Assembly (NCBI GenBank): GCA_965203275.1
Contig: OZ241865.1
Coordinates: 544,001-608,000, forward strand
Origin: Bdellovibrionales bacterium
Lineage (GTDB): Bacteria > Bdellovibrionota > Bdellovibrionia > Bdellovibrionales > JAUICD01
DNA: 64,000 bases
Reading direction: 5' to 3'
Shown: positions 1 through 64,000 of the stretch, piece by piece
How positions within the stretch are numbered: position 1 is the first letter of the stretch
Layout: every line of letters begins with the position of its first letter
Translations under genes and position numbers: made by a program
Notes under the pieces: generated by a model
Told to the model about the DNA's origin: nothing
Seen by the model: the letters and a program-made list of their open reading frames with translations, nothing else
Databases searched by the model: none

Positions 1-475
1 CTAAATTATCTTTTTGTACGTAGTAAGTGGCTTTTGGAAAAGTAGGAACAAGCTTTTGATGAAGAGTCGTCGTGGCTCCACCAGCATGATCAAAATGAAG
101 GTGTGTTAAAATCACATCTGTAATGTCTTCTGAATGGAGTCCTTTTTGTTTAAGAGCCTCCACAACAGGTGGCTGATCAGTAGCAGAAATGCTATACATA
201 TCTGCAAATTTTTGACCTAAGCGGGTCCCATATTTTGCCACAAAATCAGCTCCATTGCCAGTGTCCACAATGATCTTCCTCTGATCAGATATCAAGAGTA
301 AGGGTCTTGCTTCTAATGCAATGCGATTTTTTTGATCTGCAGGATGAGCTTTTTCCCAAAGAACCTTAGGGACTGTACCAAACATTGCCCCTCCATCTAA
401 TCCAAACAAGCCTGTAGGCAAGCTATGGACTTGATAAGGTTCAATTTGTAGATTAAGAGATATTATTTCTTGCAT
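1..475 (-). CDS. MBL-fold metallo-hydrolase (3' part runs off window)
   Basis: Manual translation from ATG at 475: MQEIISL...LDGGAMFGTVPKVLWEK...VDTG...THLHFDHAGG (HxHxDH metal motif). Confidence 0.85.
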   Translation of the reverse strand, partial: MQEIISLNLQIEPYQVHSLPTGLFGLDGGAMFGTVPKVLWEKAHPADQKNRIALEARPLLLISDQRKIIVDTGNGADFVAKYGTRLGQKFADMYSISATDQPPVVEALKQKGLHSEDITDVILTHLHFDHAGGATTTLHQKLVPTFPKATYYVQKDNL

Positions 476-526
476 ATTATGCCCTTTTTATTTAAGTTAA
501 GTTGATAACAAAATAAATAGGTATTT

Positions 527-1225
527 ATGAGTTCATCAAAAAATCAACCATTTGCAAATAATGATAGTGCAGTTTGTGATTCAAGGCAACTGTCTACAGA
601 GGATATTCTAGCCCACGTACGACTTTCTGGCTTAAAATCTAACACTCTATCAGATAGTCAGAGAGAAGCTCAAATTGCCCAACATTTTGAAGGCATTATG
701 AAGACTCTTGGCCTGGACCTTCAAGATCAGGACTTAGCAAAATCTCCACAAAGGGTGGCTAAAATGTATGTGCATGAGATTTTTCAAGGACTCCGTACAG
801 ATTGTTTCCCTCAAATCACAGTGACTCCTAACAAGACACACTATGATCAGATGATTGTCGTCAAAAATGTCAATATTATGACTTTTTGTCAGCATCATTT
901 TATTACAATTCACGGCAAAGCTCACATTGCATATATTCCACAAAAATATATTATAGGTCTTTCTAAGATAAATCGCATTGCTAATTTTTTTGCCAGAAGA
1001 CCACAAATTCAAGAACAACTCACTCAACAAATTGCAGATGCTCTTTGTTTTATTTTAGACACTCAGCATATTGCTGTGTCTATCACTGCTCAGCATTACT
1101 GTGTGATGGCAAGAGGAATAAAAGACATGGATAGTGTCACAAAGACTTGTGATCTGCGAGGTGATTTTAAAGACAATCCTAAGACGCGTATGGAGTACAT
1201 GCAACACTGCCATTTTAAAATATAA
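527..1225 (+). CDS. folE: GTP cyclohydrolase I
   Basis: SPQRVAKMY, CQHH (canonical CEHH), GLSKINR, RRPQIQE and HYCVMARG motifs. Confidence 0.92.
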   Translation: MSSSKNQPFANNDSAVCDSRQLSTEDILAHVRLSGLKSNTLSDSQREAQIAQHFEGIMKTLGLDLQDQDLAKSPQRVAKMYVHEIFQGLRTDCFPQITVTPNKTHYDQMIVVKNVNIMTFCQHHFITIHGKAHIAYIPQKYIIGLSKINRIANFFARRPQIQEQLTQQIADALCFILDTQHIAVSITAQHYCVMARGIKDMDSVTKTCDLRGDFKDNPKTRMEYMQHCHFKI

Positions 1226-1265
1226 TTCTTAACTTAAATGCCTTTCAAATAAGCTGACATGTCAT

Positions 1266-1730
1266 CTAACGTTTAAGTGCCAATGCTGCTTTACGATCCA
1301 TATCACGCTTTTTAAGGGTTTCACGTTGATCATAAAGCTTTTTACCTTTGACAGTCGCTATCTCTACTTTAACTTTAGCCCCTTTAAAATAAATTTTAAG
1401 TGGCACAATGGTCAATCCTTTTTGTCTGATGAAACCATCTAAGCGATGAATTTGTCTCTTATGCATAAGAAGCTTACGCGGTCTTTCTGGTTCATGGTTA
1501 TTGTAACTGCTTTTAAGATATAGACTGATGTATGTCCCTCTCAAAAATAATTCTTGTTTATGGACATCCACATACGAATCTTTGAGTTGACATTGTCCTT
1601 TTCTAAGCGACTTGACCTCACTGCCTGTCAATACAATGCCAGCTTCATAAACATCTAAAATATGATAATCATGTCGAGCTTTTTTGTTTTGAGCAATGAT
1701 TTTGATGGAAGATAAATTGGTTTTTTTCAT
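1266..1730 (-). CDS. smpB: SsrA-binding protein
   Basis: NKKARHDY, EAGIVLTGSEVKSLR, RKLLMHK and GKKLYD motifs. Confidence 0.97.
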   Translation of the reverse strand: MKKTNLSSIKIIAQNKKARHDYHILDVYEAGIVLTGSEVKSLRKGQCQLKDSYVDVHKQELFLRGTYISLYLKSSYNNHEPERPRKLLMHKRQIHRLDGFIRQKGLTIVPLKIYFKGAKVKVEIATVKGKKLYDQRETLKKRDMDRKAALALKR

Positions 1731-1875
1731 AATATTTAAGAGATGTGAGATGACCTTTTACATAAAAAACAAAGCTTTTTTCTATCCATACAGACCTCAA
1801 CAAGAACTTTGTGCATTTATTGATTATGATCCACAGATCACAATAGAGTTCTGATAGTTCATAATCACTTGATCA

Positions 1876-2095
1876 TTTCACTCAAAATGCATCATGCCTC
1901 TGGCATGTTTTTGGACAATGACCGCAAAGGCTTAAGCCTTTGACAAAATGGTCATTGCCTCAAAAATCTATGCATTTTGAGTAGAGGAGGATCTCCTCAT
2001 TTCTTAACATCATGTTAAGGAAAAATTTCCTTCTGATGCCCGATGCCCGATTCCCGGATCCCGGATCCTGGGATAAACACGATGTTAAGGAAAAT
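1876..2095. repeat. Structured repeat arm (family A) plus GGATCC heptamer tail
   Basis: ctcaaaatgcat..atgcattttgag outer stem, catgcc-tct-ggcatg and caaaggc-ttaa-gcctttg hairpins, ttaacatcatgttaaggaaaa tail, ccggatc repeats. Confidence 0.9.
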
Positions 2096-2103
2096 GTCCC
2101 TTT

Positions 2104-2667
2104 CTAAGATTTTTCTATTTGTCCAAAGTCAAGTTCCACAGGTGTAGGTCTTCCAAAAATATTGACCAAGACTTTCACTGTGCCTTTTTCTTGATGGACT
2201 TCTTCCACAGTACCATTGAAATTGCTAAAAGGGCCTCCTGTCACATGCACAGACTCTCCCACTCTAAAGGACACCTTATGCCTTGGTTTTTCTACACCAA
2301 CTGTCATCTGTCTGGTGATTTTTTGCACTTCATGTTCAGGGACTGGAACTGGCTTGATGGAATCACCTTTGATAGAAGGCCCTACAAAATTTGAAACTTT
2401 CATAGAACCTTTAACCAAATGCCAAGTTTCTTCAGTTAAATGCATTTGTACAAAGATATAACCAGGGAAGAACTTTTGAGCTGTGGTTTGTTTTTGGCCT
2501 TTGACATGCTCTACGACATTTTCTGTAGGAACAAGGACCTGACCAAATTGCTTTTCAAAGCCTTTTTCTTTAATACGGCTCTCAATGGAAGCTTTTGCTT
2601 GTACTTCTGATCCTGTCTTGGTATGCACAACATACCACTTTAAATCAGGAGGGTTTGTTTGATCCAT
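2104..2667 (-). CDS. nusG: Transcription termination/antitermination factor NusG
   Basis: WYVVHT, FFPGYIFV, KOW motif GPFSNFNGTV, IFGRPTPVELDF. Confidence 0.97.
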   Translation of the reverse strand: MDQTNPPDLKWYVVHTKTGSEVQAKASIESRIKEKGFEKQFGQVLVPTENVVEHVKGQKQTTAQKFFPGYIFVQMHLTEETWHLVKGSMKVSNFVGPSIKGDSIKPVPVPEHEVQKITRQMTVGVEKPRHKVSFRVGESVHVTGGPFSNFNGTVEEVHQEKGTVKVLVNIFGRPTPVELDFGQIEKS

Positions 2668-2810
2668 TTTATGATTCCTTTATTATTTTTTTTACAATAA
2701 AGCATGTTGTTTTTTGCTTAAAATAGTCTACTTCTAATCACTTTTTAGTTTTAGTGGCAAAAGTTTACACGTCATTTGCATTTGATAAACAGAAAAACAG
2801 CAATTTATAA

Positions 2811-3191
2811 TTATAAATCAATTATATAGTTGACCACATAGCCAGAGATCAAGTCAAAAACACCAAGTAATAAACCTGAAATAAGCAACATAACAGTCAC
2901 CACAAAGGTCATGCCCATAGTGTCTTTTTGAGAAGGCCAGACCACTTTTTGAGTCTCTATAATTACTTCGTCAGCCCTTGTCACAATACGAGGGTTGAAC
3001 TGTAGCAACAAAAAGGTCACAAGCCCTGTGGCTACAGGTAAGCCATGAATCATCAAATCACCTTGGAAGTATCTAGCAAATAAAACCCAAGTCATAGAAA
3101 GGGTTTCAATAATAATGCTCATAACATAAGCAGCTATGATGGCTATGGCAACAAAACAAACAGTGATATATTTTTGATTACTACTTTCCAT
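2811..3191 (-). CDS. secE: Preprotein translocase subunit SecE
   Basis: ETQKVVWPS motif followed by a TM helix; directly upstream of nusG. Confidence 0.9.
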   Translation of the reverse strand: MESSNQKYITVCFVAIAIIAAYVMSIIIETLSMTWVLFARYFQGDLMIHGLPVATGLVTFLLLQFNPRIVTRADEVIIETQKVVWPSQKDTMGMTFVVTVMLLISGLLLGVFDLISGYVVNYIIDL

Positions 3192-3210
3192 AAAGTTCCT
3201 TCATTCGTTA

Positions 3211-3852
3211 TCACTCAAAATAAATCATGCCTCTGTTTCCCTAAAATTGAACTAGCCTCTGGCTACTTTTGGACAGTTAGCCCGACGGCTCTCGCCGTCG
3301 ATCAAAGGCTAACTGTCTCAAAAGCTTGTTCAATTTTAGGAAGGAGGATCTCTTCGTCTCTTAACACCATGTTAAGGAAAAAGTTCCTTCTTACACCTTG
3401 GGCGATGACCACGATGGCTTTCGCCTTTGACAAAATGGTCATTGCCTCAAAAGCCTGACCACTTTTAGTAGAAAGGATCCTTTCCTCTTTTAACACCATG
3501 TTAAGGGTTTGTTTCACTAAAAGTGGTCTATTTCACTCAAAGTGAACTGACCTCTGTTTCCCTAAAATTGAACTAGCCTCTGGCTACTTTTGGACAGTTA
3601 GCCCGACGGCTCTCGCCGTCGATCAAAGGCTAACTGTCTCAAAAGCTTGTTCAATTTTAGGAAGGAGGATCTCTTCGTCTCTTAACACCATGTTAAGGGT
3701 TTGTTTCACTAAAAGTAAACTAGCCTCTGGCTACTTTTGGACAATGACCGCAATGGCTTTCGCCATTGGCAAAATGGTCATTGTCTCAAAAGTCCGTTTA
3801 CTTTTAGTAGGGAGGATCTCTTTCTCTCTTAACACCATGTTAAGGAAAAAGT
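3211..3852. repeat. Cluster of family A structured repeats (about 3 complete arms plus partial arms)
   Basis: Tandem arms with different stem alleles (ctaaaattgaac, ctaaaagtaaac, ctaaaagtggtc, ctcaaagtgaac). Confidence 0.9.
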
Positions 3853-4024
3853 TCCTTTAGTTCCTATATTTTATATATATAAAGTTTTAAAAAGTCCGTC
3901 AAGAGATAATATTTCACCGTTGTCTTATCACTCAAAAGAGGTTTAAAGTTAGTTAATGAAAACATACAAAATGAAAAAATCATTAATAGAAAAACCTTCC
4001 AAAAGAAAAGCAAAACCTTCTATT

Positions 4025-5827
4025 TTATAAATAGGCATCTACGGGTAACCCAACAGACTTCATCACTTTAAGAGCATTTGTGGTTGTAGCTGCTCCTTTT
4101 TTGATCTGATAATCAAACATTAAAATATCATTTTGGGTATGATCTGTAAAATGCCAGTTTTCTAATCCTTTGATGGCTGAAGTCAATTCAATATCATGTG
4201 TTGTCACAAATCCTAAGCTTTTAGAGTTACAAAGGGCTTTGATTAAGGCCTGAGAACCTAGTAATCTTTCTCTACTGTTGGTACCTTTAAATATTTCATC
4301 GATTAAAAATAAAGAAGGCTGTTTTTTAGCTTCAGATAGCAAATTATGAATACGTACAACTTCTGAATAAAAGTAAGAGGAACCTTGCTGGAGAGAATCA
4401 GAAACCCGAATACATGTAAAGGTTTTGCCAATGAAGGTTTCAAAAGAATCAGCAAATACACTAGCTCCCATCAAAGCTAAAAGCTGATTGATACCTATAG
4501 TTCTTAGAAAAGTAGACTTGCCTGACATATTAGAACCTGTGATCAAAATGACGGGACTCTTATTAGAAATAAAAATAGAATTTTTTACTGCTTTGGATCG
4601 TTCAATCAAAGGGTGATAAGCATTTTTTGTTTTAATAGCCACATCTTTGGTAAATGTAGGAAGGGTTTTGGTTTGGAAATCATACAAAAAAACCAAAGAA
4701 ATTTGCACTTCTATTTGAGTCATAGCCTTTTTAATATCCTCATAAATACTGTTCAACTGAGATTTGGTTTTGATAAGCTTTTTGGCAAAAAAAGCATTCC
4801 AAGGTAAAAGAGAATTAATAATCACAAGCAACAGAGGGTTAGACTGTACACCCAGAAAACTAACCACACTTGAAATATTTGCAAAATACTTTTGTGGGTT
4901 ATGTTTGATGAGAGGCTGAGAGAGGTCAGACATGTCTTCTTTGTTTGCCTGAGCTATTTGATACATGCCATTAAAATAAGTCGATTGAAGTGGTAGATGT
5001 ATTTCTAGTGCTTGAGCATGAGAAAAAGCCCCTCCGTTATATTTAAGAGAAAACATAGAAAATAAAAAGAAAATTGTCCACGTGATAGCCAGGACACTTA
5101 AAGCAAAGGGGGTGCTTATAAAGCAGTACACCACCAAAGTGATGATAAAAGCTAAAAAGGCCATCCATAATCCTATTTCAAAAAGAAAAGGCCCGGAAAA
5201 GTCTTTTTTTGCTTTTAAAAGGTCTTCAAAGTCGGTTGTGTTTTCAAAAGTATTTTGTTCAGGAATTTGAGCTAATGTACGGACAAGCCACTTGATAAAT
5301 TGAGGTGTTAGCCTTTGCCATTTTTTTGTTCTAGCTTGTCTTTCAAGAATGGATTTTTGGGATAAATCTCCATTTAATAAAAGGTCTAAAAACTTTTGTT
5401 TGGAGTAATGCATGATCGTTTCATCTATCATGGTAAAGACAGACTGGGGACCTAAGAGATCAAGATCATCTGCTATGGTATTGACTTTTGCTTTTTTACG
5501 AGCATCGTTTTGATAAGTTCCTTTTTGGCGTAGGTGTTGCCGGCGATAAAATACTTGTGCATGTTCTAACTCTCGAATATGTTTTTTGAGACGTTGTGTT
5601 TTGACAACAGCATAAATAAAAGGAAAACCAAAGAGAATTAAGCTTGGCAGGCCCAAATGCCAGTCAGGGAAAAATGCTGACAACAACAAACCCAACATCA
5701 ACAAGCCAACCCATATCAATCTTATATTGAATGTTTTCTCTAGTTTATTGAGCTTTTTTTTGTAAATTTGATTTAATTTTTTATATTTTTTCCCGCAATC
5801 CATTGTCCATCCTTTTATGTATTTCAA
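4025..5827 (-). CDS. Membrane-anchored MutS-related ATPase
   Basis: TM segments N-terminally; GSNMSGKST Walker A, SYFYSE, LIDEIFKGTN and TTHD of the MutS domain V ATPase. Confidence 0.85.
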   Translation of the reverse strand: MKYIKGWTMDCGKKYKKLNQIYKKKLNKLEKTFNIRLIWVGLLMLGLLLSAFFPDWHLGLPSLILFGFPFIYAVVKTQRLKKHIRELEHAQVFYRRQHLRQKGTYQNDARKKAKVNTIADDLDLLGPQSVFTMIDETIMHYSKQKFLDLLLNGDLSQKSILERQARTKKWQRLTPQFIKWLVRTLAQIPEQNTFENTTDFEDLLKAKKDFSGPFLFEIGLWMAFLAFIITLVVYCFISTPFALSVLAITWTIFFLFSMFSLKYNGGAFSHAQALEIHLPLQSTYFNGMYQIAQANKEDMSDLSQPLIKHNPQKYFANISSVVSFLGVQSNPLLLVIINSLLPWNAFFAKKLIKTKSQLNSIYEDIKKAMTQIEVQISLVFLYDFQTKTLPTFTKDVAIKTKNAYHPLIERSKAVKNSIFISNKSPVILITGSNMSGKSTFLRTIGINQLLALMGASVFADSFETFIGKTFTCIRVSDSLQQGSSYFYSEVVRIHNLLSEAKKQPSLFLIDEIFKGTNSRERLLGSQALIKALCNSKSLGFVTTHDIELTSAIKGLENWHFTDHTQNDILMFDYQIKKGAATTTNALKVMKSVGLPVDAYL

Positions 5828-5945
5828 GTATTTTGTATCCTATTATAGTGATTGTCAAAGAATTTAAAACTTTTAATGATCATCTTAAGAATTTCAAAAT
5901 CAAAACGAGGACAGTCCACTATTTCAACACAAAAGCCTGTTAAAA

Positions 5946-7058
5946 TCAAATCAAGTCAAGTAGCATACGTCTGTGAAGCTCATTTTGTATTTTTAATTGC
6001 TCTAATTGCTCTGTCGAAAGCAAGATACTGCTATTTCCATTACTGTCAAAGTGATCAGAATCAAAATCAGAAAAAAAATAAGCACCTATCCCTATAGCTA
6101 CCATAAGTGGCAGTGTCTTTTTTAAAACTTGTGTCAGACGCGTGTTAAAGGGTGGATGCGTGTGGGATGAATCCAATGTTCCTTGCAGATAAACATTTCT
6201 GAGAGTATCTCCACGTAATATACCTCTTTTATAACTGATCTCTAAATCACTTTGATATGTATGAGGTTCACGGCCAGAGTGAGAACGATTGTATGTTATC
6301 TGTACTTCTCCTAATTCTTTCACCACATTGTCACTGTGATCATATAAGCCTGGAAATTCTAAAAACTCTCTGCTTTTGCTCACTTTGATACTTTTAACAT
6401 GAGAAACATTAAAAGTCTGATCTTGCATTTGAACAGTGAAACGATCATCCTTAGGATAATAAATAATTGTGCTATGGTGAGTTGGTAATCCTATGTCTTC
6501 TATATTCCTCCAATGGGGCCTTTTATTATTTTTAGTGATGGTGATCTCTGTGCCAGCAAGGGCTTCTTTTAATTCCTCAAATGGCTTTATAATATGCGGT
6601 TGATTTATAACTGCTGGTATCTCTCCAAGGCGTCGCAATCGACCTCTATGTACAATTTGAGTATCTAAGATATTATTTGATTGTTGTAGGTGATATAGAT
6701 AATAGGCTAGGTATGCTAAACTGTAATGAACAATATTAGCTGTTTGAACTCGGTGCATATTATTGTCAAGTTGTTCAGCTTGACTTAGGGCTTTGTCTAT
6801 AGCTTCTGTTTGTTCTAAGATGAGAGCAATTTCTTCTAAGCTCATAGCTTGATATAAAGGTTTGTCTCTTTCAAAAGATGTGACTGTTTCTGTTTGTTCT
6901 TCTGTCTTATTTTCATTTGCATTTGCATTTGTATTTGCATTGCAGAACCAATTGAAAAACCAACAGTGCAACTCTGATTGATTGTCAGAACTTGCTAATA
7001 TTTTATTAGAATTCAAAATAATTAAACAAATTGTCAAAATATTTATAAAAGTCTTCAT
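5946..7058 (-). CDS. Hypothetical exported protein
   Basis: 370-aa ORF with signal-peptide-like N-terminus and a near-C-terminal hydrophobic segment; consensus promoter upstream. Confidence 0.7.
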   Translation of the reverse strand: MKTFINILTICLIILNSNKILASSDNQSELHCWFFNWFCNANTNANANENKTEEQTETVTSFERDKPLYQAMSLEEIALILEQTEAIDKALSQAEQLDNNMHRVQTANIVHYSLAYLAYYLYHLQQSNNILDTQIVHRGRLRRLGEIPAVINQPHIIKPFEELKEALAGTEITITKNNKRPHWRNIEDIGLPTHHSTIIYYPKDDRFTVQMQDQTFNVSHVKSIKVSKSREFLEFPGLYDHSDNVVKELGEVQITYNRSHSGREPHTYQSDLEISYKRGILRGDTLRNVYLQGTLDSSHTHPPFNTRLTQVLKKTLPLMVAIGIGAYFFSDFDSDHFDSNGNSSILLSTEQLEQLKIQNELHRRMLLDLI

Positions 7059-7153
7059 TATTATATTCTTTTAAGCTTACTTTTTATTGTTGTTTATTTT
7101 ACTTTTATTTATTTTACTTTAAAGTCCTTTATTTCCCTTTAAAATCAATAACT

Positions 7154-7166
7154 CCCCCCCCCCCCC
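7154..7166. repeat. C13/G13 homopolymer in the 5' leader of ORF 5946..7058
   Basis: 13 consecutive C between promoter and start codon. Confidence 0.85.
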
Positions 7167-7178
7167 TCAAAAAAATAA

Positions 7179-7207
7179 ATTATAATCAGAGAAAGGCATA
7201 ATGTCAA
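7179..7207 (-). promoter_or_regulatory. Sigma70 consensus promoter
   Basis: Minus strand reads TTGACA-ttatgcctttctctgat(17 nt)-TATAAT. Confidence 0.8.
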
Positions 7208-7544
7208 GCCTATTTTGTATTTAAAGCATATTTTGTATTTTGAGATTCTCCTTATTTAAAATATAACACCCAAATTTGTCACTCTAAGGGACCTTTTTTG
7301 TTTGTTTTTTTCATCAAACAAAAACAATGCCAAAATAAATATCCTCAATATATCTTCATAGTGCGTTTAATTTTATTAGTGTTTTTAATGGTTTATTGGT
7401 TATATTTGAGGTTTTGCATCAGGGTTTATGCATAGGTATTAGAGATGGTATAGCTTTTGCTACTTTTAGTGGCAGGATGATTTTTATTTTTTTAACTGAT
7501 TGATGTTTGTTTTCAAGCATTGATTTTAATTTATGGAGGTAATT

Positions 7545-8096
7545 ATGCATAACAATTTAGGTTTATTAACTCTATTGGCTACTTTTGCTGTAGGATGTGC
7601 TCCTGCTTCGCCAATACATTCTATGGGAGGAGCAGATCCTGTTCTTCAGCAAAGTCAAAGTATTGATCTTTGTGGAGACATAGGAACTTTTCAGTACAAT
7701 GCTGACAGAAATACTATTATTTTTGGCAAGGCGGGTTCTGGTTTTGTTCCTTATGATCTTGCTAAAGCAAGAAAAGACAATGGTGCTGACATTGTAGTTT
7801 CTAATAACGAATTATTGACTGATTATGAACGACTACCTGAAACAGGCAACATTCTTCATATTCAAACGACAGAATATGGTGTATCTATCGGTGAAGTTCG
7901 TGTTGTTTCTAAAACTGCTTTACAACAGATGAAGAACACTCCAGAAGGTCATGAGCTTGATTATGATTATGAAGCAGAAGAAATGGAAAAGTTATGTGCT
8001 TTTAGCTTTGCTGTTGCTGGTCTTGAGATTGACCCTGATTCGGGAACTTCTTTGGCTACACAAGAAGAAATCGATGCTTTATCTTCTGTGGAATAG
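7545..8096 (+). CDS. Hypothetical lipoprotein
   Basis: GGAGGT RBS before ATG 7545; lipobox-like FAVGC; acidic mature part (ORF track start 7533). Confidence 0.7.
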   Translation: MHNNLGLLTLLATFAVGCAPASPIHSMGGADPVLQQSQSIDLCGDIGTFQYNADRNTIIFGKAGSGFVPYDLAKARKDNGADIVVSNNELLTDYERLPETGNILHIQTTEYGVSIGEVRVVSKTALQQMKNTPEGHELDYDYEAEEMEKLCAFSFAVAGLEIDPDSGTSLATQEEIDALSSVE

Positions 8097-8110
8097 TCTT
8101 TAGAAGTCTT

Positions 8111-8480
8111 TTTCACTCAAAATGCATCATGCCTCTGGCATGTTTTTGGGCAATCAGCCCGACGGCTCACGCCGTCGATCAAAGGCTGATTGCCTCAAAA
8201 ATCTATGCATTTTGAGTAGAGGAGGATCCCTTCGTTTTTTAACAAGATGTTAAGGAAAAAGAGTTTTATTTTTTGAATAAAAAAAGATAAGCCCTTGAAG
8301 GCTTATCTTTTTTTTTCGTTCAAATGGGTTCACTGTTTCACTGTTTCACTAAAAGTGGTCTAGCCTCTGGCCACTTTCTGGCGATGACCACGATGGCTTT
8401 CGCCATCGATAAAATGGTCATCGCCCAAAAGCAACCAGAGGTTGGTTTACTTTTAGTGAAACAACTCATTTTGAGTGAAA
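8111..8480. repeat. Family A repeat arms flanking a terminator
   Basis: Complete arm 8111-8262; second arm from about 8345 plus inverted partial ends. Confidence 0.85.
8279..8316. terminator. Bidirectional rho-independent terminator
   Basis: aaaaaaagataagcc-cttgaa-ggcttatcttttttttt. Confidence 0.8.
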
Positions 8481-8660
8481 TGGATCATAAGGCAAAAGTC
8501 TAGGTTTTAAATAAAATTCAAGATTGATAAAAGTATTCAATATTTCTTGCCGATAAGAACTAATGAAAAGGTATTTAAAGTACTTTTTCCAGGATCCGGC
8601 AGTCCGGTATTAGGAGGTATTTATGACAACTATGACAACAACAAATTTCATTGAAAGGTT

Positions 8661-8710
<50 letters not shown>

Positions 8711-8869
8711 GCAATAAAGGGTTTTCTAGATATTTAACCTTTTCTCACAATTTGTCTAAAAAACTATCCCTTATTTCATATTATATTTCTTACTTAATTA
8801 AACACAGGTCATTCTTAATGAGTATGTCTCAAAATGAAACATATTTAATGGAGGAATTTTTCCCTTAAT

Positions 8870-9470
8870 ATTTCACTCAAAATGCATCATGCCTCTGGCA
8901 TGTTTTTGGGCAATGACCGCAACGGCTTTCGCCATTGACAAAATAGTCATTGCCTCAAAAATCTATGCATTTTGAGTAGGGCGAATCTCCTTGCTTCTTG
9001 ACACCATGTTAGGGAAACAAGACATGCTTCTAAAATTTTTTGGAGAGCAAGCGGGTTGCAATAAAGGAACTTTTTCCTTAACATGATGTAAAGAGACGAG
9101 AAGATTCTTCCTACTCAAAGTGAACAGGCTTTCTAGGCGATGACCATTTTATCGATGGCGAAAGCCATCGTGGTCATCGCCAGAAAGTGACCAGAGGTCA
9201 GTTCACTTTGAGTGAAATGACGGCATTGCTCTTTTTAGACAGCGTAAGCTGTCAGAGCAAACGTCAGAAGGAAATCTTTTTCCTTAACATTGTGTTAAGA
9301 AATGAGGACATCCTCCTTCCTAAAATTGAACAGGCTTTTGAGACAGTTAGCCTTTGATCGACGGCGAGAGCCGTCGGGCTAACTGTCCAAAAGTAGCCAG
9401 AGGCTAGTTCAATTTTAGGGAAACAGAGGCATGATTTATTTTGAGTGAAACAAACCACTTTTAGTGAAAC
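8870..9470. repeat. Family A inverted doublet (8870-9217) plus further arms
   Basis: Forward arm, gagcaagcggg spacer, reverse arm; another reverse arm about 9280-9425. Confidence 0.9.
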
Positions 9471-9490
9471 AAACGAAGGAGGATTTAAAA

Positions 9491-10432
9491 ATGAAAAAGT
9501 TAAAATATTTATTTTGGAAAATAATGCAATCAAAACCTTTATTATCAGCTATTCTGTCATTTTGCAGTGTAGTGGGTTTGAGTTCTGTTGTACAGGCAAG
9601 AGTAACCTCTGTAGCCTGTAATGTAAGTCATTCAGGAGTCTTTCATATTATACCATCACGAAATAGATCGATAAAAATGAATTGTAATAATAGAGATTGT
9701 TATATATATTCCAACACAAGGCTTGAGCATTTAAGAGTGGTCATCACTCGTCTTGGGGGAGAGAAACTCCCTGTGAGGTTGGGAAGGCCTCCAGGGGGCA
9801 TCAGAGACTATCCTCTAAATTCTGATCTAACGCACAATGAATGGGTTGTAGATCAACTTAGGGAGAAATATGAATTAGGATTCGGAGATACAATTGCAGT
9901 TGCAGAAGAAAATGGATATGAGATACTTAGTAATGCGGAATGTTACGGCGATGAGGGACTCAGAGAGAAAAGAGGAACAATAGGCTTTCCTATAGAACCT
10001 CGCAGAGAGGAAGTTCCTGATGTTTCTCATTGTCAATATGGAGAATATCGCAACGAACAATTCGTTTACGTTGAACCCTCTGTTATTGATTATCCTCCTT
10101 CTGCCGCTCGTACGCGAAGATCACATGGCTTTATTTATCAACCTTCTTCTCCTTCTACCAACAATTGTACAGAGCGTAAAAAGACCTGTATAGCATCTGG
10201 TAGATGCTTTTTTCGTGAGTCGAATAGATATGAGATTGTGAAGCTTGTGTGTCTTGCTATAACTGATCGTCATGGATTAACAGATTGTCCAAATGCAGAT
10301 GATTGTGCAGCTGACCCCGCAGTCACCATGTCTACGCTTAGTCAACAACAAGCAAAAGAAACGAGAGCACGATCCAGATATCCTATATACAACGCAAATC
10401 CACGACTAAGAGGAAGAGGACAAGGTAATTAA
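9491..10432 (+). CDS. Hypothetical secreted Cys-rich protein
   Basis: AAGGAGGA RBS before ATG 9491; signal peptide ending VQA; Cys-rich C-terminal half. Confidence 0.7.
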   Translation: MKKLKYLFWKIMQSKPLLSAILSFCSVVGLSSVVQARVTSVACNVSHSGVFHIIPSRNRSIKMNCNNRDCYIYSNTRLEHLRVVITRLGGEKLPVRLGRPPGGIRDYPLNSDLTHNEWVVDQLREKYELGFGDTIAVAEENGYEILSNAECYGDEGLREKRGTIGFPIEPRREEVPDVSHCQYGEYRNEQFVYVEPSVIDYPPSAARTRRSHGFIYQPSSPSTNNCTERKKTCIASGRCFFRESNRYEIVKLVCLAITDRHGLTDCPNADDCAADPAVTMSTLSQQQAKETRARSRYPIYNANPRLRGRGQGN

Positions 10433-10465
10433 AGACTATAAATAAAAAAAAAGGAGGGTTAAAAA

Positions 10466-10774
10466 ATGAAGATTTTAATAACTTTAACCATTGGAGGAGT
10501 TATTTTGTGTATGACTCCTGCTTTTGCAGGACTCTCTCAAGATGCGACAGTTACAGGAACGATTATAAAATTTGATAAAAAGACAGTGACTCTTTCTCAA
10601 AGAGGAGGTCTTCGCACAGTTGTCTCAAGAAAATCAATTCCTAAGCATTTCAAAATCAAAACAGGTAACAGAGTATCTGCAGTGCTATCTAGTGATAGAA
10701 TAATAGCAGCTATCAAAGAAGCAAAAAACAAAAAAAATCAGAAAAGCAAGAACAAAACAAATCACTCAAAGTGA
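10466..10774 (+). CDS. Hypothetical small secreted basic protein
   Basis: AGGAGG RBS; signal peptide ending AFA. Confidence 0.7.
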   Translation: MKILITLTIGGVILCMTPAFAGLSQDATVTGTIIKFDKKTVTLSQRGGLRTVVSRKSIPKHFKIKTGNRVSAVLSSDRIIAAIKEAKNKKNQKSKNKTNHSK

Positions 10775-11125
10775 GTTGTTTCACTCAAAATGAGCCACAT
10801 CGCTGGTGTGTTTTTGGGCATTGCTCTGACAGCTTATGCTGTCTAAAAAGAGCAATGCCGTTGGCTCACTAAAAGTGGTCTGGCCTCTGGCCACTTTCTG
10901 GCGATGACCACGACGGCTCACGCCGTCGATAAAATGGTCATCACCTAGAAAGCCTGACCACTTTTAGTAGAGAGGATCTCCTCGTTTTTTAACACGATGT
11001 TAAGGAAACAAAATGCCTTTTCTGCCTGATGCCCTCAAAAGCCTGTTCAATTTTAGGAAGGAGGATCTCTTCGTTTCTTAACACCATGTTAAGGAAACAA
11101 GAAGTTCACTCCCGGGATCCCGGAT
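10762..11125. repeat. Family A repeat cluster
   Basis: Arms with ctcaaaatgagc and ctaaaagtggtc stems; heptamer remnant at the end. Confidence 0.85.
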
Positions 11126-11136
11126 AAACTTAATGA

Positions 11137-12814
11137 TTACTTTGAAGGAACTAACGGAACCAAATTAGGGAAAAGCAATTTTATTGTTCGGGAGACTTTT
11201 TGGAAGTTGGTTAAGCCATTTGCAGGTGTGACCTCGCTTTTAGCTTTACCTTGCTGGATACTTGCAGGTCCTCGCTTTTGAGGCTTCCGCAATAGATAAT
11301 CACTATAACTTAAACCTGATATTTTTTTGTGGAGATTCCTTGCTCGCCTGCCACTACCTAAATTTGTATATCGACCATTCACAAGAGCATGGACATTCCC
11401 ATCCTTATCCACCTTTATCACAGATGATCCTGCCAGTGGCTTTAATCCTTCTGCACCATCTCCGCTTGCAAAATCAGAGCCTAAGCCACCACTGCCAGAG
11501 CCTCCTCCACTGCCAGAACCTCCACCAGCAGAACCACCAGCACTTCCGCCACCAGCAAAGCTTACACCTTTTAATCCTAAACTTGTATGACCACTTAAAG
11601 GGTCGACCTTATTCTTAGCTAAATCGGCCGCTCTTTTTTTACATTGAGGCAATTGAGAGAGATGTTTACAAATAACTTCTATACCTTCTGAATGGCATAA
11701 ACCACGAGTCGTTGAAGTTGGTAGAGAATTACACTCATCTCTCTTACACTCCGGGCTATCTGGATCTTGTTGACATATTTCAGACGTGGCTAAGTCTTGT
11801 TGCGATTGATCTCCTGGACGTTTGTCCCCCCCCCCCCCCCCTGGGAAGCCTTTGTTTTAAGGGGTTTGAAGTGATGGCATTGGCATTCGTATGACCGGGA
11901 CCGGGGGCATCTTTTTTGCCGGCAAAGAGGCTATCTACACTATGGCAAAAATCTATCTTTGGATGTTGTTTGCAAAAGGCCACCTCACCTAGTTGTTGAC
12001 AGAGGTTTTTTTTAGCTAGCGGAAGTTGATCGCAATTAGAAGAATCGCTCAACTCACCGGATCCACCCAAACCATCTACGCAGTCTTTAGCTTGCTTAAT
12101 GGCATCTGTATTACGAGCTATCTGAAGATCGCTGGTTTTCTTAACACTGGCCCATTTGCTAGCACAGCTTGCCATACTCTTGCTAATAGCGGTCATCTCT
12201 GCCCAGAACATAGCTTTGGCCGTAGGTTCAATAGCAGCAGCGTGGGCTACCTTAGCATTTTTAAGGGCCATACCACAAGTGGTTTTACATGAGAGGATGG
12301 CCGTATGGCATTTGCCTGTGATGGATTGATTGATTTTTTTAGTTGCTTCATTCATCTGTTGTACCAACTGGCACTGGTCCTTCTGACTTCCATTGCTATT
12401 ATTGGCCATCATCTGTTCGAAGCGATCTGTGACAGGTTTGGTCGCCGATGCATAAGCCTTCTGATTGCATGCTAAATCTAGGACTGTGCTTTGAATAGTA
12501 GTGCAAGCCATTGAATATATACCAAATCTATTGCCACTTTTAGCACCTTCAGTCGCTGGAGTTGTACCTGCAGGTTTATTTCTTAAACCTTCTATTGTTT
12601 CAGTATGCCGAGGGCTTGTAGTGGGAGTTGTTACAAGGCCTTGTTGCTCATAAGGGATTATAGGTCTACCTGCAAAGCCTCCACCTGGAGCATCTCCAGG
12701 TGAACGTGATTGTGCTAAGCTTAATGTAGGAACAAAGACAAATACCAAGCTAATATAAATAATCAAACTGGAATAACAAAATGAATATCTTAAAAAACAG
12801 CTTTTGTTGATCAC
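11137..12814 (-). pseudogene. Secreted Cys/Gly-rich protein split by a frameshift at a G16 tract (ORFs 11780..12814 and 11137..11652)
   Basis: The frame after the tract is open (DKRPGDQSQQ...CNSLP...LCHSEG..ICKHLSQLPQC) into the second ORF and repeats the upstream Cys pattern CDQLP..LCQQLG..FCKQHPKIDFC. Confidence 0.75.
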
Positions 12815-12981
12815 AAATCAATCCCCCTTTGATTTGAAAGTACATGAAATAAAACCTCACCTACTTTAAAACCTGCAAGGGGGATGCCAAGTTTTAAGGC
12901 ATTTATTTGCTTCTTAGTGTCTATTTTTTATCAAACTGTCAATATTTTAGATAAATTAATATGCTCAACTATAAAATCATT

Positions 12982-13992
12982 TTACCTATATTTTAAACAA
13001 AGCTGTTCTCTGTTTTTTGTACCAGTGTGAGTGCTACCAAAAATTTCTTGATTAAAATTAACATTAGCTTCTTGATACGCTTGATCACTCCCATATCCTT
13101 TTATATATATATATACACTTGCTTCATTGATATAAATTTGATAATATTGTTGATTATATTCTTGCCCTGTTATCTGATTGTTACAAAATTTCTTTAAAAG
13201 ATTAATATAATTGCCTCTTGTTTGATGGTCATGTCTAACTTCTGCCAGGTCCATAATGGATCTACCAGATCCATTCCTTACAAAACGGTCTACATTTTTA
13301 CCTACATTTTCACCTTCATACATAAATGTCATTATAGCCCAAGAAGCTCCTTTTGTCAATGGAGTTAAGGAATCCTGTAGGGCAATATGTAAAGGGCGGT
13401 CACCCCTGCCACAATCATAATTAACATCTAAACCTGGCGTAAGCATCACAGCCTCCATACGGCTTTTAGCTTGAGCTTGACTCTGTCGATAGAATGACTG
13501 CCACCAACGCGGGTCACACAGGTTATTATGAGCTTCGGCTCTTGCCTCAAAGCCACGTCTGACTTCATTACACACACTGCGATCGATCCGGCCTCTATCA
13601 CATTGGTCAGTGATCACTTGATTGGGTGTTTGACGAGTGTAAGGGTCTTGATGATCCAAATTAGCACCTGCCCGTATCAATGCCAGGACCACATCAGCTC
13701 TGCCATAATCTAAGGCAAGTAGCAGTGGCGATGACCCACTTGAGCAAGATTGATTGACGTTAGAGCCACTTCTGATAGCATTTGATACATCGTTACTACT
13801 GGCAGAACTATACCAATCAATATTACAAAGGTTAGTAGTTTGAGCTAAAACAGCCACCGAGCTTAAAAGCAGAGCCATTAAAAACACCCCTACCATCTTC
13901 AAACTAAAACTTGTTACCTTTGTACCTAAACCTGCCACTTCTCTTAAACTTGCTACTTTCTTACTAATTTTTTTAATGCTTAATTTTTTCAT
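12982..13992 (-). CDS. Secreted ankyrin-repeat protein
   Basis: SPLLLALDYGRADVVLALIRAGANLD and GDRPLHIAL; signal peptide ending VLA. Confidence 0.75.
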   Translation of the reverse strand: MKKLSIKKISKKVASLREVAGLGTKVTSFSLKMVGVFLMALLLSSVAVLAQTTNLCNIDWYSSASSNDVSNAIRSGSNVNQSCSSGSSPLLLALDYGRADVVLALIRAGANLDHQDPYTRQTPNQVITDQCDRGRIDRSVCNEVRRGFEARAEAHNNLCDPRWWQSFYRQSQAQAKSRMEAVMLTPGLDVNYDCGRGDRPLHIALQDSLTPLTKGASWAIMTFMYEGENVGKNVDRFVRNGSGRSIMDLAEVRHDHQTRGNYINLLKKFCNNQITGQEYNQQYYQIYINEASVYIYIKGYGSDQAYQEANVNFNQEIFGSTHTGTKNREQLCLKYR

Positions 13993-14024
13993 AATATCTC
14001 TCCTTCTTTAAGTCTTTTAAGTTT

Positions 14025-14790
14025 GTTTCACTAAAAGTAAACTGACCTCTGTTTCCCTAAAATTGAACTAGCCTCTGGCTACTTTCTGGCAATGACCGCG
14101 TTTGTCTCACTAAAAATAAACCAGCCTCTGGCTGTTTTTGGGCAATCAGCCCGACGGCTCTCGCCGTCGATCAAAGGCTGATTGCCTCAAAAATCCGTTT
14201 ATTTTTAGTAGGAAGAATCCTCTTGTCTCTTTACACGATGTTAAGGAAACAAGATGTTTATTTCCCATTGACAAAATGGTCATTGCCTAGAAAGCTTGTT
14301 CAATTTTAGGAAGGAGGATCTCTTCCTTTTTTAACATGATGTTAAGGAAAAAGATTTCCTTCTGATGCCGGCTTGCCCGATTGCCGGATCCCAGATCCCG
14401 GAATGAACACTATGTTAAGGAAAAAGTTCCTTCCATGACCTATTATGCACAGATTACAAACGATTGCAAACGAAAACAACCCACATTGTAAAGGTTATAG
14501 AGTACTTTGTAAATTTTACATGGTTTTTTTCACTCAAAGTGAACTGGCCTCTGGCCACTTTTGGACAATGACCGCAAAGGCTTTCGCCTTTGACAAAATG
14601 GTCATTGTCTCAAAAGCCTGTTCACTTTGAGTAGGGAGGATCTCTTCGTTTCTTAACACAATGTTAAGGAAAAAGTTCATTCTTACACCTTTTGGCTGTC
14701 GCCGTCGATCAAAGGCTAACTGCCTCAAAAGCCTGTTCAATTTTAGGAAGGAGGATCTCCTCGTCTCTTTACAGCATGTTAAGGAAACAA
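14025..14790. repeat. Family A repeat cluster with nested arm and heptamer tail
   Basis: Outer stem cctaaaattgaac (14056) / gttcaattttagg (about 14298) encloses a complete inner arm. Confidence 0.88.
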
Positions 14791-14826
14791 AGCATTCCTT
14801 TTTTTTATTTTTTTTATTCTTTTTTA

Positions 14827-15020
14827 GATTCTGCGTAAATCTCAAACAAAAAATAATTAGGTGGAGGATGGGGCAGTGGGAGACTGAAGATCTTCCGCAA
14901 ATTGAGCTTGCTCTTAAAGAGCAAGCTCAATTGAGGACTTCGGAAGGCTCACACTGCCCCATCCTCAAATAAAAATAAAATATAAAAGCAGAATCGAAGG
15001 GTGGCGGGTGGGGTTAGGGA
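14827..15020. repeat. Family B long hairpin repeat with G-rich tail
   Basis: gattctgc/gcagaatc, gaggatggggcagtg/cactgccccatcctc, aattgagcttgctc/gagcaagctcaatt; partial copies at 25100-25195, 62357-62420 (x3) and 63709-63800. Confidence 0.8.
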
Positions 15021-15215
15021 GTTTGGTTCACTAAAAGTGGTCTAGCCGTCATTTTCACTCAAAATGCATAGATTTTTAAGTGAAATGTTAAAGGAAAAAA
15101 AAGAAAATCTTAAAGTTGTTGCAAACATCAAAGTCAATTCTCAATTACAAGATTGGTTTTTTAGATTAAAAGATTAAGCAATGAAGACATACCTTCTATG
15201 AATGAAGTGAAATGA

Positions 15216-16115
15216 TTAAATCTGAATGCCCCCTCGGATCATCAAACCCCAAAGTCGACCTGTTTCAAGTCTCTCTGCTTGGTTATGTGAGATTGTAATG
15301 CCTTCTAGAGTCATATTTTGTGTTTTAAAAAGCACTTCCATAAAGAAACTGCGAAAATTACCTCCTATCCCAGCTTGCCCTCCTATCCCCCCTGTAATTT
15401 TAGGAGGGAGGGGGTTACGTCCTACAAATCCTCCTATTCCAGAAGGCTGGGTTCGAAAACCAATAGGTATAAAAAAATTAGGTCCAGCAAAAATATAAAC
15501 CATTGGCATCACTTGATATTGAGCAGAAACTTCTGCACTTAAAATAGAATACCAAAACTGATCAGATAGAGGACAAAGAAGATAATCCCTATCTCGACTA
15601 CTTTGTCCACATCCATGTCCTCTTTGTATTGGCTGACTACCACCATAATTATTATCATATTGTTTGTATTTATACTGCTCCACTTTGCTTTGAAGCTCAA
15701 AACTCAGAGTGGCTATAGCACCTATCTGATTTGTGAGAAACATAAAAACACTGCCACCAAAAGAAAAAGACCCTAACACCTCTTTATGAGGAAAGATATA
15801 TTCCATAGACGAATTTGCAAAACGGTTTCTGAATCCTCCATAAAGTGAATTTGAGGCAACATGGCTTTTAATGTTAGAAGCAAAATTAAAAGCTCCAAAA
15901 AATCTAAGTCCAAAACGACGAGGAGATGATCTCAATGAAGAACCTACAGCATAACTACCAAGCTGTTGCTCTTCTTCAAAGCTTCTTCCTGAACCGGGGT
16001 TGTTTTGAGATTGTGCTAACAAAAGTGCATTCAAATCATTTGAGCTACTTGCTTGAGGCTTGAGAAATAAAAAAATAAAAAAACAAATGACATAAAGTAT
16101 TGTATTAAAATTCAT
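15216..16115 (-). CDS. Probable outer-membrane beta-barrel protein
   Basis: Signal peptide; alternating hydrophobic beta-strand pattern; terminal strand WGLMIRGGIQI. Confidence 0.6.
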   Translation of the reverse strand: MNFNTILYVICFFIFLFLKPQASSSNDLNALLLAQSQNNPGSGRSFEEEQQLGSYAVGSSLRSSPRRFGLRFFGAFNFASNIKSHVASNSLYGGFRNRFANSSMEYIFPHKEVLGSFSFGGSVFMFLTNQIGAIATLSFELQSKVEQYKYKQYDNNYGGSQPIQRGHGCGQSSRDRDYLLCPLSDQFWYSILSAEVSAQYQVMPMVYIFAGPNFFIPIGFRTQPSGIGGFVGRNPLPPKITGGIGGQAGIGGNFRSFFMEVLFKTQNMTLEGITISHNQAERLETGRLWGLMIRGGIQI

Positions 16116-16376
16116 AATACTTTTATTATACTATTTTAATACCTGTATTTTGTTAAAAAGTTGAAAAACTTATTTCATAACTATACTTTTAGCTAATAGA
16201 TAGCTAATAAAAATCTATAAAAAGCACTCAAGCATTCAAATAAAATAATCCCTTTATAAAAAATAAATGCTTTCATACTCCATAAAACTTCATAAAATTT
16301 TCAAAAAAGAAAATAAATAGCAAATCCTGTATGACTATAAAGGACTATAAATCCTTTAGAATGTAACAATATCTAT

Positions 16377-16700
16377 CTATAGATGTTTTAAAATCAAGTC
16401 TTTGATATTCTCCTCAGATTGATTGCCAATGATTTGGTCTATTTGCTGACCATCTTTAAATAAAGCAAGGGTAGGGATACTACGGACACCATAAGTAGCT
16501 GGTATGTCAGGATTTTGGTCAATATTCATCTTTACAACAGTGAGTTGATCATTTAAATCATTGGAAATATTATCTATTTTTGGAGCTAATGCCTTACAGG
16601 GGCCACACCAAGGGGCCCAAAAATCCACTAAAACAAGCCTTTGAGCATCTAAAACATCCGTATAAAAACTCTTATCAGTAACTTCTTTTGTCATAATCAT
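16377..16700 (-). CDS. trxA: Thioredoxin
   Basis: DFWAPWCGPCK and VRSIPTL. Confidence 0.96.
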   Translation of the reverse strand: MIMTKEVTDKSFYTDVLDAQRLVLVDFWAPWCGPCKALAPKIDNISNDLNDQLTVVKMNIDQNPDIPATYGVRSIPTLALFKDGQQIDQIIGNQSEENIKDLILKHL

Positions 16701-16902
16701 CCTCCTTAGAAAGAAATTAAAAAACCTAAAATATTTACATTATTGCTTCATTTGAAATTTATTTTGACACTATTTTTATACCTAGACTTAACCGATGACA
16801 ATAAAAATATTGTCAAAAAGACAGCTAAGCAAAAAAAATATTCATTTTTTAATTCAAAAGTCTTAAAAAAAGCCGATAAGGTTATAGAGAGGTTAAAAAA
16901 TT

Positions 16903-18885
16903 ATGGAAAAAAAGGACATTGAAATACTTATTGTTGAAGATAATCTGCAATTTGGCAATACTCTTAAAGAAGCCATTAAAAACGCAGGTTATCGGGCCAC
17001 CCTTGCAACCACTCCCAAAGAGGCCCTCTATTATCACAAAATTCACTTTATTAGTGGGTTTGTCATTGATTGCCTATTGCCAGAGATGACAGCCCTTGAT
17101 TTGGCTTTAAAATTTAGAGAAATAGACAATTCTTCTGAAAAGCCTTTGTTTTTTATCAGTGGAGTTTTAAAAACAGAAGAAGTATTTGATGAATTAAAAG
17201 CAAAAACCAATGCTAGCGACTTTTTATCAAAACCCTTTCCTTTAGATGATTTGATCAAAAAGATCAACAAAAAATTTACAAAACATATCAAGCCCAAAGA
17301 GAGTTCTATTACAACTGCCTTTATTAAACAATATCTCTCTTTTAAAGAAAGGCTTTCTATTGTGAGTGAAGTCAAAAAGTTACATGGATTTATGTTGCCT
17401 CAAATGATCAAATTGCTTTTATATGATAAAATTTCTGGTGTTTTAAGACTCACAGCAGATAATAAAAGTGAACAAAGTATTCATTTTTCAAATGGGGCTA
17501 TTACATCTATAGAAACCAATCAAAAAGATAGAAAGTCTTTTTTTGGAGATATCCTTATTAAAAAAAATATCTTGTCCTTTGAAGATTTACAACCCTTCTT
17601 AGATGAGCAAACCAATAAAAAAAATATAGAGAAAATTGGCTCAAGACTTGTTAAAGCTAACTTAATGAGTCCTCACATGATAGCTCTTGTTGTACAAGAA
17701 CAAGTCAGTATGCGTTTAATAAATCTTGTACAAGACATGTACTATAATGTTTCATTTGAAGAGAGTCTGATCCAAGCAAATAAACAACAAACAAACATTA
17801 GACAAAAAGAACTTCATAATATTTATATTGAATACCTCATATCAAAATTACCTATTCAGCAAATAAAGAATACTTACTTGAATAAACTTAACTATCAAAT
17901 TCATACAACAACAGAATTTTCTATTTCAAGGTTTACTTTTCCTACATGTAAAGAGACAATAAATATTTTAAAGTCAATACAAACAGAAAAGCACTCTATT
18001 TTATCTTTATTAAATAAATATTCTAAATGGAATAACGATGTTTATTTCATTTTGCATTTACTTTTGATGAATCAAATGGTTTATCTACAATATGTCAATA
18101 TTGAAGAGACACTACAGACAAAAATCCTCCGATTAAAAAAGATCACAAATGATCTTAATAACCAAAATTACTTTGAAATATTAAATGTTTCGAAAAAATC
18201 TCAGGTATCTGATGTGACAAAAGCTTTTAAAAACCTATCTACTGTCTTTTATCCTAATGCAACAAATATTCAAGGGTCTAAAGAATGTGAGGTTTTACTC
18301 AGTGGCATCTTTAATAGAATTAAAACAGCTTATACAATATTATCTGATAAAAAGAAGAGAAGTGACTATGAGCTTTCCTTAGAGCATGGCAATTTTAAAG
18401 TGTTGGAACAATCAAGACAGCTTTTTGAAGAAGGCAAAAAGGCTCTCCATACGAACAACAGAAAAACAGCTTTAGAACTACTACAAAAAGCTGTTGATAT
18501 GCATACAAACTCCACTGCTGAAATGCGTCTTTATTTGATTTGGTCTCAATTGGTCAATGTCTCTAGTCAAGACAAGTTATCTAATCAAGACAAGTTATCT
18601 AATAAAGCCAATAGTATTAAAATGGCCTTTAATACTATTCCTCCAGAATCTCGAAATACAGCTTTGTTTTATTTTGTAAGAGGTTTGTTCTACAAAGAGT
18701 TAGGTGATAAAGAAGCTGCTTTACAACATTTGAAATATGCTGTTCATCTTGATCACAATCTCAAAGAAGCAAAACAAGAATTACAAGCCATCACTTACAC
18801 TATGAAAAAGCCTATTAATATTTTAAAAGGCGACCTCAAAGATGTTCTTAGAGCTATTCCTTTTTTCAAAAGAAAATCAGGATAA
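16903..18885 (+). CDS. Receiver-domain / J-like domain / TPR protein
   Basis: ILIVED..VIDCLLP..SKPF receiver; NYFEILNV..AYTILSDKKKRSDY J-like domain; C-terminal TPR. Confidence 0.8.
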   Translation: MEKKDIEILIVEDNLQFGNTLKEAIKNAGYRATLATTPKEALYYHKIHFISGFVIDCLLPEMTALDLALKFREIDNSSEKPLFFISGVLKTEEVFDELKAKTNASDFLSKPFPLDDLIKKINKKFTKHIKPKESSITTAFIKQYLSFKERLSIVSEVKKLHGFMLPQMIKLLLYDKISGVLRLTADNKSEQSIHFSNGAITSIETNQKDRKSFFGDILIKKNILSFEDLQPFLDEQTNKKNIEKIGSRLVKANLMSPHMIALVVQEQVSMRLINLVQDMYYNVSFEESLIQANKQQTNIRQKELHNIYIEYLISKLPIQQIKNTYLNKLNYQIHTTTEFSISRFTFPTCKETINILKSIQTEKHSILSLLNKYSKWNNDVYFILHLLLMNQMVYLQYVNIEETLQTKILRLKKITNDLNNQNYFEILNVSKKSQVSDVTKAFKNLSTVFYPNATNIQGSKECEVLLSGIFNRIKTAYTILSDKKKRSDYELSLEHGNFKVLEQSRQLFEEGKKALHTNNRKTALELLQKAVDMHTNSTAEMRLYLIWSQLVNVSSQDKLSNQDKLSNKANSIKMAFNTIPPESRNTALFYFVRGLFYKELGDKEAALQHLKYAVHLDHNLKEAKQELQAITYTMKKPINILKGDLKDVLRAIPFFKRKSG

Positions 18886-19120
18886 AGTCAAAATAACAGA
18901 AAAAATATTTTTGACTTTATTCGGGTGATCAATTAAAGTTTCAGTTTCAAGGCATTGTTCACGGATGTTTCTGTACATTCATTGAATAAGCTAATCATCT
19001 TAAAACTTACGATATGAACATATCGTTTAAACGCTTAGACGTTTAGACGTTTAGACGTTTAGACAGCAAATAAATGACAAAACACAAAACTTGCTATGAG
19101 GGTTATAAGGAGGTTTCAAA

Positions 19121-19672
19121 GTGGCATTAACTTACACACCGTCAGTAGCTATGAATACACCTTGCCCAGAATTTAAGCTTCAGAGTATGGATGAACAATG
19201 GTATAGTCGAGCAGACTTCAAAGACAAAGGTTTGATAGTGGCATTTATCTGCAATCATTGTCCTTATGTGCAGGCTGTAGAAGACAGAATAATTACCTTA
19301 AATAAAAAAGCCCTTCAATTTAACTTTCAGACTATAGGAATATGCTCTAATGATGCAGAAGGATATCCTGAAGATTCTTACAAAAATCTTCAAAAACGTT
19401 GGAAGCAAAAAAACTATGACTTTATTTATTTGCATGACCCATCTCAAAAAGTAGCTCAAGCTTTTACAGCAGTTTGTACGCCTGATTTTTTTGTCTATAA
19501 TAGAAAGCATCTTTTAAAATACAGAGGGCGATTAGATGATTCTTGGCAAGATGCTAGCAAAGTGACTCGGCAAGAGCTTTTAGATGCTGTTAAACTCATT
19601 GCAAATGATCAAGTGGTAGATTTTAAACAATATCCTTCTATGGGTTGTTCTATCAAATGGCTTAATGAGTGA
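19121..19672 (+). CDS. AhpC/TSA-like thioredoxin-family protein
   Basis: FICNHCPYV, AVCTPDFF, YRGRLDD and SMGCSIKW. Confidence 0.9.
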   Translation: MALTYTPSVAMNTPCPEFKLQSMDEQWYSRADFKDKGLIVAFICNHCPYVQAVEDRIITLNKKALQFNFQTIGICSNDAEGYPEDSYKNLQKRWKQKNYDFIYLHDPSQKVAQAFTAVCTPDFFVYNRKHLLKYRGRLDDSWQDASKVTRQELLDAVKLIANDQVVDFKQYPSMGCSIKWLNE

Positions 19673-19855
19673 CCGTTCTATGATTCTATGACAAATAAGT
19701 CAAACTTTGTCGATGAATTAAAATGCCACACGTTCTGTTAAATTCATTTTTTATGTCAGTCAACTATCAATGCTATCGTCTTGTTTTTACCCATTATTTT
19801 CTTAAAATAGAAATATAATCAAATGAAGTTATGTTAAAATATGTAAATATAGCTG

Positions 19856-20719
19856 GTGATACTATCAGCAAATAATGAAATAACTCATTTATGCAGATTC
19901 AGAGGAATTGCAATGTTATTAAGGTTTTTATTCTTTCTTATGCCATTTCTACTGTGTACCAGTTGGATACAAATATCCACTGCACAACCACTAGACGAAG
20001 ATGTGTCTCAAGAAGAAAGAAAATCTCCTCCACCTATTTATGTAGCACCTCAACATCTTTCAGCAGAGGAAGTGAGAGATTTGGTTCTTTCTAAGGATAT
20101 TGTTGTCATTCATAGAAAGTTTTTACCTAAGACATCTCGGTTTGAGTTCTTTCCTAATGTGGGATGGTTAATCAATAATCCTTTTTATTATAACTTTGTA
20201 GGTTCTGGAAGGTTAGGATTTCATTTCAGTGAATATTTGGGTATGGAGCTTTTTGGTGGTTATGTCTTTGGACTGAGGCGTAAAGTCACAAGAGATTTAG
20301 AAAGTAGACAGATTGAAGTCAATGGTGTGGTTTCTCCAAGATATCTTTATGGTATAAGTATTAAATACACACCTTTTTATGGCAAGTTTGCTAGAATAGG
20401 AGGTGGTATTTTACCTTTTGATATGTATCTGAGTGGAGGAGGAGGCATGTCTCAACTAGAAACTAGATATAAAGGAAATCTGACACACCGACAGGAATGT
20501 AATGCAAAAGCGATCACAGTTAATTTAGAAGCAGGTCAGCTTATTCCTCTATCTAAAGGAAGTGCTTTAAGATGGAGTGTAGGATGGTTTTTGCATCCTA
20601 AAATTTTTGATTGGAGTTGTGACGGGGGAGCAACACCTAATTTGGATTTGGGATTTCAAACCGATGTTTATATGTCATTAGGTTGGAGTTTATTTTTCCC
20701 TGGAGCTAAATATAGATAG
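19856..20719 (+). CDS. Outer-membrane beta-barrel protein (GltA/GltB-like); start probably ATG near 19913
   Basis: RFEFFP..NNPFY, PFYGKF, terminal aromatic strand; adjacent to the GltC-like gene. Confidence 0.65.
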   Translation: MILSANNEITHLCRFRGIAMLLRFLFFLMPFLLCTSWIQISTAQPLDEDVSQEERKSPPPIYVAPQHLSAEEVRDLVLSKDIVVIHRKFLPKTSRFEFFPNVGWLINNPFYYNFVGSGRLGFHFSEYLGMELFGGYVFGLRRKVTRDLESRQIEVNGVVSPRYLYGISIKYTPFYGKFARIGGGILPFDMYLSGGGGMSQLETRYKGNLTHRQECNAKAITVNLEAGQLIPLSKGSALRWSVGWFLHPKIFDWSCDGGATPNLDLGFQTDVYMSLGWSLFFPGAKYR

Positions 20720-20759
20720 AAAAAATGCCGATAAAGTCAATAAAATACTTTTTGAGAGA

Positions 20760-22406
20760 ATGTTGATTATGTGTAAATATATTCATGTTGATCTACTGAC
20801 AAAAGTTTTAAAGTGGCACACATTGGTGTTTCTTATCACTTATTTTGCCTTAGATACCCCTACAGAAATATCTTCTATAAAACATATAATGCGTTTTTCA
20901 TCAGCAGAAGCGCAAACTAAAAGGCCACAGCAAAAGAGAAAATCAAGAGCTTTAAGGCAGTTAGGTGAGGCTGTCGGTTTGTTGAAAGAAGACAGATTTG
21001 AAGAAGCCTCTCAAATACTTTTTGACTTACGCTCTCACTCATCGTTTAGGAGGCGAGGACGTATTTATTATATTTTAGGGCTAACACTTTTTAAAATGAA
21101 TTTATTCCAAATCTCTGCCTTTCAATTTTCTGAGGTCATTCGCAGAAAAGATCCTAAGTATCTTCAACCCAGTGTAGAAAAGCTTATTCTTTTGACAAAT
21201 GAAATTTTAAGCTCAAGTGCTGTGTTAAATTATGCACTGGGTAATATTGATTTAGCGTCATTTCCAAAAGCTCATAGAGATCGCCTTCATCTGCGTATTG
21301 GTGAAGTACAAGTTAATAATAAACAATTTTCAGAAGCTATAAGAACTTTAAGAAACATTAATTCCAATAGTAAAGTCTATCCTCATGCAAAATATTTAGA
21401 AGGATTATCTTATGCAGAATTAAATCGGCCACGACGAGCATTGAGGTCTTTTTCTCGTATAGTAGATAGCAGAGCAAACCATCCTGTGAACGATCGTATA
21501 AAGGCTATGGGACTTATGGGCATGGCCCGATCTGCTTATCAGCTTAAAGATTGGAATCGAGCTATTGATCTCTACAGACGTATTCCTAGAGATACACAAG
21601 AATGGTTTGATTCTCTTTTTGAGTTGACATGGGCCCAGATGCGAGCTGCTCAATTTCGATTTGTTTTAGGTAATTTTCATTCTTTGCACTCTCCTTATTA
21701 TGAAACAAATTATCAACCAGAATCTTTTATTTTAAGGTCCATTGTTTACCTTTATATCTGTCAATACAAAGAAATGGAAAGAACGCTTAATTTCTTTCAA
21801 AAAGTATATTTTCCTGTGAGAGATAAAATTAGAACTTATATGAGAGCAAATAATAACTCCAGAGATATCTACAGTGATTTTGAGAAGATGTATCAAAATG
21901 GTGATTATTTATATCAAGAACCAGAAAATACAAAGGTCCCTTATATTGCCGTTAAGCATATTTTTACAGAGGAAGATGTCAGCAGTGGTATGTCTTATAT
22001 CACACAAGTTCAAAAAGAACTACAAGCTGTCAACAGTATGTCAGATGCATGGCAAAATTCTAAAATGGGACGTTATGCTAAAAGATTGCTGACTAGAAGA
22101 TTGCAAAATACTAAAAAAGTTGTAGGTGAACAAATTGCTATTCATTTAAGGCGTATAAGAGCTGATTTAGCAAAGTTTATTCGGCAACATGGGCTGGCTC
22201 GCTATGAAATGTTGAATGCTCAAAAGGATGTATTAAAACGTAGAATTGTGGAGCGAGATACCAAAATGCAAAGTCTATCACAAGCAGAACGAAATCGAAA
22301 CTTCTATGTACAAGGAGGTTTTGAATATTGGCCTTTTCAAGGTGAGTATTGGCTAGATGAAGTAGGTAATTATTATTATCTAGGAACCAATACCTGTGCT
22401 AATTAA
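20760..22406 (+). CDS. TPR protein, adventurous-gliding GltC-like
   Basis: Multiple TPRs, LGNFHSLHSPYY, C-terminal EYWPFQGEYWLDEVGNY motif. Confidence 0.7.
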   Translation: MLIMCKYIHVDLLTKVLKWHTLVFLITYFALDTPTEISSIKHIMRFSSAEAQTKRPQQKRKSRALRQLGEAVGLLKEDRFEEASQILFDLRSHSSFRRRGRIYYILGLTLFKMNLFQISAFQFSEVIRRKDPKYLQPSVEKLILLTNEILSSSAVLNYALGNIDLASFPKAHRDRLHLRIGEVQVNNKQFSEAIRTLRNINSNSKVYPHAKYLEGLSYAELNRPRRALRSFSRIVDSRANHPVNDRIKAMGLMGMARSAYQLKDWNRAIDLYRRIPRDTQEWFDSLFELTWAQMRAAQFRFVLGNFHSLHSPYYETNYQPESFILRSIVYLYICQYKEMERTLNFFQKVYFPVRDKIRTYMRANNNSRDIYSDFEKMYQNGDYLYQEPENTKVPYIAVKHIFTEEDVSSGMSYITQVQKELQAVNSMSDAWQNSKMGRYAKRLLTRRLQNTKKVVGEQIAIHLRRIRADLAKFIRQHGLARYEMLNAQKDVLKRRIVERDTKMQSLSQAERNRNFYVQGGFEYWPFQGEYWLDEVGNYYYLGTNTCAN

Positions 22407-22763
22407 AATCTCTGGGATCCCGGGATCTGGGATCCGGGATCCTGGGATCCGGCAATCAGGCAACCCGGCATCAGATCCCGGGGTGAAATAAACAGCTTGT
22501 TTCCTTAACATGTAGTTAAGAAAGGAGGATATCCTCCCCTACTCAAAATGAGCAGTTTTTTGCGGCATTGCTCTTTTTAGACAGCGTAAGCTGTCAGAGC
22601 AATGCCCAAAAACACACCAGAGGTGTGGCTCATTTTGAGTGAAACAACTAACTCCCTACTAAAAGTAAACGGACTTTTGAGACATTGCTCTTTTTGGACA
22701 GCGTAAGCTGTCAGAGCAATGTCCAAAAGTAGCCAGAGGCTAGTTTACTTTTAGTGAAAAACA

Positions 22764-22865
22764 GTTCAGGCAATACTAGATTTGGAATTTGTTGGCTGTA
22801 TGAAATTAGCAAAACAAGCTGATAGATTAGGTGCTGTTTTGTACAAGTTATGTAAAAATACTTAA
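22764..22865 (+). pseudogene. C-terminal fragment of four-helix-bundle protein gene
   Basis: Translates VQAILDLEFVGCMKLAKQADRLGAVLYKLCKNT*, matching the fragment at 29280-29333. Confidence 0.7.
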
Positions 22866-23211
22866 ATTCAAATTTGATTTTTCCTGGGATCTGGGATCCG
22901 GGATCTGGCAACCCGGCATCAGATCCCGGGGTGAAATAAACAGCTTGTTTCCTTAACATGTAGTTAAGAAAGGAGGATATCCTCCCCTACTCAAAATGAG
23001 CAGTTTTTTGCGGCATTGCTCTTTTTAGACAGCGTAAGCTGTCAGAGCAATGCCCAAAAACACACCAGAGGTGTGGCTCATTTTGAGTGAAACAACTAAC
23101 TCCCTACTAAAAGTAAACGGACTTTTGAGACATTGCTCTTTTTGGACAGCGTAAGCTGTCAGAGCAATGTCCAAAAGTAGCCAGAGGCTAGTTTACTTTT
23201 AGTGAAAAACA

Positions 23212-23313
23212 GTTCAGGCAATACTAGATTTGGAATTTGTTGGCTGTATGAAATTAGCAAAACAAGCTGATAGATTAGGTGCTGTTTTGTACAAGTTATG
23301 TAAAAATACTTAA
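23212..23313 (+). pseudogene. Duplicate C-terminal fragment of four-helix-bundle protein gene
   Basis: Same sequence as 22764-22865, inside the 448-bp duplication. Confidence 0.7.
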
Positions 23314-24184
23314 ATTCAAATTTGATTTTTCCTGGGATCTGGGATCCGGGATCTGGCAACCCGGCATCAGATCACAGAAATGAACTTTTTCCTTAACATG
23401 AAGTAAAAAAATGAAGGGATCCTCCTTACTCAAAGTGAACAGGCTTTCTAGGTTGCCAGCATTTGAGAAGGCGATAGCCTTCGGCTGGCAACCAGAAAGT
23501 GGCCAGAGGCCAGTTCACTTTGAGTGAACCAACTAACTCCCTACTAAAAGTAAACGGACTTTTGAGGTAGCCAGCCTTTGATCGACGGCGGTAGCCGTCG
23601 GGCTGGCTACCCAAAAGTGACCAGAGGTCAGTTTACTTTTAGTGCAGATCAAATGAGGCAATGACCATTTTGCCAATGGCGAAAGCCATTGCGGTCATCG
23701 CCCAGGGTGTAAGAAGGAACTTTTTCCTTAACATGGGGTTTATCCGGGATCCGGGATCCGGCCACTGGCAACCCGGCAGGAGTGAAGCGAAAATCTTGTT
23801 TCCTTAACATTTCACTCAAAATGAGCCACACCGCTGGTGTGTTTTTTGGTGTTGCCTGCAAAGGCTTTCGCCTTTGACAAAATAGGCAACACCTAAAAAA
23901 TCCGCTCATTTTGAGTAGAGGAGGATCCTTTTATTCCTTTACAACATGTTAAGGAAAAAGTGTTTTTATTGTCTTAGGAGCAAGCGGGCTACGATAAAGA
24001 AACTTTTTCCTTAACATGGTGTTAAGAAATGAGGACATCCTTCTTCCTAAAATTGAACAAGCTTTCTAGGCAATGACCATTTTGCCAATGGCGAAAGCCA
24101 TTGCGGTCATTGCCAGAAAGTAGCCAGAGGCTAGTTCAATTTTAGGGAAACAGAGGCTAGACCACTTTTAGTGAACCAGAAGTG

Positions 24185-24685
24185 TTAATTTATCCCTATA
24201 GCATTTATTAATTCTAAAAGATGTGTTGTAAAGTAATGACGGGTTCCAATTTTAATAATACCTTTTTTACTTATCTGCACTTGTATATGAGAACTATCTG
24301 AAAACACAAATTCAATATCTTCAGACCATTCAAGAGGAGCTTTTAACATTTCAAGATCAACCTCATCTCTTATCTTAATATTGCAAAAGTCGTTAATACT
24401 CTTCTGCACTAACTCTAAAGGAGCATCACCTCTACCTATCCAATTTCCATCAACAAGTTTAAGGGAGGTAGCGTTTGTATTTGATTTGAACCTTATTTGC
24501 ATCTCCACAATATCATACTTACAAATTCGCTTGTTATATTTCGAGATATATTGATTGCGATCCTTTAATGAAGATATGTCAATATCTCCTTCTTGTTCTT
24601 GTGGTTTTAAATAGTAAATAAAACCAATCACACAAACAAATAAAAAACTTAAAACACTTATTCTAACAAATAATTGAATATTCAT
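24185..24685 (-). CDS. Hypothetical protein with N-terminal membrane anchor
   Basis: 166-aa ORF with hydrophobic N-terminus. Confidence 0.6.
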   Translation of the reverse strand: MNIQLFVRISVLSFLFVCVIGFIYYLKPQEQEGDIDISSLKDRNQYISKYNKRICKYDIVEMQIRFKSNTNATSLKLVDGNWIGRGDAPLELVQKSINDFCNIKIRDEVDLEMLKAPLEWSEDIEFVFSDSSHIQVQISKKGIIKIGTRHYFTTHLLELINAIGIN

Positions 24686-24954
24686 AATCTATTCCTTTAT
24701 TTTTAATACTTGTATTTTTAATACTTGCATTTATTAAACTTCTTAAACTTAATCCGAACCTTACAACATTTTGTAAAATATTTCAACCTAAATTTAAGTA
24801 TGTAATTTTTACATAAAAGTCCTTATAAATATTGTAAATATTCTCAGTTTAAATAGACCTTCGGCTCTAAGTAGGTTATAAATATTGATTTTTAAGCTAT
24901 TTAAAGATAATATTTTATAATAGAATTTAGTCAAGGATGAGGGGGAGATGATTA

Positions 24955-25728
24955 TCCGGGATCTGGGATCCGGGGGCTGGGATCCGGGACCTGGGATCCG
25001 GGGGCTGGGATCCGGGAACCGGGATCTGGGGGCTTGGGATCTGGGATCTGGCAACCCGGCAGACAGGCAAGGAAAAATCGTGTTAAGAGACAAAAGGATT
25101 ATCCCTAACCCCACCCACCACCCTTCAATTCTGCTTTTCCATTTGTATATTTTTTATGAGTGGAATGCGGGGTCAGGCTTCCGAAGTCCTCAATTTTTTT
25201 CACTCAAAATGAACTGGCCTCTGGCCACTTTCTGGTTGCCAGCCGAAGGCTATCGCCTTCTCAAATGCTGACAACCTAGAAAGCTTGTTCATTTTGAGTA
25301 GAGAAGGATCTCCTTGCTTCTGACACCATGTTAGGGAAAAAGTGCTTTTATTACATTAAAAGCAAGCGGGTTTACGAATGAAGTTACGAATGAAGTTCTT
25401 TTTCCTTAACATTGTGTTAAGAAATGAGGAGATCCTCCTTCCTAAAATTGAACAAGCTTTTGAGACAGTTAGCCTTTGATCGACGGCGAGAGCCGTCGGG
25501 CTAACTGTCCAAAAGTAGCCAGCAGTGATAAAGGAGCTTTTTCCTTAACATGGTGTTAAAAGAGGAAAGGATCCTTCCTACTCAAAGTGAACAGGCTTTC
25601 TAGGCGATGACCATTTTACCGATGGCGAAAGCCATCGTGGTCATCGCCAGAAAGTGGCCAGAGGCCAGTTCACTTTGAGTGAAACAGAGGCTAGTTCAAT
25701 TTTAGGGAACCAGACCACTTTTAGTGAA
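24955..25728. repeat. Heptamer array, family B fragment and family A doublet with nested arm
   Basis: (GGGATCY)n at 24955-25060; arms 25199-25728. Confidence 0.9.
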
Positions 25729-25738
25729 AGGATGATTT

Positions 25739-26992
25739 ATGCAAATATTTTATTTTTATTTACCTTTTAGCTATAAACTCAGAGGTTTTTTTTATAAAAC
25801 AAAAGTCTTAAAATTTTTAATGTTAAGTTTGATGGGCCTAATGCTCTCTTGTGATCGATTAGAATTCCAAGCAGGATCTTTTGAATTCAATGAAGATATT
25901 TTACAAGGAACAGAGGACAATCCCTCATCTCTACAAGCACCTCAAAGATCTCATTTTGTACATGTCACTCCTACTCAACGCATAGACCCATCAAAGATTC
26001 CTTTATGGTTTATAGATGATTTAAATTTTAATGGTATGGACAAGGCCATTAGCTATCAACTTAAAAGATTTCAACAGCTTTATTTATCTGGAACAATTCA
26101 ATTTGGAGAGGATGTGTATCCTAGGGCTATACTGCCTTTTGCACTGAGAAAATTTCAAGTCTTATATCATGCTTACAAAGACTGTTTAAGAAATCAAAAT
26201 ATGAATCAATGTCGGTATGCTTTCCATCAAGTTTTGATCAATCAATTTCATGTTTATGAGCCAAAAAGTTCTATCAATCGAAGTCATCCTGCTCATTTTA
26301 CTGCTTATTATCATCCTACACTTTTAGCTTCAAAGATTAGAACAAATAGGTTTAGATATGCAGTTTATGCAAAGCCTCAGGTAGCTCATTTAAGGACTCT
26401 TTCAAGATGTCAAATTGATATTCAAGGAAGACTTTTAGGTCATGGCTATGAATTATTCTATACTGACAATTTGTATAACATTTATAATTTGCACATTCAA
26501 GGAGGAGGGCAAACAGCTTTTGTTGATGGTAGCCGTAATTTTTATTTGCATTTTGATGGTAGCAACCAAAAACGTACAAGATTTTTTTCTAAACAAAGGT
26601 TTTTAGCAGCCAGTCCAAAGAGACAAGCTGAAATGATTTGTAGCTCACCTAATTATGTATATTTTAAACCATCCTTAAGGGCAGCCATTGGAAGTGACGA
26701 CGTGTCTTTAACAGATCACCGCTCTATAGCAACAGATAGCAGATATTATAGACAAAAAGGTATTTTAGCTTTTGTACAAGCTAAAAGGCCAAGTTACAAT
26801 ATATGGAGAGAAACAGGACGCATTCGCATACAAAACTTTTCTCGATTTGTTTTAGATCAAGACACTGGTAGTGCTATCCGAGGAAAAGCTCGTGTAGATT
26901 TATTTTTTGGCTATAGTCAATATGCCAGTGTAGCAGCTTATCATGTTAATAATTACGGAAGGTTATTTTTCTTGATGCCCAAAGGTCCCTAG
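25739..26992 (+). CDS. mltA: MltA-family lytic murein transglycosylase
   Basis: FTAYYHP, LHIQGGG, PNYVYF and DQDTGSAIRGKARVDLFFG (3D motif); lipobox LMLSC. Confidence 0.88.
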   Translation: MQIFYFYLPFSYKLRGFFYKTKVLKFLMLSLMGLMLSCDRLEFQAGSFEFNEDILQGTEDNPSSLQAPQRSHFVHVTPTQRIDPSKIPLWFIDDLNFNGMDKAISYQLKRFQQLYLSGTIQFGEDVYPRAILPFALRKFQVLYHAYKDCLRNQNMNQCRYAFHQVLINQFHVYEPKSSINRSHPAHFTAYYHPTLLASKIRTNRFRYAVYAKPQVAHLRTLSRCQIDIQGRLLGHGYELFYTDNLYNIYNLHIQGGGQTAFVDGSRNFYLHFDGSNQKRTRFFSKQRFLAASPKRQAEMICSSPNYVYFKPSLRAAIGSDDVSLTDHRSIATDSRYYRQKGILAFVQAKRPSYNIWRETGRIRIQNFSRFVLDQDTGSAIRGKARVDLFFGYSQYASVAAYHVNNYGRLFFLMPKGP

Positions 26993-27270
26993 ACTTTCAG
27001 ATAGCAGGTCACATACTTGCTTAGCTTTATGCATAAACTAAAATTACATATTACTTTCATTAAGTAAAACAAGCTGTCAAGCCTGTCTTTTAAAGGTTCT
27101 GTGTAAAGATATGTCATCATTATAAACTGCCTTGCTATCATATTTGAACTATGGTTTTTAAACCCACTTATAAATATTCTTTCTTATAAAGCTTATTATT
27201 TTTTATAATTCTATTTTATTTTTAAAATAAGTTTGCTGGAATAAAATAAATTTTCATACAATAAAAAGTT

Positions 27271-28506
27271 ATGCATCAAAAAATATTTTCCACATTGAAC
27301 TTTGTATCTAAAATATGCCTTTGTTTATATATAGAAACAATACTTTTGATTTTAACTCAAGGCTATGTTTATGCTCAGTCTATCTCTCTCCCCATCCGAA
27401 TGGATGATATAGAAGAAGTTTGGTCATTTATTGATATTGACCTTAATGAAATAGACAAGCTAGGTAATACTATTTTACATAGACATGCTGCTACAGGGCA
27501 TATTGATATTATAGATAGTTTGATAGGGCTTCGCATCACTGAAACCATGAATATTCACCAGACGAATCATCTAGGTAATACACCTTTGTATTCTGCTACT
27601 AGCAGTGGAAGAGAGGTGATCACTAAGATGTTCATTGATTTAGGTATGGACGTGAATGCCACAAATGATTCAGGTGAAACACCACTCCATATTGCCGCTC
27701 ATATAGGTGATATAGACATTATAAAAATTTTGATAGAAGCTGGTTCTGATCTTAATAAGAAAGACCTCATAGGTAAACAACCCCTCTATTACGCTGCAAG
27801 AGCTAGTAAAAATCAGGCTGTAGGCTTATTATTGGGTCATGGTGCTGATTTTGATAGAAACTATGAAATTTCTGATTATGATGAAGAATTGATACCCTAT
27901 ATTGAAAACATAGATAGTGAACTTTTACCTTATATTGATAAATATGAAAACCTTAAAGGTTCACCTATAAAGGATAATATTCGCTTTGCTTTTAAACGAC
28001 TAAGAATACTTTCAGCTAATTGTACAGTGAGATTAGAAACAATAGGTTTACGTTGGATTTTTATTGATCCTTATATTTGGAATGCTCTCAGCCCTTCAAT
28101 CAGAGAGTTATTGCTCTTTCATGAATTAGGGCATTGTGATTTAAACAGAGGACATGAAAATAATAGTTTTGTTGTATCTGTTATGAACTCAGGAGTTCCT
28201 TTCCAACCAATAGATGATTTATTATATGAAGAGCTTTTTTCAAAAAGGAACACATCGGAGCTTATTAATCAATGGAGTGAAGACGAAGAAGTTCTTAAAA
28301 AATTTACTCAAATAAGAAGAGGTATGTCCACATTTGAAATTCTTGATCTCATTGGCCATCCTATTTTTGCAGAGCAAAAGAGACAAGCAGAGTATTGGAG
28401 ATACAGTTTTTATCAACATAGACTATGGAAAGAAATTAAGTTTGATCAAGAGGGGCAAGTCACTGGCATTGAAGATTATAAAATTGCCATTTATCCAGAT
28501 ATCTAA
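27271..28506 (+). CDS. Ankyrin repeat + HExxH metallopeptidase-like + BamE/SmpA-like fusion protein
   Basis: About 4 ankyrin repeats (GNTPLY, GETPLHIAA); LLFHELGHCDLNRGH; IRRGMSTFEILDLIGHP..WRY. Confidence 0.7.
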   Translation: MHQKIFSTLNFVSKICLCLYIETILLILTQGYVYAQSISLPIRMDDIEEVWSFIDIDLNEIDKLGNTILHRHAATGHIDIIDSLIGLRITETMNIHQTNHLGNTPLYSATSSGREVITKMFIDLGMDVNATNDSGETPLHIAAHIGDIDIIKILIEAGSDLNKKDLIGKQPLYYAARASKNQAVGLLLGHGADFDRNYEISDYDEELIPYIENIDSELLPYIDKYENLKGSPIKDNIRFAFKRLRILSANCTVRLETIGLRWIFIDPYIWNALSPSIRELLLFHELGHCDLNRGHENNSFVVSVMNSGVPFQPIDDLLYEELFSKRNTSELINQWSEDEEVLKKFTQIRRGMSTFEILDLIGHPIFAEQKRQAEYWRYSFYQHRLWKEIKFDQEGQVTGIEDYKIAIYPDI

Positions 28507-29279
28507 TCAACATCTCACTAAAAATAAACCAGCCTCTGGCTACTTTTGGGCATTGGCTCACTAAAAGTGGTCTAGCCTCTGGCTACTTTCTGGCAATGAC
28601 CGCAATGGCTTTCGCCATTGGCAAAATGGTCATTGCCTAGAAAGCTTGACCACTTTTAGTAGGGAGGATCCCTTCGTCCCTTAACTCCATGTTAAGGAGT
28701 TGTTTCACTAAAAGTGGTCTAGCCTCTGGCTACTTTCTGGCGATGACCACGATGGCTTTCGCCATCGATAAAATGTTCATCGCCTAGAAAGCCTGACCAC
28801 TTTTAGTAGGAGGATCCTTTCCTCTTTTAACATCATGTTAAGGAAACAAAATGCTTTCAAAATTATATTAAAAGAGCAATGCCTCAAAAATCCGTTTATT
28901 TTTAGTAGGAAGAATCCTTTTGTCTCTTTACACGATGTTAAGGAAACAGTTCCTTCTGATCCCGGGTTGCCGGTTGCCGGATCCCGGATCCCGGATTGAC
29001 ACGATGTTAAGGAAACAGTTCTTTCTTACACCTTTTGGCTGTCGCCGTCGATCAAAGGCTGAGTTGTTTCACTCAAAGTGAACTGACCTCTGGTCACTTT
29101 TGGACAATGACCGCAAAGGCTTTCGCCTTTGACAAAATGGTCATTGTCTCAAAAGCCTGTTCACTTTGAGTAGAGAGGATCCTTTTTTCTCTTAACACCA
29201 TGTTAAGGAAAAAGAGTTCTTTCTGATCCCGGGTTGCCGGATGCCAGATCCCGGATCCCGGAAAAGATCAAATTTGACT

Positions 29280-29699
29280 TTAAGTATTTTTACACAGTTT
29301 GTATAAATAAGCTCCTAATTGATCAGCTTGTTTTGTTTCACTAAAAGTGGTCTAGCCTCTGGCTACTTTCTGGCGATGACCACGATGGCTTTTGCCATCG
29401 ATAAAATGGTCATCGCCTAGAAAGCCTGACCACTTTTAGTAGAAAGGATCTCTTCGTTTTTTAACACCATGTTAAGGAAAAAGAGTTTCATTGAGATTTC
29501 TTAGAGAGCCAAGACTAATATAATAAAATTTCCTACGATCTTTTGCTGTAGGTTTAGCAGATCCTTCAGCTAAGTTAAGTACAATACTTGAAACAGCCCT
29601 TCGAAATTGACTTCTATGAGGCTCTTTCAGATGTAATTTTTTAGAGTTACGATAAAACTGAGTAGCTAATTGATAAGTTTTGAATTTTTGCATCGTCAT
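29280..29699 (-). pseudogene. Four-helix-bundle protein (23S rRNA IVS-protein / bAvd-like family) interrupted by a family A arm
   Basis: N-part QFRRAVSSIVLNLAEGSAK..DRRKFYYISLGSLR; arm at 29335-29488; C-part KQADQLGAYLYKLCKNT* at 29333-29280. Confidence 0.8.
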
Positions 29700-29763
29700 A
29701 AAAATTTCCTCCTTTCTGAAAACCCGCCAGGGCTTGGGAGGAAATTTTTTAGATGCAAAAATT
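29683..29763 (-). promoter_or_regulatory. Hairpin occluding RBS and start codon of the four-helix-bundle gene
   Basis: aatttttgcatc..aaaaatttcctcc pairs with ggaggaaattttt-ATGac-gatgcaaaaatt. Confidence 0.65.
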
Positions 29764-30413
29764 TATTACGATCAATGCTTTAGGACCTGATGCCAGATTG
29801 TTTCACTAAAAGTGGTCTAGCCTCTGGCATGTTTTCTGGCAGTTAGCCCGACGGCTCTTGCCGTCGATCAAAGGCTGAGTTGTTTCACTCAAAGTGAACT
29901 GACCTCTGGTCACTTTTGGACAATGACCGCAAAGGCTTTCGCCTTTGACAAAATGGTCATTGTCTCAAAAGCCTGTTCACTTTGAGTAGAGAGGATCCTT
30001 TTTTCTCTTAACACCATGTTAAGGAAAAAGAGTTCTTTCTGATCCCTGACTGCCGGATCCCGGGTTGTTTCACTAAAAGTGGTCTAGCCTCTGGCTACTT
30101 TCTGGCGATGACCACGATGGCTTTCGCCATCGATAAAATGGTCATCGCCTAGAAAGCCTGACCACTTTTAGTAATGAGGATCTCTTCGTCTCTTGACCAC
30201 ATGTTAAGGAAACAAAATGCCTTTTCTGCCTGATGCCGGGTTGCCGGATCCCAGATCCCGGAGGGAAAATCAAATCAAAAATCAACTCACAAACCATGTA
30301 AATTATTCATATAAACCCTTGCAAAGAACATATTTTTTACAAACGTGTTTTTCTACTTGACATCGTGTTCTTCTTGCTTGCTATAAAGAAGCAAATATAG
30401 TATAGCCTTCCTT

Positions 30414-32525
30414 ATGATGAACAAATATCATCCTTTTTTATGTTTATTTTTTGTAGTCAATGTAATCAATGTTTGTAAGGCATTTGCCTTCCCACAAGAA
30501 GACTGCCCTGGCGTTTTACTTACCACTTTGGATAAAGATCATCAAAGGTTCAGAGAGCTTTCACCAGAAGCTCAAAACATGCTCCAGATAGCTTCAATCA
30601 TTGCTCAGGTGACACATAACAATGACTCTATACCAGCAAAAATGAATATTTATCATGTCCTACTTGCAGCTTTGACAAAAATCCAATCAGCCAATGAGGC
30701 CATCTATCGTTTAAATTTAGAGGATTTAGCTGGTGATGGTGAAAATAAAAGTGCATTATTTGTTGTGTTAGAGAATTTAGGGATTTTAAGAGATTTTCAA
30801 AGATTTCTTTTAAAAGAAATAGGTTTAAATAGTAGCAACCCAGAGCCTTTTGAATTCCAATCAGATAGATTACTTCTTCTCAATTTGAATGAAGCTGTAT
30901 TGACATCGATAAAAATTGACTATGATGAAGAATTTGATCGCTTATGGAACTTAGCTATTCGTGAGAAAGAAGAAGAGATCAGAACCATACATCGTCAAAA
31001 TGGTCGGATTTTACAACTTAGTAATACAGAAAATGTAGTCAGGTACATAAAAATTAGGGATAAGACAAAACGATATGATAAGACTTTTCGGATTCCCACA
31101 TTTCCAGAACATTTCTTTTTAGCATCCTTGCATGTTGATTTGCCTATTTTTCATTTTCTATCAGAGTATTTTGATGGTAAGACACCGGCTCAGATTAAAG
31201 GTACACTCTATCCATTGATAGATCAAGCTAAGCAATCTTTTTGGAATTTTTCAAAAAAGAAAAAACGCAATTCACATTCTAAAGAAGAAAAAGCAATAAT
31301 TACTCTTAAACTAGAAGCTCTCTTTGCAGATCATCCGGGAGGTTTAACTTTAAAGCAGATCAAGGCTGGAATAACAGAGTTTGCTAACAGTTCAGATAGG
31401 ACAATTCGCAACAGACTAAAGGAAAATGGGTATGGAGTTCAAGGAACTTTTCCGGGGGCTTTATGGAATCATCAAATAAGAATAGATAAAGAAAAGCCAA
31501 GACTTCGTCGCAAGCTAGAAACTCTCTTTGCAAATCATCCGGGAGGTTTAACTTTCAAGCAGATAAAGGCTGGAATATCAGAGTTTGCTAATATGCCAGA
31601 TAAGACAATTCACAACAGACTAAAGGAAAATGGGTATGGAGTTCAAGGAATTTTTCCGGGGGCTTTATGGAATCATCAAATAAGAATAGATGAAGAAAAG
31701 GCAAAACTTCGTCACGATCTAGAAGATCTCTTTGCAGATCATCCGGGAGGTTTAACTTTAAAGCAGATCAAGGCTGGAATAACAGAGTTTGCTAACATTT
31801 CAGATAGGACAATTCGCGAAAGACTAAAGGAAAATGGATATGAAGTTCAAGGACTCGGTCCGTATGCTTTATGGTATCAGCAAGGCCATCAAACAAGACA
31901 TGATGAAGAAAAAGCAATAATTACTCTTAAACTAGAAACTCTCTTTGCAGATCATCCGGGAGGTTTAACTTTCCAGCAGATAAAGGACGCTGGAATAACA
32001 GAGTTTGATAACATTTCAGATAAGACAATTCGCAACAGACTAATAGAAAATGGATATGAAGCTCAAGGAAGAAGTCGGAGTGCTTTATGGAATCATCCAA
32101 CAATAATAGATGAAAAAAAGGCAAGACTTCGTCGCAAGCTAGAAGTTCTCTTTGCAAATCATCCGGGAGGTTTAACTTTCCAGCAGATCAAGGCTGGAAT
32201 AACAGAGTTTGCTAACATTTCATATAGCACAATTCGCAACAGACTAAAGGAAAATGGGTATGAAGTTCAAGGACGTGTTCCGGGGGCTTTATGGCATCAG
32301 CAAGGCCATCAAACAAAAAAAGATGAAGAAAAGACAATAATTACTCTTAAACTAGAAACTCTCTTTGCAGATCATCCGGGAGGTTTAACTTTAAAGCAGA
32401 TCAAGGACGCTGGAATAACAGAGTTTGATAACATTTCAGATAAGACAATTCGCAACAGACTAATAGAAAATGGATATGAAGCTCAAAGACTCGGTCCGGG
32501 TGCTTTATGGAAAAAAAGAAAATAA
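30414..32525 (+). CDS. Secreted protein with six tandem winged-HTH-like repeats
   Basis: Signal peptide ending AFA; six roughly 68-71 aa repeats LFADHPGGLTxxQIKAGITEF..SxxTIRNRLKENGY (last one shorter). Confidence 0.75.
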   Translation: MMNKYHPFLCLFFVVNVINVCKAFAFPQEDCPGVLLTTLDKDHQRFRELSPEAQNMLQIASIIAQVTHNNDSIPAKMNIYHVLLAALTKIQSANEAIYRLNLEDLAGDGENKSALFVVLENLGILRDFQRFLLKEIGLNSSNPEPFEFQSDRLLLLNLNEAVLTSIKIDYDEEFDRLWNLAIREKEEEIRTIHRQNGRILQLSNTENVVRYIKIRDKTKRYDKTFRIPTFPEHFFLASLHVDLPIFHFLSEYFDGKTPAQIKGTLYPLIDQAKQSFWNFSKKKKRNSHSKEEKAIITLKLEALFADHPGGLTLKQIKAGITEFANSSDRTIRNRLKENGYGVQGTFPGALWNHQIRIDKEKPRLRRKLETLFANHPGGLTFKQIKAGISEFANMPDKTIHNRLKENGYGVQGIFPGALWNHQIRIDEEKAKLRHDLEDLFADHPGGLTLKQIKAGITEFANISDRTIRERLKENGYEVQGLGPYALWYQQGHQTRHDEEKAIITLKLETLFADHPGGLTFQQIKDAGITEFDNISDKTIRNRLIENGYEAQGRSRSALWNHPTIIDEKKARLRRKLEVLFANHPGGLTFQQIKAGITEFANISYSTIRNRLKENGYEVQGRVPGALWHQQGHQTKKDEEKTIITLKLETLFADHPGGLTLKQIKDAGITEFDNISDKTIRNRLIENGYEAQRLGPGALWKKRK

Positions 32526-32554
32526 ACATCTTGTCTCCCTAACATTTTGTTTAT

Positions 32555-32972
32555 CCGGGATCTGGGATCCGGCAACCCGGCATCAGATGAAACTCTTTTT
32601 CCTTAACATTTCACTAAAAGTGGTCTAGCCTCTGGCTACTTTCTGGCAATGACCGCAATGGCTTTCGCCATTGGCAAAATGGTCATTGCCTAGAAAGCTT
32701 GACCACTTTTAGTAGAGAAGGATCCCTTTATTCCTTTACAGCATGTTAAGGAAAAATTCTTTTATTGCCTCAAGAGCAAGCGACTTACGATAAAGGAACT
32801 TTTTCCTTAACATCGTGTTAAAAAATGAGGACATCCTCCTTCCTAAAATTGAACAAGCTTTTGAGACAGTTAGCCTTTGATCGACGGCGAGAGCCGTCGT
32901 GCTAACTGTCCAAAAGTAGCCAGAGGCTAGTTCAATTTTAGGGAAACAGAGGTTGGTTTACTTTTAGTGAGC
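32555..32972. repeat. Heptamer tail plus family A inverted doublet
   Basis: Forward arm from 32609, gagcaagc spacer at 32774, reverse arm to 32947. Confidence 0.9.
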
Positions 32973-32979
32973 CAAAGCC

Positions 32980-33540
32980 AACGCACGTATTTCCAAAAAA
33001 GGTTCGTACGGGTAGACGAAAATCAACGAAGTTAGATAATAAAAGGCCCAAATAAAGAAGTGAGAATGATATATACAACAAAGAGCATATATGTAGGATG
33101 TTATACAATGAATTTCTGCCCGATCACCTCAAAATTGACCTTCCAGTTCTCTGAAAGAAGCTTGACCTGGTGGATTTACGAAATTAGAAATGGAATATTC
33201 AAGGAAGGGAAATTTTGAGGGAAACAACGCACGTATCTCTGAAAGAGGTTCGTACGGGTAGACGAAAATATACGAAGTTAGACAATAGAAGGTCCAAGAA
33301 GTGAGAATGATATATACAACAAAGAGCATATATGTAGGATGTTATACAATGAATTTCTGACCGATCACCTCAAAATTGACCTTCCATTTCTCTGAAAAAA
33401 GCTTGACCTGGTGGATCTATGAAATTAGAAATGGAATATTCAAGGAAGGGAAATTTTGAGGGAAACAATTCACGTATCTCTGAAAGAGGTTCGTACGGGT
33501 AGACGAAAATATACGAAATTAGACAATAGAAGGTCCAATA
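32980..33540. repeat. About 241-245 bp direct tandem repeat (about 2.3 copies)
   Basis: cacgtat..ggttcgtacgggtagacgaaaat recurs at about 32985, 33230 and 33471. Confidence 0.88.
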
Positions 33541-33543
33541 GAA

Positions 33544-35109
33544 CTACTGGCTTGATATAACTTTTTGAAGTTTCTCTAAGGATTTTCTTAATTGTCCGGA
33601 GGCTTTTGTCATTCTCCATGCACTTAATTTAAGTTCTACTTGAGATTCACTTAATTGCAGATGGCTATTTGTTGCTTCATCACCTGATTGAATGATCTGC
33701 AAAAGAGGAATACGCCCTAATAAATAGCGTCTTTCATCTAATGTGGCTCTCTCTGTTTGCTTGCTCACATTTTCTTCTCGCAGTTTGACAATATTTTCAA
33801 GCTCCTTAAACTGTGAACAATTATTAAGCCATTGGAGTTGCAACTGAGATCGCATATAAGATGACATAGCGACCCCTTTAGCATGCTCTGCTAAAGCCTC
33901 TGACATATTTGCTTTTTCTTGAAATTTTGAAAGTGGCATCATCACCTCAAAACCTGCAAAAAGGCTTGTATTGTCAAATAGAAAAGATTTTTTCATCACT
34001 TGGAAAGCTGATGAATTTTCTTGATTGAGTGCAGATAATCCTAAAACAAGTTTCAAGTCAGGCAAGAAAGCATTACGAGCAACATTTTTTTTTAAAAGAC
34101 TTGCATTTTTTAAATATTCCCAATACTGCACTTCTGTAGATGTTTTAGGAATATCATTGATATCACAATCTTCTATTACATGGTCAGAATCCAATGATAT
34201 ATTAATTTTCAAAGGGTCATAAACAAGCCAGTGGCTAGGGAGCTTAAGATTTAAGACAACCTCTCGCCATATATTCATCAAAGATTCCCTTGCTAAACGC
34301 AACCTTACTTGAGCTTCTAACAGAGAGCCTTCTACTTGCAAAAGATCTGATCTCTCTGCTGTACCTCGCCTCCGTTTTATTCTTGTAATATTGACCAATC
34401 TTCTTTTACTAGCTAAATGATTTTGAGCTGCTTGCACTTCAGATCGGACTTTCCATACATTATAGTAGTTTTGAATCACATCCAATGCCCAGTTTTCAAT
34501 ATTTAAAGCTAAAGATTCTTGAGCAGCTTTTGTCGATAATACACCAGCTTGTTGTCTTTTCTTTGTTTGATAGCCAAAAGAATCTCTTAATAATGATTGT
34601 GAAACAGAAAATGTAAGATCTGATTGAAAGGCATTGGCTAAAGAAGTGTTATTTAAACCCAAAGTAACTTTTGTTCCTGTTTGAAAGAAAGTATCAGCTT
34701 GTACATTATAATAAGGACCATCACCAAAATTTCGCATAGTAGAAAATGAAGAGATATGCCTGTTAGATCTAGAAGAACCATCAGAGCGAAGGCCTACTTG
34801 TGAGGTCAAGCGAGTCTCTGTAGGAATACGAGATAAGTATTCTGCCTTTGGGATAGCAAAGGCTTCAGATGTAACAATCCTAAAAGTATCAGAGCTTTTA
34901 ATTAATTCTGTGAGGACAAAATCTAAAGTCAAAGTTTGTATAACTTTTTTATTGTTAGCCTGAGAGGTATTTTGAGAATGATCTTTTGGAGAGACAGCAT
35001 AAGAAAGATTGAAAAAATACAACAAAAAAAGAGGATAAACTAAAAATTGATTTTTTATTAATATCTCTTTCCGCAGTATTTTTTTCAATTTTAAAATTTT
35101 CATATTCAA
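33544..35109 (-). CDS. TolC-family outer-membrane efflux protein
   Basis: Two OEP-like halves (QSLLRD, YYNVW, FLPDLKL, RYLLGRI); signal peptide. Confidence 0.8.
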   Translation of the reverse strand: MNMKILKLKKILRKEILIKNQFLVYPLFLLYFFNLSYAVSPKDHSQNTSQANNKKVIQTLTLDFVLTELIKSSDTFRIVTSEAFAIPKAEYLSRIPTETRLTSQVGLRSDGSSRSNRHISSFSTMRNFGDGPYYNVQADTFFQTGTKVTLGLNNTSLANAFQSDLTFSVSQSLLRDSFGYQTKKRQQAGVLSTKAAQESLALNIENWALDVIQNYYNVWKVRSEVQAAQNHLASKRRLVNITRIKRRRGTAERSDLLQVEGSLLEAQVRLRLARESLMNIWREVVLNLKLPSHWLVYDPLKINISLDSDHVIEDCDINDIPKTSTEVQYWEYLKNASLLKKNVARNAFLPDLKLVLGLSALNQENSSAFQVMKKSFLFDNTSLFAGFEVMMPLSKFQEKANMSEALAEHAKGVAMSSYMRSQLQLQWLNNCSQFKELENIVKLREENVSKQTERATLDERRYLLGRIPLLQIIQSGDEATNSHLQLSESQVELKLSAWRMTKASGQLRKSLEKLQKVISSQ

Positions 35110-35173
35110 AACCTCTCTATGTATAAAAAAGCTTTGAAGTCAAAGCCCATAATAAATGTAAAGAATATCAGAT

Positions 35174-36076
35174 TTACCATACAATGTCATAGGACCTGAT
35201 CAAAATACCTAGCCATTTATCTATGACTGGAGCTAATAAAAAAGCAAATAGGCTTGCATTTACCCATAAGAAAAACCTTAGCCATCCTGTACCAGCTGGC
35301 TTCTGAGAAAATCTAAAAAATTCATAAAGTAAAATAAAAGCAAACGGAAGTACTAAAAATACATAAAAGAAATGAGCATCTACAAACCAAGGGGATGCTA
35401 TAGCTACAGCAGTATAAGTAAATATATAGAGTCCTATATGATAGAGAGTTTTTTGTCGCCCTAGTATGGCAGGTAAGACTGGTATATGAGCTTTTTTATA
35501 ATCTTCTGCATATTTGATGGCTAAGGACCAAAAGTGTGGCATTTGCCATAAAAACAAAATCAGAAAAAGGTAAATACATTCAATGCCTAAAGCCAATAAG
35601 TCTCTAGTAGCAAAGTAGCCAATGACCACAGGCATAGCTCCAGGGATTGCACCTAGAACAGCACCAAAAATCATATAAGGTTTCCACCAAAGGGTATACA
35701 AACCATTGTAAAGGATCAGAGTCAAAAGTCCAAGTGTGGCCACAAGAGGTTTGAGCCAAAACAAAATTAAAAGCCCTAGTGTGAGCATCCAAAGACTTAT
35801 GCGAAAACCTAAAAGCCAAGAAATTTGACCTGACGGAATAGGCCGTCGACAAGTTCTTTTCATTTGAGCATCAAGAGAAGATTCTTGCACTTGATTAAAA
35901 GCACAGCTTCCTGCAGCAAGCAAAATAAACCCGATAGAAAATAATACGAGGTGAGCTAGCTCAAAGGGTTGGCCTGGCAACATACCTAAAAAATAGCCCG
36001 TCAAAGAGCATATATAGGAGAAAAAAACAATCCCTGATTTTGTAAATTTTGACCAGGTACGCATAGATGCTTTCAT
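35174..36076 (-). CDS. cyoE: Protoheme IX farnesyltransferase (heme O synthase)
   Basis: NQVQE..DAQMKRTCRRPIPSG, GAIPGAMP and FLWQMPHFWSLA. Confidence 0.93.
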   Translation of the reverse strand: MKASMRTWSKFTKSGIVFFSYICSLTGYFLGMLPGQPFELAHLVLFSIGFILLAAGSCAFNQVQESSLDAQMKRTCRRPIPSGQISWLLGFRISLWMLTLGLLILFWLKPLVATLGLLTLILYNGLYTLWWKPYMIFGAVLGAIPGAMPVVIGYFATRDLLALGIECIYLFLILFLWQMPHFWSLAIKYAEDYKKAHIPVLPAILGRQKTLYHIGLYIFTYTAVAIASPWFVDAHFFYVFLVLPFAFILLYEFFRFSQKPAGTGWLRFFLWVNASLFAFLLAPVIDKWLGILIRSYDIVW

Positions 36077-36161
36077 ACTTATTTTTTATACAAATACAAA
36101 TAAAAAATCAAGATATTCTTATAGCTTTCTTTTTGAAAAGCTGTCAAGGCTTAGGAGTCTA

Positions 36162-36301
36162 TTTCACTAAAAGTGGTCAGACAGCAAGCTTCTCTGAAGC
36201 TTGCCATGTAACAACACTAGGCAATGACCATTTTGCCAATGGCGAAAGCCATTGCGGTCATTGCCAGAAAGTAGCCAGAGGCTAGACCACTTTTAGTGAA
36301 A
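36162..36301. repeat. Partial family A arms
   Basis: ttcactaaaagtggtc ... ggcgaaagcc ... gaccacttttagtgaaa. Confidence 0.8.
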
Positions 36302-36546
36302 TAGTGAAAGAGTGAAAAAGACGTTGACAAAAAAATCTCCTATTAATTAACATAAAAAATAATATATTCGATTCAACCATTATTCAAAATACAGATTAAA
36401 AGTAACTATCTAAATTAAGAAGTATAACTATTGAATGAATGTCTTTCAAAGGAATGATGATGCATCAGAAGAATAAATTTAAAAATATTTTAATAAATAA
36501 AAGATAGCTTCTATTTTGACAAGACAAAGAGAATAAAAAGGAACTT

Positions 36547-38202
36547 ATGCAAAAAATATGGCTTAAACATTATCCTAAAGGGATTGCAGAAAAGATTAAC
36601 CCATCTGCCTTTAAAAGCATAGTGGAAGTTTTTGAAGGAGCCTGTAGACGCTTTGGCCAATTACCTGCTTTTAAAAATATGGGGACGACAATTTCTTTTA
36701 ATGATTTAGATTGTCTCACTTATCAAATGGCTTCTTTTTTAAGTAACCACTTAGGTCTTCAAAAAGGGGATAGAATTGCCATACAATTACCTAATCTTTT
36801 GCAAACCCCTATTGCTATCTTTGGAGCCTTGCGTGCTGGTCTTATTGTAGTCAATACCAATCCTTTATATACTGCTAGAGAAATGAAGCATCAGTTTCAA
36901 GATTCAGGGGCTAATGCTATTATTATTTTAGCTCATTTTGCTGCACAACTAGAAAGTATCCTCAAAGAGACACAAATTAAACATGTTGTGGTCACAGAAG
37001 CAGGAGATGGACTTAAGTTTCCTAAAAATTTACTGGTCAATATAGCTTTAAAATACATGAAAAGGGCTGTCCCCTCTTACAATATCCCTCAAGCTATCTC
37101 CTACAAAGAAGCATTGGATATAGGCAAGAAGCATTCTCTTAATGTTCAAGAGTCTTCTGGAGAGGACCTGGCTTTTATACAGTACACAGGGGGAACAACG
37201 GGTGTCAGTAAAGGGGCTATGCTCACTCATAAAAATATCATAGCAAATATGGAACAAATAGGGGCTTGGCTTATTCCACAGCTAAGAGAAGGTACAGAAC
37301 AAATTATCACAGCCCTACCCTTGTATCATATTTTTTCACTCACAGTTAATTGTATGGCTTTAATGAAAATCGGTAGCTGTAACATTCTGATCACAAATCC
37401 AAAAGATATTTCAGGGTTTATTAAAGAACTTCAAAAACATCCCTTTACTGTGATGACAGGGGTGAATACTTTATTCTCTGCTTTGATGAATCATCCTTCT
37501 TTTTCTAAAATAGATTGGTCTACTAATAAAATATCAGTGGCAGGAGGCATGGCTTTGCAAAAGGCTGTAACAGATCAGTGGTATATTCACACAGGACAAG
37601 TCATTATAGAAGGTTATGGACTGACAGAAGCTTCTCCTGTTGTGACTTGCAATCCTCTTGATGGCAAAGAAAAAGTGGGTTCTATTGGATTGCCTCTACC
37701 TTCGACAGAAGTGAAAATGCTTGATAAAAAGGGACAGGAAGTACCTGTTGGGAAACCAGGCGAGCTTTGTGTCAGAGGTCCACAGGTGATGAAGGGTTAT
37801 TGGCAACATCCAGAAGAAACAAAAAAAGTGCTTTCAAAAGATGGCTGGCTTAAAACAGGGGATATTGCTATTTTAGAAGAAGGTGGTTACTTGAAAATTG
37901 TAGACAGAAAAAAAGACATGATTTTAGTTTCTGGATTTAATGTGTACCCTAATGAAATAGAGGATGTGATTGCTATGCATCCAGATGTTTTAGAAGTAGC
38001 TGCTGTGGGAGTACCTGATGATAAATCAGGAGAGGCTGTACAGGTTTTTATTATTCCTAAAAACGATGATGTTTCAAAACAAGATATTATGAACCATTCT
38101 CGAAAGCACCTTGTGGCTTACAAAGTTCCCAAGTATATTGAATTCCGCAAAACACTACCTAAAAGTCATATAGGGAAAATTCTTAGACGAGTCCTCAAAT
38201 AG
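36547..38202 (+). CDS. fadD: Long-chain-fatty-acid--CoA ligase
   Basis: YTGGTTGVSKG, EGYGLTE, TGDI, DRKKDMILVSGFNVYPNE and GKILRR. Confidence 0.93.
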   Translation: MQKIWLKHYPKGIAEKINPSAFKSIVEVFEGACRRFGQLPAFKNMGTTISFNDLDCLTYQMASFLSNHLGLQKGDRIAIQLPNLLQTPIAIFGALRAGLIVVNTNPLYTAREMKHQFQDSGANAIIILAHFAAQLESILKETQIKHVVVTEAGDGLKFPKNLLVNIALKYMKRAVPSYNIPQAISYKEALDIGKKHSLNVQESSGEDLAFIQYTGGTTGVSKGAMLTHKNIIANMEQIGAWLIPQLREGTEQIITALPLYHIFSLTVNCMALMKIGSCNILITNPKDISGFIKELQKHPFTVMTGVNTLFSALMNHPSFSKIDWSTNKISVAGGMALQKAVTDQWYIHTGQVIIEGYGLTEASPVVTCNPLDGKEKVGSIGLPLPSTEVKMLDKKGQEVPVGKPGELCVRGPQVMKGYWQHPEETKKVLSKDGWLKTGDIAILEEGGYLKIVDRKKDMILVSGFNVYPNEIEDVIAMHPDVLEVAAVGVPDDKSGEAVQVFIIPKNDDVSKQDIMNHSRKHLVAYKVPKYIEFRKTLPKSHIGKILRRVLK

Positions 38203-38382
38203 ACATAGTAATGAGTTTATTAGGGTGTTATTGTTTGTCGCTACTATTAAAATAGAATGCATTTCTACTGACAACAAATCTCGATTTGCTTTTATCCGTT
38301 TTCCACCAACTTATTACGATAAAAGCTTGGTTATGTCTCTTCCCTTTTTTTGACTTCTTGTACTTTTTAATTTCTAACTCTA

Positions 38383-38907
38383 TTTCACTCAAAGTGAACT
38401 GGCCTCTGGCCACTTTCTGGCGATGACCACGATGGCTTTCGCCATTGACAAAATGGTCATTGCCTAGAAAGCCTGTTCACTTTGAGTAGGAAGGATCCTT
38501 TCCTCTTTTAACACCATGTTAAGGAAAAAGTTCTTTCTTACACCTTTTGGCCCGACGGCTTACGCCGTCGATAAAATGGTCATTGCCTCAAAAATCTATG
38601 CATTTTGAGTAGGGCGAATCTCCTTGCTTCTTGACACCATGTTAAGGAAAAATTCTTTTATTGTCTCAAGAGCAAGCAGTTTGCGAATAAAACTCTGTTT
38701 CCTTAACATGTAGTTAAGAGACGAGAGGATCCTTCCTACTAAAAGTAAACGGATTTTTGAGGTATTGCTCTTTTTGGACAGCGTAAGCTGTCAGAGCAAT
38801 GCCCAAAAACAGCCAGAGGCTGGTTTATTTTTAGTGAAAAAGATAAGAAGGCGAATAGCCTTCGGCTGGCAACCCAAAAGTGACCAGAGGCTAGTTTACT
38901 TTTAGTG
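38383..38907. repeat. Family A cluster with inverted doublet
   Basis: Forward arms, gagcaagc spacer at 38670, reverse arms ending in the dppA stop codon. Confidence 0.9.
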
Positions 38908-40596
38908 TAATAACACGTAAGTAAAAACATTTGTATTGCCAATAAGTGATATCTTATAACCAACTACATTTTTCCTCTTTGCAACATAAATAGTGGAATA
39001 TGCTATGGGTATCCATGGGACTTCCTCATTAAAAATCACCTGAGCTTTTTGATAGAGTTGAATCCTATCCTGACGATTCATTATACGTCTTGCCTGAGAT
39101 ACTAGCCGATCAAAAACAGGATGACACCAAAAAGCACGTGTTGCCCCTGTCTTAATAGCATGACAACTCAAGAGAGAATATAAAAAATCATCAGGGTCTC
39201 CATTATCAGCACTCCAGCCTAGTTGCATTAAAGAATGTTCTCCTTGATTGGTTTTTGCAAGATAAGTAGGCCACTTATAAGAGACCAGCTTGACCTGAAT
39301 GCCTATTTGAGCTAAGTCAAACTGCATCATCTCTGCTAATTTTTTACCCGATGGTAAATAAGGTCTTGATATAGGTAAAACCCAAAGATCCGTTTTAAAC
39401 CCCTTCGCAAATCCTGCTTTCTTTATTAAAGATTTTGCTTTCTGCACATTGTGATCATAACTTTTCACCTGATGATGATAGCTCCAAATTGTAGGAGGGA
39501 TAGGATTATAAGCTTTTTGAGCATGACCTAAATAAACAGATTGAATGTAAGCCTCTTTATCCAAAGCATAATGCACTGCTTGACGTACAAGCTTGTTATC
39601 AAAAGGAGGCTTTTGAGTATTAATAGCTAAAAAAGCAATATTCATACCTTCTGCTTTGACAAGATCTAAGTTTTTATCTTTTTTAATGGCATTTAAATCC
39701 TCTGGAGCAGGCACAGCTATTAACTGACATTCATTGGCTTTTAGCTTTTGAAAACGAATAGAAGCATCAGGTGTGATAGAAAAAATAAGATTTTGTATAT
39801 TACCTCTTTGGCTATCAAAGTAATCAGGGAAAGCCTCATATTGAATCAAATGATCTTTTTTATACTGTTTAAAAACAAAAGGACCTGTACCAATAGGCTG
39901 ACGATCAAACATCTTTAGAGTTTTAGCTTGCAACATTTGATCTGCATACTCCTTAGAAAAGATACTTGTAAAAGGCATTGTCAAATTGCTTAAAAATGGA
40001 GCGTTGGGTCTTGAGAGAATAAATTTTACTTTGTAATTATCTATCTTAATAATATCCTTAATAACAGACTTCATATCCATATTGTGAAAAAATTTATAAA
40101 GACCACCACTGACCTTATGATAAGGATGATGTAAATCCATTTGTCTTTTAAAGCTAAAGATCACATCATCTACATTCATATTTCTAGTAGGGACAAAGTA
40201 AGATGTCGCATGAAACTTCACATCTTCTCTCAGTTCAAATGTATATTCCAAGCCTTTATTGTCAATAGTCCATCTTTTAGCTAACTTAGGGATAATATTT
40301 GTTTTGCCATATTCAAAGTCAACAAGGGTGTCAAAGATAGGACGAGTGGCCTCAAAACTAGCATCGTCTATTTCAAACTGTGGATTAAAACCTGATGGAC
40401 TAGCTTCAGAGCAGTAAACTAAAGTTTTTGCTTTATCTTGCAAAGCTTTACCTTGCAAAGAAGATGTGCTGTATGCCATTTGTATAGAGATCACAAGAAA
40501 AAGCAATCCCACAAGCCATTTCAAAAAAAGATTTTGTGTTTTATAATACATAATCACTTCTTGTTTCCTACATACCCACATAGTATAAAAAATCAT
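38902..40596 (-). CDS. dppA: Dipeptide ABC transporter substrate-binding protein (start possibly near 40551)
   Basis: LVYCSEASPSGFNPQ, PIGTGPF, VRQAVHYA and GWSADNGDPD. Confidence 0.88.
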   Translation of the reverse strand: MIFYTMWVCRKQEVIMYYKTQNLFLKWLVGLLFLVISIQMAYSTSSLQGKALQDKAKTLVYCSEASPSGFNPQFEIDDASFEATRPIFDTLVDFEYGKTNIIPKLAKRWTIDNKGLEYTFELREDVKFHATSYFVPTRNMNVDDVIFSFKRQMDLHHPYHKVSGGLYKFFHNMDMKSVIKDIIKIDNYKVKFILSRPNAPFLSNLTMPFTSIFSKEYADQMLQAKTLKMFDRQPIGTGPFVFKQYKKDHLIQYEAFPDYFDSQRGNIQNLIFSITPDASIRFQKLKANECQLIAVPAPEDLNAIKKDKNLDLVKAEGMNIAFLAINTQKPPFDNKLVRQAVHYALDKEAYIQSVYLGHAQKAYNPIPPTIWSYHHQVKSYDHNVQKAKSLIKKAGFAKGFKTDLWVLPISRPYLPSGKKLAEMMQFDLAQIGIQVKLVSYKWPTYLAKTNQGEHSLMQLGWSADNGDPDDFLYSLLSCHAIKTGATRAFWCHPVFDRLVSQARRIMNRQDRIQLYQKAQVIFNEEVPWIPIAYSTIYVAKRKNVVGYKISLIGNTNVFTYVLLH

Positions 40597-40762
40597 AAAG
40601 TTTTTATAACGCTTTATATTCTTTCAGAAAATAAATTTAGATATATAAAGTTTCTTTACATACTTGTCAAGAAATATGATACTATTTTTTATTGGTGGTA
40701 GCGTATACACCTTGCTATCTTTAGAATAGAAGATATAAAGCAAAAAATAATTTTCATAAAAA

Positions 40763-41824
40763 TCAAGGGACTTCATTTAAGATGGCTTCTATTTCTGCCT
40801 GAATATTTTTTATTTGAGGGATCGTAGCTTCTTCCAAGTTTTCATGCAAGCCCACACCAGGAACATTTTGAGCAGCAAGCACTCTTGGTTTTGCTAAAAG
40901 TTCATAAAATAATTCATCAATGACCCTCCGCATGAGATGTTCTTGAAAACAAACCACTTCAGTATCTTCACCCACAAAAAGCACTCGTTTGGTCTTTGAA
41001 ACAGAATCTTTAATCAAAGTCCAATCGTATGGATAGACAGAGCGAAGATCTATCACCTCAATGCTCACACCACTATTTTGTTCTATAGCGTGAGTAGCTT
41101 GCATACAAAATAAAACCATACGTCCATAACTGATAACAGTCACATCAGTACCTTCTTGCAATCTGTGACCTTGACCAATAGGGATGGAAAGGTATTTAAG
41201 GTCTGGAAAGTTGGGAGACCATATTTTACGTAAATCGCCCACAGGTGCATCAATCTGTTGCTTGAGTTCTTCTTGATCCGTCGGTTCTCCAGGGATGAGT
41301 TCCTTGCCACGTACTCTCAGTAGTGCTTTAGGCTCTAAAAACATCACGGGATTTGGATCTTCAATAGCAGAGATCAACAAACCATACGCATCAAGTGGGG
41401 TGCTAGGAATAATAATTTTCCACCCTTGAATGCGACAAGCCCAAGAATCAAAACTATGGCTATGGTAAACAGACCCTCGAATGCCAGCACCTACAGGGAT
41501 TCTCAAAACTAAGGGCAAATGCATTTGACCATTAGAACACCAATGGGTATTGCCTATAAGTTTTAAAAGGTCTATAGTGTTGAAAATATAATCTGCAAAT
41601 TGGATTTCTGCCACACAGCGATCACCTGTCATGGCAATGCCAGCAGCCATACCTACAATGCCTCGCTCATCAAGAGGTGTATTCCAAGCTGTCTTTAAAC
41701 CTTGAGTGGCTGTAAAAATACCTCCTAGAGGTGGGCCGACATCTTGCCCAAAAATATCTTTGAGTTCAAGATGATTTTCAGCATAGTGGAGAGCCATGCG
41801 TATCGCTTGAGCCATGTTTGCCAT
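40763..41824 (-). CDS. 2-oxoacid dehydrogenase E1 beta subunit
   Basis: FGQDV, NTPLDE, AEIQFADY, HSHS, PVMFLEPK and EVIDLRS. Confidence 0.9.
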   Translation of the reverse strand: MANMAQAIRMALHYAENHLELKDIFGQDVGPPLGGIFTATQGLKTAWNTPLDERGIVGMAAGIAMTGDRCVAEIQFADYIFNTIDLLKLIGNTHWCSNGQMHLPLVLRIPVGAGIRGSVYHSHSFDSWACRIQGWKIIIPSTPLDAYGLLISAIEDPNPVMFLEPKALLRVRGKELIPGEPTDQEELKQQIDAPVGDLRKIWSPNFPDLKYLSIPIGQGHRLQEGTDVTVISYGRMVLFCMQATHAIEQNSGVSIEVIDLRSVYPYDWTLIKDSVSKTKRVLFVGEDTEVVCFQEHLMRRVIDELFYELLAKPRVLAAQNVPGVGLHENLEEATIPQIKNIQAEIEAILNEVP

Positions 41825-41873
41825 TTGTCAGCCTTTAGATAATCGTCAAGGTTAAGGTTTCTAATGTGGATGA

Positions 41874-42416
41874 TCATACGGGCTTTTCTTTATCTTTAGT
41901 ATGTTCTTTTTTCACCTCTTTATCTTTGTCTTTATTGACTATAAGTCCATACAATGTGTCGAACTTTCGATCAAACTTATCTTCCATAATTTCGAATCTT
42001 CGATCAAACTTATCTTCCATGGTGTCAAATTTTCGATTAAACTTCTCTTCTATGGTGTTGAACTTTCGATCAAACTTATCTTCCATGGCTTTCATCTGTG
42101 TAGGTATATGATTGTATACCTGCTCCTGAATAGGTTCCATTTTAGCATCTATATATTCCTTTAAATGCTTTTCTGATTGATTTATTCGCTCATTTAAGTT
42201 CTTTTCTGATTGGTTTACCAATTCCCTTAAGTTATTTTCTGATTTGTTTACCATTTCCTTTAAGCTATTTACCAACTCCTTTAAGTTCTTTTCTGATTGG
42301 TTGATCCGTTCATTAAAAGAATTTGTCACTTTAGTATAAAAAAAATATCCTATACCAAACATAGCTAAGATGGTCATTGCATCTAGCTGATTAAGTGTTT
42401 CAATGAAAGCTTCCAT
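41874..42416 (-). CDS. Membrane-anchored hendecad coiled-coil protein, array copy 5
   Basis: N-terminal TM, 11-aa repeats, EQVYNHIPTQ core. Confidence 0.8.
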   Translation of the reverse strand: MEAFIETLNQLDAMTILAMFGIGYFFYTKVTNSFNERINQSEKNLKELVNSLKEMVNKSENNLRELVNQSEKNLNERINQSEKHLKEYIDAKMEPIQEQVYNHIPTQMKAMEDKFDRKFNTIEEKFNRKFDTMEDKFDRRFEIMEDKFDRKFDTLYGLIVNKDKDKEVKKEHTKDKEKPV

Positions 42417-42567
42417 AATATCATCCTTGGTGATACCATCACCCGATTAATATAAAAAAACAAAGCATTTAAACAGTACATCATCATACAACATAATCTA
42501 AGGCCCGTCTAGCAACAAACACTGGAAACATACTATGAGGGTTAAGGTTTCCAATCAATGTGGATGA

Positions 42568-43131
42568 TCATAAGGGCTTTTCTTTATCTTTAGTATGTTC
42601 TTTTTTCACCTCTTTATCTTTGTCTTTATTGACTATAAGTCCATACAATGTGTCGAATTTTCGATCAAACTTATCTTCCATGGTGTCAAACTTTCGATTA
42701 AACTTCTCTTCTATGGTGTTGAATTTTTGATCAAACTTATTGTCCATGGCTTTCATCTGTGTAGGTATATGATTGTTTACTTGCTCTTGAATAGGTTCAA
42801 TTTTAGCATCTATATATTGCTTTAAATTATTTTCTGATTTGCTTACCAATTCCCTTAAATTATTTTCTGATTTGCTTACCTGTTCCCTTAAGCTGTTTAC
42901 CAATTCCCTTAAGTTATTTTCTGATTGGTTTACCAATTCCCTTAAATTATTTTCTGATTGGTTTACCAATTCCCTTAAGTTATTTTCTGACTGGTTGATC
43001 CGTTCATTAAAAGATCTAGTTGCCCTGTCATAAAACTTAAAGCCAATAATAAAGCCAATAATAGATAGGCTTATAATTGTCATTAGGTCTGTAGTTTTAA
43101 GTATTTCTAAAACAAATTCATAGAACCCCAT
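42568..43131 (-). CDS. Coiled-coil array copy 4 (divergent N-terminus)
   Basis: Same core; different first 39 aa; AGGAGG RBS. Confidence 0.8.
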   Translation of the reverse strand: MGFYEFVLEILKTTDLMTIISLSIIGFIIGFKFYDRATRSFNERINQSENNLRELVNQSENNLRELVNQSENNLRELVNSLREQVSKSENNLRELVSKSENNLKQYIDAKIEPIQEQVNNHIPTQMKAMDNKFDQKFNTIEEKFNRKFDTMEDKFDRKFDTLYGLIVNKDKDKEVKKEHTKDKEKPL

Positions 43132-43282
43132 AATATCCTCCTTAGTGATACCATCACCCGATTAATATAAAAAAACAAAGCATTTAAACAGTACATCATC
43201 ATACAACATAATCTAAGGCCCGTCTAACAACAAACACTGGAAACATACTATGAGGGTTAAGGTTTCCAATCAATGTGGATGA

Positions 43283-43789
43283 TCATAAGGGCTTGTCTTT
43301 TTTAGTATGTTCTTTTTTCACCTCTTTATCTTTGTCTTTATTGACTATAAGTCCATACAATGTGTCGAATTTTCGATCAAACTTATCTTCCATAATTTCG
43401 AATCTTCGATCAAACTTATCCTCCATGGTGTCAAACTTTCGATTAAACTTCTCTTCTATGGTGTTGAACTTTCGATCAAACTTATCTTCCATGGCTTTCA
43501 TCTGTGTAGGTATATGATTGTATACCTGCTCTTGAATAGGTTCCATTTTAGCATCTATATATTCCTTTAAGTGCTTTTCTGATTGGTTTATTCGCTCATT
43601 TAAGTTCTTTTCTGATTGGTTTATTCGCTCATTTAAGCTATTTACCAATTCCTTTAAGTTATTTTCTGATTGGTTGATTCGTTCATTAAAAGAATTTGTC
43701 ACTTTAGTATAAAAAAAATATCCTATACCAAACATAGCTAAGATGGTCATTGCATCTAGCTGATTAAGTATTTCAATGAAAGCTTCCAT
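43283..43789 (-). CDS. Coiled-coil array copy 3
   Basis: Paralog with AGGAGG RBS. Confidence 0.8.
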   Translation of the reverse strand: MEAFIEILNQLDAMTILAMFGIGYFFYTKVTNSFNERINQSENNLKELVNSLNERINQSEKNLNERINQSEKHLKEYIDAKMEPIQEQVYNHIPTQMKAMEDKFDRKFNTIEEKFNRKFDTMEDKFDRRFEIMEDKFDRKFDTLYGLIVNKDKDKEVKKEHTKKDKPL

Positions 43790-43939
43790 AATATCCTCCT
43801 TGGCTATACATCACCTGATTAATATAAAAAAACAAAGCATTTAAACAGTACATCATCATACAACATAATCTAAGGCCCGTCTAACAACAAACACTGGAAA
43901 CATACTATGAGGGTTAAGGTTTCCAATCAATGTGGATGA

Positions 43940-44413
43940 TCATAAGGGCTTTTCTTTTTTAGTATGTTCTTTTTTCATCTCTTTATCTTTGTCTTTATTG
44001 ACTATAAGTCCATACAATGTGTCGAATTTTCGATCGAACTTATCTTCCATAATTTCGAATTTTCGATCAAACTTATCCTCCATGGTTTTCATCTGTGTAG
44101 GTATATGATTGTTTACTTGCTCTTGAATAGGTTCAATTTTAGCATCTATATATTCCTTTAAGTGCTTTTCTGATTGGTTTATTCGCTCATTTAAGCTATT
44201 TACCAATTCCCTTAAGTTATTCTCTGATTTGCTTACCAATTCCCTTAAATTATTTTCTGATTTGTTTACTAATTCCTTTAAGTTATTTTCTGATTGGTTG
44301 ATTCGTTCATTAAAAGCATTTGTGATTTTAGTATAAAAAAAATATCCTATACCAAACATAGCTAAGATGGTCATTGCATCTAGCTGATTAAGTATTTCAA
44401 TGAAAGCTTCCAT
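43940..44413 (-). CDS. Coiled-coil array copy 2
   Basis: Paralog with AGGAGG RBS. Confidence 0.8.
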   Translation of the reverse strand: MEAFIEILNQLDAMTILAMFGIGYFFYTKITNAFNERINQSENNLKELVNKSENNLRELVSKSENNLRELVNSLNERINQSEKHLKEYIDAKIEPIQEQVNNHIPTQMKTMEDKFDRKFEIMEDKFDRKFDTLYGLIVNKDKDKEMKKEHTKKEKPL

Positions 44414-44564
44414 AATGTCCTCCTTAGTGATACCATCACCCGATTAATATAAAAAAACAAAGCATTTAAACAGTACATCATTATACAACATAATCTAAGG
44501 CCCGTCTAACAACAAACACTGGAAACATACTATGAGGGTTAAGGTTTCCAATCAATGTGGATGA

Positions 44565-45044
44565 TCATACGGGCTTTTCTTTTTTAGTATGTTCTTTTTT
44601 CATCTCTTTGCCCTTTTCTTTGCCTTTATCGACTATGAGTCCATACAATGTATCGAACTTTCGATCAAGCTTATCCTCCATAGCTTTCATCTGTGTAGGT
44701 ATATGATTGTATACTTGCTCTTGAATAGGTTCAATTTTAGCATCTATATATTCCTTTAAGTGCTTTTCTGATTGGTTTATTCGCTCATTTAAGCTATTTA
44801 CCAATTCCCTTAAGTTATTCTCTGATTTGCTTACCAATTCCCTTAAGTTATTTTCTGATTTGTTTACCAATTCCCTTAAATTATGTTCTGATTTGTTTAC
44901 TAATTCCTTTAAGTTATTTTCTGATTGGTTGATTCGTTCATTAAAAGAATTTGTCACTTTAGTATAAAAAAAATATCCTATACCAAACATAGCTAAGATG
45001 GTCATTGCATCTAGCTGATTAAGTATTTCAATGAAAGCTTCCAT
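44565..45044 (-). CDS. Coiled-coil array copy 1
   Basis: Paralog with AGGAGG RBS. Confidence 0.8.
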   Translation of the reverse strand: MEAFIEILNQLDAMTILAMFGIGYFFYTKVTNSFNERINQSENNLKELVNKSEHNLRELVNKSENNLRELVSKSENNLRELVNSLNERINQSEKHLKEYIDAKIEPIQEQVYNHIPTQMKAMEDKLDRKFDTLYGLIVDKGKEKGKEMKKEHTKKEKPV

Positions 45045-45411
45045 AATGTCCTCCTTGGTTGGTTATGCCTTTATATATCGTCAGGATTTTAGTCTGACTT
45101 TAATCGCAATTTTTTACTTGAATGTCGATAAAGCTGGCTACGTAATAATTTTAGCATAAAACAACATTAAGGTCAAGTCTTTTATATGGTATCAGCTTTT
45201 TTGGTCTTTGTGATGTGCTGTCAGGCTTACCTTATAATACTTTGATGGGTCATTTATTTTGTAATACCCTTTTAAAAAGTCAAGAAGGATTAATGATTGT
45301 TAAGATGCTCTGAAAGTGTTTGCAGTTTGAAAAAAGGGGGCCACGAAATCTCTTTAAAAAACATGGCCCCCAGGCATTATGAAATATATTTTTTGAAGTT
45401 TAGAGACTTGT

Positions 45412-48400
45412 TTATGAAGGAGGATCGTGTTTGCATATCTCAGGTCTTTCATCATCAGGTGGGGTATTATGGGACCCCCAGCATCTGACGTGACCATTAT
45501 TTAAAGTAGCACAGTTGGTCCATCGTGTTGCGTCTATAGATTGAACTTTATTGCCACCTAATATTTCAGTATTTAAGTCATTCACAACAGGGCCTCGATG
45601 GTTATCATTTTCTCTGTTTGAGTTTCCAAAGCAAATGGCTTCACCAGTATTTTTTGATAAAATACAAGCACTAACTTCACCAAGAGAGACGCTTACTGCT
45701 TTTCTAGTATCAGGTGCTTTAAATTTAATGGTTTGTAGTTTCTTATCATTTGAAGGTGTAGCCTCAAAGGATAGAACAGTGGCCGATGGAGCGTCTATAG
45801 AATTAAAATCAGTATGGTTTGATCTACAGATCACATTATCAGTAGTCTCTTGAATAATACATGTACGTTTATATCCTGCCACAACATACTTGGCTTTATA
45901 GGCAGTTTCATCGTTATCTGAAAAAAAGCCGGCATTGGTTACTGTATTAGGAGTATCTTTTCCATAATTTGGAGTAGTAGCATCTTTTATTTGTCTTGCT
46001 TGGTTGTCTCCCCAACATTTAACTTTATTATCATCATCATTGTTGTTTCTCTTCAGGATTGCACAGGTATGATTTTCACCTGCAGAAATAGCTCTGACGG
46101 TCCCTAAATCAACAACTTCTGATGGGGATGTTTCACCGGATTCATCTCCTATAGCATTCTCGCCTGTATTTTTTCCTAGTTGCCCGTGGTCATTTTTTCC
46201 CCAGCATCTTGCCTTATCATCATTTGTGATCACACAAGTATGAGCTACACCTGCCGAAATAGCTTTAGCTTTTAAATTATTTCCTAAGTCAATAGTATCA
46301 AGTGAAGCCGGATTAAGATTCTCATTTGAATCAAGTTTATTACCTTGGAGCAATTGGCCATGTGTATTCTTTCCCCAACATTTGACTTCTTGATCGTCTA
46401 GGATAGCACAAAAATGGTATTCATTGGCTCCAGTGGAGTTGAAAGAAAGAGCAAGAGCTTTGTATTTTTTATCAGAAGGACAGGTTCCTGTTGTTGCTTC
46501 TTTGCAACCTAAGTCTACAGAATTAGCGAATCTCATTGGATCAAAAGATGCAAGCCATTCTTTTGCATCTCCTTGAGGTCCAAATGTCCCACCCGGAGGC
46601 AAGCACCTGTTAAAATACGATGGATGACTATTATTTCCCCCGGCTTCTGACCAACATCTTATTTTACCTAATTTAGATAAATGACAAGCTGTCCGAGGAG
46701 GATACCCTAAGTGTATTGCTTTATAAGGCCACAATCTATATTCTACATTTTTATTTTCAGTTGCTACTTTAGAACATTTGGTCCTTTTAACTCTATCAGG
46801 GCCGTCATGTTCTTTTTTCACATAGAATGTATAAGTTTTATAATCTGAAAAAGCAGGATAAGAAAGCTTATCTGCATCTACCTGAATTGTACATGGGCCT
46901 GTAGTAGGACAGGTTTTGTTAGCAACTTTTTCTACATTATCCCCTTCAGCATCACAGCAGTTTACTCCAGTACAAGCATCACCACCAGTACCACTATCAG
47001 CATAAAGCTCGATCTTATTGCCACTTGCCTTTTCCACAGTAAACGTTGGTCTATCATGTAAATAGTTAGGTGATGGATTTGGCATTGGAGTTGTTAAAAC
47101 AATTTGAGGGGGTCGGGCAGGGTACGTCAAAATAAGATTACAGGTACTTGCATTCTTAGCTTGATCAATCACCTGTACACAATAATCAGTTTCGCCTGTT
47201 TGAACAGGAAATTTTATAAAGGTCTCATCACTCTCAACTGTTGCCGTGCCTAAGAAAGAGCTTGATTCACCATTTCTCATTGTATAAACCTTTACTGTAT
47301 CACCCACAGTAAGACCTGAAAATTGAATCCTAAGCTTATCATCTCCATCTTCAGTTAGAATTAAATACACTATATCATTTTGAGTCGGTGTAGCCGGTGG
47401 AGTTTTGTCTAGATTTACATAGACAGTTTTTACATTTGATTCTCCTGCGTCGGTTTTTGCCTGAACATGAATATAATACTTTCTGCCATTATCCCCGGAT
47501 GCACCCTCTTTAGTCGCCTCAGTTGTCGTGCTATAAGCATCTCCACTTTCAAATGTATGAGTTCTTTCTCGATTAATGGCATGTCGATAAGTACAACCCT
47601 GTACACTGCAACCCCACTGCCAAGTTTTTCTCTGTCGAGGGACATCATCATTTGTTAGACCTGTGACTTGTGGAATAAAGGCACTCCCTGAAGGATAAGC
47701 AAATAAATACCCACAACCACCTTTATTGCCTGCTTGATCTATAATATTGGCATAATATCTTTTAGGGGTTGAACCCGCATTAAATGTGATCACGGCTCTA
47801 TTGTTATTATCCACTACAGAATTACCTAAGGTACGTCCCCGACAATTTGAAGCTTCGTAAATATAAATATGCTCCCTTGGTAGAATTCCAGTATCACTAA
47901 AGGTCACTGTCACCTGATGGTTATCTGTAGCCCGAAAGGTCATAGAATTATTATCTGGTGTTTTAGGTGCTGTGTTATCTATTGTCACAGAAACAGACTT
48001 TACGATTGATGCACCTGCCCTATTTTTAGCTTGAACATGTAAAGACCATTTATCGTCGGCTTTACCTCTTGTACTTGCTTCATTATCTAAAGAATATTCC
48101 ACTCCTTCAGCAAATGTATGAGTCGCTTTGTCGTTTATTGTATGACGATATTCGCAGGTATGAGGGGGGTCCATGCTTTCGGTAGTGCAACCCCACTCCC
48201 AAGTTTTGATCTTTCTAGGTGTTTTATCATTGGCAAGACCTGTCACCGCAGGTAGAACTGGCAACACATTATCAGGGTAAGTGAACACCTCACCGCACCC
48301 GCTTCTATTATCTGCTTCATCCACGACTTGAGCATAGTATTTTTGACGATTGCCCGTTGCCTTAAATGTAATGACTGCTTGGTTATTATTAGTCACTCTG

Positions 48401-49628
48401 GCAGTTCCTAAAGAGCTACCCTGACAATTTGACGTATTATATAGATAAACACGATCTCTAAGGATCAGGTCTCTAAAGGTCACTTCCAAAGAATGGAGTC
48501 TGCTATTAAGAACTTTATAAGTTACTGAACCTGCATTTGGAGTTTCAGGGCTTGTTCTGTCAATTCTAACAGAAACCGATTTGACGTTTGATTCTCTCTT
48601 TGTGTTTTTAGCTTGAACATGTAAATACCACAGGTTGTTGGTCTTGCCTGTTGTGTTGGCTCTATTATTAGCAGAGTAAGTCGCCTTACTATCAAATAAA
48701 TGAGTCGCTTTATTATTTATTGTATGACGATATTCACAAGGCAAGGTCTTTTCTGTAGTGCAACCCCACTCCCAGCTTTTAAACCTACGGGGGTTTTTGT
48801 CAGTCGTAAGACCTGTCACTTCTAAAATTCCGCCAGTATTTGTATGTTCAAAGACCTGGCTACATGGGCCTCTATTACCTGCTTCATCCACGACTTGAGC
48901 GTGATAGTTACTTGTCCCTTCCCTTGCCGTGACCGTTACTACAACAGAAGTGCCACTAGAGACTGTCGCTTTACCTACTGCATTACCAGATACGCAATTC
49001 GAACCTTCTGTGTTCCTACGTGCGAAGAGAGAGGCTAGAAAGCGTAATCCTAGGAAATTTGAGGGGGGGGGGGGGGGGGGGGTGCATAAATAGTCACTGT
49101 GTCGCCCGTTTTAAGACCATTCACAGTCACTCTAAAAGTCTTCCCGGTGCTTCTACCAGTTGGAGCTTTTACATTAGAAGACTTGAGAGCTTGTGGTGGG
49201 GTTGTATCTAATAGAGTATAAACACTTTTGACTTTTGATACTATATTACTTTTAGCTTTTGCCTGAACATGAATATAATATTTTGTACGATCATCTTTAG
49301 ATTCACCTTTTCGTGTGGCTTTTCTTGTATTGTCATACTTTACACTGCTAGCAAATGTATGAGTCGTTTTTTGATTGATAGCATGTCGATAAGTGCAATC
49401 TACGTTTTTTCTCTTTTTATCTGTTTTATTATATTCCTCACAACCCCATCGCCATTCTTTATTTCTCAAAGCTTTGGTATCATTGGATAAGCCTGTTACA
49501 TTAATCTCTACATTGTTATTAAAATTATTATTATTGTTATTCTTATCGCTTCCGCAGGATATGAATATAAAAGATAGAATTAAAATACTGATTGAATGTA
49601 AATGTAATAAAATTTTTTGATTTGTCAT
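45412..49628 (-). pseudogene. Large surface lipoprotein (4 repeated beta-rich modules + RCC1-like propeller) split at a C20 tract (ORFs 49050..49628 and 45412..48891)
   Basis: Lipobox FISC; module VTGLxND..WxWGC..CxYRHxIN found in both ORFs; KCWGKNxxGQL RCC1 motifs; frame between the tract and ORF2 is open. Confidence 0.8.
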
Positions 49629-50122
49629 GGATTCACCACCTTTTATGATATTTTCTCAAAGATTCTTTTATGTGTAAACTTTTCGGATGATTACTATACT
49701 TTCAGTCTGTGTTGGGCTTTAGGTTAAAAGTCTATGTTTTGATATTAGAGGATAGTAGAAGATATGAAAGGATATGAAAAAAACTAAGGAAGTTAAAGGG
49801 TTTTTAACTTTGTTAATAGACTATTGAGAGAAAAAAATATTACCAGGGCTTTTGACTTAGTCAATGGACTGGATGCGTTGGCGTTGGATTGGCATTGGGG
49901 CATTGGATGGATGCGTTGGATGATCATTCTTATTTTGAGACAAAAGAGGCTTTCAATTGTGTGGAGTCTGGATTAAAGAGTTCGTGTAAGTGGGTGGTGA
50001 TCGCCCTGGTTGGTAAATGAGCCTTAGAGTGTGCTTTTTGCCGATCTCAGACACTTTTCTTATCCTGAACAATAGCAAACTACTGGATTTTATGGCAATG
50101 CATCATAATTTATCACTACCTG

Positions 50123-50150
50123 TTGATTTTTCCCTTAAATAAGGTATAAT
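50123..50150 (+). promoter_or_regulatory. Putative sigma70 promoter, duplicated at about 50969-50997
   Basis: TTGATT-16 nt-TATAAT within a block repeated upstream of both paralogs. Confidence 0.55.
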
Positions 50151-50219
50151 AAAATAAAAGTCATATAAATTACGAATAGTTTGAACTTTTCTTCACTTTA
50201 CAAAAACAGGAGGTTTTAA

Positions 50220-50684
50220 ATGGAGCTTTTACAAATACTTGTAACTATCATGGTTTTTTTTGGTAGCTTAGTTGGAATTGTGAGATTTTATATCAGACCT
50301 ATTGAACAAAGAATCGAGGATTTTAAAAATGAGATTAAAGAACAAGTCACCAATCATCTACCCTCACAAATTAGAGGACTAGAAGGTAAAATTAGAGGAC
50401 TAGAAGGTAAAATTAGAGGACTAGAAGATAAAATTCAGGCATTAGATAAGAAAGTTGATGACAATGCAAAGGAACTCAATCAGAAGATTGACGACAATGC
50501 AAAGGAACTCAATCAGAAAATTGACGACAATGCAAAACAACTCAATCAGAAGATTGACGACAATGCAAAGGAACTTAATCAAAAGATTGACGACAATGCG
50601 AAACAAACCAATCAAAAATTTGATCATGTCAATCAACGTCTTGATAAGATATTTGAGTTATTAACTAATCTTCCAAATAAATAA
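50220..50684 (+). CDS. Membrane-anchored hendecad coiled-coil protein
   Basis: TM, EQVTNHLPSQ core, (ELNQKIDDNAK)n; AGGAGG RBS. Confidence 0.8.
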   Translation: MELLQILVTIMVFFGSLVGIVRFYIRPIEQRIEDFKNEIKEQVTNHLPSQIRGLEGKIRGLEGKIRGLEDKIQALDKKVDDNAKELNQKIDDNAKELNQKIDDNAKQLNQKIDDNAKELNQKIDDNAKQTNQKFDHVNQRLDKIFELLTNLPNK

Positions 50685-51063
50685 TCTCTTTTTAAACCAT
50701 AAGACTTTTAACAAAATGCGATAAGGTATTATGTTTCATAATAACTTAATCCTTTTCACAACTTTAATTTGGTTTAGATTGGAAACTTCTCTGGAAAAAG
50801 CTCGTATGAAAAGGTGCTGATGGCTCTGTTAGGTGGTTGGCTTTAGAGTTTGCTTTGTTTGCTTTGGTTGCTTTTTGCCGATTTCAGATACTTTCCCTAT
50901 CCTGAAAAGTACTAGCCTACTGAACTTTGTGGCAATTTATGGCAATGCATCATAATTTATCACTACCTGTTGATTTTTCCCTTAAATAAGGTATAATAAA
51001 ATAAAAGTCATATAAATACGGATGAACTTTTCTTCACTTTACAAAAACAGGAGATTTTAAAAT

Positions 51064-51573
51064 ATGAGTTTTCCAGAATGGTTTGAGTCTTTATTCACTA
51101 TTTCAAAAGAGAGTATCCATCTTTTCCTTCTTTTTTCAGCTTTTTATTTATGTTATTTAGCTGGAGGTGTTAAGTTACAGCTGTATAATCATCTACCTTC
51201 ACAAATTAGAGGGCTAGATGATAAAATTAGAGGACTAGAAGATAAAATTAAAAGACTAGAAGACAACATGAAGGCACTTAATCAAAAGATTGATGACAAT
51301 GCAAAAGAACTTAATCAGAAAATTGATGACAATGCAAAGGAACTCAATCAAAAAATTGACGACAATGCAAAGGAACTTAATCAGAAAATTGATGACAATG
51401 CAAAGGCACTTAATCAAAAGATTGACGACAATGCAAAGGAACTCAATCAAAAAATTGATGACAATGCAAAACAAACCAATCAAAAATTTGATCATGTCAA
51501 TCAACGTCTTGATAAGATATTTGAGTTATTAACTAAATCTATTTTGAGTGAAAAAGACGGCGGTTCACTTTGA
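51064..51573 (+). CDS. Membrane-anchored hendecad coiled-coil protein (paralog)
   Basis: Different TM head; same NHLPSQ core and repeats; overlaps the astD 3' end. Confidence 0.75.
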   Translation: MSFPEWFESLFTISKESIHLFLLFSAFYLCYLAGGVKLQLYNHLPSQIRGLDDKIRGLEDKIKRLEDNMKALNQKIDDNAKELNQKIDDNAKELNQKIDDNAKELNQKIDDNAKALNQKIDDNAKELNQKIDDNAKQTNQKFDHVNQRLDKIFELLTKSILSEKDGGSL

Positions 51574-53077
51574 GTGAATCTAACTCATTATGATCTTGCA
51601 AAGAAGCTAAAGGTGATGTGCAGTAATAAATTGCAAAATATCCAGAGGGTCTATCATTACCTGATCTACCAAGCCCACCAAAAGGCATCAAAGAATTAGC
51701 CCCCACTGTTGAACGATTCCAATTCAAAATACCTACTTTTGCATACAAGCAAGCTCTTTTATAAAGCTTCTCATCCTGTGTGAAGATCGACATAGCAAGT
51801 CCATAACCTGTGGCATTATTAATAGCCAGTGCTTCATCAAGGTTGTCTACAACAGAAATAGCCACATCAGGACCAAAAATTTCTGACTTTTGGTAGAGTG
51901 ATTTTAGAGAACTTTTCACAAAATGCACACTTGGAGTGACATAATAACCTTGGTAGTCTTTGTTTTCAAATTTTTGAGCTTTTAATAAGACTTGGGCTTC
52001 TTCCTCCTTTGCCACATTTTGAAAATAAAAGTATTTATCAAAAGCTTGCTTGGAAACCAAAGGCCCCATAAAAACATCCTGACTCCAATGGCCAATAGTC
52101 AAGCTTTGAACAGCCTTAACAAATTTTTCAATAAAAATATCAGATATATCCTTATGAATTAAAATACGGCTTGTACAGGAACACCTCTGCCCTGTGGTGC
52201 TAAAAGCTCCTACAATGCACTCATAAACAGCCTTATCTAAAGCAGCATCTTTCCAAACAATAGATGTATTTTTCCCACCCATTTCTAACGCTAAAATCTT
52301 CCAATAATCTTCGAGAGTGGCTTTTTTGATCTGAAGACCTGTTTCATAACAGCCTGTGAAAAGTACGCCGTCCACGTCTTGATGTTTGACAAGTCTCTGC
52401 CCTATGCGACCGTCGCCTTGGACGAGATTAAACACCCCTTTAGGGAAACCAGCTTGATGAAATAACTGAGCCATCAATTGACCTGTCATAGGAGTTTGCT
52501 CTGAAGGCTTAAAGACCACAGTATTACCCACAGCCAGTGCAGGGATGATACTGCCATTAGGCAGATGACCTGGGAAATTATAAGGCCCCAGCACAGCCAA
52601 CACACCTCTAGCTTTATAAGAAGTTATGCCTTTGATATTAGCAGGCAATCCTTCTACATACTGATCTTTGATCAACTGCATAGATTGATTAAGGGTGATG
52701 TCAATCTTAGATATCATGCCTTGCACTTCTGTATGGCTTTCCCACAGGGGTTTACCCATTTCTCTTGAAATAACTTGTGCTAATTGATCCTTGGAGTCCT
52801 GATAAAGAGTCTTTAGCTGCATTAAATAATTTTTACGATCTTCTTGGCTTAACTCTAACCAAGTAGGATAAGCCTTTCTAGCAGCAGAGACAGCTATATC
52901 CACATGACCCTCATAAGAGTTCACTTCACAGAGCATATCCGATGTATCAGCAGGACTGATTTTCTCGTATGTAGAGTCTGCTTTTTGACCAGTCACAAAC
53001 TGTCCATCAACATAATCACCTAAAAAAGCAATCTTTTTGATCTCTTCTCTTTTAACCTCTGACATAAAATCCTCCAT
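51539..53077 (-). CDS. astD: Aldehyde dehydrogenase, succinylglutamate-semialdehyde dehydrogenase-like
   Basis: GPYNFPGHLPNG, FKPSE, LALEMGGKN, GQRCSC and PFGGLGRSGNDRPS. Confidence 0.8.
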   Translation of the reverse strand: MEDFMSEVKREEIKKIAFLGDYVDGQFVTGQKADSTYEKISPADTSDMLCEVNSYEGHVDIAVSAARKAYPTWLELSQEDRKNYLMQLKTLYQDSKDQLAQVISREMGKPLWESHTEVQGMISKIDITLNQSMQLIKDQYVEGLPANIKGITSYKARGVLAVLGPYNFPGHLPNGSIIPALAVGNTVVFKPSEQTPMTGQLMAQLFHQAGFPKGVFNLVQGDGRIGQRLVKHQDVDGVLFTGCYETGLQIKKATLEDYWKILALEMGGKNTSIVWKDAALDKAVYECIVGAFSTTGQRCSCTSRILIHKDISDIFIEKFVKAVQSLTIGHWSQDVFMGPLVSKQAFDKYFYFQNVAKEEEAQVLLKAQKFENKDYQGYYVTPSVHFVKSSLKSLYQKSEIFGPDVAISVVDNLDEALAINNATGYGLAMSIFTQDEKLYKRACLYAKVGILNWNRSTVGANSLMPFGGLGRSGNDRPSGYFAIYYCTSPLASLQDHNELDSLKVNRRLFHSK

Positions 53078-53430
53078 AAATATTTGTATTGTTTCTTCAC
53101 AACCCCACGAGCCACTTACACAACTCTACTCTCTTTGATGTACATTTTAATAACCTAAAAATCTATAGATGACACTACATGTCATTTATCATTTTTTAAT
53201 TTCTAGGGTTTTTCATTTCAAGAGTTTATCATGGATTCATTATGGGTGAGGGATTATTGACTTGATCGATCAGTCGACAATAAAATTATTATCAGAAAAT
53301 ATTATATTTCAAGTTTTATCTTAGAGCAATTAGAGCAACGAGTAGCATACGAGTAGCATAATTGATACCTCAATCAAATTACATTATATTAAATTTAAGG
53401 ATCATCATTGATATAGGGGTTGAAAACATA

Positions 53431-54660
53431 ATGCCAATGACTTTAAATCCTCAAGAGCAATTAACAGAACTGAAAAAAGGTATTGTACAAATTGAGCGTG
53501 AAGATGAGCTTTTGCAAAAATTGCAAAAGAGTCATCAAACAGGCAAGCCTCTCAAAATCAAGGTAGGATTTGATCCAACCCGTCCTGACTTGCATCTAGG
53601 TCATGTTGTGTTATTGAACAAAATGAGGCAATTTCAAAATTTTGGACATGATGTGATTTTTCTCATTGGAGATTTTACAGCTCTTATTGGAGACCCCACA
53701 GGTCGGAACGAAACGCGTCCACCTCTTACTGCGACAGAAATTCAACAAAATGCACAGACTTATTCTCAACAAGTTTTTAAGGTACTCAACAAACAAAAAA
53801 CACAAATACGTTACAATACAGAATGGACCTCTCAGCTTTCTGCTTTTGATTTTGTCAAGCTTATGAGCAAATACACCTTAGCCCGCATGGCAGAAAAGCA
53901 CGATTTTAAAAACCGGCTTTTTTCAGATGATTCTTCTATTGCATTCCATGAACTCATATATCCTTTACTACAAGGCTATGATTCTGTGGTTTTAAAAGCA
54001 GATGTTGAATTAGGAGGGACAGATCAAATCTTTAATTTATTAGCTGGACGAAAGCTACAAAAGTCATACAATCAAACTCCCCAATGCATTCTCACATTAC
54101 CTCTTTTAGAAGGATTAGATGGTATAAAAAAAATGTCTAAAAGTTACGATAATTACATTGCCTTAGATGTATCAGCAAAAGACATGTTTGGTAAAATTAT
54201 GAGAATTTCAGATGACTTAATGGTAAGATATTATGAGTTACTCACAGAGATCAGTGTCAAGGAGCTAACGGACCTTAAAAATAAAACAGGCCCGTTTGCT
54301 TTAGAAAATCCAAGAGACACTAAAATAAAACTAGCTAAAATGTTGGCATCACAGTTTTATTCTCAAGAAGAAGCAGAGCAAGCTCATCAGGAGTTTATAA
54401 AAGTTTTTTCAAGAGGAGGGCAACCTGATGAAATACCAGAGTTTATTTTAAAGGACAATCCAATAGGGATATGCAAATTGCTTGTAGAGGCCCAAATGGT
54501 TTCATCTAATAGTGAAGCTAGAAGGCTTATTCGCAGTCGGGCAGTTAAAAAAGATGGAGAAGTGATCACTGATGAACACACACAGATCACTTTGTCAAAA
54601 TCAGATAAACCTTTTATATTAAAAGTCGGCAAAAGACGCTTTGTCAAAATATGCCAATAG
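53431..54660 (+). CDS. tyrS: Tyrosine--tRNA ligase
   Basis: GFDPT..HLGH, YPLLQGYD, GGTDQ, KMSKS, C-terminal S4 domain; ATG 53431 preferred over the track start 53362. Confidence 0.96.
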   Translation: MPMTLNPQEQLTELKKGIVQIEREDELLQKLQKSHQTGKPLKIKVGFDPTRPDLHLGHVVLLNKMRQFQNFGHDVIFLIGDFTALIGDPTGRNETRPPLTATEIQQNAQTYSQQVFKVLNKQKTQIRYNTEWTSQLSAFDFVKLMSKYTLARMAEKHDFKNRLFSDDSSIAFHELIYPLLQGYDSVVLKADVELGGTDQIFNLLAGRKLQKSYNQTPQCILTLPLLEGLDGIKKMSKSYDNYIALDVSAKDMFGKIMRISDDLMVRYYELLTEISVKELTDLKNKTGPFALENPRDTKIKLAKMLASQFYSQEEAEQAHQEFIKVFSRGGQPDEIPEFILKDNPIGICKLLVEAQMVSSNSEARRLIRSRAVKKDGEVITDEHTQITLSKSDKPFILKVGKRRFVKICQ

Positions 54661-54693
54661 TCAAAGTATGCCAATAATAAGGATAATGATATT

Positions 54694-55533
54694 ATGAAGA
54701 AACAAAAACAAACATTAAAGGACACCATTAAAAAAACATTTTTAGTCAATCCTTATGAACCTATTGCAATAAAAAACATTACCTTTATTGATCAGATATT
54801 GATGGGCTTTATTATTTTGAGTATTGCTATTGTTCTCTTAGATAGCATAGAGAATACTCAATATAAAAGCTTTTTTATGTATTGCGATTGGTTTTTTGTG
54901 GTGATTTTTACAATGGAATATTTTTTAAGAATTTATTCTGCCCGTATCAAACGGGAATATATATTTAGTTTTTATGGCATTGTTGATTTTATAGCTATAT
55001 TTCCATCTTATTTAAGTTTATTTTTTTCAGGGACAACTTCTCTCCTTGTGATCCGAGCTTTTAGATTGCTACGTGTTTTTCGTATCTTTAAATTACTGCG
55101 ATATTTAGAAGCTGTAAAAGTTTTGACTTTTGTCTTGAAGGAGAGTCGCACGAAGATTATTGTTTTTTTAACAGCTGTGATGATCTTTGTGACTTTTATG
55201 GGTTCTGTGATGTTCTTTATAGAAGGTGAAGAACACGGATTTACAAGCATCCCTCGATCTATTTATTGGTCGATTGTGACAATCACCACTGTGGGTTATG
55301 GTGATATCACTCCACAAACTACGTGGGGTCAAATGGTTGCTAGCTGTTTAATGATTATTAGTTATGGTGTCATTGCTATCCCTACGGGTATTATATCGTC
55401 TTCATTTACAAAATACCAAGCTTCAAAATTAATGTGTCCTCGATGTCAAACATCTTTCCATGATACTGACGCAAAATATTGTAAGCTTTGCGGTGCAGGA
55501 TTGACACCTGCCATTATTGCTCCTCCTCACTGA
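54694..55533 (+). CDS. Voltage-gated potassium channel family ion transporter
   Basis: S4 RAFRLLRVFRIFK, TTVGYGD filter, C-terminal CxxC..CxxC. Confidence 0.92.
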   Translation: MKKQKQTLKDTIKKTFLVNPYEPIAIKNITFIDQILMGFIILSIAIVLLDSIENTQYKSFFMYCDWFFVVIFTMEYFLRIYSARIKREYIFSFYGIVDFIAIFPSYLSLFFSGTTSLLVIRAFRLLRVFRIFKLLRYLEAVKVLTFVLKESRTKIIVFLTAVMIFVTFMGSVMFFIEGEEHGFTSIPRSIYWSIVTITTVGYGDITPQTTWGQMVASCLMIISYGVIAIPTGIISSSFTKYQASKLMCPRCQTSFHDTDAKYCKLCGAGLTPAIIAPPH

Positions 55534-55758
55534 ACTGACCACTTTTTTATTTTAACGTCTGTGCATCACTGAAAATACAACAAACATTTAATGTAGGTTT
55601 ATTCAATGGTAATATTTTGAATCATTATGTTAAAATGTTTTTTAAACTTAAAAAATATTGACCTTAACTTAAATGTTATATTATTTATAAAGACGAAGTA
55701 AAAAACGAAGTAAAAATAAGCATCTTTTTCAACAGACTCTACAATAGAGAAAGGAAGT

Positions 55759-57165
55759 ATGGCTATGAATTTTGATATCACATTTATTGGAGCAGGTCCT
55801 GGGGGTTATACAGGGGCTATCAAAGCAGCTCAACTGGGTCTTAAAACGGCTGTGGTCGAGAAAGACTCAGTGCTAGGTGGTACTTGCCTTAATGTGGGTT
55901 GCATCCCTAGTAAGGCTTTGCTAGATTCCTCAGAACATTTTGCCTTTCTGCAACATGATGCAGCTAAGCATGGCATTAGCATTAAAGGAAACTATCAGTT
56001 AGATTTATCCACTATGATGAAAAGAAAAAGCAATATTGTCAAAGACCTCAATAAGGGCATTGATTTTTTAATGAAAAAAAACAAAATTCAAGTATTTCAT
56101 GGGGTGGGAAAGATCACATCCTCTCAATCTATACAAGTGACAGCCAATAACAAAAAGCAACAGGACATTCAAAGTAAAGCCATTGTCATTGCTTCTGGCA
56201 GTGTTCCCATACCTTTGCCTTCTTTGCCTTTTGATGGTGAGAGGATCATCAGCTCAACAGAAGCTTTAAGTTTGTCTGCTGTGCCGAAGACCCTAATAGT
56301 TATAGGTGGTGGTGCTGTGGGTTTAGAGATGGCATCTATTTGGTTACGTCTTGGTGCTAAAGTGACTTTAGTTGAAGCTGCTTCTTATATTTGTGCTGGA
56401 ATGGATGAAATCTTAAGCAAAGAACTCAAAAAGGTTTTAATCAAACAAGGTATGAATATTTTAGTAGACACAAAGGTCATAGATTGTCATCTCAATCGGA
56501 AGAAAGAAATCACTTTAGATTTGGAATCTCAAGAAGGTCAAAAATCTATGAAGGGGGATGTATGCCTTGTAGCCATTGGGCGAAAGCCTTACAGTGAAGG
56601 GCTTGGTTTAAAAGATATGGGGATTGCATGCACTCAAAGAGGGCAGATTCAAGTAGATAAAAACTTTCAAACCAATATCCCTGGCATTTATGCTATTGGC
56701 GATATCATTGAAGGGCCTATGTTAGCACATAAAGCAGAAGAGGAGGGCGTCGCTGTTGCTGAGATTATTTCTGGACAGAAAGCTTACGTGAATCATTTGA
56801 CCATACCATATATTATTTATACTTGGCCAGAGGTTGCTAGTGTAGGTTATACAGAAAGGCAATTAAGGGATCAGGGCATCGAATATAATAAAGGACAATT
56901 TCCTTTTATTGCTAATGGAAGGGCTAAGGCACTTGGAGAAACATCAGGACTTGTGAAGTTTTTAGCAGATAAAACCAATGATCGTATTTTAGGTTGTCAT
57001 ATTTTAGGTCCGAGGGCTTCTGATATTTTAGCAGAAGCTGTTGTGGCTATGGAATTTTCTGCCACTAGTGAGGATATTGCTCGGTCTTTTCATGCTCATC
57101 CTACATTAAGTGAAGTGATGCGAGAAGCTGCTTTAGATGTTCAATCCAAAGCTCGTCAAATGTAA
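55759..57165 (+). CDS. lpdA: Dihydrolipoyl dehydrogenase
   Basis: GAGPGG, GGTCLNVGCIPSK, LAHKA and HAHPTLSE. Confidence 0.96.
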   Translation: MAMNFDITFIGAGPGGYTGAIKAAQLGLKTAVVEKDSVLGGTCLNVGCIPSKALLDSSEHFAFLQHDAAKHGISIKGNYQLDLSTMMKRKSNIVKDLNKGIDFLMKKNKIQVFHGVGKITSSQSIQVTANNKKQQDIQSKAIVIASGSVPIPLPSLPFDGERIISSTEALSLSAVPKTLIVIGGGAVGLEMASIWLRLGAKVTLVEAASYICAGMDEILSKELKKVLIKQGMNILVDTKVIDCHLNRKKEITLDLESQEGQKSMKGDVCLVAIGRKPYSEGLGLKDMGIACTQRGQIQVDKNFQTNIPGIYAIGDIIEGPMLAHKAEEEGVAVAEIISGQKAYVNHLTIPYIIYTWPEVASVGYTERQLRDQGIEYNKGQFPFIANGRAKALGETSGLVKFLADKTNDRILGCHILGPRASDILAEAVVAMEFSATSEDIARSFHAHPTLSEVMREAALDVQSKARQM

Positions 57166-57653
57166 TGTTGGGAAGGGTTATCAGCCGGCACTCATCTAGC
57201 GAACACCCGTCAAATGTAATGTTGGATGTAATGTTGGGCAAATTTTATTCAAGAGATCATCTCACCTTTCAATGCTACTTTTCAATGCTACTTTTCAATG
57301 CTAGGTCGGGCTGTCTATTTGCTTGCCTTGCAAAGAGTGGATGCTTATTGATTTGGAGTTACATTGCTTTGGCTTTGGAATAACTTGGCTTGGGAATAAC
57401 TTGGAATTTAAAGATGAATCAATCGCATGTAGATGAATCCCAACCTGATATTGCACAATTCTGACCTCTTCCTCCATTCTGTCCTGGACAATACCATTCG
57501 CATCTCCATGTGTGTGCACCATCTTCTCTACAATTAGAATCTACTGATTCAGGAGTGCAGGCACCACAGGTGGTATTGCTACATTGTCCAGAGACAGGGT
57601 TGCTATCGGAATCGGAATCTGAATCCTGAGGATCTGAATTAGGTACGGAAGTT

Positions 57654-60600
57654 CTATTCGTTACATTCATTTGAAGGCAAATGGGGAACGGAACAATTAA
57701 TTCGCCCTCTATTCTGTCCATGACAGGTCCATTCACATCTCCATGTGTGTGGACCATCTTCCATGCAAGCAGGACTGGAATTACGTCGTCCAACAGTGCA
57801 GGCGCCACAGGTACTGCCACATTGTCCAGGGACGGGGTCGCCTCGGACCCAGCATCCATTTTGTTGTTTACATGTATCATTACCAGAGACACTGGTACAG
57901 CTGGATTCATCGTTGTATTGTCCAGTGCCAGTGCAAGTTTCAGGGCGATTAGGTTTTGCTTTGGCACATGAAACTGAGGTTCCACCAAGTACACAAGACC
58001 ATTTATACTCAGTGGCTGTGTCAGCTACTGGACGGAGTGTACCTCTATGACAAGCATCTTCTTGAGCATTATTACAAGCTGGAGATTGTGGATTAGAAGG
58101 TGGATCAGGATCAGCAGGTGGATTCACATTTTGACTAGGTAGAGAAGTTCTATAACAGCAATGTCTACCAGAGTTCACTTGGAGTTCCCATATATCTCTT
58201 TTTGTTAGGCCAGGAGGCACGACATCTTTCCAACCACCAGGTCCAGTTCCATATCTGTCTAAATCTTCACATTTTGTATCATATGAAGTTGCAATCAAAC
58301 CTTTTGATGGATCTGGATTTGAATCTAATGGTCCATGGCCTAAACGGCAACTACGACCGTTGTTCGACCAAAGACTATTTCCTAACCGCTCCATCATTAG
58401 ATTACAAGAATATCCACAAGATGGATAACACCTTCCACCCACATCTTTAACATGACAATTATATCGATTAGAATCATGACACCCTACTGATTCTGCACAA
58501 TAAGACCCTGTACATCCTCCTCTTCTTTTGCTACAGGCTCCATGGGGATTAGGTTCATTAGGGTCAGGAGTTGCATTAGGATCAGGAGTTGCATTAGGGT
58601 CAGGAATAGGATCAGGGGTTGGAGTGTAACCACAAGCGGGTCGTAGTCTACATCTTTGCTGTGAGTCATTATCTATTTTACGACGCTTGTTTTTAGTACA
58701 ACCACCACTTGTATAAGGTTGACAATGTCCTTTGAATGGCACACTAAGTGTCTTTCTTTTAGCTCTACATTTAGTTTCATCCTGGTTCACTTTCAGTACC
58801 CACCTTACATGTTGGCTTCCAGGAATATTTTCACAAACTCCTGAGCTTGCTCTTGTAGATTCAGGCTCAGAACTCTGCCATTCATTAGGTACACCATCCT
58901 TTAGTCTACATTTATATTTATGCTTTACACCCAAGGCATCTGTATATTGACAGTCATCTGATGGGCCGTCCGTACTATCAAGTCGCCATTTTGTAGCACA
59001 ACTTGCCTCAACATCACAACTTTTTCCTATAGTCTCATTATTATCGGTGAGATAATATTTACCCTTATCGTTCTCAATAGTCGATTTAGCGTGTGTACCG
59101 CTCATATAATTATTTTTACAGATAGCTTCTCTATTAAAACTACATTTGTTTGCATCACCAGAACCTGCACGCTTACCTCTACAACGAGAGGGATTATAAT
59201 CTGTTCTTGTCCGTTGTGTTGGAGTTTGTGATTTTCCTTTGCAGGGAAGTAGATATTCGCATTTATTTAAACCTAGTGGTGGACAGCTAGATAGTGTTTC
59301 ATCGTTCCTAGTCTGTCTGCCTCCTTTAGGATTGGTGCAATGCCTTGTGTTGGGTACACCACATTGTTCATTATTTACTCCATTACAAGTACCTGCATTA
59401 CGATCACAACAAGCAAGGTGAGATTCACACTTCACATATTTACAACTATGACCATCTCCAAGCCCAAGTATAGGTGTAGTTGGATGTGGTACAAACACAC
59501 TCCATTGTGTTGGCTTAACACTTGAAGTGCCTCCACAAATATGGTAATATTTAACTCCTACATATCTAGGATTACAGCCATCATGTTCATTTGAAGAACC
59601 TGGTGCTGTTAGGTTACATTCGATGGGAGAACCATTGCCGTCTTTTCTGGTCCTTACACATTGGCTTTGATGACAATCTACAGAATAATGTTTTGGGAAT
59701 TTACCTGCTGTTGAGTTGGTTGGTACAATTGTATTAATAGTATATTGTGTCTTATCACTATTCTTAAACCAATAAGTACTATTTGGAAAGTTTTGAGCTG
59801 CAAATGTACTTGGAAGGTCTGTATCCCATACAAGAGGGTTACCAGAACCACTTCCACAGACATCCTTAGGGATGGTGGTTACTGTTTGTCGACCATGTTG
59901 AATTCCGCTCAAAGTACCCTTACAAACCGGTGGACTTGTCGTTCTGTCAATCGTCATGCTAATGGAGCTACTTGTATTAGTGGTGCCACTACCATCCCTT
60001 CGACGACCTGACTTTGTGCAAGGTTCTAAATTATGAGTAAATTGATCTGTGACTTTGCCTGTAAAGGAGACATTATTTTGATTGCACTGTATACCAGTGA
60101 TATACAAAACATTCAAACTTCTTCCACTATGACTCACACGAGTGAAAGGCAATTTCCAACGAGTATTTGGACCTGAGTAATTCCTTCCCTTAACCCCATC
60201 ACTGATTGAACCTACATCGTCCTCATCACTATTGAGAGCTACAGTTGATGTGGGTCTTTTAGAATCTATATAAAAACGACTATTAACAATCTGACGTGGA
60301 TTTGTTACGCCCAACTGTGAGGCTTCTATAACCTCTAGCTCATACCTTCTATTAGATGGTAAACTATTGAACTTTAATCGCAACTTGATATCATTACCAC
60401 TGCTATCTAAAAATGTACTGCTTGTACTGCCTGGTTGTCCCGGAAATTTCACTTGATGACACTTCTGCCAAGGACCTCTTGTAAAAGTACAACTTGTCCC
60501 TGAATAGGCAGCTGTGCTATCACCACTTAGACAACCCCTGATCCCCCGGCATAACAAGACTGTTCCAAACTCTTTTGACCTGCTCTGAGGAAACTTCAAA

Positions 60601-61865
60601 TCCATAATAATATTTTTGTAATTAGAGCCATCTGTATTACACGAAGTTTGTTTGCGTGAACTCAGCAGTAAGTCCTTATTATGACCATTTTTAAGGGAGG
60701 TGACTTCTACACTGACAGGAGTCTGATTCCCTTCTACAAGCATTCTAGTTTGATGAGAAAATCTTTGCATTGCATTGCAAGAATAACTCTGGCTTTCTTT
60801 TTCATATTTTAACTTAACTGTCACCTGAAATCCTAAGTCAGGATTACCTATGGTACTTAAACCTGAATTACTGCTTTTGATTCTATTTTTAAAAGCTATA
60901 CTTGGATTCTGTGATAGAGAAAGCCTAGGGTGAGTCAGTATTAACTTATGCGTCGGGTGAGTAGATGAATGTGGACAAGTCACAGGTGTTGATACAAACT
61001 CACTGCCGACATACTTTGTCTCTTTACATTCAATATTTGCATAACTCTCTATGACTTTTTGGTTTTTAAGATCAACAGGATTAATCCTAATGTAGAATTT
61101 TACGTTTTGAAGATTGTACTTTTTAAGATAGTCCTTCCATAAAGAAGCTATCCTTCCATCACTTGTTGTGGTGCTACTGGTAATGGTAAAGTCTTTACCT
61201 TTTTCGTCTTCGTCCTGTTCCTCTTCATCAAAAAATTCATGGTCAGAGTTATATAAAAATTGTAGAAAATTAACAGCATTCAGCAACAAGACAGATGTAC
61301 CTGTTTGAACAGAAGAACCAGCATTTACTTTCACCAAATCCACTCCTGTATTGATAAATTGAGATGGAGGGTTGCTATTGATTAATTCTCTGTATAATTT
61401 TGTATACAGCGTTGGAGTATTTAAGCTAGTACCTGAACTGATATCTTGGATTTGATATTCAGCTGGATTTGTGCTGGCAATTTGAGTGCCTTTTTTAATA
61501 AGCAGTGGATTATAATCATAGCCAGCTTTGTATCCATAAAGACGAGTCCCTAATGAGACCACCCTATCTAAACCTGATTGGGCAATGCTTTGACAATCTG
61601 AATCTTGTGCAGATGAACGCATCACTGTTTGACTTTGTGTGAAGTAATATGCTGTGCCTACACTGATTAAGGCAAGCATGGTCATCACAATCAACATCTC
61701 TACTAAGCCCATTCCTAGCTCTGGCTGTTTGCATTTTTTAAAATGATTTTTTTTAAGACAATGAAAACCTGGACTTAAGGGGGGGGGGGGGGGGGGTAGG
61801 CTAATTGCGTTATGCAATTTTTTTGCAGAAGTGTTTGTACAAATATTTGTACAAATGAAAAACAA
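57654..61865 (-). CDS. Giant Cys-rich protein with prepilin-like N-terminal motif
   Basis: G|MGLVEMLIVMTMLALISVG resembles a type IV prepilin cleavage/methylation site; many Cys modules; Pro/Asp linkers; C18 tract near the start. Confidence 0.7.
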   Translation of the reverse strand: MFFICTNICTNTSAKKLHNAISLPPPPPPLSPGFHCLKKNHFKKCKQPELGMGLVEMLIVMTMLALISVGTAYYFTQSQTVMRSSAQDSDCQSIAQSGLDRVVSLGTRLYGYKAGYDYNPLLIKKGTQIASTNPAEYQIQDISSGTSLNTPTLYTKLYRELINSNPPSQFINTGVDLVKVNAGSSVQTGTSVLLLNAVNFLQFLYNSDHEFFDEEEQDEDEKGKDFTITSSTTTSDGRIASLWKDYLKKYNLQNVKFYIRINPVDLKNQKVIESYANIECKETKYVGSEFVSTPVTCPHSSTHPTHKLILTHPRLSLSQNPSIAFKNRIKSSNSGLSTIGNPDLGFQVTVKLKYEKESQSYSCNAMQRFSHQTRMLVEGNQTPVSVEVTSLKNGHNKDLLLSSRKQTSCNTDGSNYKNIIMDLKFPQSRSKEFGTVLLCRGIRGCLSGDSTAAYSGTSCTFTRGPWQKCHQVKFPGQPGSTSSTFLDSSGNDIKLRLKFNSLPSNRRYELEVIEASQLGVTNPRQIVNSRFYIDSKRPTSTVALNSDEDDVGSISDGVKGRNYSGPNTRWKLPFTRVSHSGRSLNVLYITGIQCNQNNVSFTGKVTDQFTHNLEPCTKSGRRRDGSGTTNTSSSISMTIDRTTSPPVCKGTLSGIQHGRQTVTTIPKDVCGSGSGNPLVWDTDLPSTFAAQNFPNSTYWFKNSDKTQYTINTIVPTNSTAGKFPKHYSVDCHQSQCVRTRKDGNGSPIECNLTAPGSSNEHDGCNPRYVGVKYYHICGGTSSVKPTQWSVFVPHPTTPILGLGDGHSCKYVKCESHLACCDRNAGTCNGVNNEQCGVPNTRHCTNPKGGRQTRNDETLSSCPPLGLNKCEYLLPCKGKSQTPTQRTRTDYNPSRCRGKRAGSGDANKCSFNREAICKNNYMSGTHAKSTIENDKGKYYLTDNNETIGKSCDVEASCATKWRLDSTDGPSDDCQYTDALGVKHKYKCRLKDGVPNEWQSSEPESTRASSGVCENIPGSQHVRWVLKVNQDETKCRAKRKTLSVPFKGHCQPYTSGGCTKNKRRKIDNDSQQRCRLRPACGYTPTPDPIPDPNATPDPNATPDPNEPNPHGACSKRRGGCTGSYCAESVGCHDSNRYNCHVKDVGGRCYPSCGYSCNLMMERLGNSLWSNNGRSCRLGHGPLDSNPDPSKGLIATSYDTKCEDLDRYGTGPGGWKDVVPPGLTKRDIWELQVNSGRHCCYRTSLPSQNVNPPADPDPPSNPQSPACNNAQEDACHRGTLRPVADTATEYKWSCVLGGTSVSCAKAKPNRPETCTGTGQYNDESSCTSVSGNDTCKQQNGCWVRGDPVPGQCGSTCGACTVGRRNSSPACMEDGPHTWRCEWTCHGQNRGRINCSVPHLPSNECNE

Positions 61866-62026
61866 AACCGAACTAAATAAATAATTTTTTTGTATATATA
61901 AATCATAACTGAACCCTTAAACTTATTATAAACGACTTATCGACAATTCAACGAAAAAAGTAAAAAATATATAATTTTTTTAAGATTTTGTATCAATATA
62001 ATACACATCGACTGTGAAATACCCAG

Positions 62027-63800
62027 AATCCGGGATCCGGGATCCGGGATCCGGGATCTGGGATCTGGGATCCGGGATCTGGGATCTGGGATCTGGGATC
62101 CGGGATCCGGCATCAGTTCCCGGTATGCCAGATTGCCGGATCCCAGATCCCGGATCATGGGAGTGAATATAAAGTCTTGTTTCCTTAACATGGTGTTAAA
62201 AAATGAGGACATCCTCCTTCCTAAAATTGAACAAGCTTTTGAGGCAGTTAGCCTTTGATCGACGGCGGTAGCCGTCGGGCTAACTGCCCAAAAGTAGCCA
62301 GAGGCTAGTTCAATTTTAGGGAAACAGAGGTCAGACCACTTTTAGTGAAACAAATCCTTCAGTCTCCCACTGCCCCATCCTCTCCCTAATTATTTTTTGT
62401 TTGATGGTTACGCAGAATCTAAAAAAAATAAAAAAACAAAAAAAAAGAACTTTTTCCCTAACATGGTGTTAAGAGAAAAAAGGATCCTTCCCTACTCAAA
62501 ATAAATGGATTTTCTAGGCAGTTAGCCTTTGATCAACGGCGATAAGCCGTTGGGCTAACTGCCAGAAAACATGCCAGAGGCATGATGCATTTTGAGTGAA
62601 ACAAACCCTTAACATGGTGTTAAAAAATGAGGAGATCCTCCCTACTAAAAGTGGTCAGGCTTTCTAGGTTGCCAGCATTTGAGAAGGCGATAGCCTTCGG
62701 CTGGCAACCAGAAAGTGACCAGAGGTCAGACCACTTTTAGTGAAACAAATCCTTCAGTCTCCCACTGCCCCATCCTCTCCCTAATTATTTTTTGTTTGAT
62801 GGTTACGCAGAATCTAAAAAAAATAAAAAAACAAAAAAAAAGAACTTTTTCCCTAACATGGTGTTAAGAGAAAAAAGGATCCTTCCCTACTCAAAATAAA
62901 TGGATTTTCTAGGCAGTTAGCCTTTGATCAACGGCGATAAGCCGTTGGGCTAACTGCCAGAAAACATGCCAGAGGCATGATGCATTTTGAGTGAAACAAA
63001 CCCTTAACATGGTGTTAAAAAATGAGGAGATCCTCCCTACTAAAAGTGGTCAGGCTTTCTAGGTTGCCAGCATTTGAGAAGGCGATAGCCTTCGGCTGGC
63101 AACCAGAAAGTGACCAGAGGTCAGACCACTTTTAGTGAAACAAATCCTTCAGTCTCCCACTGCCCCATCCTCTCCCTAATTATTTTTTGTTTGATGGTTA
63201 CGCAGAATCTAAAAAAAATAAAAAAACAAAAAAAAAGAACTTTTTCCCTAACATGGTGTTAAGAGAAAAAAGGATCCTTCCCTACTCAAAATAAATGGAT
63301 TTTCTAGGCAGTTAGCCTTTGATCAACGGCGATAAGCCGTTGGGCTAACTGCCAGAAAACATGCCAGAGGCATGATGCATTTTGAGTGAAACAAACCCTT
63401 AACATGTTGTTAAAAAACGAGGAGATCCTTCCCTACTAAAAGTGGTCAGGCTTTCTAGGTTGCCAGCATTTGAGAAGGCGATAGCCTTCGGCTGGCAACC
63501 AGAAAGTGACCAGAGGTCAGACCACTTTTAGTGAAACAGAGGCCAGTTCACTTTGAGTGAACGAGAGCCTTCGGCTGGCAACCAGAAAGTGACCAGAGGT
63601 CAGACCACTTTTAGTGAAACAGCTTAGCCTTTGATCGACGGCGGTAGCCGTCGGGCTAACTGCCAGAAAACATGCCAGAGGCATGATGCATTTTGAGTGA
63701 AAAAAAATGAGGACTTCGGAAGCCTGCACCCGCATTCCACTCATATAACAAAAATGAAAAAGCAGAATCGAAGGGCGGGGGGTGGGGTTAGGGATTATCC
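62027..63800. repeat. Heptamer array plus family A/B cluster with a 395-bp unit tandemly triplicated
   Basis: (GGGATCY) about x11 at 62027-62110; tttagtgaaacaaatcc at 62341, 62736 and 63131. Confidence 0.92.
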
Positions 63801-63836
63801 CTTTGCTACTGGGCAAAAAATTATCTTTGCAAAAGG

Positions 63837-64000
63837 CTATTGTTCAGAAGCTTGCCTTAATATCTCACTAATATTACCCATATTGCTTTTGATCTGAGAT
63901 GAAGGTTGATTTTTCAAGTGACCCACAGAGTTTATAGTATGAATCCCTGCTGTGTTCTGTACAAAATCAACTGGTAAATTATGATGGAGATCATCTTTCT
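63837..64000 (-). CDS. 3' end of an unknown CDS entering from the right edge
   Basis: Open frame KDDLHHNLPVDF...ILRQASEQ*. Confidence 0.4.
   Translation of the reverse strand, partial: KDDLHHNLPVDFVQNTAGIHTINSVGHLKNQPSSQIKSNMGNISEILRQASEQ

Follow-up and report, generated by a model that had tools for sequence, protein, structure and literature searches.

A 64,000-nt stretch of DNA from an uncultured Bdellovibrio-like bacterium (Bdellovibrionales bacterium, GCA_965203275.1, contig OZ241865.1, positions 544,001–608,000, forward strand; hereafter the window) carries many copies of a repeat that an earlier sequence-only reading described as conserving its structure rather than its sequence. This raises the question of what the repeat is and how it has spread. 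Our analysis indicates that it forms a new family of selfish intergenic sequences, unusually elaborate and prone to insertion into its own older copies.

Abundance and arrangement of the repeat

A repeat profile built on 399 distinct copies was searched with nhmmer in the window and in the 2.57-Mb genome. The search revealed 56 complete and partial matches in the window (1876 to 63702; 6,863 bases, 10.7%) and 1,363 matches genome-wide (668 on the plus and 695 on the minus strand) spanning 157,273 bases, or 6.1% of the genome. The range of 1876–63700 originally given for the element is right in that copies span nearly the whole window, but they occupy only about a tenth of it. The 3′ motif TGTTAAGGAAA, with one mismatch at most, matched the window 43 times against 3.75 expected (maximum of 100 shuffles, 9), and 989 exact matches were found across the genome. 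The copies are almost wholly intergenic, with 2.8% of repeat bases inside crudely called genes, which make up 77% of the genome. Gaps between convergent and divergent genes hold 152 and 187 copies, respectively. The 473 complete copies in the genome represent 416 distinct sequences; only 57 of the 473 exactly duplicate an earlier-listed copy, suggesting that most of the family is old.

The 145-nt unit is rarely solitary: among the 473 complete copies, a flank free of repeated 11-mers was found on the left side of only 5 and on the right side of only 2. The first match in the window, a complete element (model positions 1–145; 1876..2023, +) between smpB and nusG, is followed by a 'B' module (2024..2093, +) composed of the trailer AATTTCCTTCTG, a run rich in GGATCC and a second TGTTAAGGAAA; other B modules lie at 14351..14423 (+), 23723..23798 (−) and 28947..29015 (+). 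At 3236..3380 (+), a complete element just behind a 26-nt head fragment ending in CCTCTG is followed by a 5′-truncated copy (model 34–142; 3398..3506, +) located 3′ of the trailer AAGTTCCTTCTTACAC, by an element whose tail is cut at TGTTAAGG (model 1–142; 3557..3698, +) and by a complete element (3704..3848, +). Further complete elements lie at 8111..8258, 25198..25339, 29067..29211, 29336..29480 and 30068..30212 (all +), and two more are nested behind head fragments (9279..9423 and 62180..62324, both −). A tail-less body (model 1–105; 8344..8461) is matched on both strands.

Truncated and fuller copies often adjoin. On the plus strand, a 3′-truncated copy (model 1–82; 10779..10859), an element (model 3–145; 10866..11008) and a 5′-truncated copy (model 75–145; 11027..11097) follow one another, as do a 3′-truncated copy (model 1–49; 14052..14100), an element (model 3–145; 14107..14249), a 5′-truncated copy (model 60–145; 14265..14350), the top-scoring complete element of the window (14528..14672) and a 5′-truncated copy (model 51–145; 14693..14787). 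The same strand carries a head fragment (model 3–43; 28515..28555), an element (model 3–143; 28558..28698), a complete element (28703..28846) and a 5′-truncated copy (model 67–145; 28868..28946), and then a 3′-truncated copy (model 1–77; 29801..29878) with a complete element (29883..30027). A complete element (38383..38527, +) and a 5′-truncated copy (model 43–145; 38548..38650, +) precede a complete element (38698..38839, −) and a 3′-truncated copy (model 2–64; 38847..38909, −), and another 3′-truncated copy lies at 36218..36301 (−, model 1–84).

Tandem arrays with periods of 448 and 395 bp occur on the minus strand. A complete element (22500..22644) and a tail-less copy (model 1–111; 22652..22759) are repeated 448 bp further on as 22948..23092 (complete) and 23100..23207 (tail-less, model 1–111), followed by an element (model 2–145; 23388..23528), a tail-less copy (model 4–111; 23537..23644) and an internal fragment (model 35–85; 23654..23704). 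Three 395-bp periods (62453..63536) hold two elements apiece (62453–62601, 62607–62745, 62848–62996, 63002–63140, 63243–63391 and 63397–63536), next to 3′-truncated copies at 63562–63619 (−, model 1–59) and 63624–63702 (−, model 1–77).

A conserved fold with exchangeable stems

The unit comprises a 105-nt body and a 40-nt tail, followed by a trailer of approximately 11–17 nt. RNAalifold and single-stranded DNA (ssDNA) folding both returned the layout claimed from sequence: the head TTTC, P1, the P5 hairpin with its TCT loop, P2, P3, the P4 hairpin, an A-rich bulge, P3′, P2′ and P1′, and then AGGAGGATC and TTAACAnnnTGTTAAGGAAA. The body is a three-way junction closed by P1, from which a short hairpin, P5, and a long arm, P2–P3–P4, extend; the P5 loop CCTCTG is invariant. 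ssDNA folding of three copies gave z-scores of −9.7 to −12.3, and both strands fold equally well. The tail, with a small palindrome centred on GATC and the terminal ATGTTAAGGAAA, is conserved as sequence up to this 3′ terminus, unlike the body, which is kept as a fold.

Among the 399 distinct copies, 14,817 of 15,158 paired body cells (97.8%) are Watson–Crick, and most paired positions show two or three pair types. For 30 window copies, the share of paired cells was 98.4%, compared with 81.5% in 500 shuffles, none of which matched the observed value, and offsetting the partners by 1–3 columns left 27–43% paired. Change on both sides of a pair was found in 26 of 41 body pairs in these 30 copies and in 32 of 42 when 36 copies taken from the window and from loci of G001 and G004 were aligned, among which new alleles appear; because the copies are mutually related, the events behind these counts are not independent. 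Compensatory changes both within the genome and across lineages bear out the claim that the fold, not the sequence, is conserved. The tail hairpin in the same 36-copy alignment has an invariant 3′ arm and zero compensatory changes.

All seven P1 alleles listed by the sequence-only reading were found, with 23 to 77 copies each, and its P5, P3 and P4 alleles are present too. Its further statement that alleles appear in many combinations is correct in that stems do reassort, yet not freely: adjacent stems are linked, with a normalised mutual information of 0.6, and only about half of the possible allele pairs were observed. Arm-to-arm correction within the palindrome could preserve pairing without selection.

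Mobility and target site

Eight identical 145-mers occur in six different contexts and are identical precisely from TTTC to GGAAA, and another identical set comprises seven copies in at least three contexts. To the left, such exact-ended copies have no more in common than CTCTG; one copy has just TCTG, preceded by sequence that belongs to no recognised element. The ends of most copies are not clean, a variable trailer following GGAAA on the 3′ side. Nearly all of 693 junctions have an intact head or tail on one side, and only five join truncated to truncated copies. Tail-to-tail junctions number 72, with approximately 48 nt between the tails; in the window, complete elements are so arranged at 8871..9017 (+) and 9073..9217 (−), at 23810..23957 (+) and 24006..24150 (−) around a 48-nt spacer (23958..24005), and at 32609..32754 (+) and 32802..32946 (−).

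Older copies split by younger ones keep matching halves: P1 and P1′ agree in 46 of 101 split copies, whereas randomly assigned P1 alleles, as a control, agree in 96 of 505, and the breakpoint falls at model positions 20–29 in 59 of the 101. A clean case is found at 25401–25710, where a complete younger copy (25540..25684, −) sits in the P5 loop of an older one. The left half of the older copy (model 1–26; 25685..25710, −) ends in CCTCTG, and its P1 pairs with the P1′ of the right half (model 22–145; 25401..25524, −), into which the trailer 3′ of the inserted copy's GGAAA (25525..25539, −) runs as ...CACTG CTGGCTAC. When the search for a matching P1′ was limited to a fixed 200 nt ahead, only 21 of 83 nested heads reached one, a chance level being 12 of 83. 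The identical 145-mers and the split copies uphold the earlier view of a non-autonomous mobile element. TTG (207) or CTG (183) stands directly before 390 of 701 heads (56%), compared with genome frequencies of 2.4% and 1.2%; the invariant P5 loop CCTCTG is an especially frequent site of this kind, and 83 of the 473 complete copies have CTCTG immediately 5′ of them. A search for target duplications at offsets from 0 to 35 gave none.

The earlier reading had left the choice between folded ssDNA and RNA; the evidence leans towards mobile DNA rather than an RNA gene, because copies in co-directional gene gaps show no orientation bias (164 sense and 203 antisense), G·T is not favoured over A·C (79 and 140 among the 15,158 body cells), the two strands fold equally well, identical exact-ended units occupy different contexts, older copies are split with still-matching halves, and heads follow TTG or CTG without target duplication. 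We consider it probable that the repeat is a family of non-autonomous mobile DNA restricted to one lineage, and we propose an ssDNA mechanism for it. The unit would be transferred, by copying or relocation, in the form of folded ssDNA whose invariant 3′ end and loops a protein would read, and it would insert on the 3′ side of a short T-Y-T-G word with no duplication of the target. As every copy carries this word in its invariant P5 loop, new copies would pile into old ones, giving nested, head-to-tail and truncated mosaics, and recombination among the approximately 1,300 copies would reshuffle whole hairpin modules. Selection may act at the level of the element, such that only copies with still-pairing arms spread further, which would account for near-perfect pairing despite differing sequence. 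The GC skew of the genome is scrambled and gave no replichore reference for the strand bias that marks ssDNA transposition.

Alternative explanations and known systems

The covariation pattern resembles that of structured RNAs, and a multiplied functional RNA element (a small RNA, mRNA stabilizer, terminator or riboregulator) selected for its RNA fold would also explain the AGGAGG word and ATG of the tail, the many G·U pairs in the predicted plus-strand tail helices and the intra-operon copies that must be transcribed, such as that in the rpsQ–rplN gap (locus L006). We regard this as very improbable given that, besides the missing orientation bias and the scarcity of body G·T, the G·U-bearing tail helices show no compensatory change, the AGGAGG–ATG distance of about 19 nt is too long for a ribosome-binding site, Rfam gave no match at the gathering threshold or at E values up to 1, and some 1,300 copies, many truncated or nested, are not gene-like. 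It is quite unlikely that the repeat is a conventional double-stranded MITE mobilized by cut and paste through a DDE transposase that acts on the terminal inverted repeats TTTCCTTAACA/TGTTAAGGAAA, with the fold a by-product and the palindrome kept symmetric by arm-to-arm correction. An inverted tail copy (...ACA) does stand directly before 82 of 701 heads, as at window positions 23799–23820 and 32598–32620, where TTTCCTTAACA precedes the elements at 23810 (directly) and 32609; trailers such as AAGTTCCTTCTTACAC are imperfect inverted tail copies preceded by a tail in 87 of 91, 43 of 49 and 26 of 30 cases; and active DDE elements reside in the genome, including an IS256-like element that is intact in six copies (411 aa) and shows 8-bp duplications. 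However, the left repeat is absent from 88% of heads, the target duplication is missing, the ends of the resident IS256-like and IS4-like elements are unrelated to those of the repeat, the genome has no rve gene, and five helices with such Watson–Crick pairing over dozens of alleles would be left unexplained.

The co-occurring HUH or reverse transcriptase gene suggested earlier did not emerge: the genome gave no match for Y1 HUH transposases, Y2 HUH (for which the control likewise matched nowhere), reverse transcriptase, IS110 or rve, and the sole TnpB match was a zinc-ribbon within a 1,365-aa ORF. A Pfam scan of 37 of the 52 window ORFs of at least 100 aa agreed with the initial impression that no mobilizing enzyme is encoded there. 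The search thus gave no candidate for the mover, the resident IS elements having different ends. This negative search is compatible with an origin that involves no dedicated transposition enzyme, or no longer any, in which template switching at hairpins, segmental duplication and gene conversion, perhaps with Rpn-type PD-(D/E)XK nucleases, multiply the repeat, or in which the host keeps protein-binding or DNA-structuring sites like REP/BIME. The tandem arrays, the reassortment of modules, the breakpoints on helix borders, and 162 head fragments of 26 nt, as false-start pieces, fit such an origin, as do two expanded Rpn families (26 and 24 ORFs) and the presence of PF12784 in 3 of 3 element-bearing genomes but 4 of 98 others. 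We nevertheless hold it to be rather unlikely: exact-ended identical copies share only CTCTG or TCTG on their left, of the three genomes with the element, one probably owes it to a mis-binned contig, genome G022 has 14 PF12784 genes and G003 is rich in PF04754 yet neither carries the element, and Rpn proteins are reported to be recombination-promoting nucleases and toxin–antitoxin defence genes rather than transposases.

We found the family only in this genus-level lineage, in 3 genomes among the 101 of the order. That it had not been recognized agrees with the empty Rfam result and with searches of a plasmid collection and metagenome contigs for the family and of the full-text literature for its motif strings, none of which returned a match. 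IS200/IS605 elements transpose as ssDNA, have subterminal hairpins and insert 3′ of a fixed tetra- or pentanucleotide without duplication. They and their miniature derivatives resemble the present repeat in their placement directly 3′ of a short word (here T-Y-T-G), in the lack of target duplication, in hairpins at or near the ends and in carrying their own target word, which makes tandem or nested copies possible; the present genome, however, encodes neither TnpA nor TnpB, and the body fold is far larger than those end hairpins. Integron attC sites are recognized as folded single strands whose structure, not sequence, is conserved, a principle shared here together with a short conserved terminal core; GTTAAGG and CCTTAAC of the repeat resemble the attC GTTRRRY and RYYYAAC boxes. 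Unlike attC sites, the present copies are dispersed on both strands rather than in one-way cassette arrays beside an integrase, and the genome has only two tyrosine recombinase genes. BOX (pneumococcus), ERIC (enterobacteria) and Rickettsia palindromic elements are modular or long palindromic repeats, common in host-associated bacteria and similar in size (approximately 100–150 nt), strong folding, modularity and lack of their own transposase. A sequence relation is not expected, and they are not known to insert into a fixed hairpin loop of their own family or to covary to this degree.

REP/BIME/REPIN elements pair with RAYT (Y1 HUH) transposases (PMC3116915, PMC3337134, PMC3333891, PMC2817692). 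They share with the present repeat hundreds of intergenic palindromic copies, mosaic clusters with set linkers, inverted doublets, apparent inheritance in one lineage, and pairing kept while sequence varies. They differ in that REP is a 20–40-nt hairpin rather than a 145-nt unit with five helices and a three-way junction; in the present genome, head-to-tail and nested layouts outnumber inverted doublets, and the Y1 gene is absent. IS1397, ISPpu9 and other IS elements target REP hairpins (PMC1525189, PMC12288879), which likewise makes the hairpin of an intergenic repeat the landing site of a mobile element; in the present case, the incoming element is gene-less and belongs to the same repeat family.

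Abundance, fold and stem alleles of the repeat

The repeat comprises a 105-nt body, which starts with the head TTTC, and a 40-nt tail, which carries the 11-mer TGTTAAGGAAA and terminates in GGAAA. The 11-mer matched 43 times (at most 1 mismatch) in the window, positions G000:C1:544001-608000 of our genome (G000), compared with 3.75 matches expected, and its exact form occurred 989 times in the genome, a single contig of 2,567,810 bp with 35.1% G+C and a flat, scrambled GC skew. A head-to-tail regular expression recovered 605 full units genome-wide, most commonly 145 nt long (218 copies), and a second length class of approximately 171 nt proved to be full units preceded by a head fragment of 26 nt. 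Using a profile made from 399 distinct copies, we obtained 1,363 matches spanning 157,273 bases, or 6.1% of the genome, of which 668 lay on the plus and 695 on the minus strand; 701 began at model position 1, 934 finished at position 145, and 56 fell in the window, over 6,863 bases. According to crude, ORF-based gene calls, genes cover 77% of the genome yet hold only 4,247 of 152,613 repeat bases (2.8%), so that approximately one quarter of non-coding sequence belongs to the family. Complete copies between co-directional genes were found in both sense (164) and antisense (203) orientation, and further complete copies occupied convergent (152) and divergent (187) gaps. For window 1-10000 no matching RNA run was listed, a result that is uninformative on expression.

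RNAalifold analysis of 30 window copies revealed a three-way junction closed by P1, from which the P5 hairpin and the P2-P3-P4 arm extend, with 29 of the 51 predicted pairs altered on both sides. Across the 41 body pairs of these copies 98.4% of the cells were paired, compared with 81.5% in 500 shuffles, none of which scored as high, and 27–43% in a slid-partner control. Among the 15,158 cells of the 399 distinct copies, 14,817 were Watson–Crick pairs and 122 were mismatches other than G·T (79) and A·C (140), the former showing no excess over the latter. When three copies were folded as ssDNA, both strands gave z-scores between −9.7 and −12.3. We also aligned 14 copies of the window with 22 taken from a same-genus genome (G001) and another genome of the order (G004); the fold was retained with new alleles, and the body helices were 93–97.5% paired. 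Compensatory changes affected 26 of the 41 body pairs in the window copies and 32 of 42 in the cross-lineage alignment, counts that do not represent independent events because the copies are related to one another. In the terminal hairpin of the 36 aligned copies the 3′ arm ATGTTAAGGAAA was invariant, the 5′ arm drifted and no compensatory change was observed. What is conserved is therefore the shape of the body and the sequence of the end.

The sequence-only reading had proposed that structure is conserved over sequence and that whole stems are interchangeable. The first proposal held for the body, and stem swapping is real, with 23 alleles of P1, 11 of P5, 25 of P3 and 12 of P4, but the stems do not reassort freely. 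Of the possible allele pairs about half were seen, and linkage exists between adjacent stems (normalised mutual information 0.64 for P3-P4, 0.62 for P2-P3 and 0.61 for P1-P2), with less linkage between distant stems (0.17 for P5-P4) and almost none between the tail and the stems (0.09–0.25).

Target word, nesting and neighbouring repeats

The bases upstream of the 701 heads revealed a short preferred word, with G at −1 (58%), T at −2 (76%), T or C at −3 (82%) and T at −4 (61%). TTG (207) and CTG (183) together preceded 390 heads (56%), compared with 3.5% in the genome, and CTCTG directly preceded 83 of the 473 complete copies. In 82 cases the head was preceded by ACA, the sign of an adjoining inverted tail copy (11 nt); apart from this minority, the two ends of the element share only TTTC...GAAA. 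No target duplication of 3, 4 or 5 nt stood out at offsets of 0–35 nt past GGAAA. The tail is followed by trailers that can pair with AAGGAA, namely AAGTTCCTTCTTACAC, AAGATTTCCTTCTGAC or ACATCCTTCTAATA, which are nearly confined to positions behind a tail (87 of 91, 43 of 49 and 26 of 30 occurrences, respectively). Repeat-free flanks were rare, with 5 of the 473 complete copies having one on the left and 2 on the right.

The proposal that the repeat is a mobile element is supported by identical copies with exact ends in different contexts and by split hosts, that is, older copies interrupted by younger ones, whose P1 and P1′ match. One 145-mer had 8 identical copies, spread over 6 distinct contexts, and a second had 7, in at least 3 contexts. 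The flanks of the 8-copy 145-mer showed that identity ends exactly at TTTC and GGAAA; six of its eight left flanks ended in CTCTG and one in CTCTT, and in one left flank TCTG was preceded by sequence outside any recognised element. In a census of 693 junctions between pieces at most 70 nt apart, we counted 164 tail-to-head junctions (median gap 15), 263 from a tail to a 5′-truncated copy, 138 from a 3′-truncated copy to a head, 72 inverted tail-to-tail (gap 48), 2 head-to-head and 5 truncated-to-truncated. Same-orientation junctions from a tail to a head or truncated copy thus numbered 427, compared with 72 inverted tail-to-tail. The census as a whole shows the pattern that insertion of complete units into older ones would produce.

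A simple nesting test with a 200-nt look-ahead gave a small excess (21 of 83, compared with 12 of 83) and was replaced by a stack parse of left and right halves. The parse yielded 101 half pairs, 59 of which were broken at model positions 20–29, corresponding to the P5 loop. P1 of the left half matched P1′ of the right half (at most 1 mismatch) in 46 of the 101 pairs, compared with 96 of 505 with random alleles, and in 36 of the 63 near-contiguous pairs. In a clean case on the minus strand, the left half of an older copy (window 25710-25685) terminates in TAGCCTCTG, a complete younger copy (window 25684-25540) and then a trailer follow, and the older copy resumes at CTGGCTAC and reaches its own tail at window 25401. 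Just upstream of this nested pair (25401-25710) a third copy is broken off after GGTCTG. A genome search for an autonomous copy, with a split element around a gene, returned only arrays, a tandem repeat and chance pairs. The tandem repeat, of approximately 146 bp in about nine copies, lies between the halves of a split element at G000:C1:about 467100-468480.

Other repeats accompany the element. A second module stands behind the tail at window 2024-2093, 14351-14423, 28947-29015 and, on the minus strand, 23723-23798; it starts with CAAGAT or AAGATTTCCTTCTG, continues with heptamers of the GGATCCC/CCGGGTTGCC type and has its own terminal TGTTAAGGAAA. The genome contains 1,223 GGATCC sites, where base composition predicts about 259. 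At the inverted tail-to-tail junctions two elements are linked by a conserved spacer of approximately 47–55 nt containing TTTATTG, CTCAAGAGCAAGC and CGATAAAG (window 23958-24005, 32755-32801, 38651-38697 and 9018-9072). Two stretches are duplicated in tandem, one in three periods of 395 bp (window 62453-63536) and the other in two periods of 448 bp (window 22440-23340). Each carries two elements together with unique DNA, and they therefore arose by unequal recombination, not by transposition.

Distribution among related genomes

The tail pattern (at most 1 mismatch) occurred 718 times in this genome, 232 times in G001, 8 times in G004 and 0 or 1 times in each of 38 other relatives. A covariance-model search, which scored only 31 candidates per genome and hence does not provide copy counts, was positive for the same three of 101 genomes of the order. 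In G004 three elements lie on contig C11 (locus L006) in the order rplP-rpmC-rpsQ-[three elements]-rplN, and a tandem duplication there includes two of them and the final approximately 25 nt of rpsQ. Over the ribosomal-protein operon this contig shares 90% identity with G001 and 78% with our genome, and a second rplP of G004, on contig C14, resembles that of another genome of the order (G003). Most likely, then, C11 comes from a third member of the genus and was mis-binned; we withdrew an assignment of the family to two genera and read it as genus-level.

In a genome collection, 22 of 36 loci belonged to one chromosome with match positions agreeing with G001, and the remaining 14 loci, like 50 metagenome loci, had one chance match each, with no element detected by the covariance model in these 64. 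The plasmid collection gave no match, and a full-text literature search with motif strings gave no bacterial paper among the 10 of 36 matches listed. Rfam gave 0 matches at gathering score across the whole window and, at E values up to 1 in window 28500-30300, noise only (best 16–24 bits, against thresholds of 40–150). These results agree with the earlier impression that the family is an unrecognised one.

At nusG-secE and upstream of secE, the genes of our genome and G001 align at 65–78% and the spacers do not; the element array upstream of secE begins right after CCATAAAGTT, which is common to both. The nusG-secE spacer of our genome is empty, whereas that of G001 holds a variant (locus L123, 1413-1500) whose head and P1 clamp (TTTCACTCAAAATGGAC...GTCCATTTTGAGTA) are the usual ones but whose interior is unrelated and which lacks the TGTTAAGGAAA tail. 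A sub-family of approximately 159 nt, seen in G001 and G004 loci (for example L031, 1501-1659; L063, 401-559), carries a 14-nt P5-loop insert (CCTCT-CGAGGCGAG-CCTCTGG). This insert repeats CCTCT and may represent a footprint or an additional mini-hairpin, placed exactly where copies nest.

Occupying 6% of the genome and approximately a quarter of its intergenic DNA, the repeats break short-read assemblies and can mislead binning, as with contig C11. Contigs assembled from four public runs over window 1-20000 stop at repeats, the joints listed are cross-repeat chimeras with short sides of 21–31 nt, and neither empty sites nor element ends were obtained from them.

Search for the mover

In line with the sequence-only reading, a Pfam scan of 37 window ORFs revealed no transposase, and the window genes are ordinary (GTP cyclohydrolase I, SmpB, NusG, SecE, a MutS-like protein, thioredoxin and others). 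The whole genome likewise gave no HUH or reverse transcriptase partner: Y1 HUH (PF01797, RAYT) had 0 matches with 6 candidates scored and a control positive in 6 of 14 named genomes, Y2 HUH had 0 matches with a silent control, and reverse transcriptase (PF00078) had 0 candidates, compared with 3 matches in G001. The IS110 and rve Pfam families were also at 0 genome-wide, the sole PF07282 (TnpB) match was a zinc ribbon inside a 1,365-aa ORF, and two tyrosine recombinases (PF00589) were found.

Multi-copy gene families include two of Rpn-type PD-(D/E)XK nucleases (26 and 24 members; NCBIfam TIGR01784), a resolvase (7) and several without a Pfam match. The Rpn-type nucleases were rejected as movers, given a weak phyletic link and flanks without constant arrangement. 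PF12784 is present in 3 of 3 element-bearing genomes and 4 of 98 others of the order, and is only a weak lead because G022, another genome of the order, has 14 copies yet no element and one of the three element genomes is doubtful. A five-copy 171-aa family considered as a transposase is instead part of a paralogous gene cluster. An IS256-like IS (9 ORFs, including 6 intact ones of 411 aa; ends GAGCATGTCC) is present in identical copies with 8-bp duplications at G000:C1:432252-433487 and five other places. One IS256-like copy is inserted in the P4 stem of an element, with the duplication GACGGCTC, so the repeats predate the IS256-like burst. An IS4-like IS has 3 copies with ends CCTGAGTTTGACAGTTG.

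Small structured repeats are common in bacteria and, to our knowledge, for most such families neither the mover nor the reason for the fold is known. A MITE with terminal inverted repeats, moved by a DDE transposase, should show a fixed-length target duplication, which the family lacks at offsets 0–35, and a parent IS with the same ends; the resident IS ends (GAGCATGTCC and CCTGAGTTTGACAGTTG) differ, and no split copy cleanly encloses a candidate gene. A retroelement of SINE-, retron- or group II-like type needs the reverse transcriptase that this genome lacks. Integron attC sites share the principle of structure, not sequence, but form one-way cassette arrays beside an integrase, whereas the element lies on both strands in all kinds of gene gaps. 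REPIN/REP sequences resemble the family in their hundreds of intergenic copies (here 1,363 matches, 2.8% of repeat bases in genes), but are defined by a RAYT gene, of which there is none here, and are short hairpins of approximately 20–40 nt, typically in inverted doublets, whereas the element has 145 nt with 41–51 pairs across 4–6 helices and is inverted tail-to-tail at 72 of 693 junctions. With IS200/IS605 elements the family shares insertion 3′ of a short word without target duplication, but there is no TnpA (Y1) or TnpB gene.

The closest systems in behaviour are thus REP/BIME/REPIN and IS200/IS605-type single-strand transposition, given the upstream word, the absence of duplication and the hairpins; the family nevertheless lacks the enzymes that define REP/BIME/REPIN, IS200/IS605 and attC, and its anatomy is much more elaborate. 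A speculative reading, which we judge unlikely, is that it is a REPIN-like persistent intragenomic replicator whose fold carries its own landing site (CCTCTG in the P5 loop) and which breeds by nesting in itself. Its mover would then lie outside Y1/Y2 HUH, reverse transcriptase, IS110 and integron integrase, and would be either a genus-shared unrecognised protein family or host replication or repair acting on the three-way-junction DNA fold. The family offers an unusually rich natural experiment: a single closed chromosome carries approximately 1,300 copies, stem alleles number in the dozens and pair almost perfectly, the end is invariant, the element contains its own landing site, and none of the usual enzymes is present. 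Its mover, if found, might be a DNA enzyme of a new type that reads structure.

Several other gene families were observed. A two-gene cassette on the minus strand (window 11137-13992) encodes a 316–336-aa protein with a faint ankyrin match and a 556-aa protein, which at this locus is divided into pieces of 344 and 171 aa; the cassette has 6–7 genome copies, belongs to no Pfam or NCBIfam family and has a contig depth approximately 4–7 times that of unique DNA. A 703-aa protein (window 30414-32525, plus strand) contains many weak helix-turn-helix repeats of Tc3 type and belongs to a 12-member family that matched 30 places in this genome and weakly matched G001. Five tandem paralogues and two further members of a helical, apolipoprotein-like family of 150–190 aa, with 31 members in the genome, lie at window 41874-45044 (minus strand) and 50220-51573 (plus strand). 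Eukaryote-like repeat proteins (window 27271-28506 and 45412-48891), with 33 ankyrin-repeat paralogues genome-wide and a 1,159-aa RCC1-repeat protein, fit a host-associated way of life, and related sequence is present in runs labelled sponge metagenome.

Follow-up and report, generated by a model that had tools for sequence, protein, structure and literature searches.

The 64-kb window, that is, the whole stretch of Bdellovibrionales DNA analysed here, carries copies of a three-armed hairpin repeat of ~160 nt, which has 1396 matches in the genome and makes up 6.4% of it. A search of the window against Rfam returned 0 matches at gathering score. A first-pass annotation of the window had described a short junction recurring at nine sites, and all nine were found: CCTCTGTTTC occurs on the forward strand at 3230, 3551, and 14046 and on the reverse strand at 9420, 24147, 25681, 32943, 62321, and 63533, against 0.10 occurrences expected, and 0 of 100 shuffles reached nine. 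Genome-wide, the count rises to 144 (65 + 79 on the two strands). The loci at which copies are joined, nested, or recombined are collected in Table 1. The window also holds a 395-bp tandem triplication that carries copies of the repeat.

Table 1 Joined, nested, and chimeric copies of the repeat in the 64-kb window (a slash within a sequence marks the break).
Position	Strand	Feature	Details
3206-3234	+	Orphan 5′ stub, ttatcactcaaaataaatcatgcctct	Model 1-27; P1 variant ACTCAAAATAAAT; arm CATGCC; ends CCTCT; matching outer P1 3′ half absent within 330 nt (best 5 mismatches)
3235-3400	+	Full-length subfamily-d unit (GTTTCCCTAAAATTGAAC-TAGCC)	Fused to the stub 3206-3234
3401-3530	+	5′-truncated unit behind 3235-3400	Starts near model 36; P1 3′ half mismatches the stub
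3527-3700	+	Second stub (3527-3555) and subfamily-d unit (3556-3700)	Tail cut at TTAAGG
3702-3850	+	Tandem unit after the 3527-3700 block	
9268-9452	-	Stub (9425-9452) and subfamily-d unit (~9268-9424)	Junction 9420-9429
14023-14355	+	Stub (14023-14050), then subfamily-d unit (14051-14355)	
14100-14262	+	Unit splitting 14051-14355 in the inner stem	GACCGC/G; 13 host nt lost; outer P1 halves match
23995-24178	-	Stub (24152-24178) and subfamily-d unit	Junction 24147-24156
25421-25710	-	The window's one clean nest	Subfamily-d host interrupted after CCTCT; the insert, 25523-25685, is a complete subfamily-c unit
28513-28910	+	Host unit, P1 halves ACTAAAAATAAAC and GTTTATTTTTAGT	Broken near model 43 (GGGCAT/T)
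28554-28700, 28701-28850	+	Two tandem units inserted in 28513-28910	
29806-29835	+	Loop chimera	TAGCC (5′ arm) and another variant's GGCAT (3′ arm), joined across TCT
32790-32975	-	Stub (32948-32975) and subfamily-d unit	Junction 32943-32952
62170-62352	-	Stub (62326-62352) and subfamily-d unit	Junction 62321-62330
63395-63565	-	Stub (63538-63565) and unit with P1 ACTAAAAGTGGTC	Tail cut at TTAAGG; junction 63533-63542
8368, 28537 (ends)		Other arm-mismatched hairpins	Each one base short of complementarity

At the junction, the 5′ end of one copy of the repeat is fused to the TCT loop in the small hairpin of another copy, at the loop's 3′ edge. Both partners are site-specific at this point, one at the 3′ edge of the loop and the other at the element's first bases, and they lie strictly on the same strand and in the same orientation. 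The small hairpin covaries; among 12 hand-picked window copies, 23 of 54 predicted pairs have compensatory changes. Upstream of the joint there is usually an orphan 27-nt stub corresponding to model positions 1-27. CCTCT adjoins the left end in 143 of the 973 intact 5′ ends in the genome, and the sequence upstream of the 5′ end otherwise holds little information besides T/T; examined for a left end of the Y1 HUH type, the copies show no common target sequence abutting essentially every one of them. The 5′ end is the sharper of the two, and the 3′ alignment ends fall into several modes between 143 and 160, in keeping with the annotation's remark that one end is fixed and the other variable.

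The clean split of an outer arm described at 25421-25710 proved real. The host reads tagcctct up to the insert and (gct)ggctac behind it, restarting at GGCTAC after ...atcactgct, and CT stands on both sides, an arrangement consistent with a duplication of 2 nt, CT. The outer P1 halves of the host agree at 12 of 12 positions (0 mismatches, at +233), and the nest provides the only one of the nine window junctions with a matching outer P1 3′ half downstream (at 25686). Nests with matching outer P1 halves at 14056-14311 and 28513-28907, also described earlier, could be read directly from the sequence; the type of junction found in the former (GACCGCG/TTTG) has 13 occurrences genome-wide. At 8368 and 28537 the arms are a single base off, so that point mutation is possible there.

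Tabulated across the genome, breakpoints are far from uniformly distributed, as the annotation's idea of a recurring site would have it. Another copy's 5′ stub precedes 267 of the 973 intact 5′ ends. The stub endpoints cluster at model positions 27-30 (203 cases), with smaller groups at 20 (27 cases) and 43-44 (18 cases). Of 1066 contexts in which CCTCT follows a P1 5′ half, GG comes next in 899; these are intact hairpins, except for GGTTCA (19) and GGCTCA (3). The non-intact continuations are mostly a new 5′ end (GTTTCA 63, GTTTCC 59, GGTTCA 19); every other listed continuation accounts for 1 to 12 of the 1066, and no inverted tail is among the continuations listed.

The fate of the interrupted copy is uneven. 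The genome holds 1297 5′ halves of the repeat against 1000 3′ halves, and 90 of 109 inserts keep their own P1 pairing. By a 12-mer test, an outer P1 partner is present at 31 of 143 junctions, compared with 19.5 ± 3.7 by permutation. The host restarts exactly at position 28 after the insert's tail in about three cases, 25421-25710 included. Same-strand remainders starting at positions 33-46 are found behind 42 of 109 junction units versus 50 of 628 other units, and 16 of those 42 match the P1 of the stub. Insertion fits only a minority of the junctions; for these the earlier statement that arms insert into each other holds, whereas for most the host is an orphan stub. The small-hairpin loop also serves as a site of crossover among variants: 44 clean arm chimeras were found among 920 hairpins, and their P1 halves match in 15 of 44, as opposed to 598 of 838 comparison hairpins. 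Clustered breakpoints, stubs, loop chimeras, and recurrent neighbour classes together give the family a BIME-like modularity.

A few ancient joints that later spread as composites, whether copied together or by segmental duplication, would imply inheritance in place of repeated targeting, and we consider this unlikely. All nine window joints differ in stub or flank, which departs from the annotation's alternative that they descend from one duplicated composite; genome-wide, 30 stub variants and 21 insert variants occur in ~100 flanks, which likewise speaks against a single duplicated composite. The junction flanks form 103 clusters, 89 of them singletons. Subfamily d has 46 of its 69 copies behind CCTCT, across at least 10 stub types, and accounts for 46 of the 143 joints. 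Its inserts fall behind 15 stub types, and those sharing a stub type resemble each other no more closely than those with different types (similarity 0.909 versus 0.890; 57 of 1000 permutations). Some junctions have nonetheless been copied as composites. The stub and insert types make 81 combinations against 94.4 ± 2.9 if they were independent (minimum 84 in 2000 permutations), nearest-neighbour inserts have a common stub type in 19 of 109 cases against 7.4 expected, flank clusters of 17 and 6 exist, and the tandem triplication in the window carries copies.

In the sister species, CCTCTGTTTC has 14 occurrences, with that species' own variants. Divergence between the two species is too great to compare individual sites; next to the 25421-25710 nest, the MltA-like neighbour shares 53% identity with its sister-species counterpart, and the region upstream of the latter contains no copy of the repeat. 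Filled and empty sites were also sought by paralogous comparison within the genome after masking of the repeat. Target duplication is absent from four filled/empty pairs. In the few pairs obtained, either 11-19 target nt are replaced or the intergenic DNA differs altogether, and a clean nested pair is not among them. In the arms set by the weak cumulative GC skew, which defines origin and terminus poorly, the repeat is oriented 295+/316- and 161+/201-. Public runs contain the window or part of it in 13 of 14 cases, and their Logan contigs break at every repeat; the apparent joints in these contigs, with sides of 20-45 nt and cross-mapping among repeats, were set aside, having yielded neither filled/empty alleles nor circles. 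None of the runs listed as holding the window is an RNA run.

A six-frame search of the single-contig genome for Y1 HUH domains (Pfam PF01797) gave 0 matches, while the same search was positive in 6 of 14 genomes as a control. Searches for RVT_1 and IS110 gave no match in the genome, nor did one for Y2, which carries no weight because its control was likewise silent. Since neither a Y1 HUH enzyme nor a reverse transcriptase was found, both mechanisms named in the annotation, HUH single-stranded DNA transposition and target-primed reverse transcription, are unsupported by gene content; what survives of the proposed enzyme-directed self-targeting is a junction with the appearance of a definite end for cleavage or priming. 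The sister species encodes one Y1 HUH (PF01797) gene, which is IS200-like, has flanking hairpins of its own, and adjoins no copy of the repeat. Only two tyrosine recombinases are encoded in the genome.

The wider enzyme scan extended to 20 multi-copy families and a few individual Pfam models, in a genome of about 1800 ORFs. Among the multi-copy protein families scanned, only IS256-like, DDE_Tnp_1, short resolvase, and Rpn-like PD-(D/E)XK genes emerged, and none was an IS with repeat-like ends. The IS256-like transposase, which makes 8-bp duplications, was rejected as a mobiliser because its ends are unrelated to the repeat. A "Cas12f1-like TNB" match, considered as TnpB, is a Cas12a adjoining a CRISPR array, and multi-copy small proteins (167, 315, and 346 aa), considered as hidden nucleases, resemble secreted or repeat proteins. 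Rolling-circle multimers were also rejected, as tandem units differ in variant and are thus not copies of one circle. The sole lead for a nuclease, a candidate only, is the set of Rpn-like PD-(D/E)XK genes. There are more than 30 copies in the genome, and within the family such genes are present in 3 of 3 repeat-positive and 0 of 2 repeat-negative genomes; four genomes in which no repeat was detected have them too. One other relative is rich in PDDEXK_2, with 14 copies. Rpn proteins are reported to be antiphage toxins (PMC10400941).

We tentatively favour the reading that the recurring junction arises by strand-specific break-and-join of a RAYT/BIME-like kind and not by ordinary nested transposition. 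What is observed is where the joint lies, that it is strand-specific, and that it recurs with a variety of partners, together with the existence of orphan stubs and loop chimeras; to these the proposal adds a putative cut, its chemistry, and an enzyme. The repeat would fold, most likely as single-stranded DNA, into a three-armed structure closed by P1, and its first small hairpin (5-bp stem, TCT loop) would be cut or stalled after the final T of the loop, just before the G that opens the 3′ arm (CCTCT/GG). The resulting 3′-OH would be joined by ligation to another copy's first bases or be extended from them (T/GTTTC), yielding a product composed of the 5′ stub (1-27) and a complete unit. Of the broken copy, the 3′ part would usually be lost, sometimes kept after a gap of 5-18 nt, and rarely kept exactly, and the far end of the added unit would be variable. 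The same loop break, rejoined at the homologous position of other variants, may produce the family's mosaic copies. The proposal resembles the RAYT/BIME model, in which a single enzyme cuts single strands that have folded, acting at a number of discrete sites, and rejoins the pieces in new combinations. The failure to find an enzyme, the presence of CCTCT at only 143 of 973 left ends, and the copying of some junctions as composites weaken this reading, and the replacement of 11-19 target nt suits repair or template switching as well.

A close rival, in our estimate somewhat unlikely, is host-driven template switching or break repair that uses no dedicated enzyme. A replication stall or a structure nuclease at the small hairpin would free a 3′ end in ...CCTCT, which would anneal to another copy through short homology and be extended; on a CCTCT/GTTTC template the whole downstream unit would be copied in, a homing-like biased gene conversion, and on an intact hairpin a mosaic copy would result. 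This accords with the homologous position of the loop chimeras, with the lack of any transposase found to have matching ends, and with the replaced, unduplicated targets in other DNA. By eye, the 3′-junction classes also go with the middle-domain type of the resumed host, and an exact insertion followed by loss between two GGCA repeats can give rise to class iii. Template switching sits less well with a homology at the joint of only ~5 nt across 30 stub types, with a partner that always begins exactly at the element's first bases, and with the large share of joints taken by one subfamily; intact hairpins outnumber joints as templates by ~6 to 1, yet joints are ~3 times as frequent as chimeras. 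Double-strand transposition of a MITE into the hairpin, with a 2-bp CT duplication and then frequent loss of the host's 3′ part, would explain the CT on both sides of 25523-25685 and the short terminal inverted repeats (TGTTTCC.TAA; ~10-11 of 13 bases agree by eye between the 5′ end and the reverse-complemented tail). We regard it as very unlikely, given that the joints are all in one orientation, that non-repeat sites carry no duplication, that exact resumptions number only about three, and that no autonomous element with such ends was found, those of the IS256-like element being different. Target-primed reverse transcription that starts at a CCTCT nick, with an RNA ending in ...GUGAAAC, would account for one fixed and one variable end and is barely credible in a genome with no RVT_1 match and a window with no Rfam family.

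A further form of break-and-join, which we hold to be doubtful, is that the joint propagates itself. An unrecognised structure-specific nuclease would cut a single strand at the edge of the three-base loop, and a complete copy would be added head-first to any other copy; as joining destroys the loop, the copies so joined would be immune and the joint would spread in the manner of a homing element. If true, non-coding bacterial DNA would thereby have a new means of multiplying with no transposase of a known class. To our knowledge, RAYT-associated REPINs are the only bacterial intergenic palindromes whose multiplication is understood. The present repeat is much larger and structured, and its joining point is strand-specific and precise to the nucleotide. 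More than 140 joints use this point, with many different partners, in a small genome with no detectable HUH enzyme. The folded 30-nt hairpin with its TCT loop is a concrete, testable substrate for finding the responsible activity, and crossover in the loop may account for the mosaic copies in the family.

Among known systems, several resemble the repeat only in part. It differs from a DDE-type MITE in its partial inverted repeat (judged by eye), in having no fixed-length duplication, and in that no autonomous partner with the same ends was found, and from non-LTR retroelements in that no reverse transcriptase gene was found in the genome. Group I introns and inteins home by double-strand-break repair, such that the interrupted allele is immune and converts the uninterrupted one, and their insertion point is exact; in contrast, the inserts described here contain no endonuclease gene, the "alleles" are dispersed copies, and most events lose the downstream half. 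IS91/ISCR elements and Helitrons have one fixed end, a variable far end with carried flank, no duplication, a subterminal hairpin, and frequent mutual landing. The repeat shares these traits, differing in being non-coding and 160 nt long; no Y2 or Rep gene was detected, with a silent control in the Y2 search.

IS200/IS605 elements keep a target tetra- or pentanucleotide beside every copy and favour the lagging-strand template. Unlike them, the repeat has CCTCT flanks at only 143 of 973 copies and shows no evident replichore bias in arms that the weak GC skew defines poorly, and TnpA was not found. It is like them and the related PATEs in having one active strand, insertion 3′ of a short target, no duplication, and hairpins near the ends (PMC3333891), and its strand-specific joining with no target duplication is like that of the Y1 HUH class. 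IS1397, ISPpu9 (IS110 family), and others that insert into REP sequences (PMC1525189, PMC12288879) likewise are mobile elements aimed at a palindromic repeat; those are protein-coding IS that enter foreign repeats, whereas here the repeat targets its own family, and an IS110 gene was not found.

The REP/BIME/REPIN sequences of E. coli and Pseudomonas and their RAYT (TnpA-REP) offer a further comparison (PMC3333891, PMC3116915, PMC2817692). A REP is a hairpin of 20-40 nt or a REP doublet, as opposed to a unit of ~160 nt with three arms; in addition, no Y1 gene was found in the genome, no conserved GTAG-like foot motif could be tied to cleavage, and the break lies in the loop. TnpA-REP is reported to cut several sites and to exchange strands (PMC3333891). 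Like the repeat, REP/BIME sequences are hyper-abundant, mosaic intergenic palindromes whose fold is conserved while their stems vary, and their discrete breakpoints are recombined in many combinations, strand-specifically and with no target duplication.

The genome under study, a single contig (C1) of 2,567,810 bp with 35% G+C, of which the window covers C1:544001-608000, carries a three-armed hairpin repeat of about 160 nt. An nhmmer profile of 164 positions, built from 344 full copies, gave 1593 matches in this genome, of which the 1396 non-overlapping ones cover 164,413 bp, or 6.4% of the sequence. One copy folded as single-stranded DNA reaches -47.5 kcal/mol (z = -11.3), and 12 copies, all chosen by us from the window, share a predicted structure with an outer stem P1 (13 bp), a small hairpin (5-6 bp stem and TCT loop), a long inner hairpin, and two tail hairpins, with compensatory changes at 23 of 54 predicted pairs in this hand-picked set. 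Elements start with (T)GTTTC[A/C]C, and an Rfam search of the window returned no family matches. Copies here and in the sister species (G001) share 73-83% DNA identity, identity is 53% and 76% for two orthologous proteins, and the two genomes are too diverged for site-by-site comparison. The repeat is conserved above the expectation for unconstrained DNA, which suggests that its fold is constrained, that conserved masters continue to be copied, or that lineages exchange copies.

The decamer CCTCTGTTTC, in which the loop edge of one copy's small hairpin (CCTCT) meets the 5' end of another copy (GTTTC), is present exactly at all nine places listed for the window by the first-pass annotation (0.10 expected; nine reached in 0 of 100 shuffles) and occurs 144 times in the genome. 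CCTCT consists of the loop and the closing bases of the 5' arm of the small hairpin, which places the joint directly after the final loop T and before the first G of the 3' arm. CCTC(T) precedes 143 of the 973 matches with an intact 5' end, and in all listed cases the sequence upstream of it is another copy's initial ~27 nt, here called the stub. The P1 5' half runs into CCTCT at 1066 places, at 899 of which GG follows and continues an intact hairpin, with the exceptions GGTTCA (19) and GGCTCA (3). Most of the non-GG continuations are the 5' end of a new element (GTTTCA 63, GTTTCC 59), the remaining listed ones occur 1 to 12 times each, and none of those listed for the 1066 places is an inverted insert.

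Stubs lie within 41 nt upstream of 267 of the 973 intact 5' ends, and when tabulated genome-wide by model position their ends cluster at 27-30 (203 cases), with smaller groups at 20 (27 cases) and 43-44 (18 cases); interior alignment ends of other fragments also pile up at few positions. Breakpoints are therefore not uniformly distributed; a uniform distribution had been named at first pass as the pattern that would refute directed self-targeting. Further recurrent joints include a second class in the small hairpin, where a stub ending in GCC is followed by GTC or GTT and a 5' end with altered first bases (~40 genome-wide, e.g. TAGCCGTCATTTTCAC), an inverted tail-to-head joint (TCCTTAAC^ATTTCAC, where ^ marks the joint; ~70 genome-wide), and a tandem joint (AAGGGTTT^GTTTC; 40 genome-wide).

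The first-pass annotation had also proposed that copies insert into each other, which holds for one true nest in the window, whose outer P1 halves match at 12/12 positions, and for a few dozen nests in all, most stubs being orphans. Exact resumption of the interrupted (host) copy at position 28 after the insert's tail is found in about three cases genome-wide. At 31 of 143 joints the next 330 nt downstream include a 12-nt P1 partner of the stub, compared with 19.5 ± 3.7 for shuffled stubs. A same-strand partial unit starting at 33-46 follows within 45 nt downstream in 42 of 109 stub-preceded units versus 50 of 628 others, its P1 matching the stub in 16 of the 42. A few dozen joints are therefore nests minus 5-18 nt of the host, and the remaining stubs are orphans. 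Genome-wide, 1297 5' and 1000 3' P1 halves are present, a surplus close to the number of stubs. In 90 of 109 inserts the two P1 halves match each other, and in only 3 do they match the stub instead; inserts are thus whole with their own P1, which rules out loss of the missing host halves by crossover within the unit body. The far end of the insert is variable and takes a few recurrent forms, one of which is derivable from an exact insertion (row 759662) by a 12-nt loss between two GGCA repeats.

The 143 joints bring together 30 stub variants and 21 insert variants in 81 combinations (94.4 ± 2.9 if independent), and their upstream flanks form 103 clusters, 89 of them singletons, which argues against descent from a single duplicated composite; the nine window joints all differ in stub or flank. 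Within the commonest insert subfamily, d (GTTTCCCTAAAATTGAAC-TAGCC; 39 full-length inserts, 15 stub types), similarity is barely higher for inserts with the same stub type (0.909) than for those with different ones (0.890), a value reached in 57 of 1000 permutations, and the nearest neighbour has the same stub type for 19 of 109 full-length inserts versus 7.4 expected. Given this excess of stub sharing together with the diversity of stubs and flanks, some composites have been copied and most joints are separate events. Joining is asymmetric: subfamily-d copies stand behind CCTCT in 46 of 69 cases, and each of the arm variants CATGCC, CACACC, and CAGCC is found as a stub 9-17 times but as an insert only 0-2 times. 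The sister species (lipoamide dehydrogenase 76% identical) has 14 such joints, composed of its own variants, versus 0 for a reversed-pattern control, and a relative with few repeat copies (G004) has none.

Among 920 small hairpins with both arms, the arms are non-complementary in 82, including 44 that pair one standard arm variant with a standard variant of another type. Point mutation could account for those of the 44 chimeras whose arms differ by one base, but not for pairs such as TGACC/GGCTA (7 cases). P1 halves match in 15 of the 44 chimeric hairpins versus 598 of 838 normal ones. Crossover at the loop is thus general in the family: the same break point joins either the homologous position of another variant, yielding a mosaic, or another copy's first base, yielding the joint.

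Coordinates of repeat-related and other features (^ marks the joint)
Feature	Position	Detail
True nest	window 25421-25710	host tagcctct, complete unit 25523-25685, (gct)ggctac; CT both sides
Further recurrent nest site		GACCGC^G, inner stem, 13 times
Further recurrent nest site		GGGCAT^T
Clear loop chimera	window 29825	TAGCC/GGCAT
Flagged hairpins	window 8368, 28537	arms differ by a single base
Second palindromic family sites	genome 124,8xx; 254,1xx; 788,7xx; 1,708,5xx and others; window ~25160-25200	
7-nt tandem repeats	window 24926-25058, 62000-62160; also 28960-29000, 29220-29260, 30225-30260	
395-bp block	window 62325-63414	three tandem copies
IS256-like copies	genome 432,217-433,617 and 626,473-627,873	inside repeat units
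Coiled-coil family ORFs	window 41874-45044	five to six in tandem
Cas12a-like gene and CRISPR array	genome C1:238,802-242,779 and about 245,287 onward	locus L047

Places where the repeat interrupts other DNA were compared with paralogous empty sites; they show no target duplication and the replacement of 11-19 nt. Several members of a second family of palindromic repeats (...GGCTTCCGAAGTCCTCA-stem-loop-stem-TGCGGAAGATCTTCAGCC...) contain the 160-nt repeat within their hairpin, where it takes the place of 11-15 nt. At many sites the tail of an element is directly adjoined by tandem 7-nt repeats (GGGATCY / CCGGATC), seemingly a further module of the mosaic. The three 395-bp blocks, each with repeat units, are 100% identical and represent a very recent segmental triplication.

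Six-frame searches of the genome recovered no Y1 HUH transposase, IS110, or reverse transcriptase; a Y2 search gave no match, with its control silent too, and two tyrosine recombinases are present. The sister species encodes one Y1 gene, an IS200-like copy that has hairpins of its own and lacks an adjacent copy of the repeat. Across 20 multi-copy protein families scanned, the only DNA enzymes were an IS256-like transposase, DDE_Tnp_1, a short resolvase, a methylase, and Rpn-like PD-(D/E)XK genes. The IS256-like transposase was rejected as the mobiliser, having ends unrelated to the repeat and 8-bp duplications. Two of its copies, with such duplications, interrupt repeat units, one in the inner hairpin and one exactly at a GCC^GTC-type stub-to-unit joint. 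The occurrence of PDDEXK_2 follows the pattern of the repeat (14 here, 5 in the sister species, 1 in G004, absent from the relatives G002 and G003), a lead drawn from five related genomes only; four more distant genomes, in which no copy of the repeat was found, have the domain as well. Rpn proteins are described as antiphage toxins in one study (PMC10400941). No orientation bias of the repeat was seen between the two replichore arms, as set by a weak GC skew that defines origin and terminus poorly.

Genome-wide, about 34 Rpn-like ORFs (PDDEXK_2 about 20, Transposase_31 about 14) carry GMEK-type short repeats. Other paralogous families comprise 79 ankyrin-repeat, 31 pilin-like (N_methyl), and 31+16 coiled-coil ORFs, the last including the tandem window ORFs of 157-187 aa with 33-nt internal periodicity; such large families fit a host-associated lifestyle. 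A Cas12a-like gene (1325 aa), matched in Pfam only by the TNB zinc-ribbon domain, is followed by a CRISPR array with a 62-nt period containing the motif ATTTCTACTGTTGTAGAT.

The joints would be produced if one strand were broken at a single position of the folded hairpin and the 3' end from the break were attached precisely to the 5' terminus of a second, same-orientation copy, with the far end of the added unit left loose and the remainder of the broken copy usually lost; the break could alternatively be rejoined to another variant at the homologous position. These five properties would likewise be expected of a one-ended replicative event with a nick as its primer. Host-driven template switching or break repair at the hairpin, with the joint spread by biased gene conversion, is a close rival that accounts for the loop chimeras, for the missing enzyme, and for the replacement of target bases. 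It is less successful with three other observations: the partner starts exactly at its first base, homology is weak across the 30 stub types, and one subfamily dominates. From the mechanism first proposed, we retain one defined cleavage or priming end, and do not assign the element to HUH transposition or target-primed reverse transcription because their defining genes were searched for and not found. Breakage at a single hairpin position followed by joining to another copy resembles the RAYT/BIME model of REP-associated Y1 HUH transposases and mosaic palindromes, which likewise involves discrete-site cleavage of folded single strands and strand exchange (PMC3333891).
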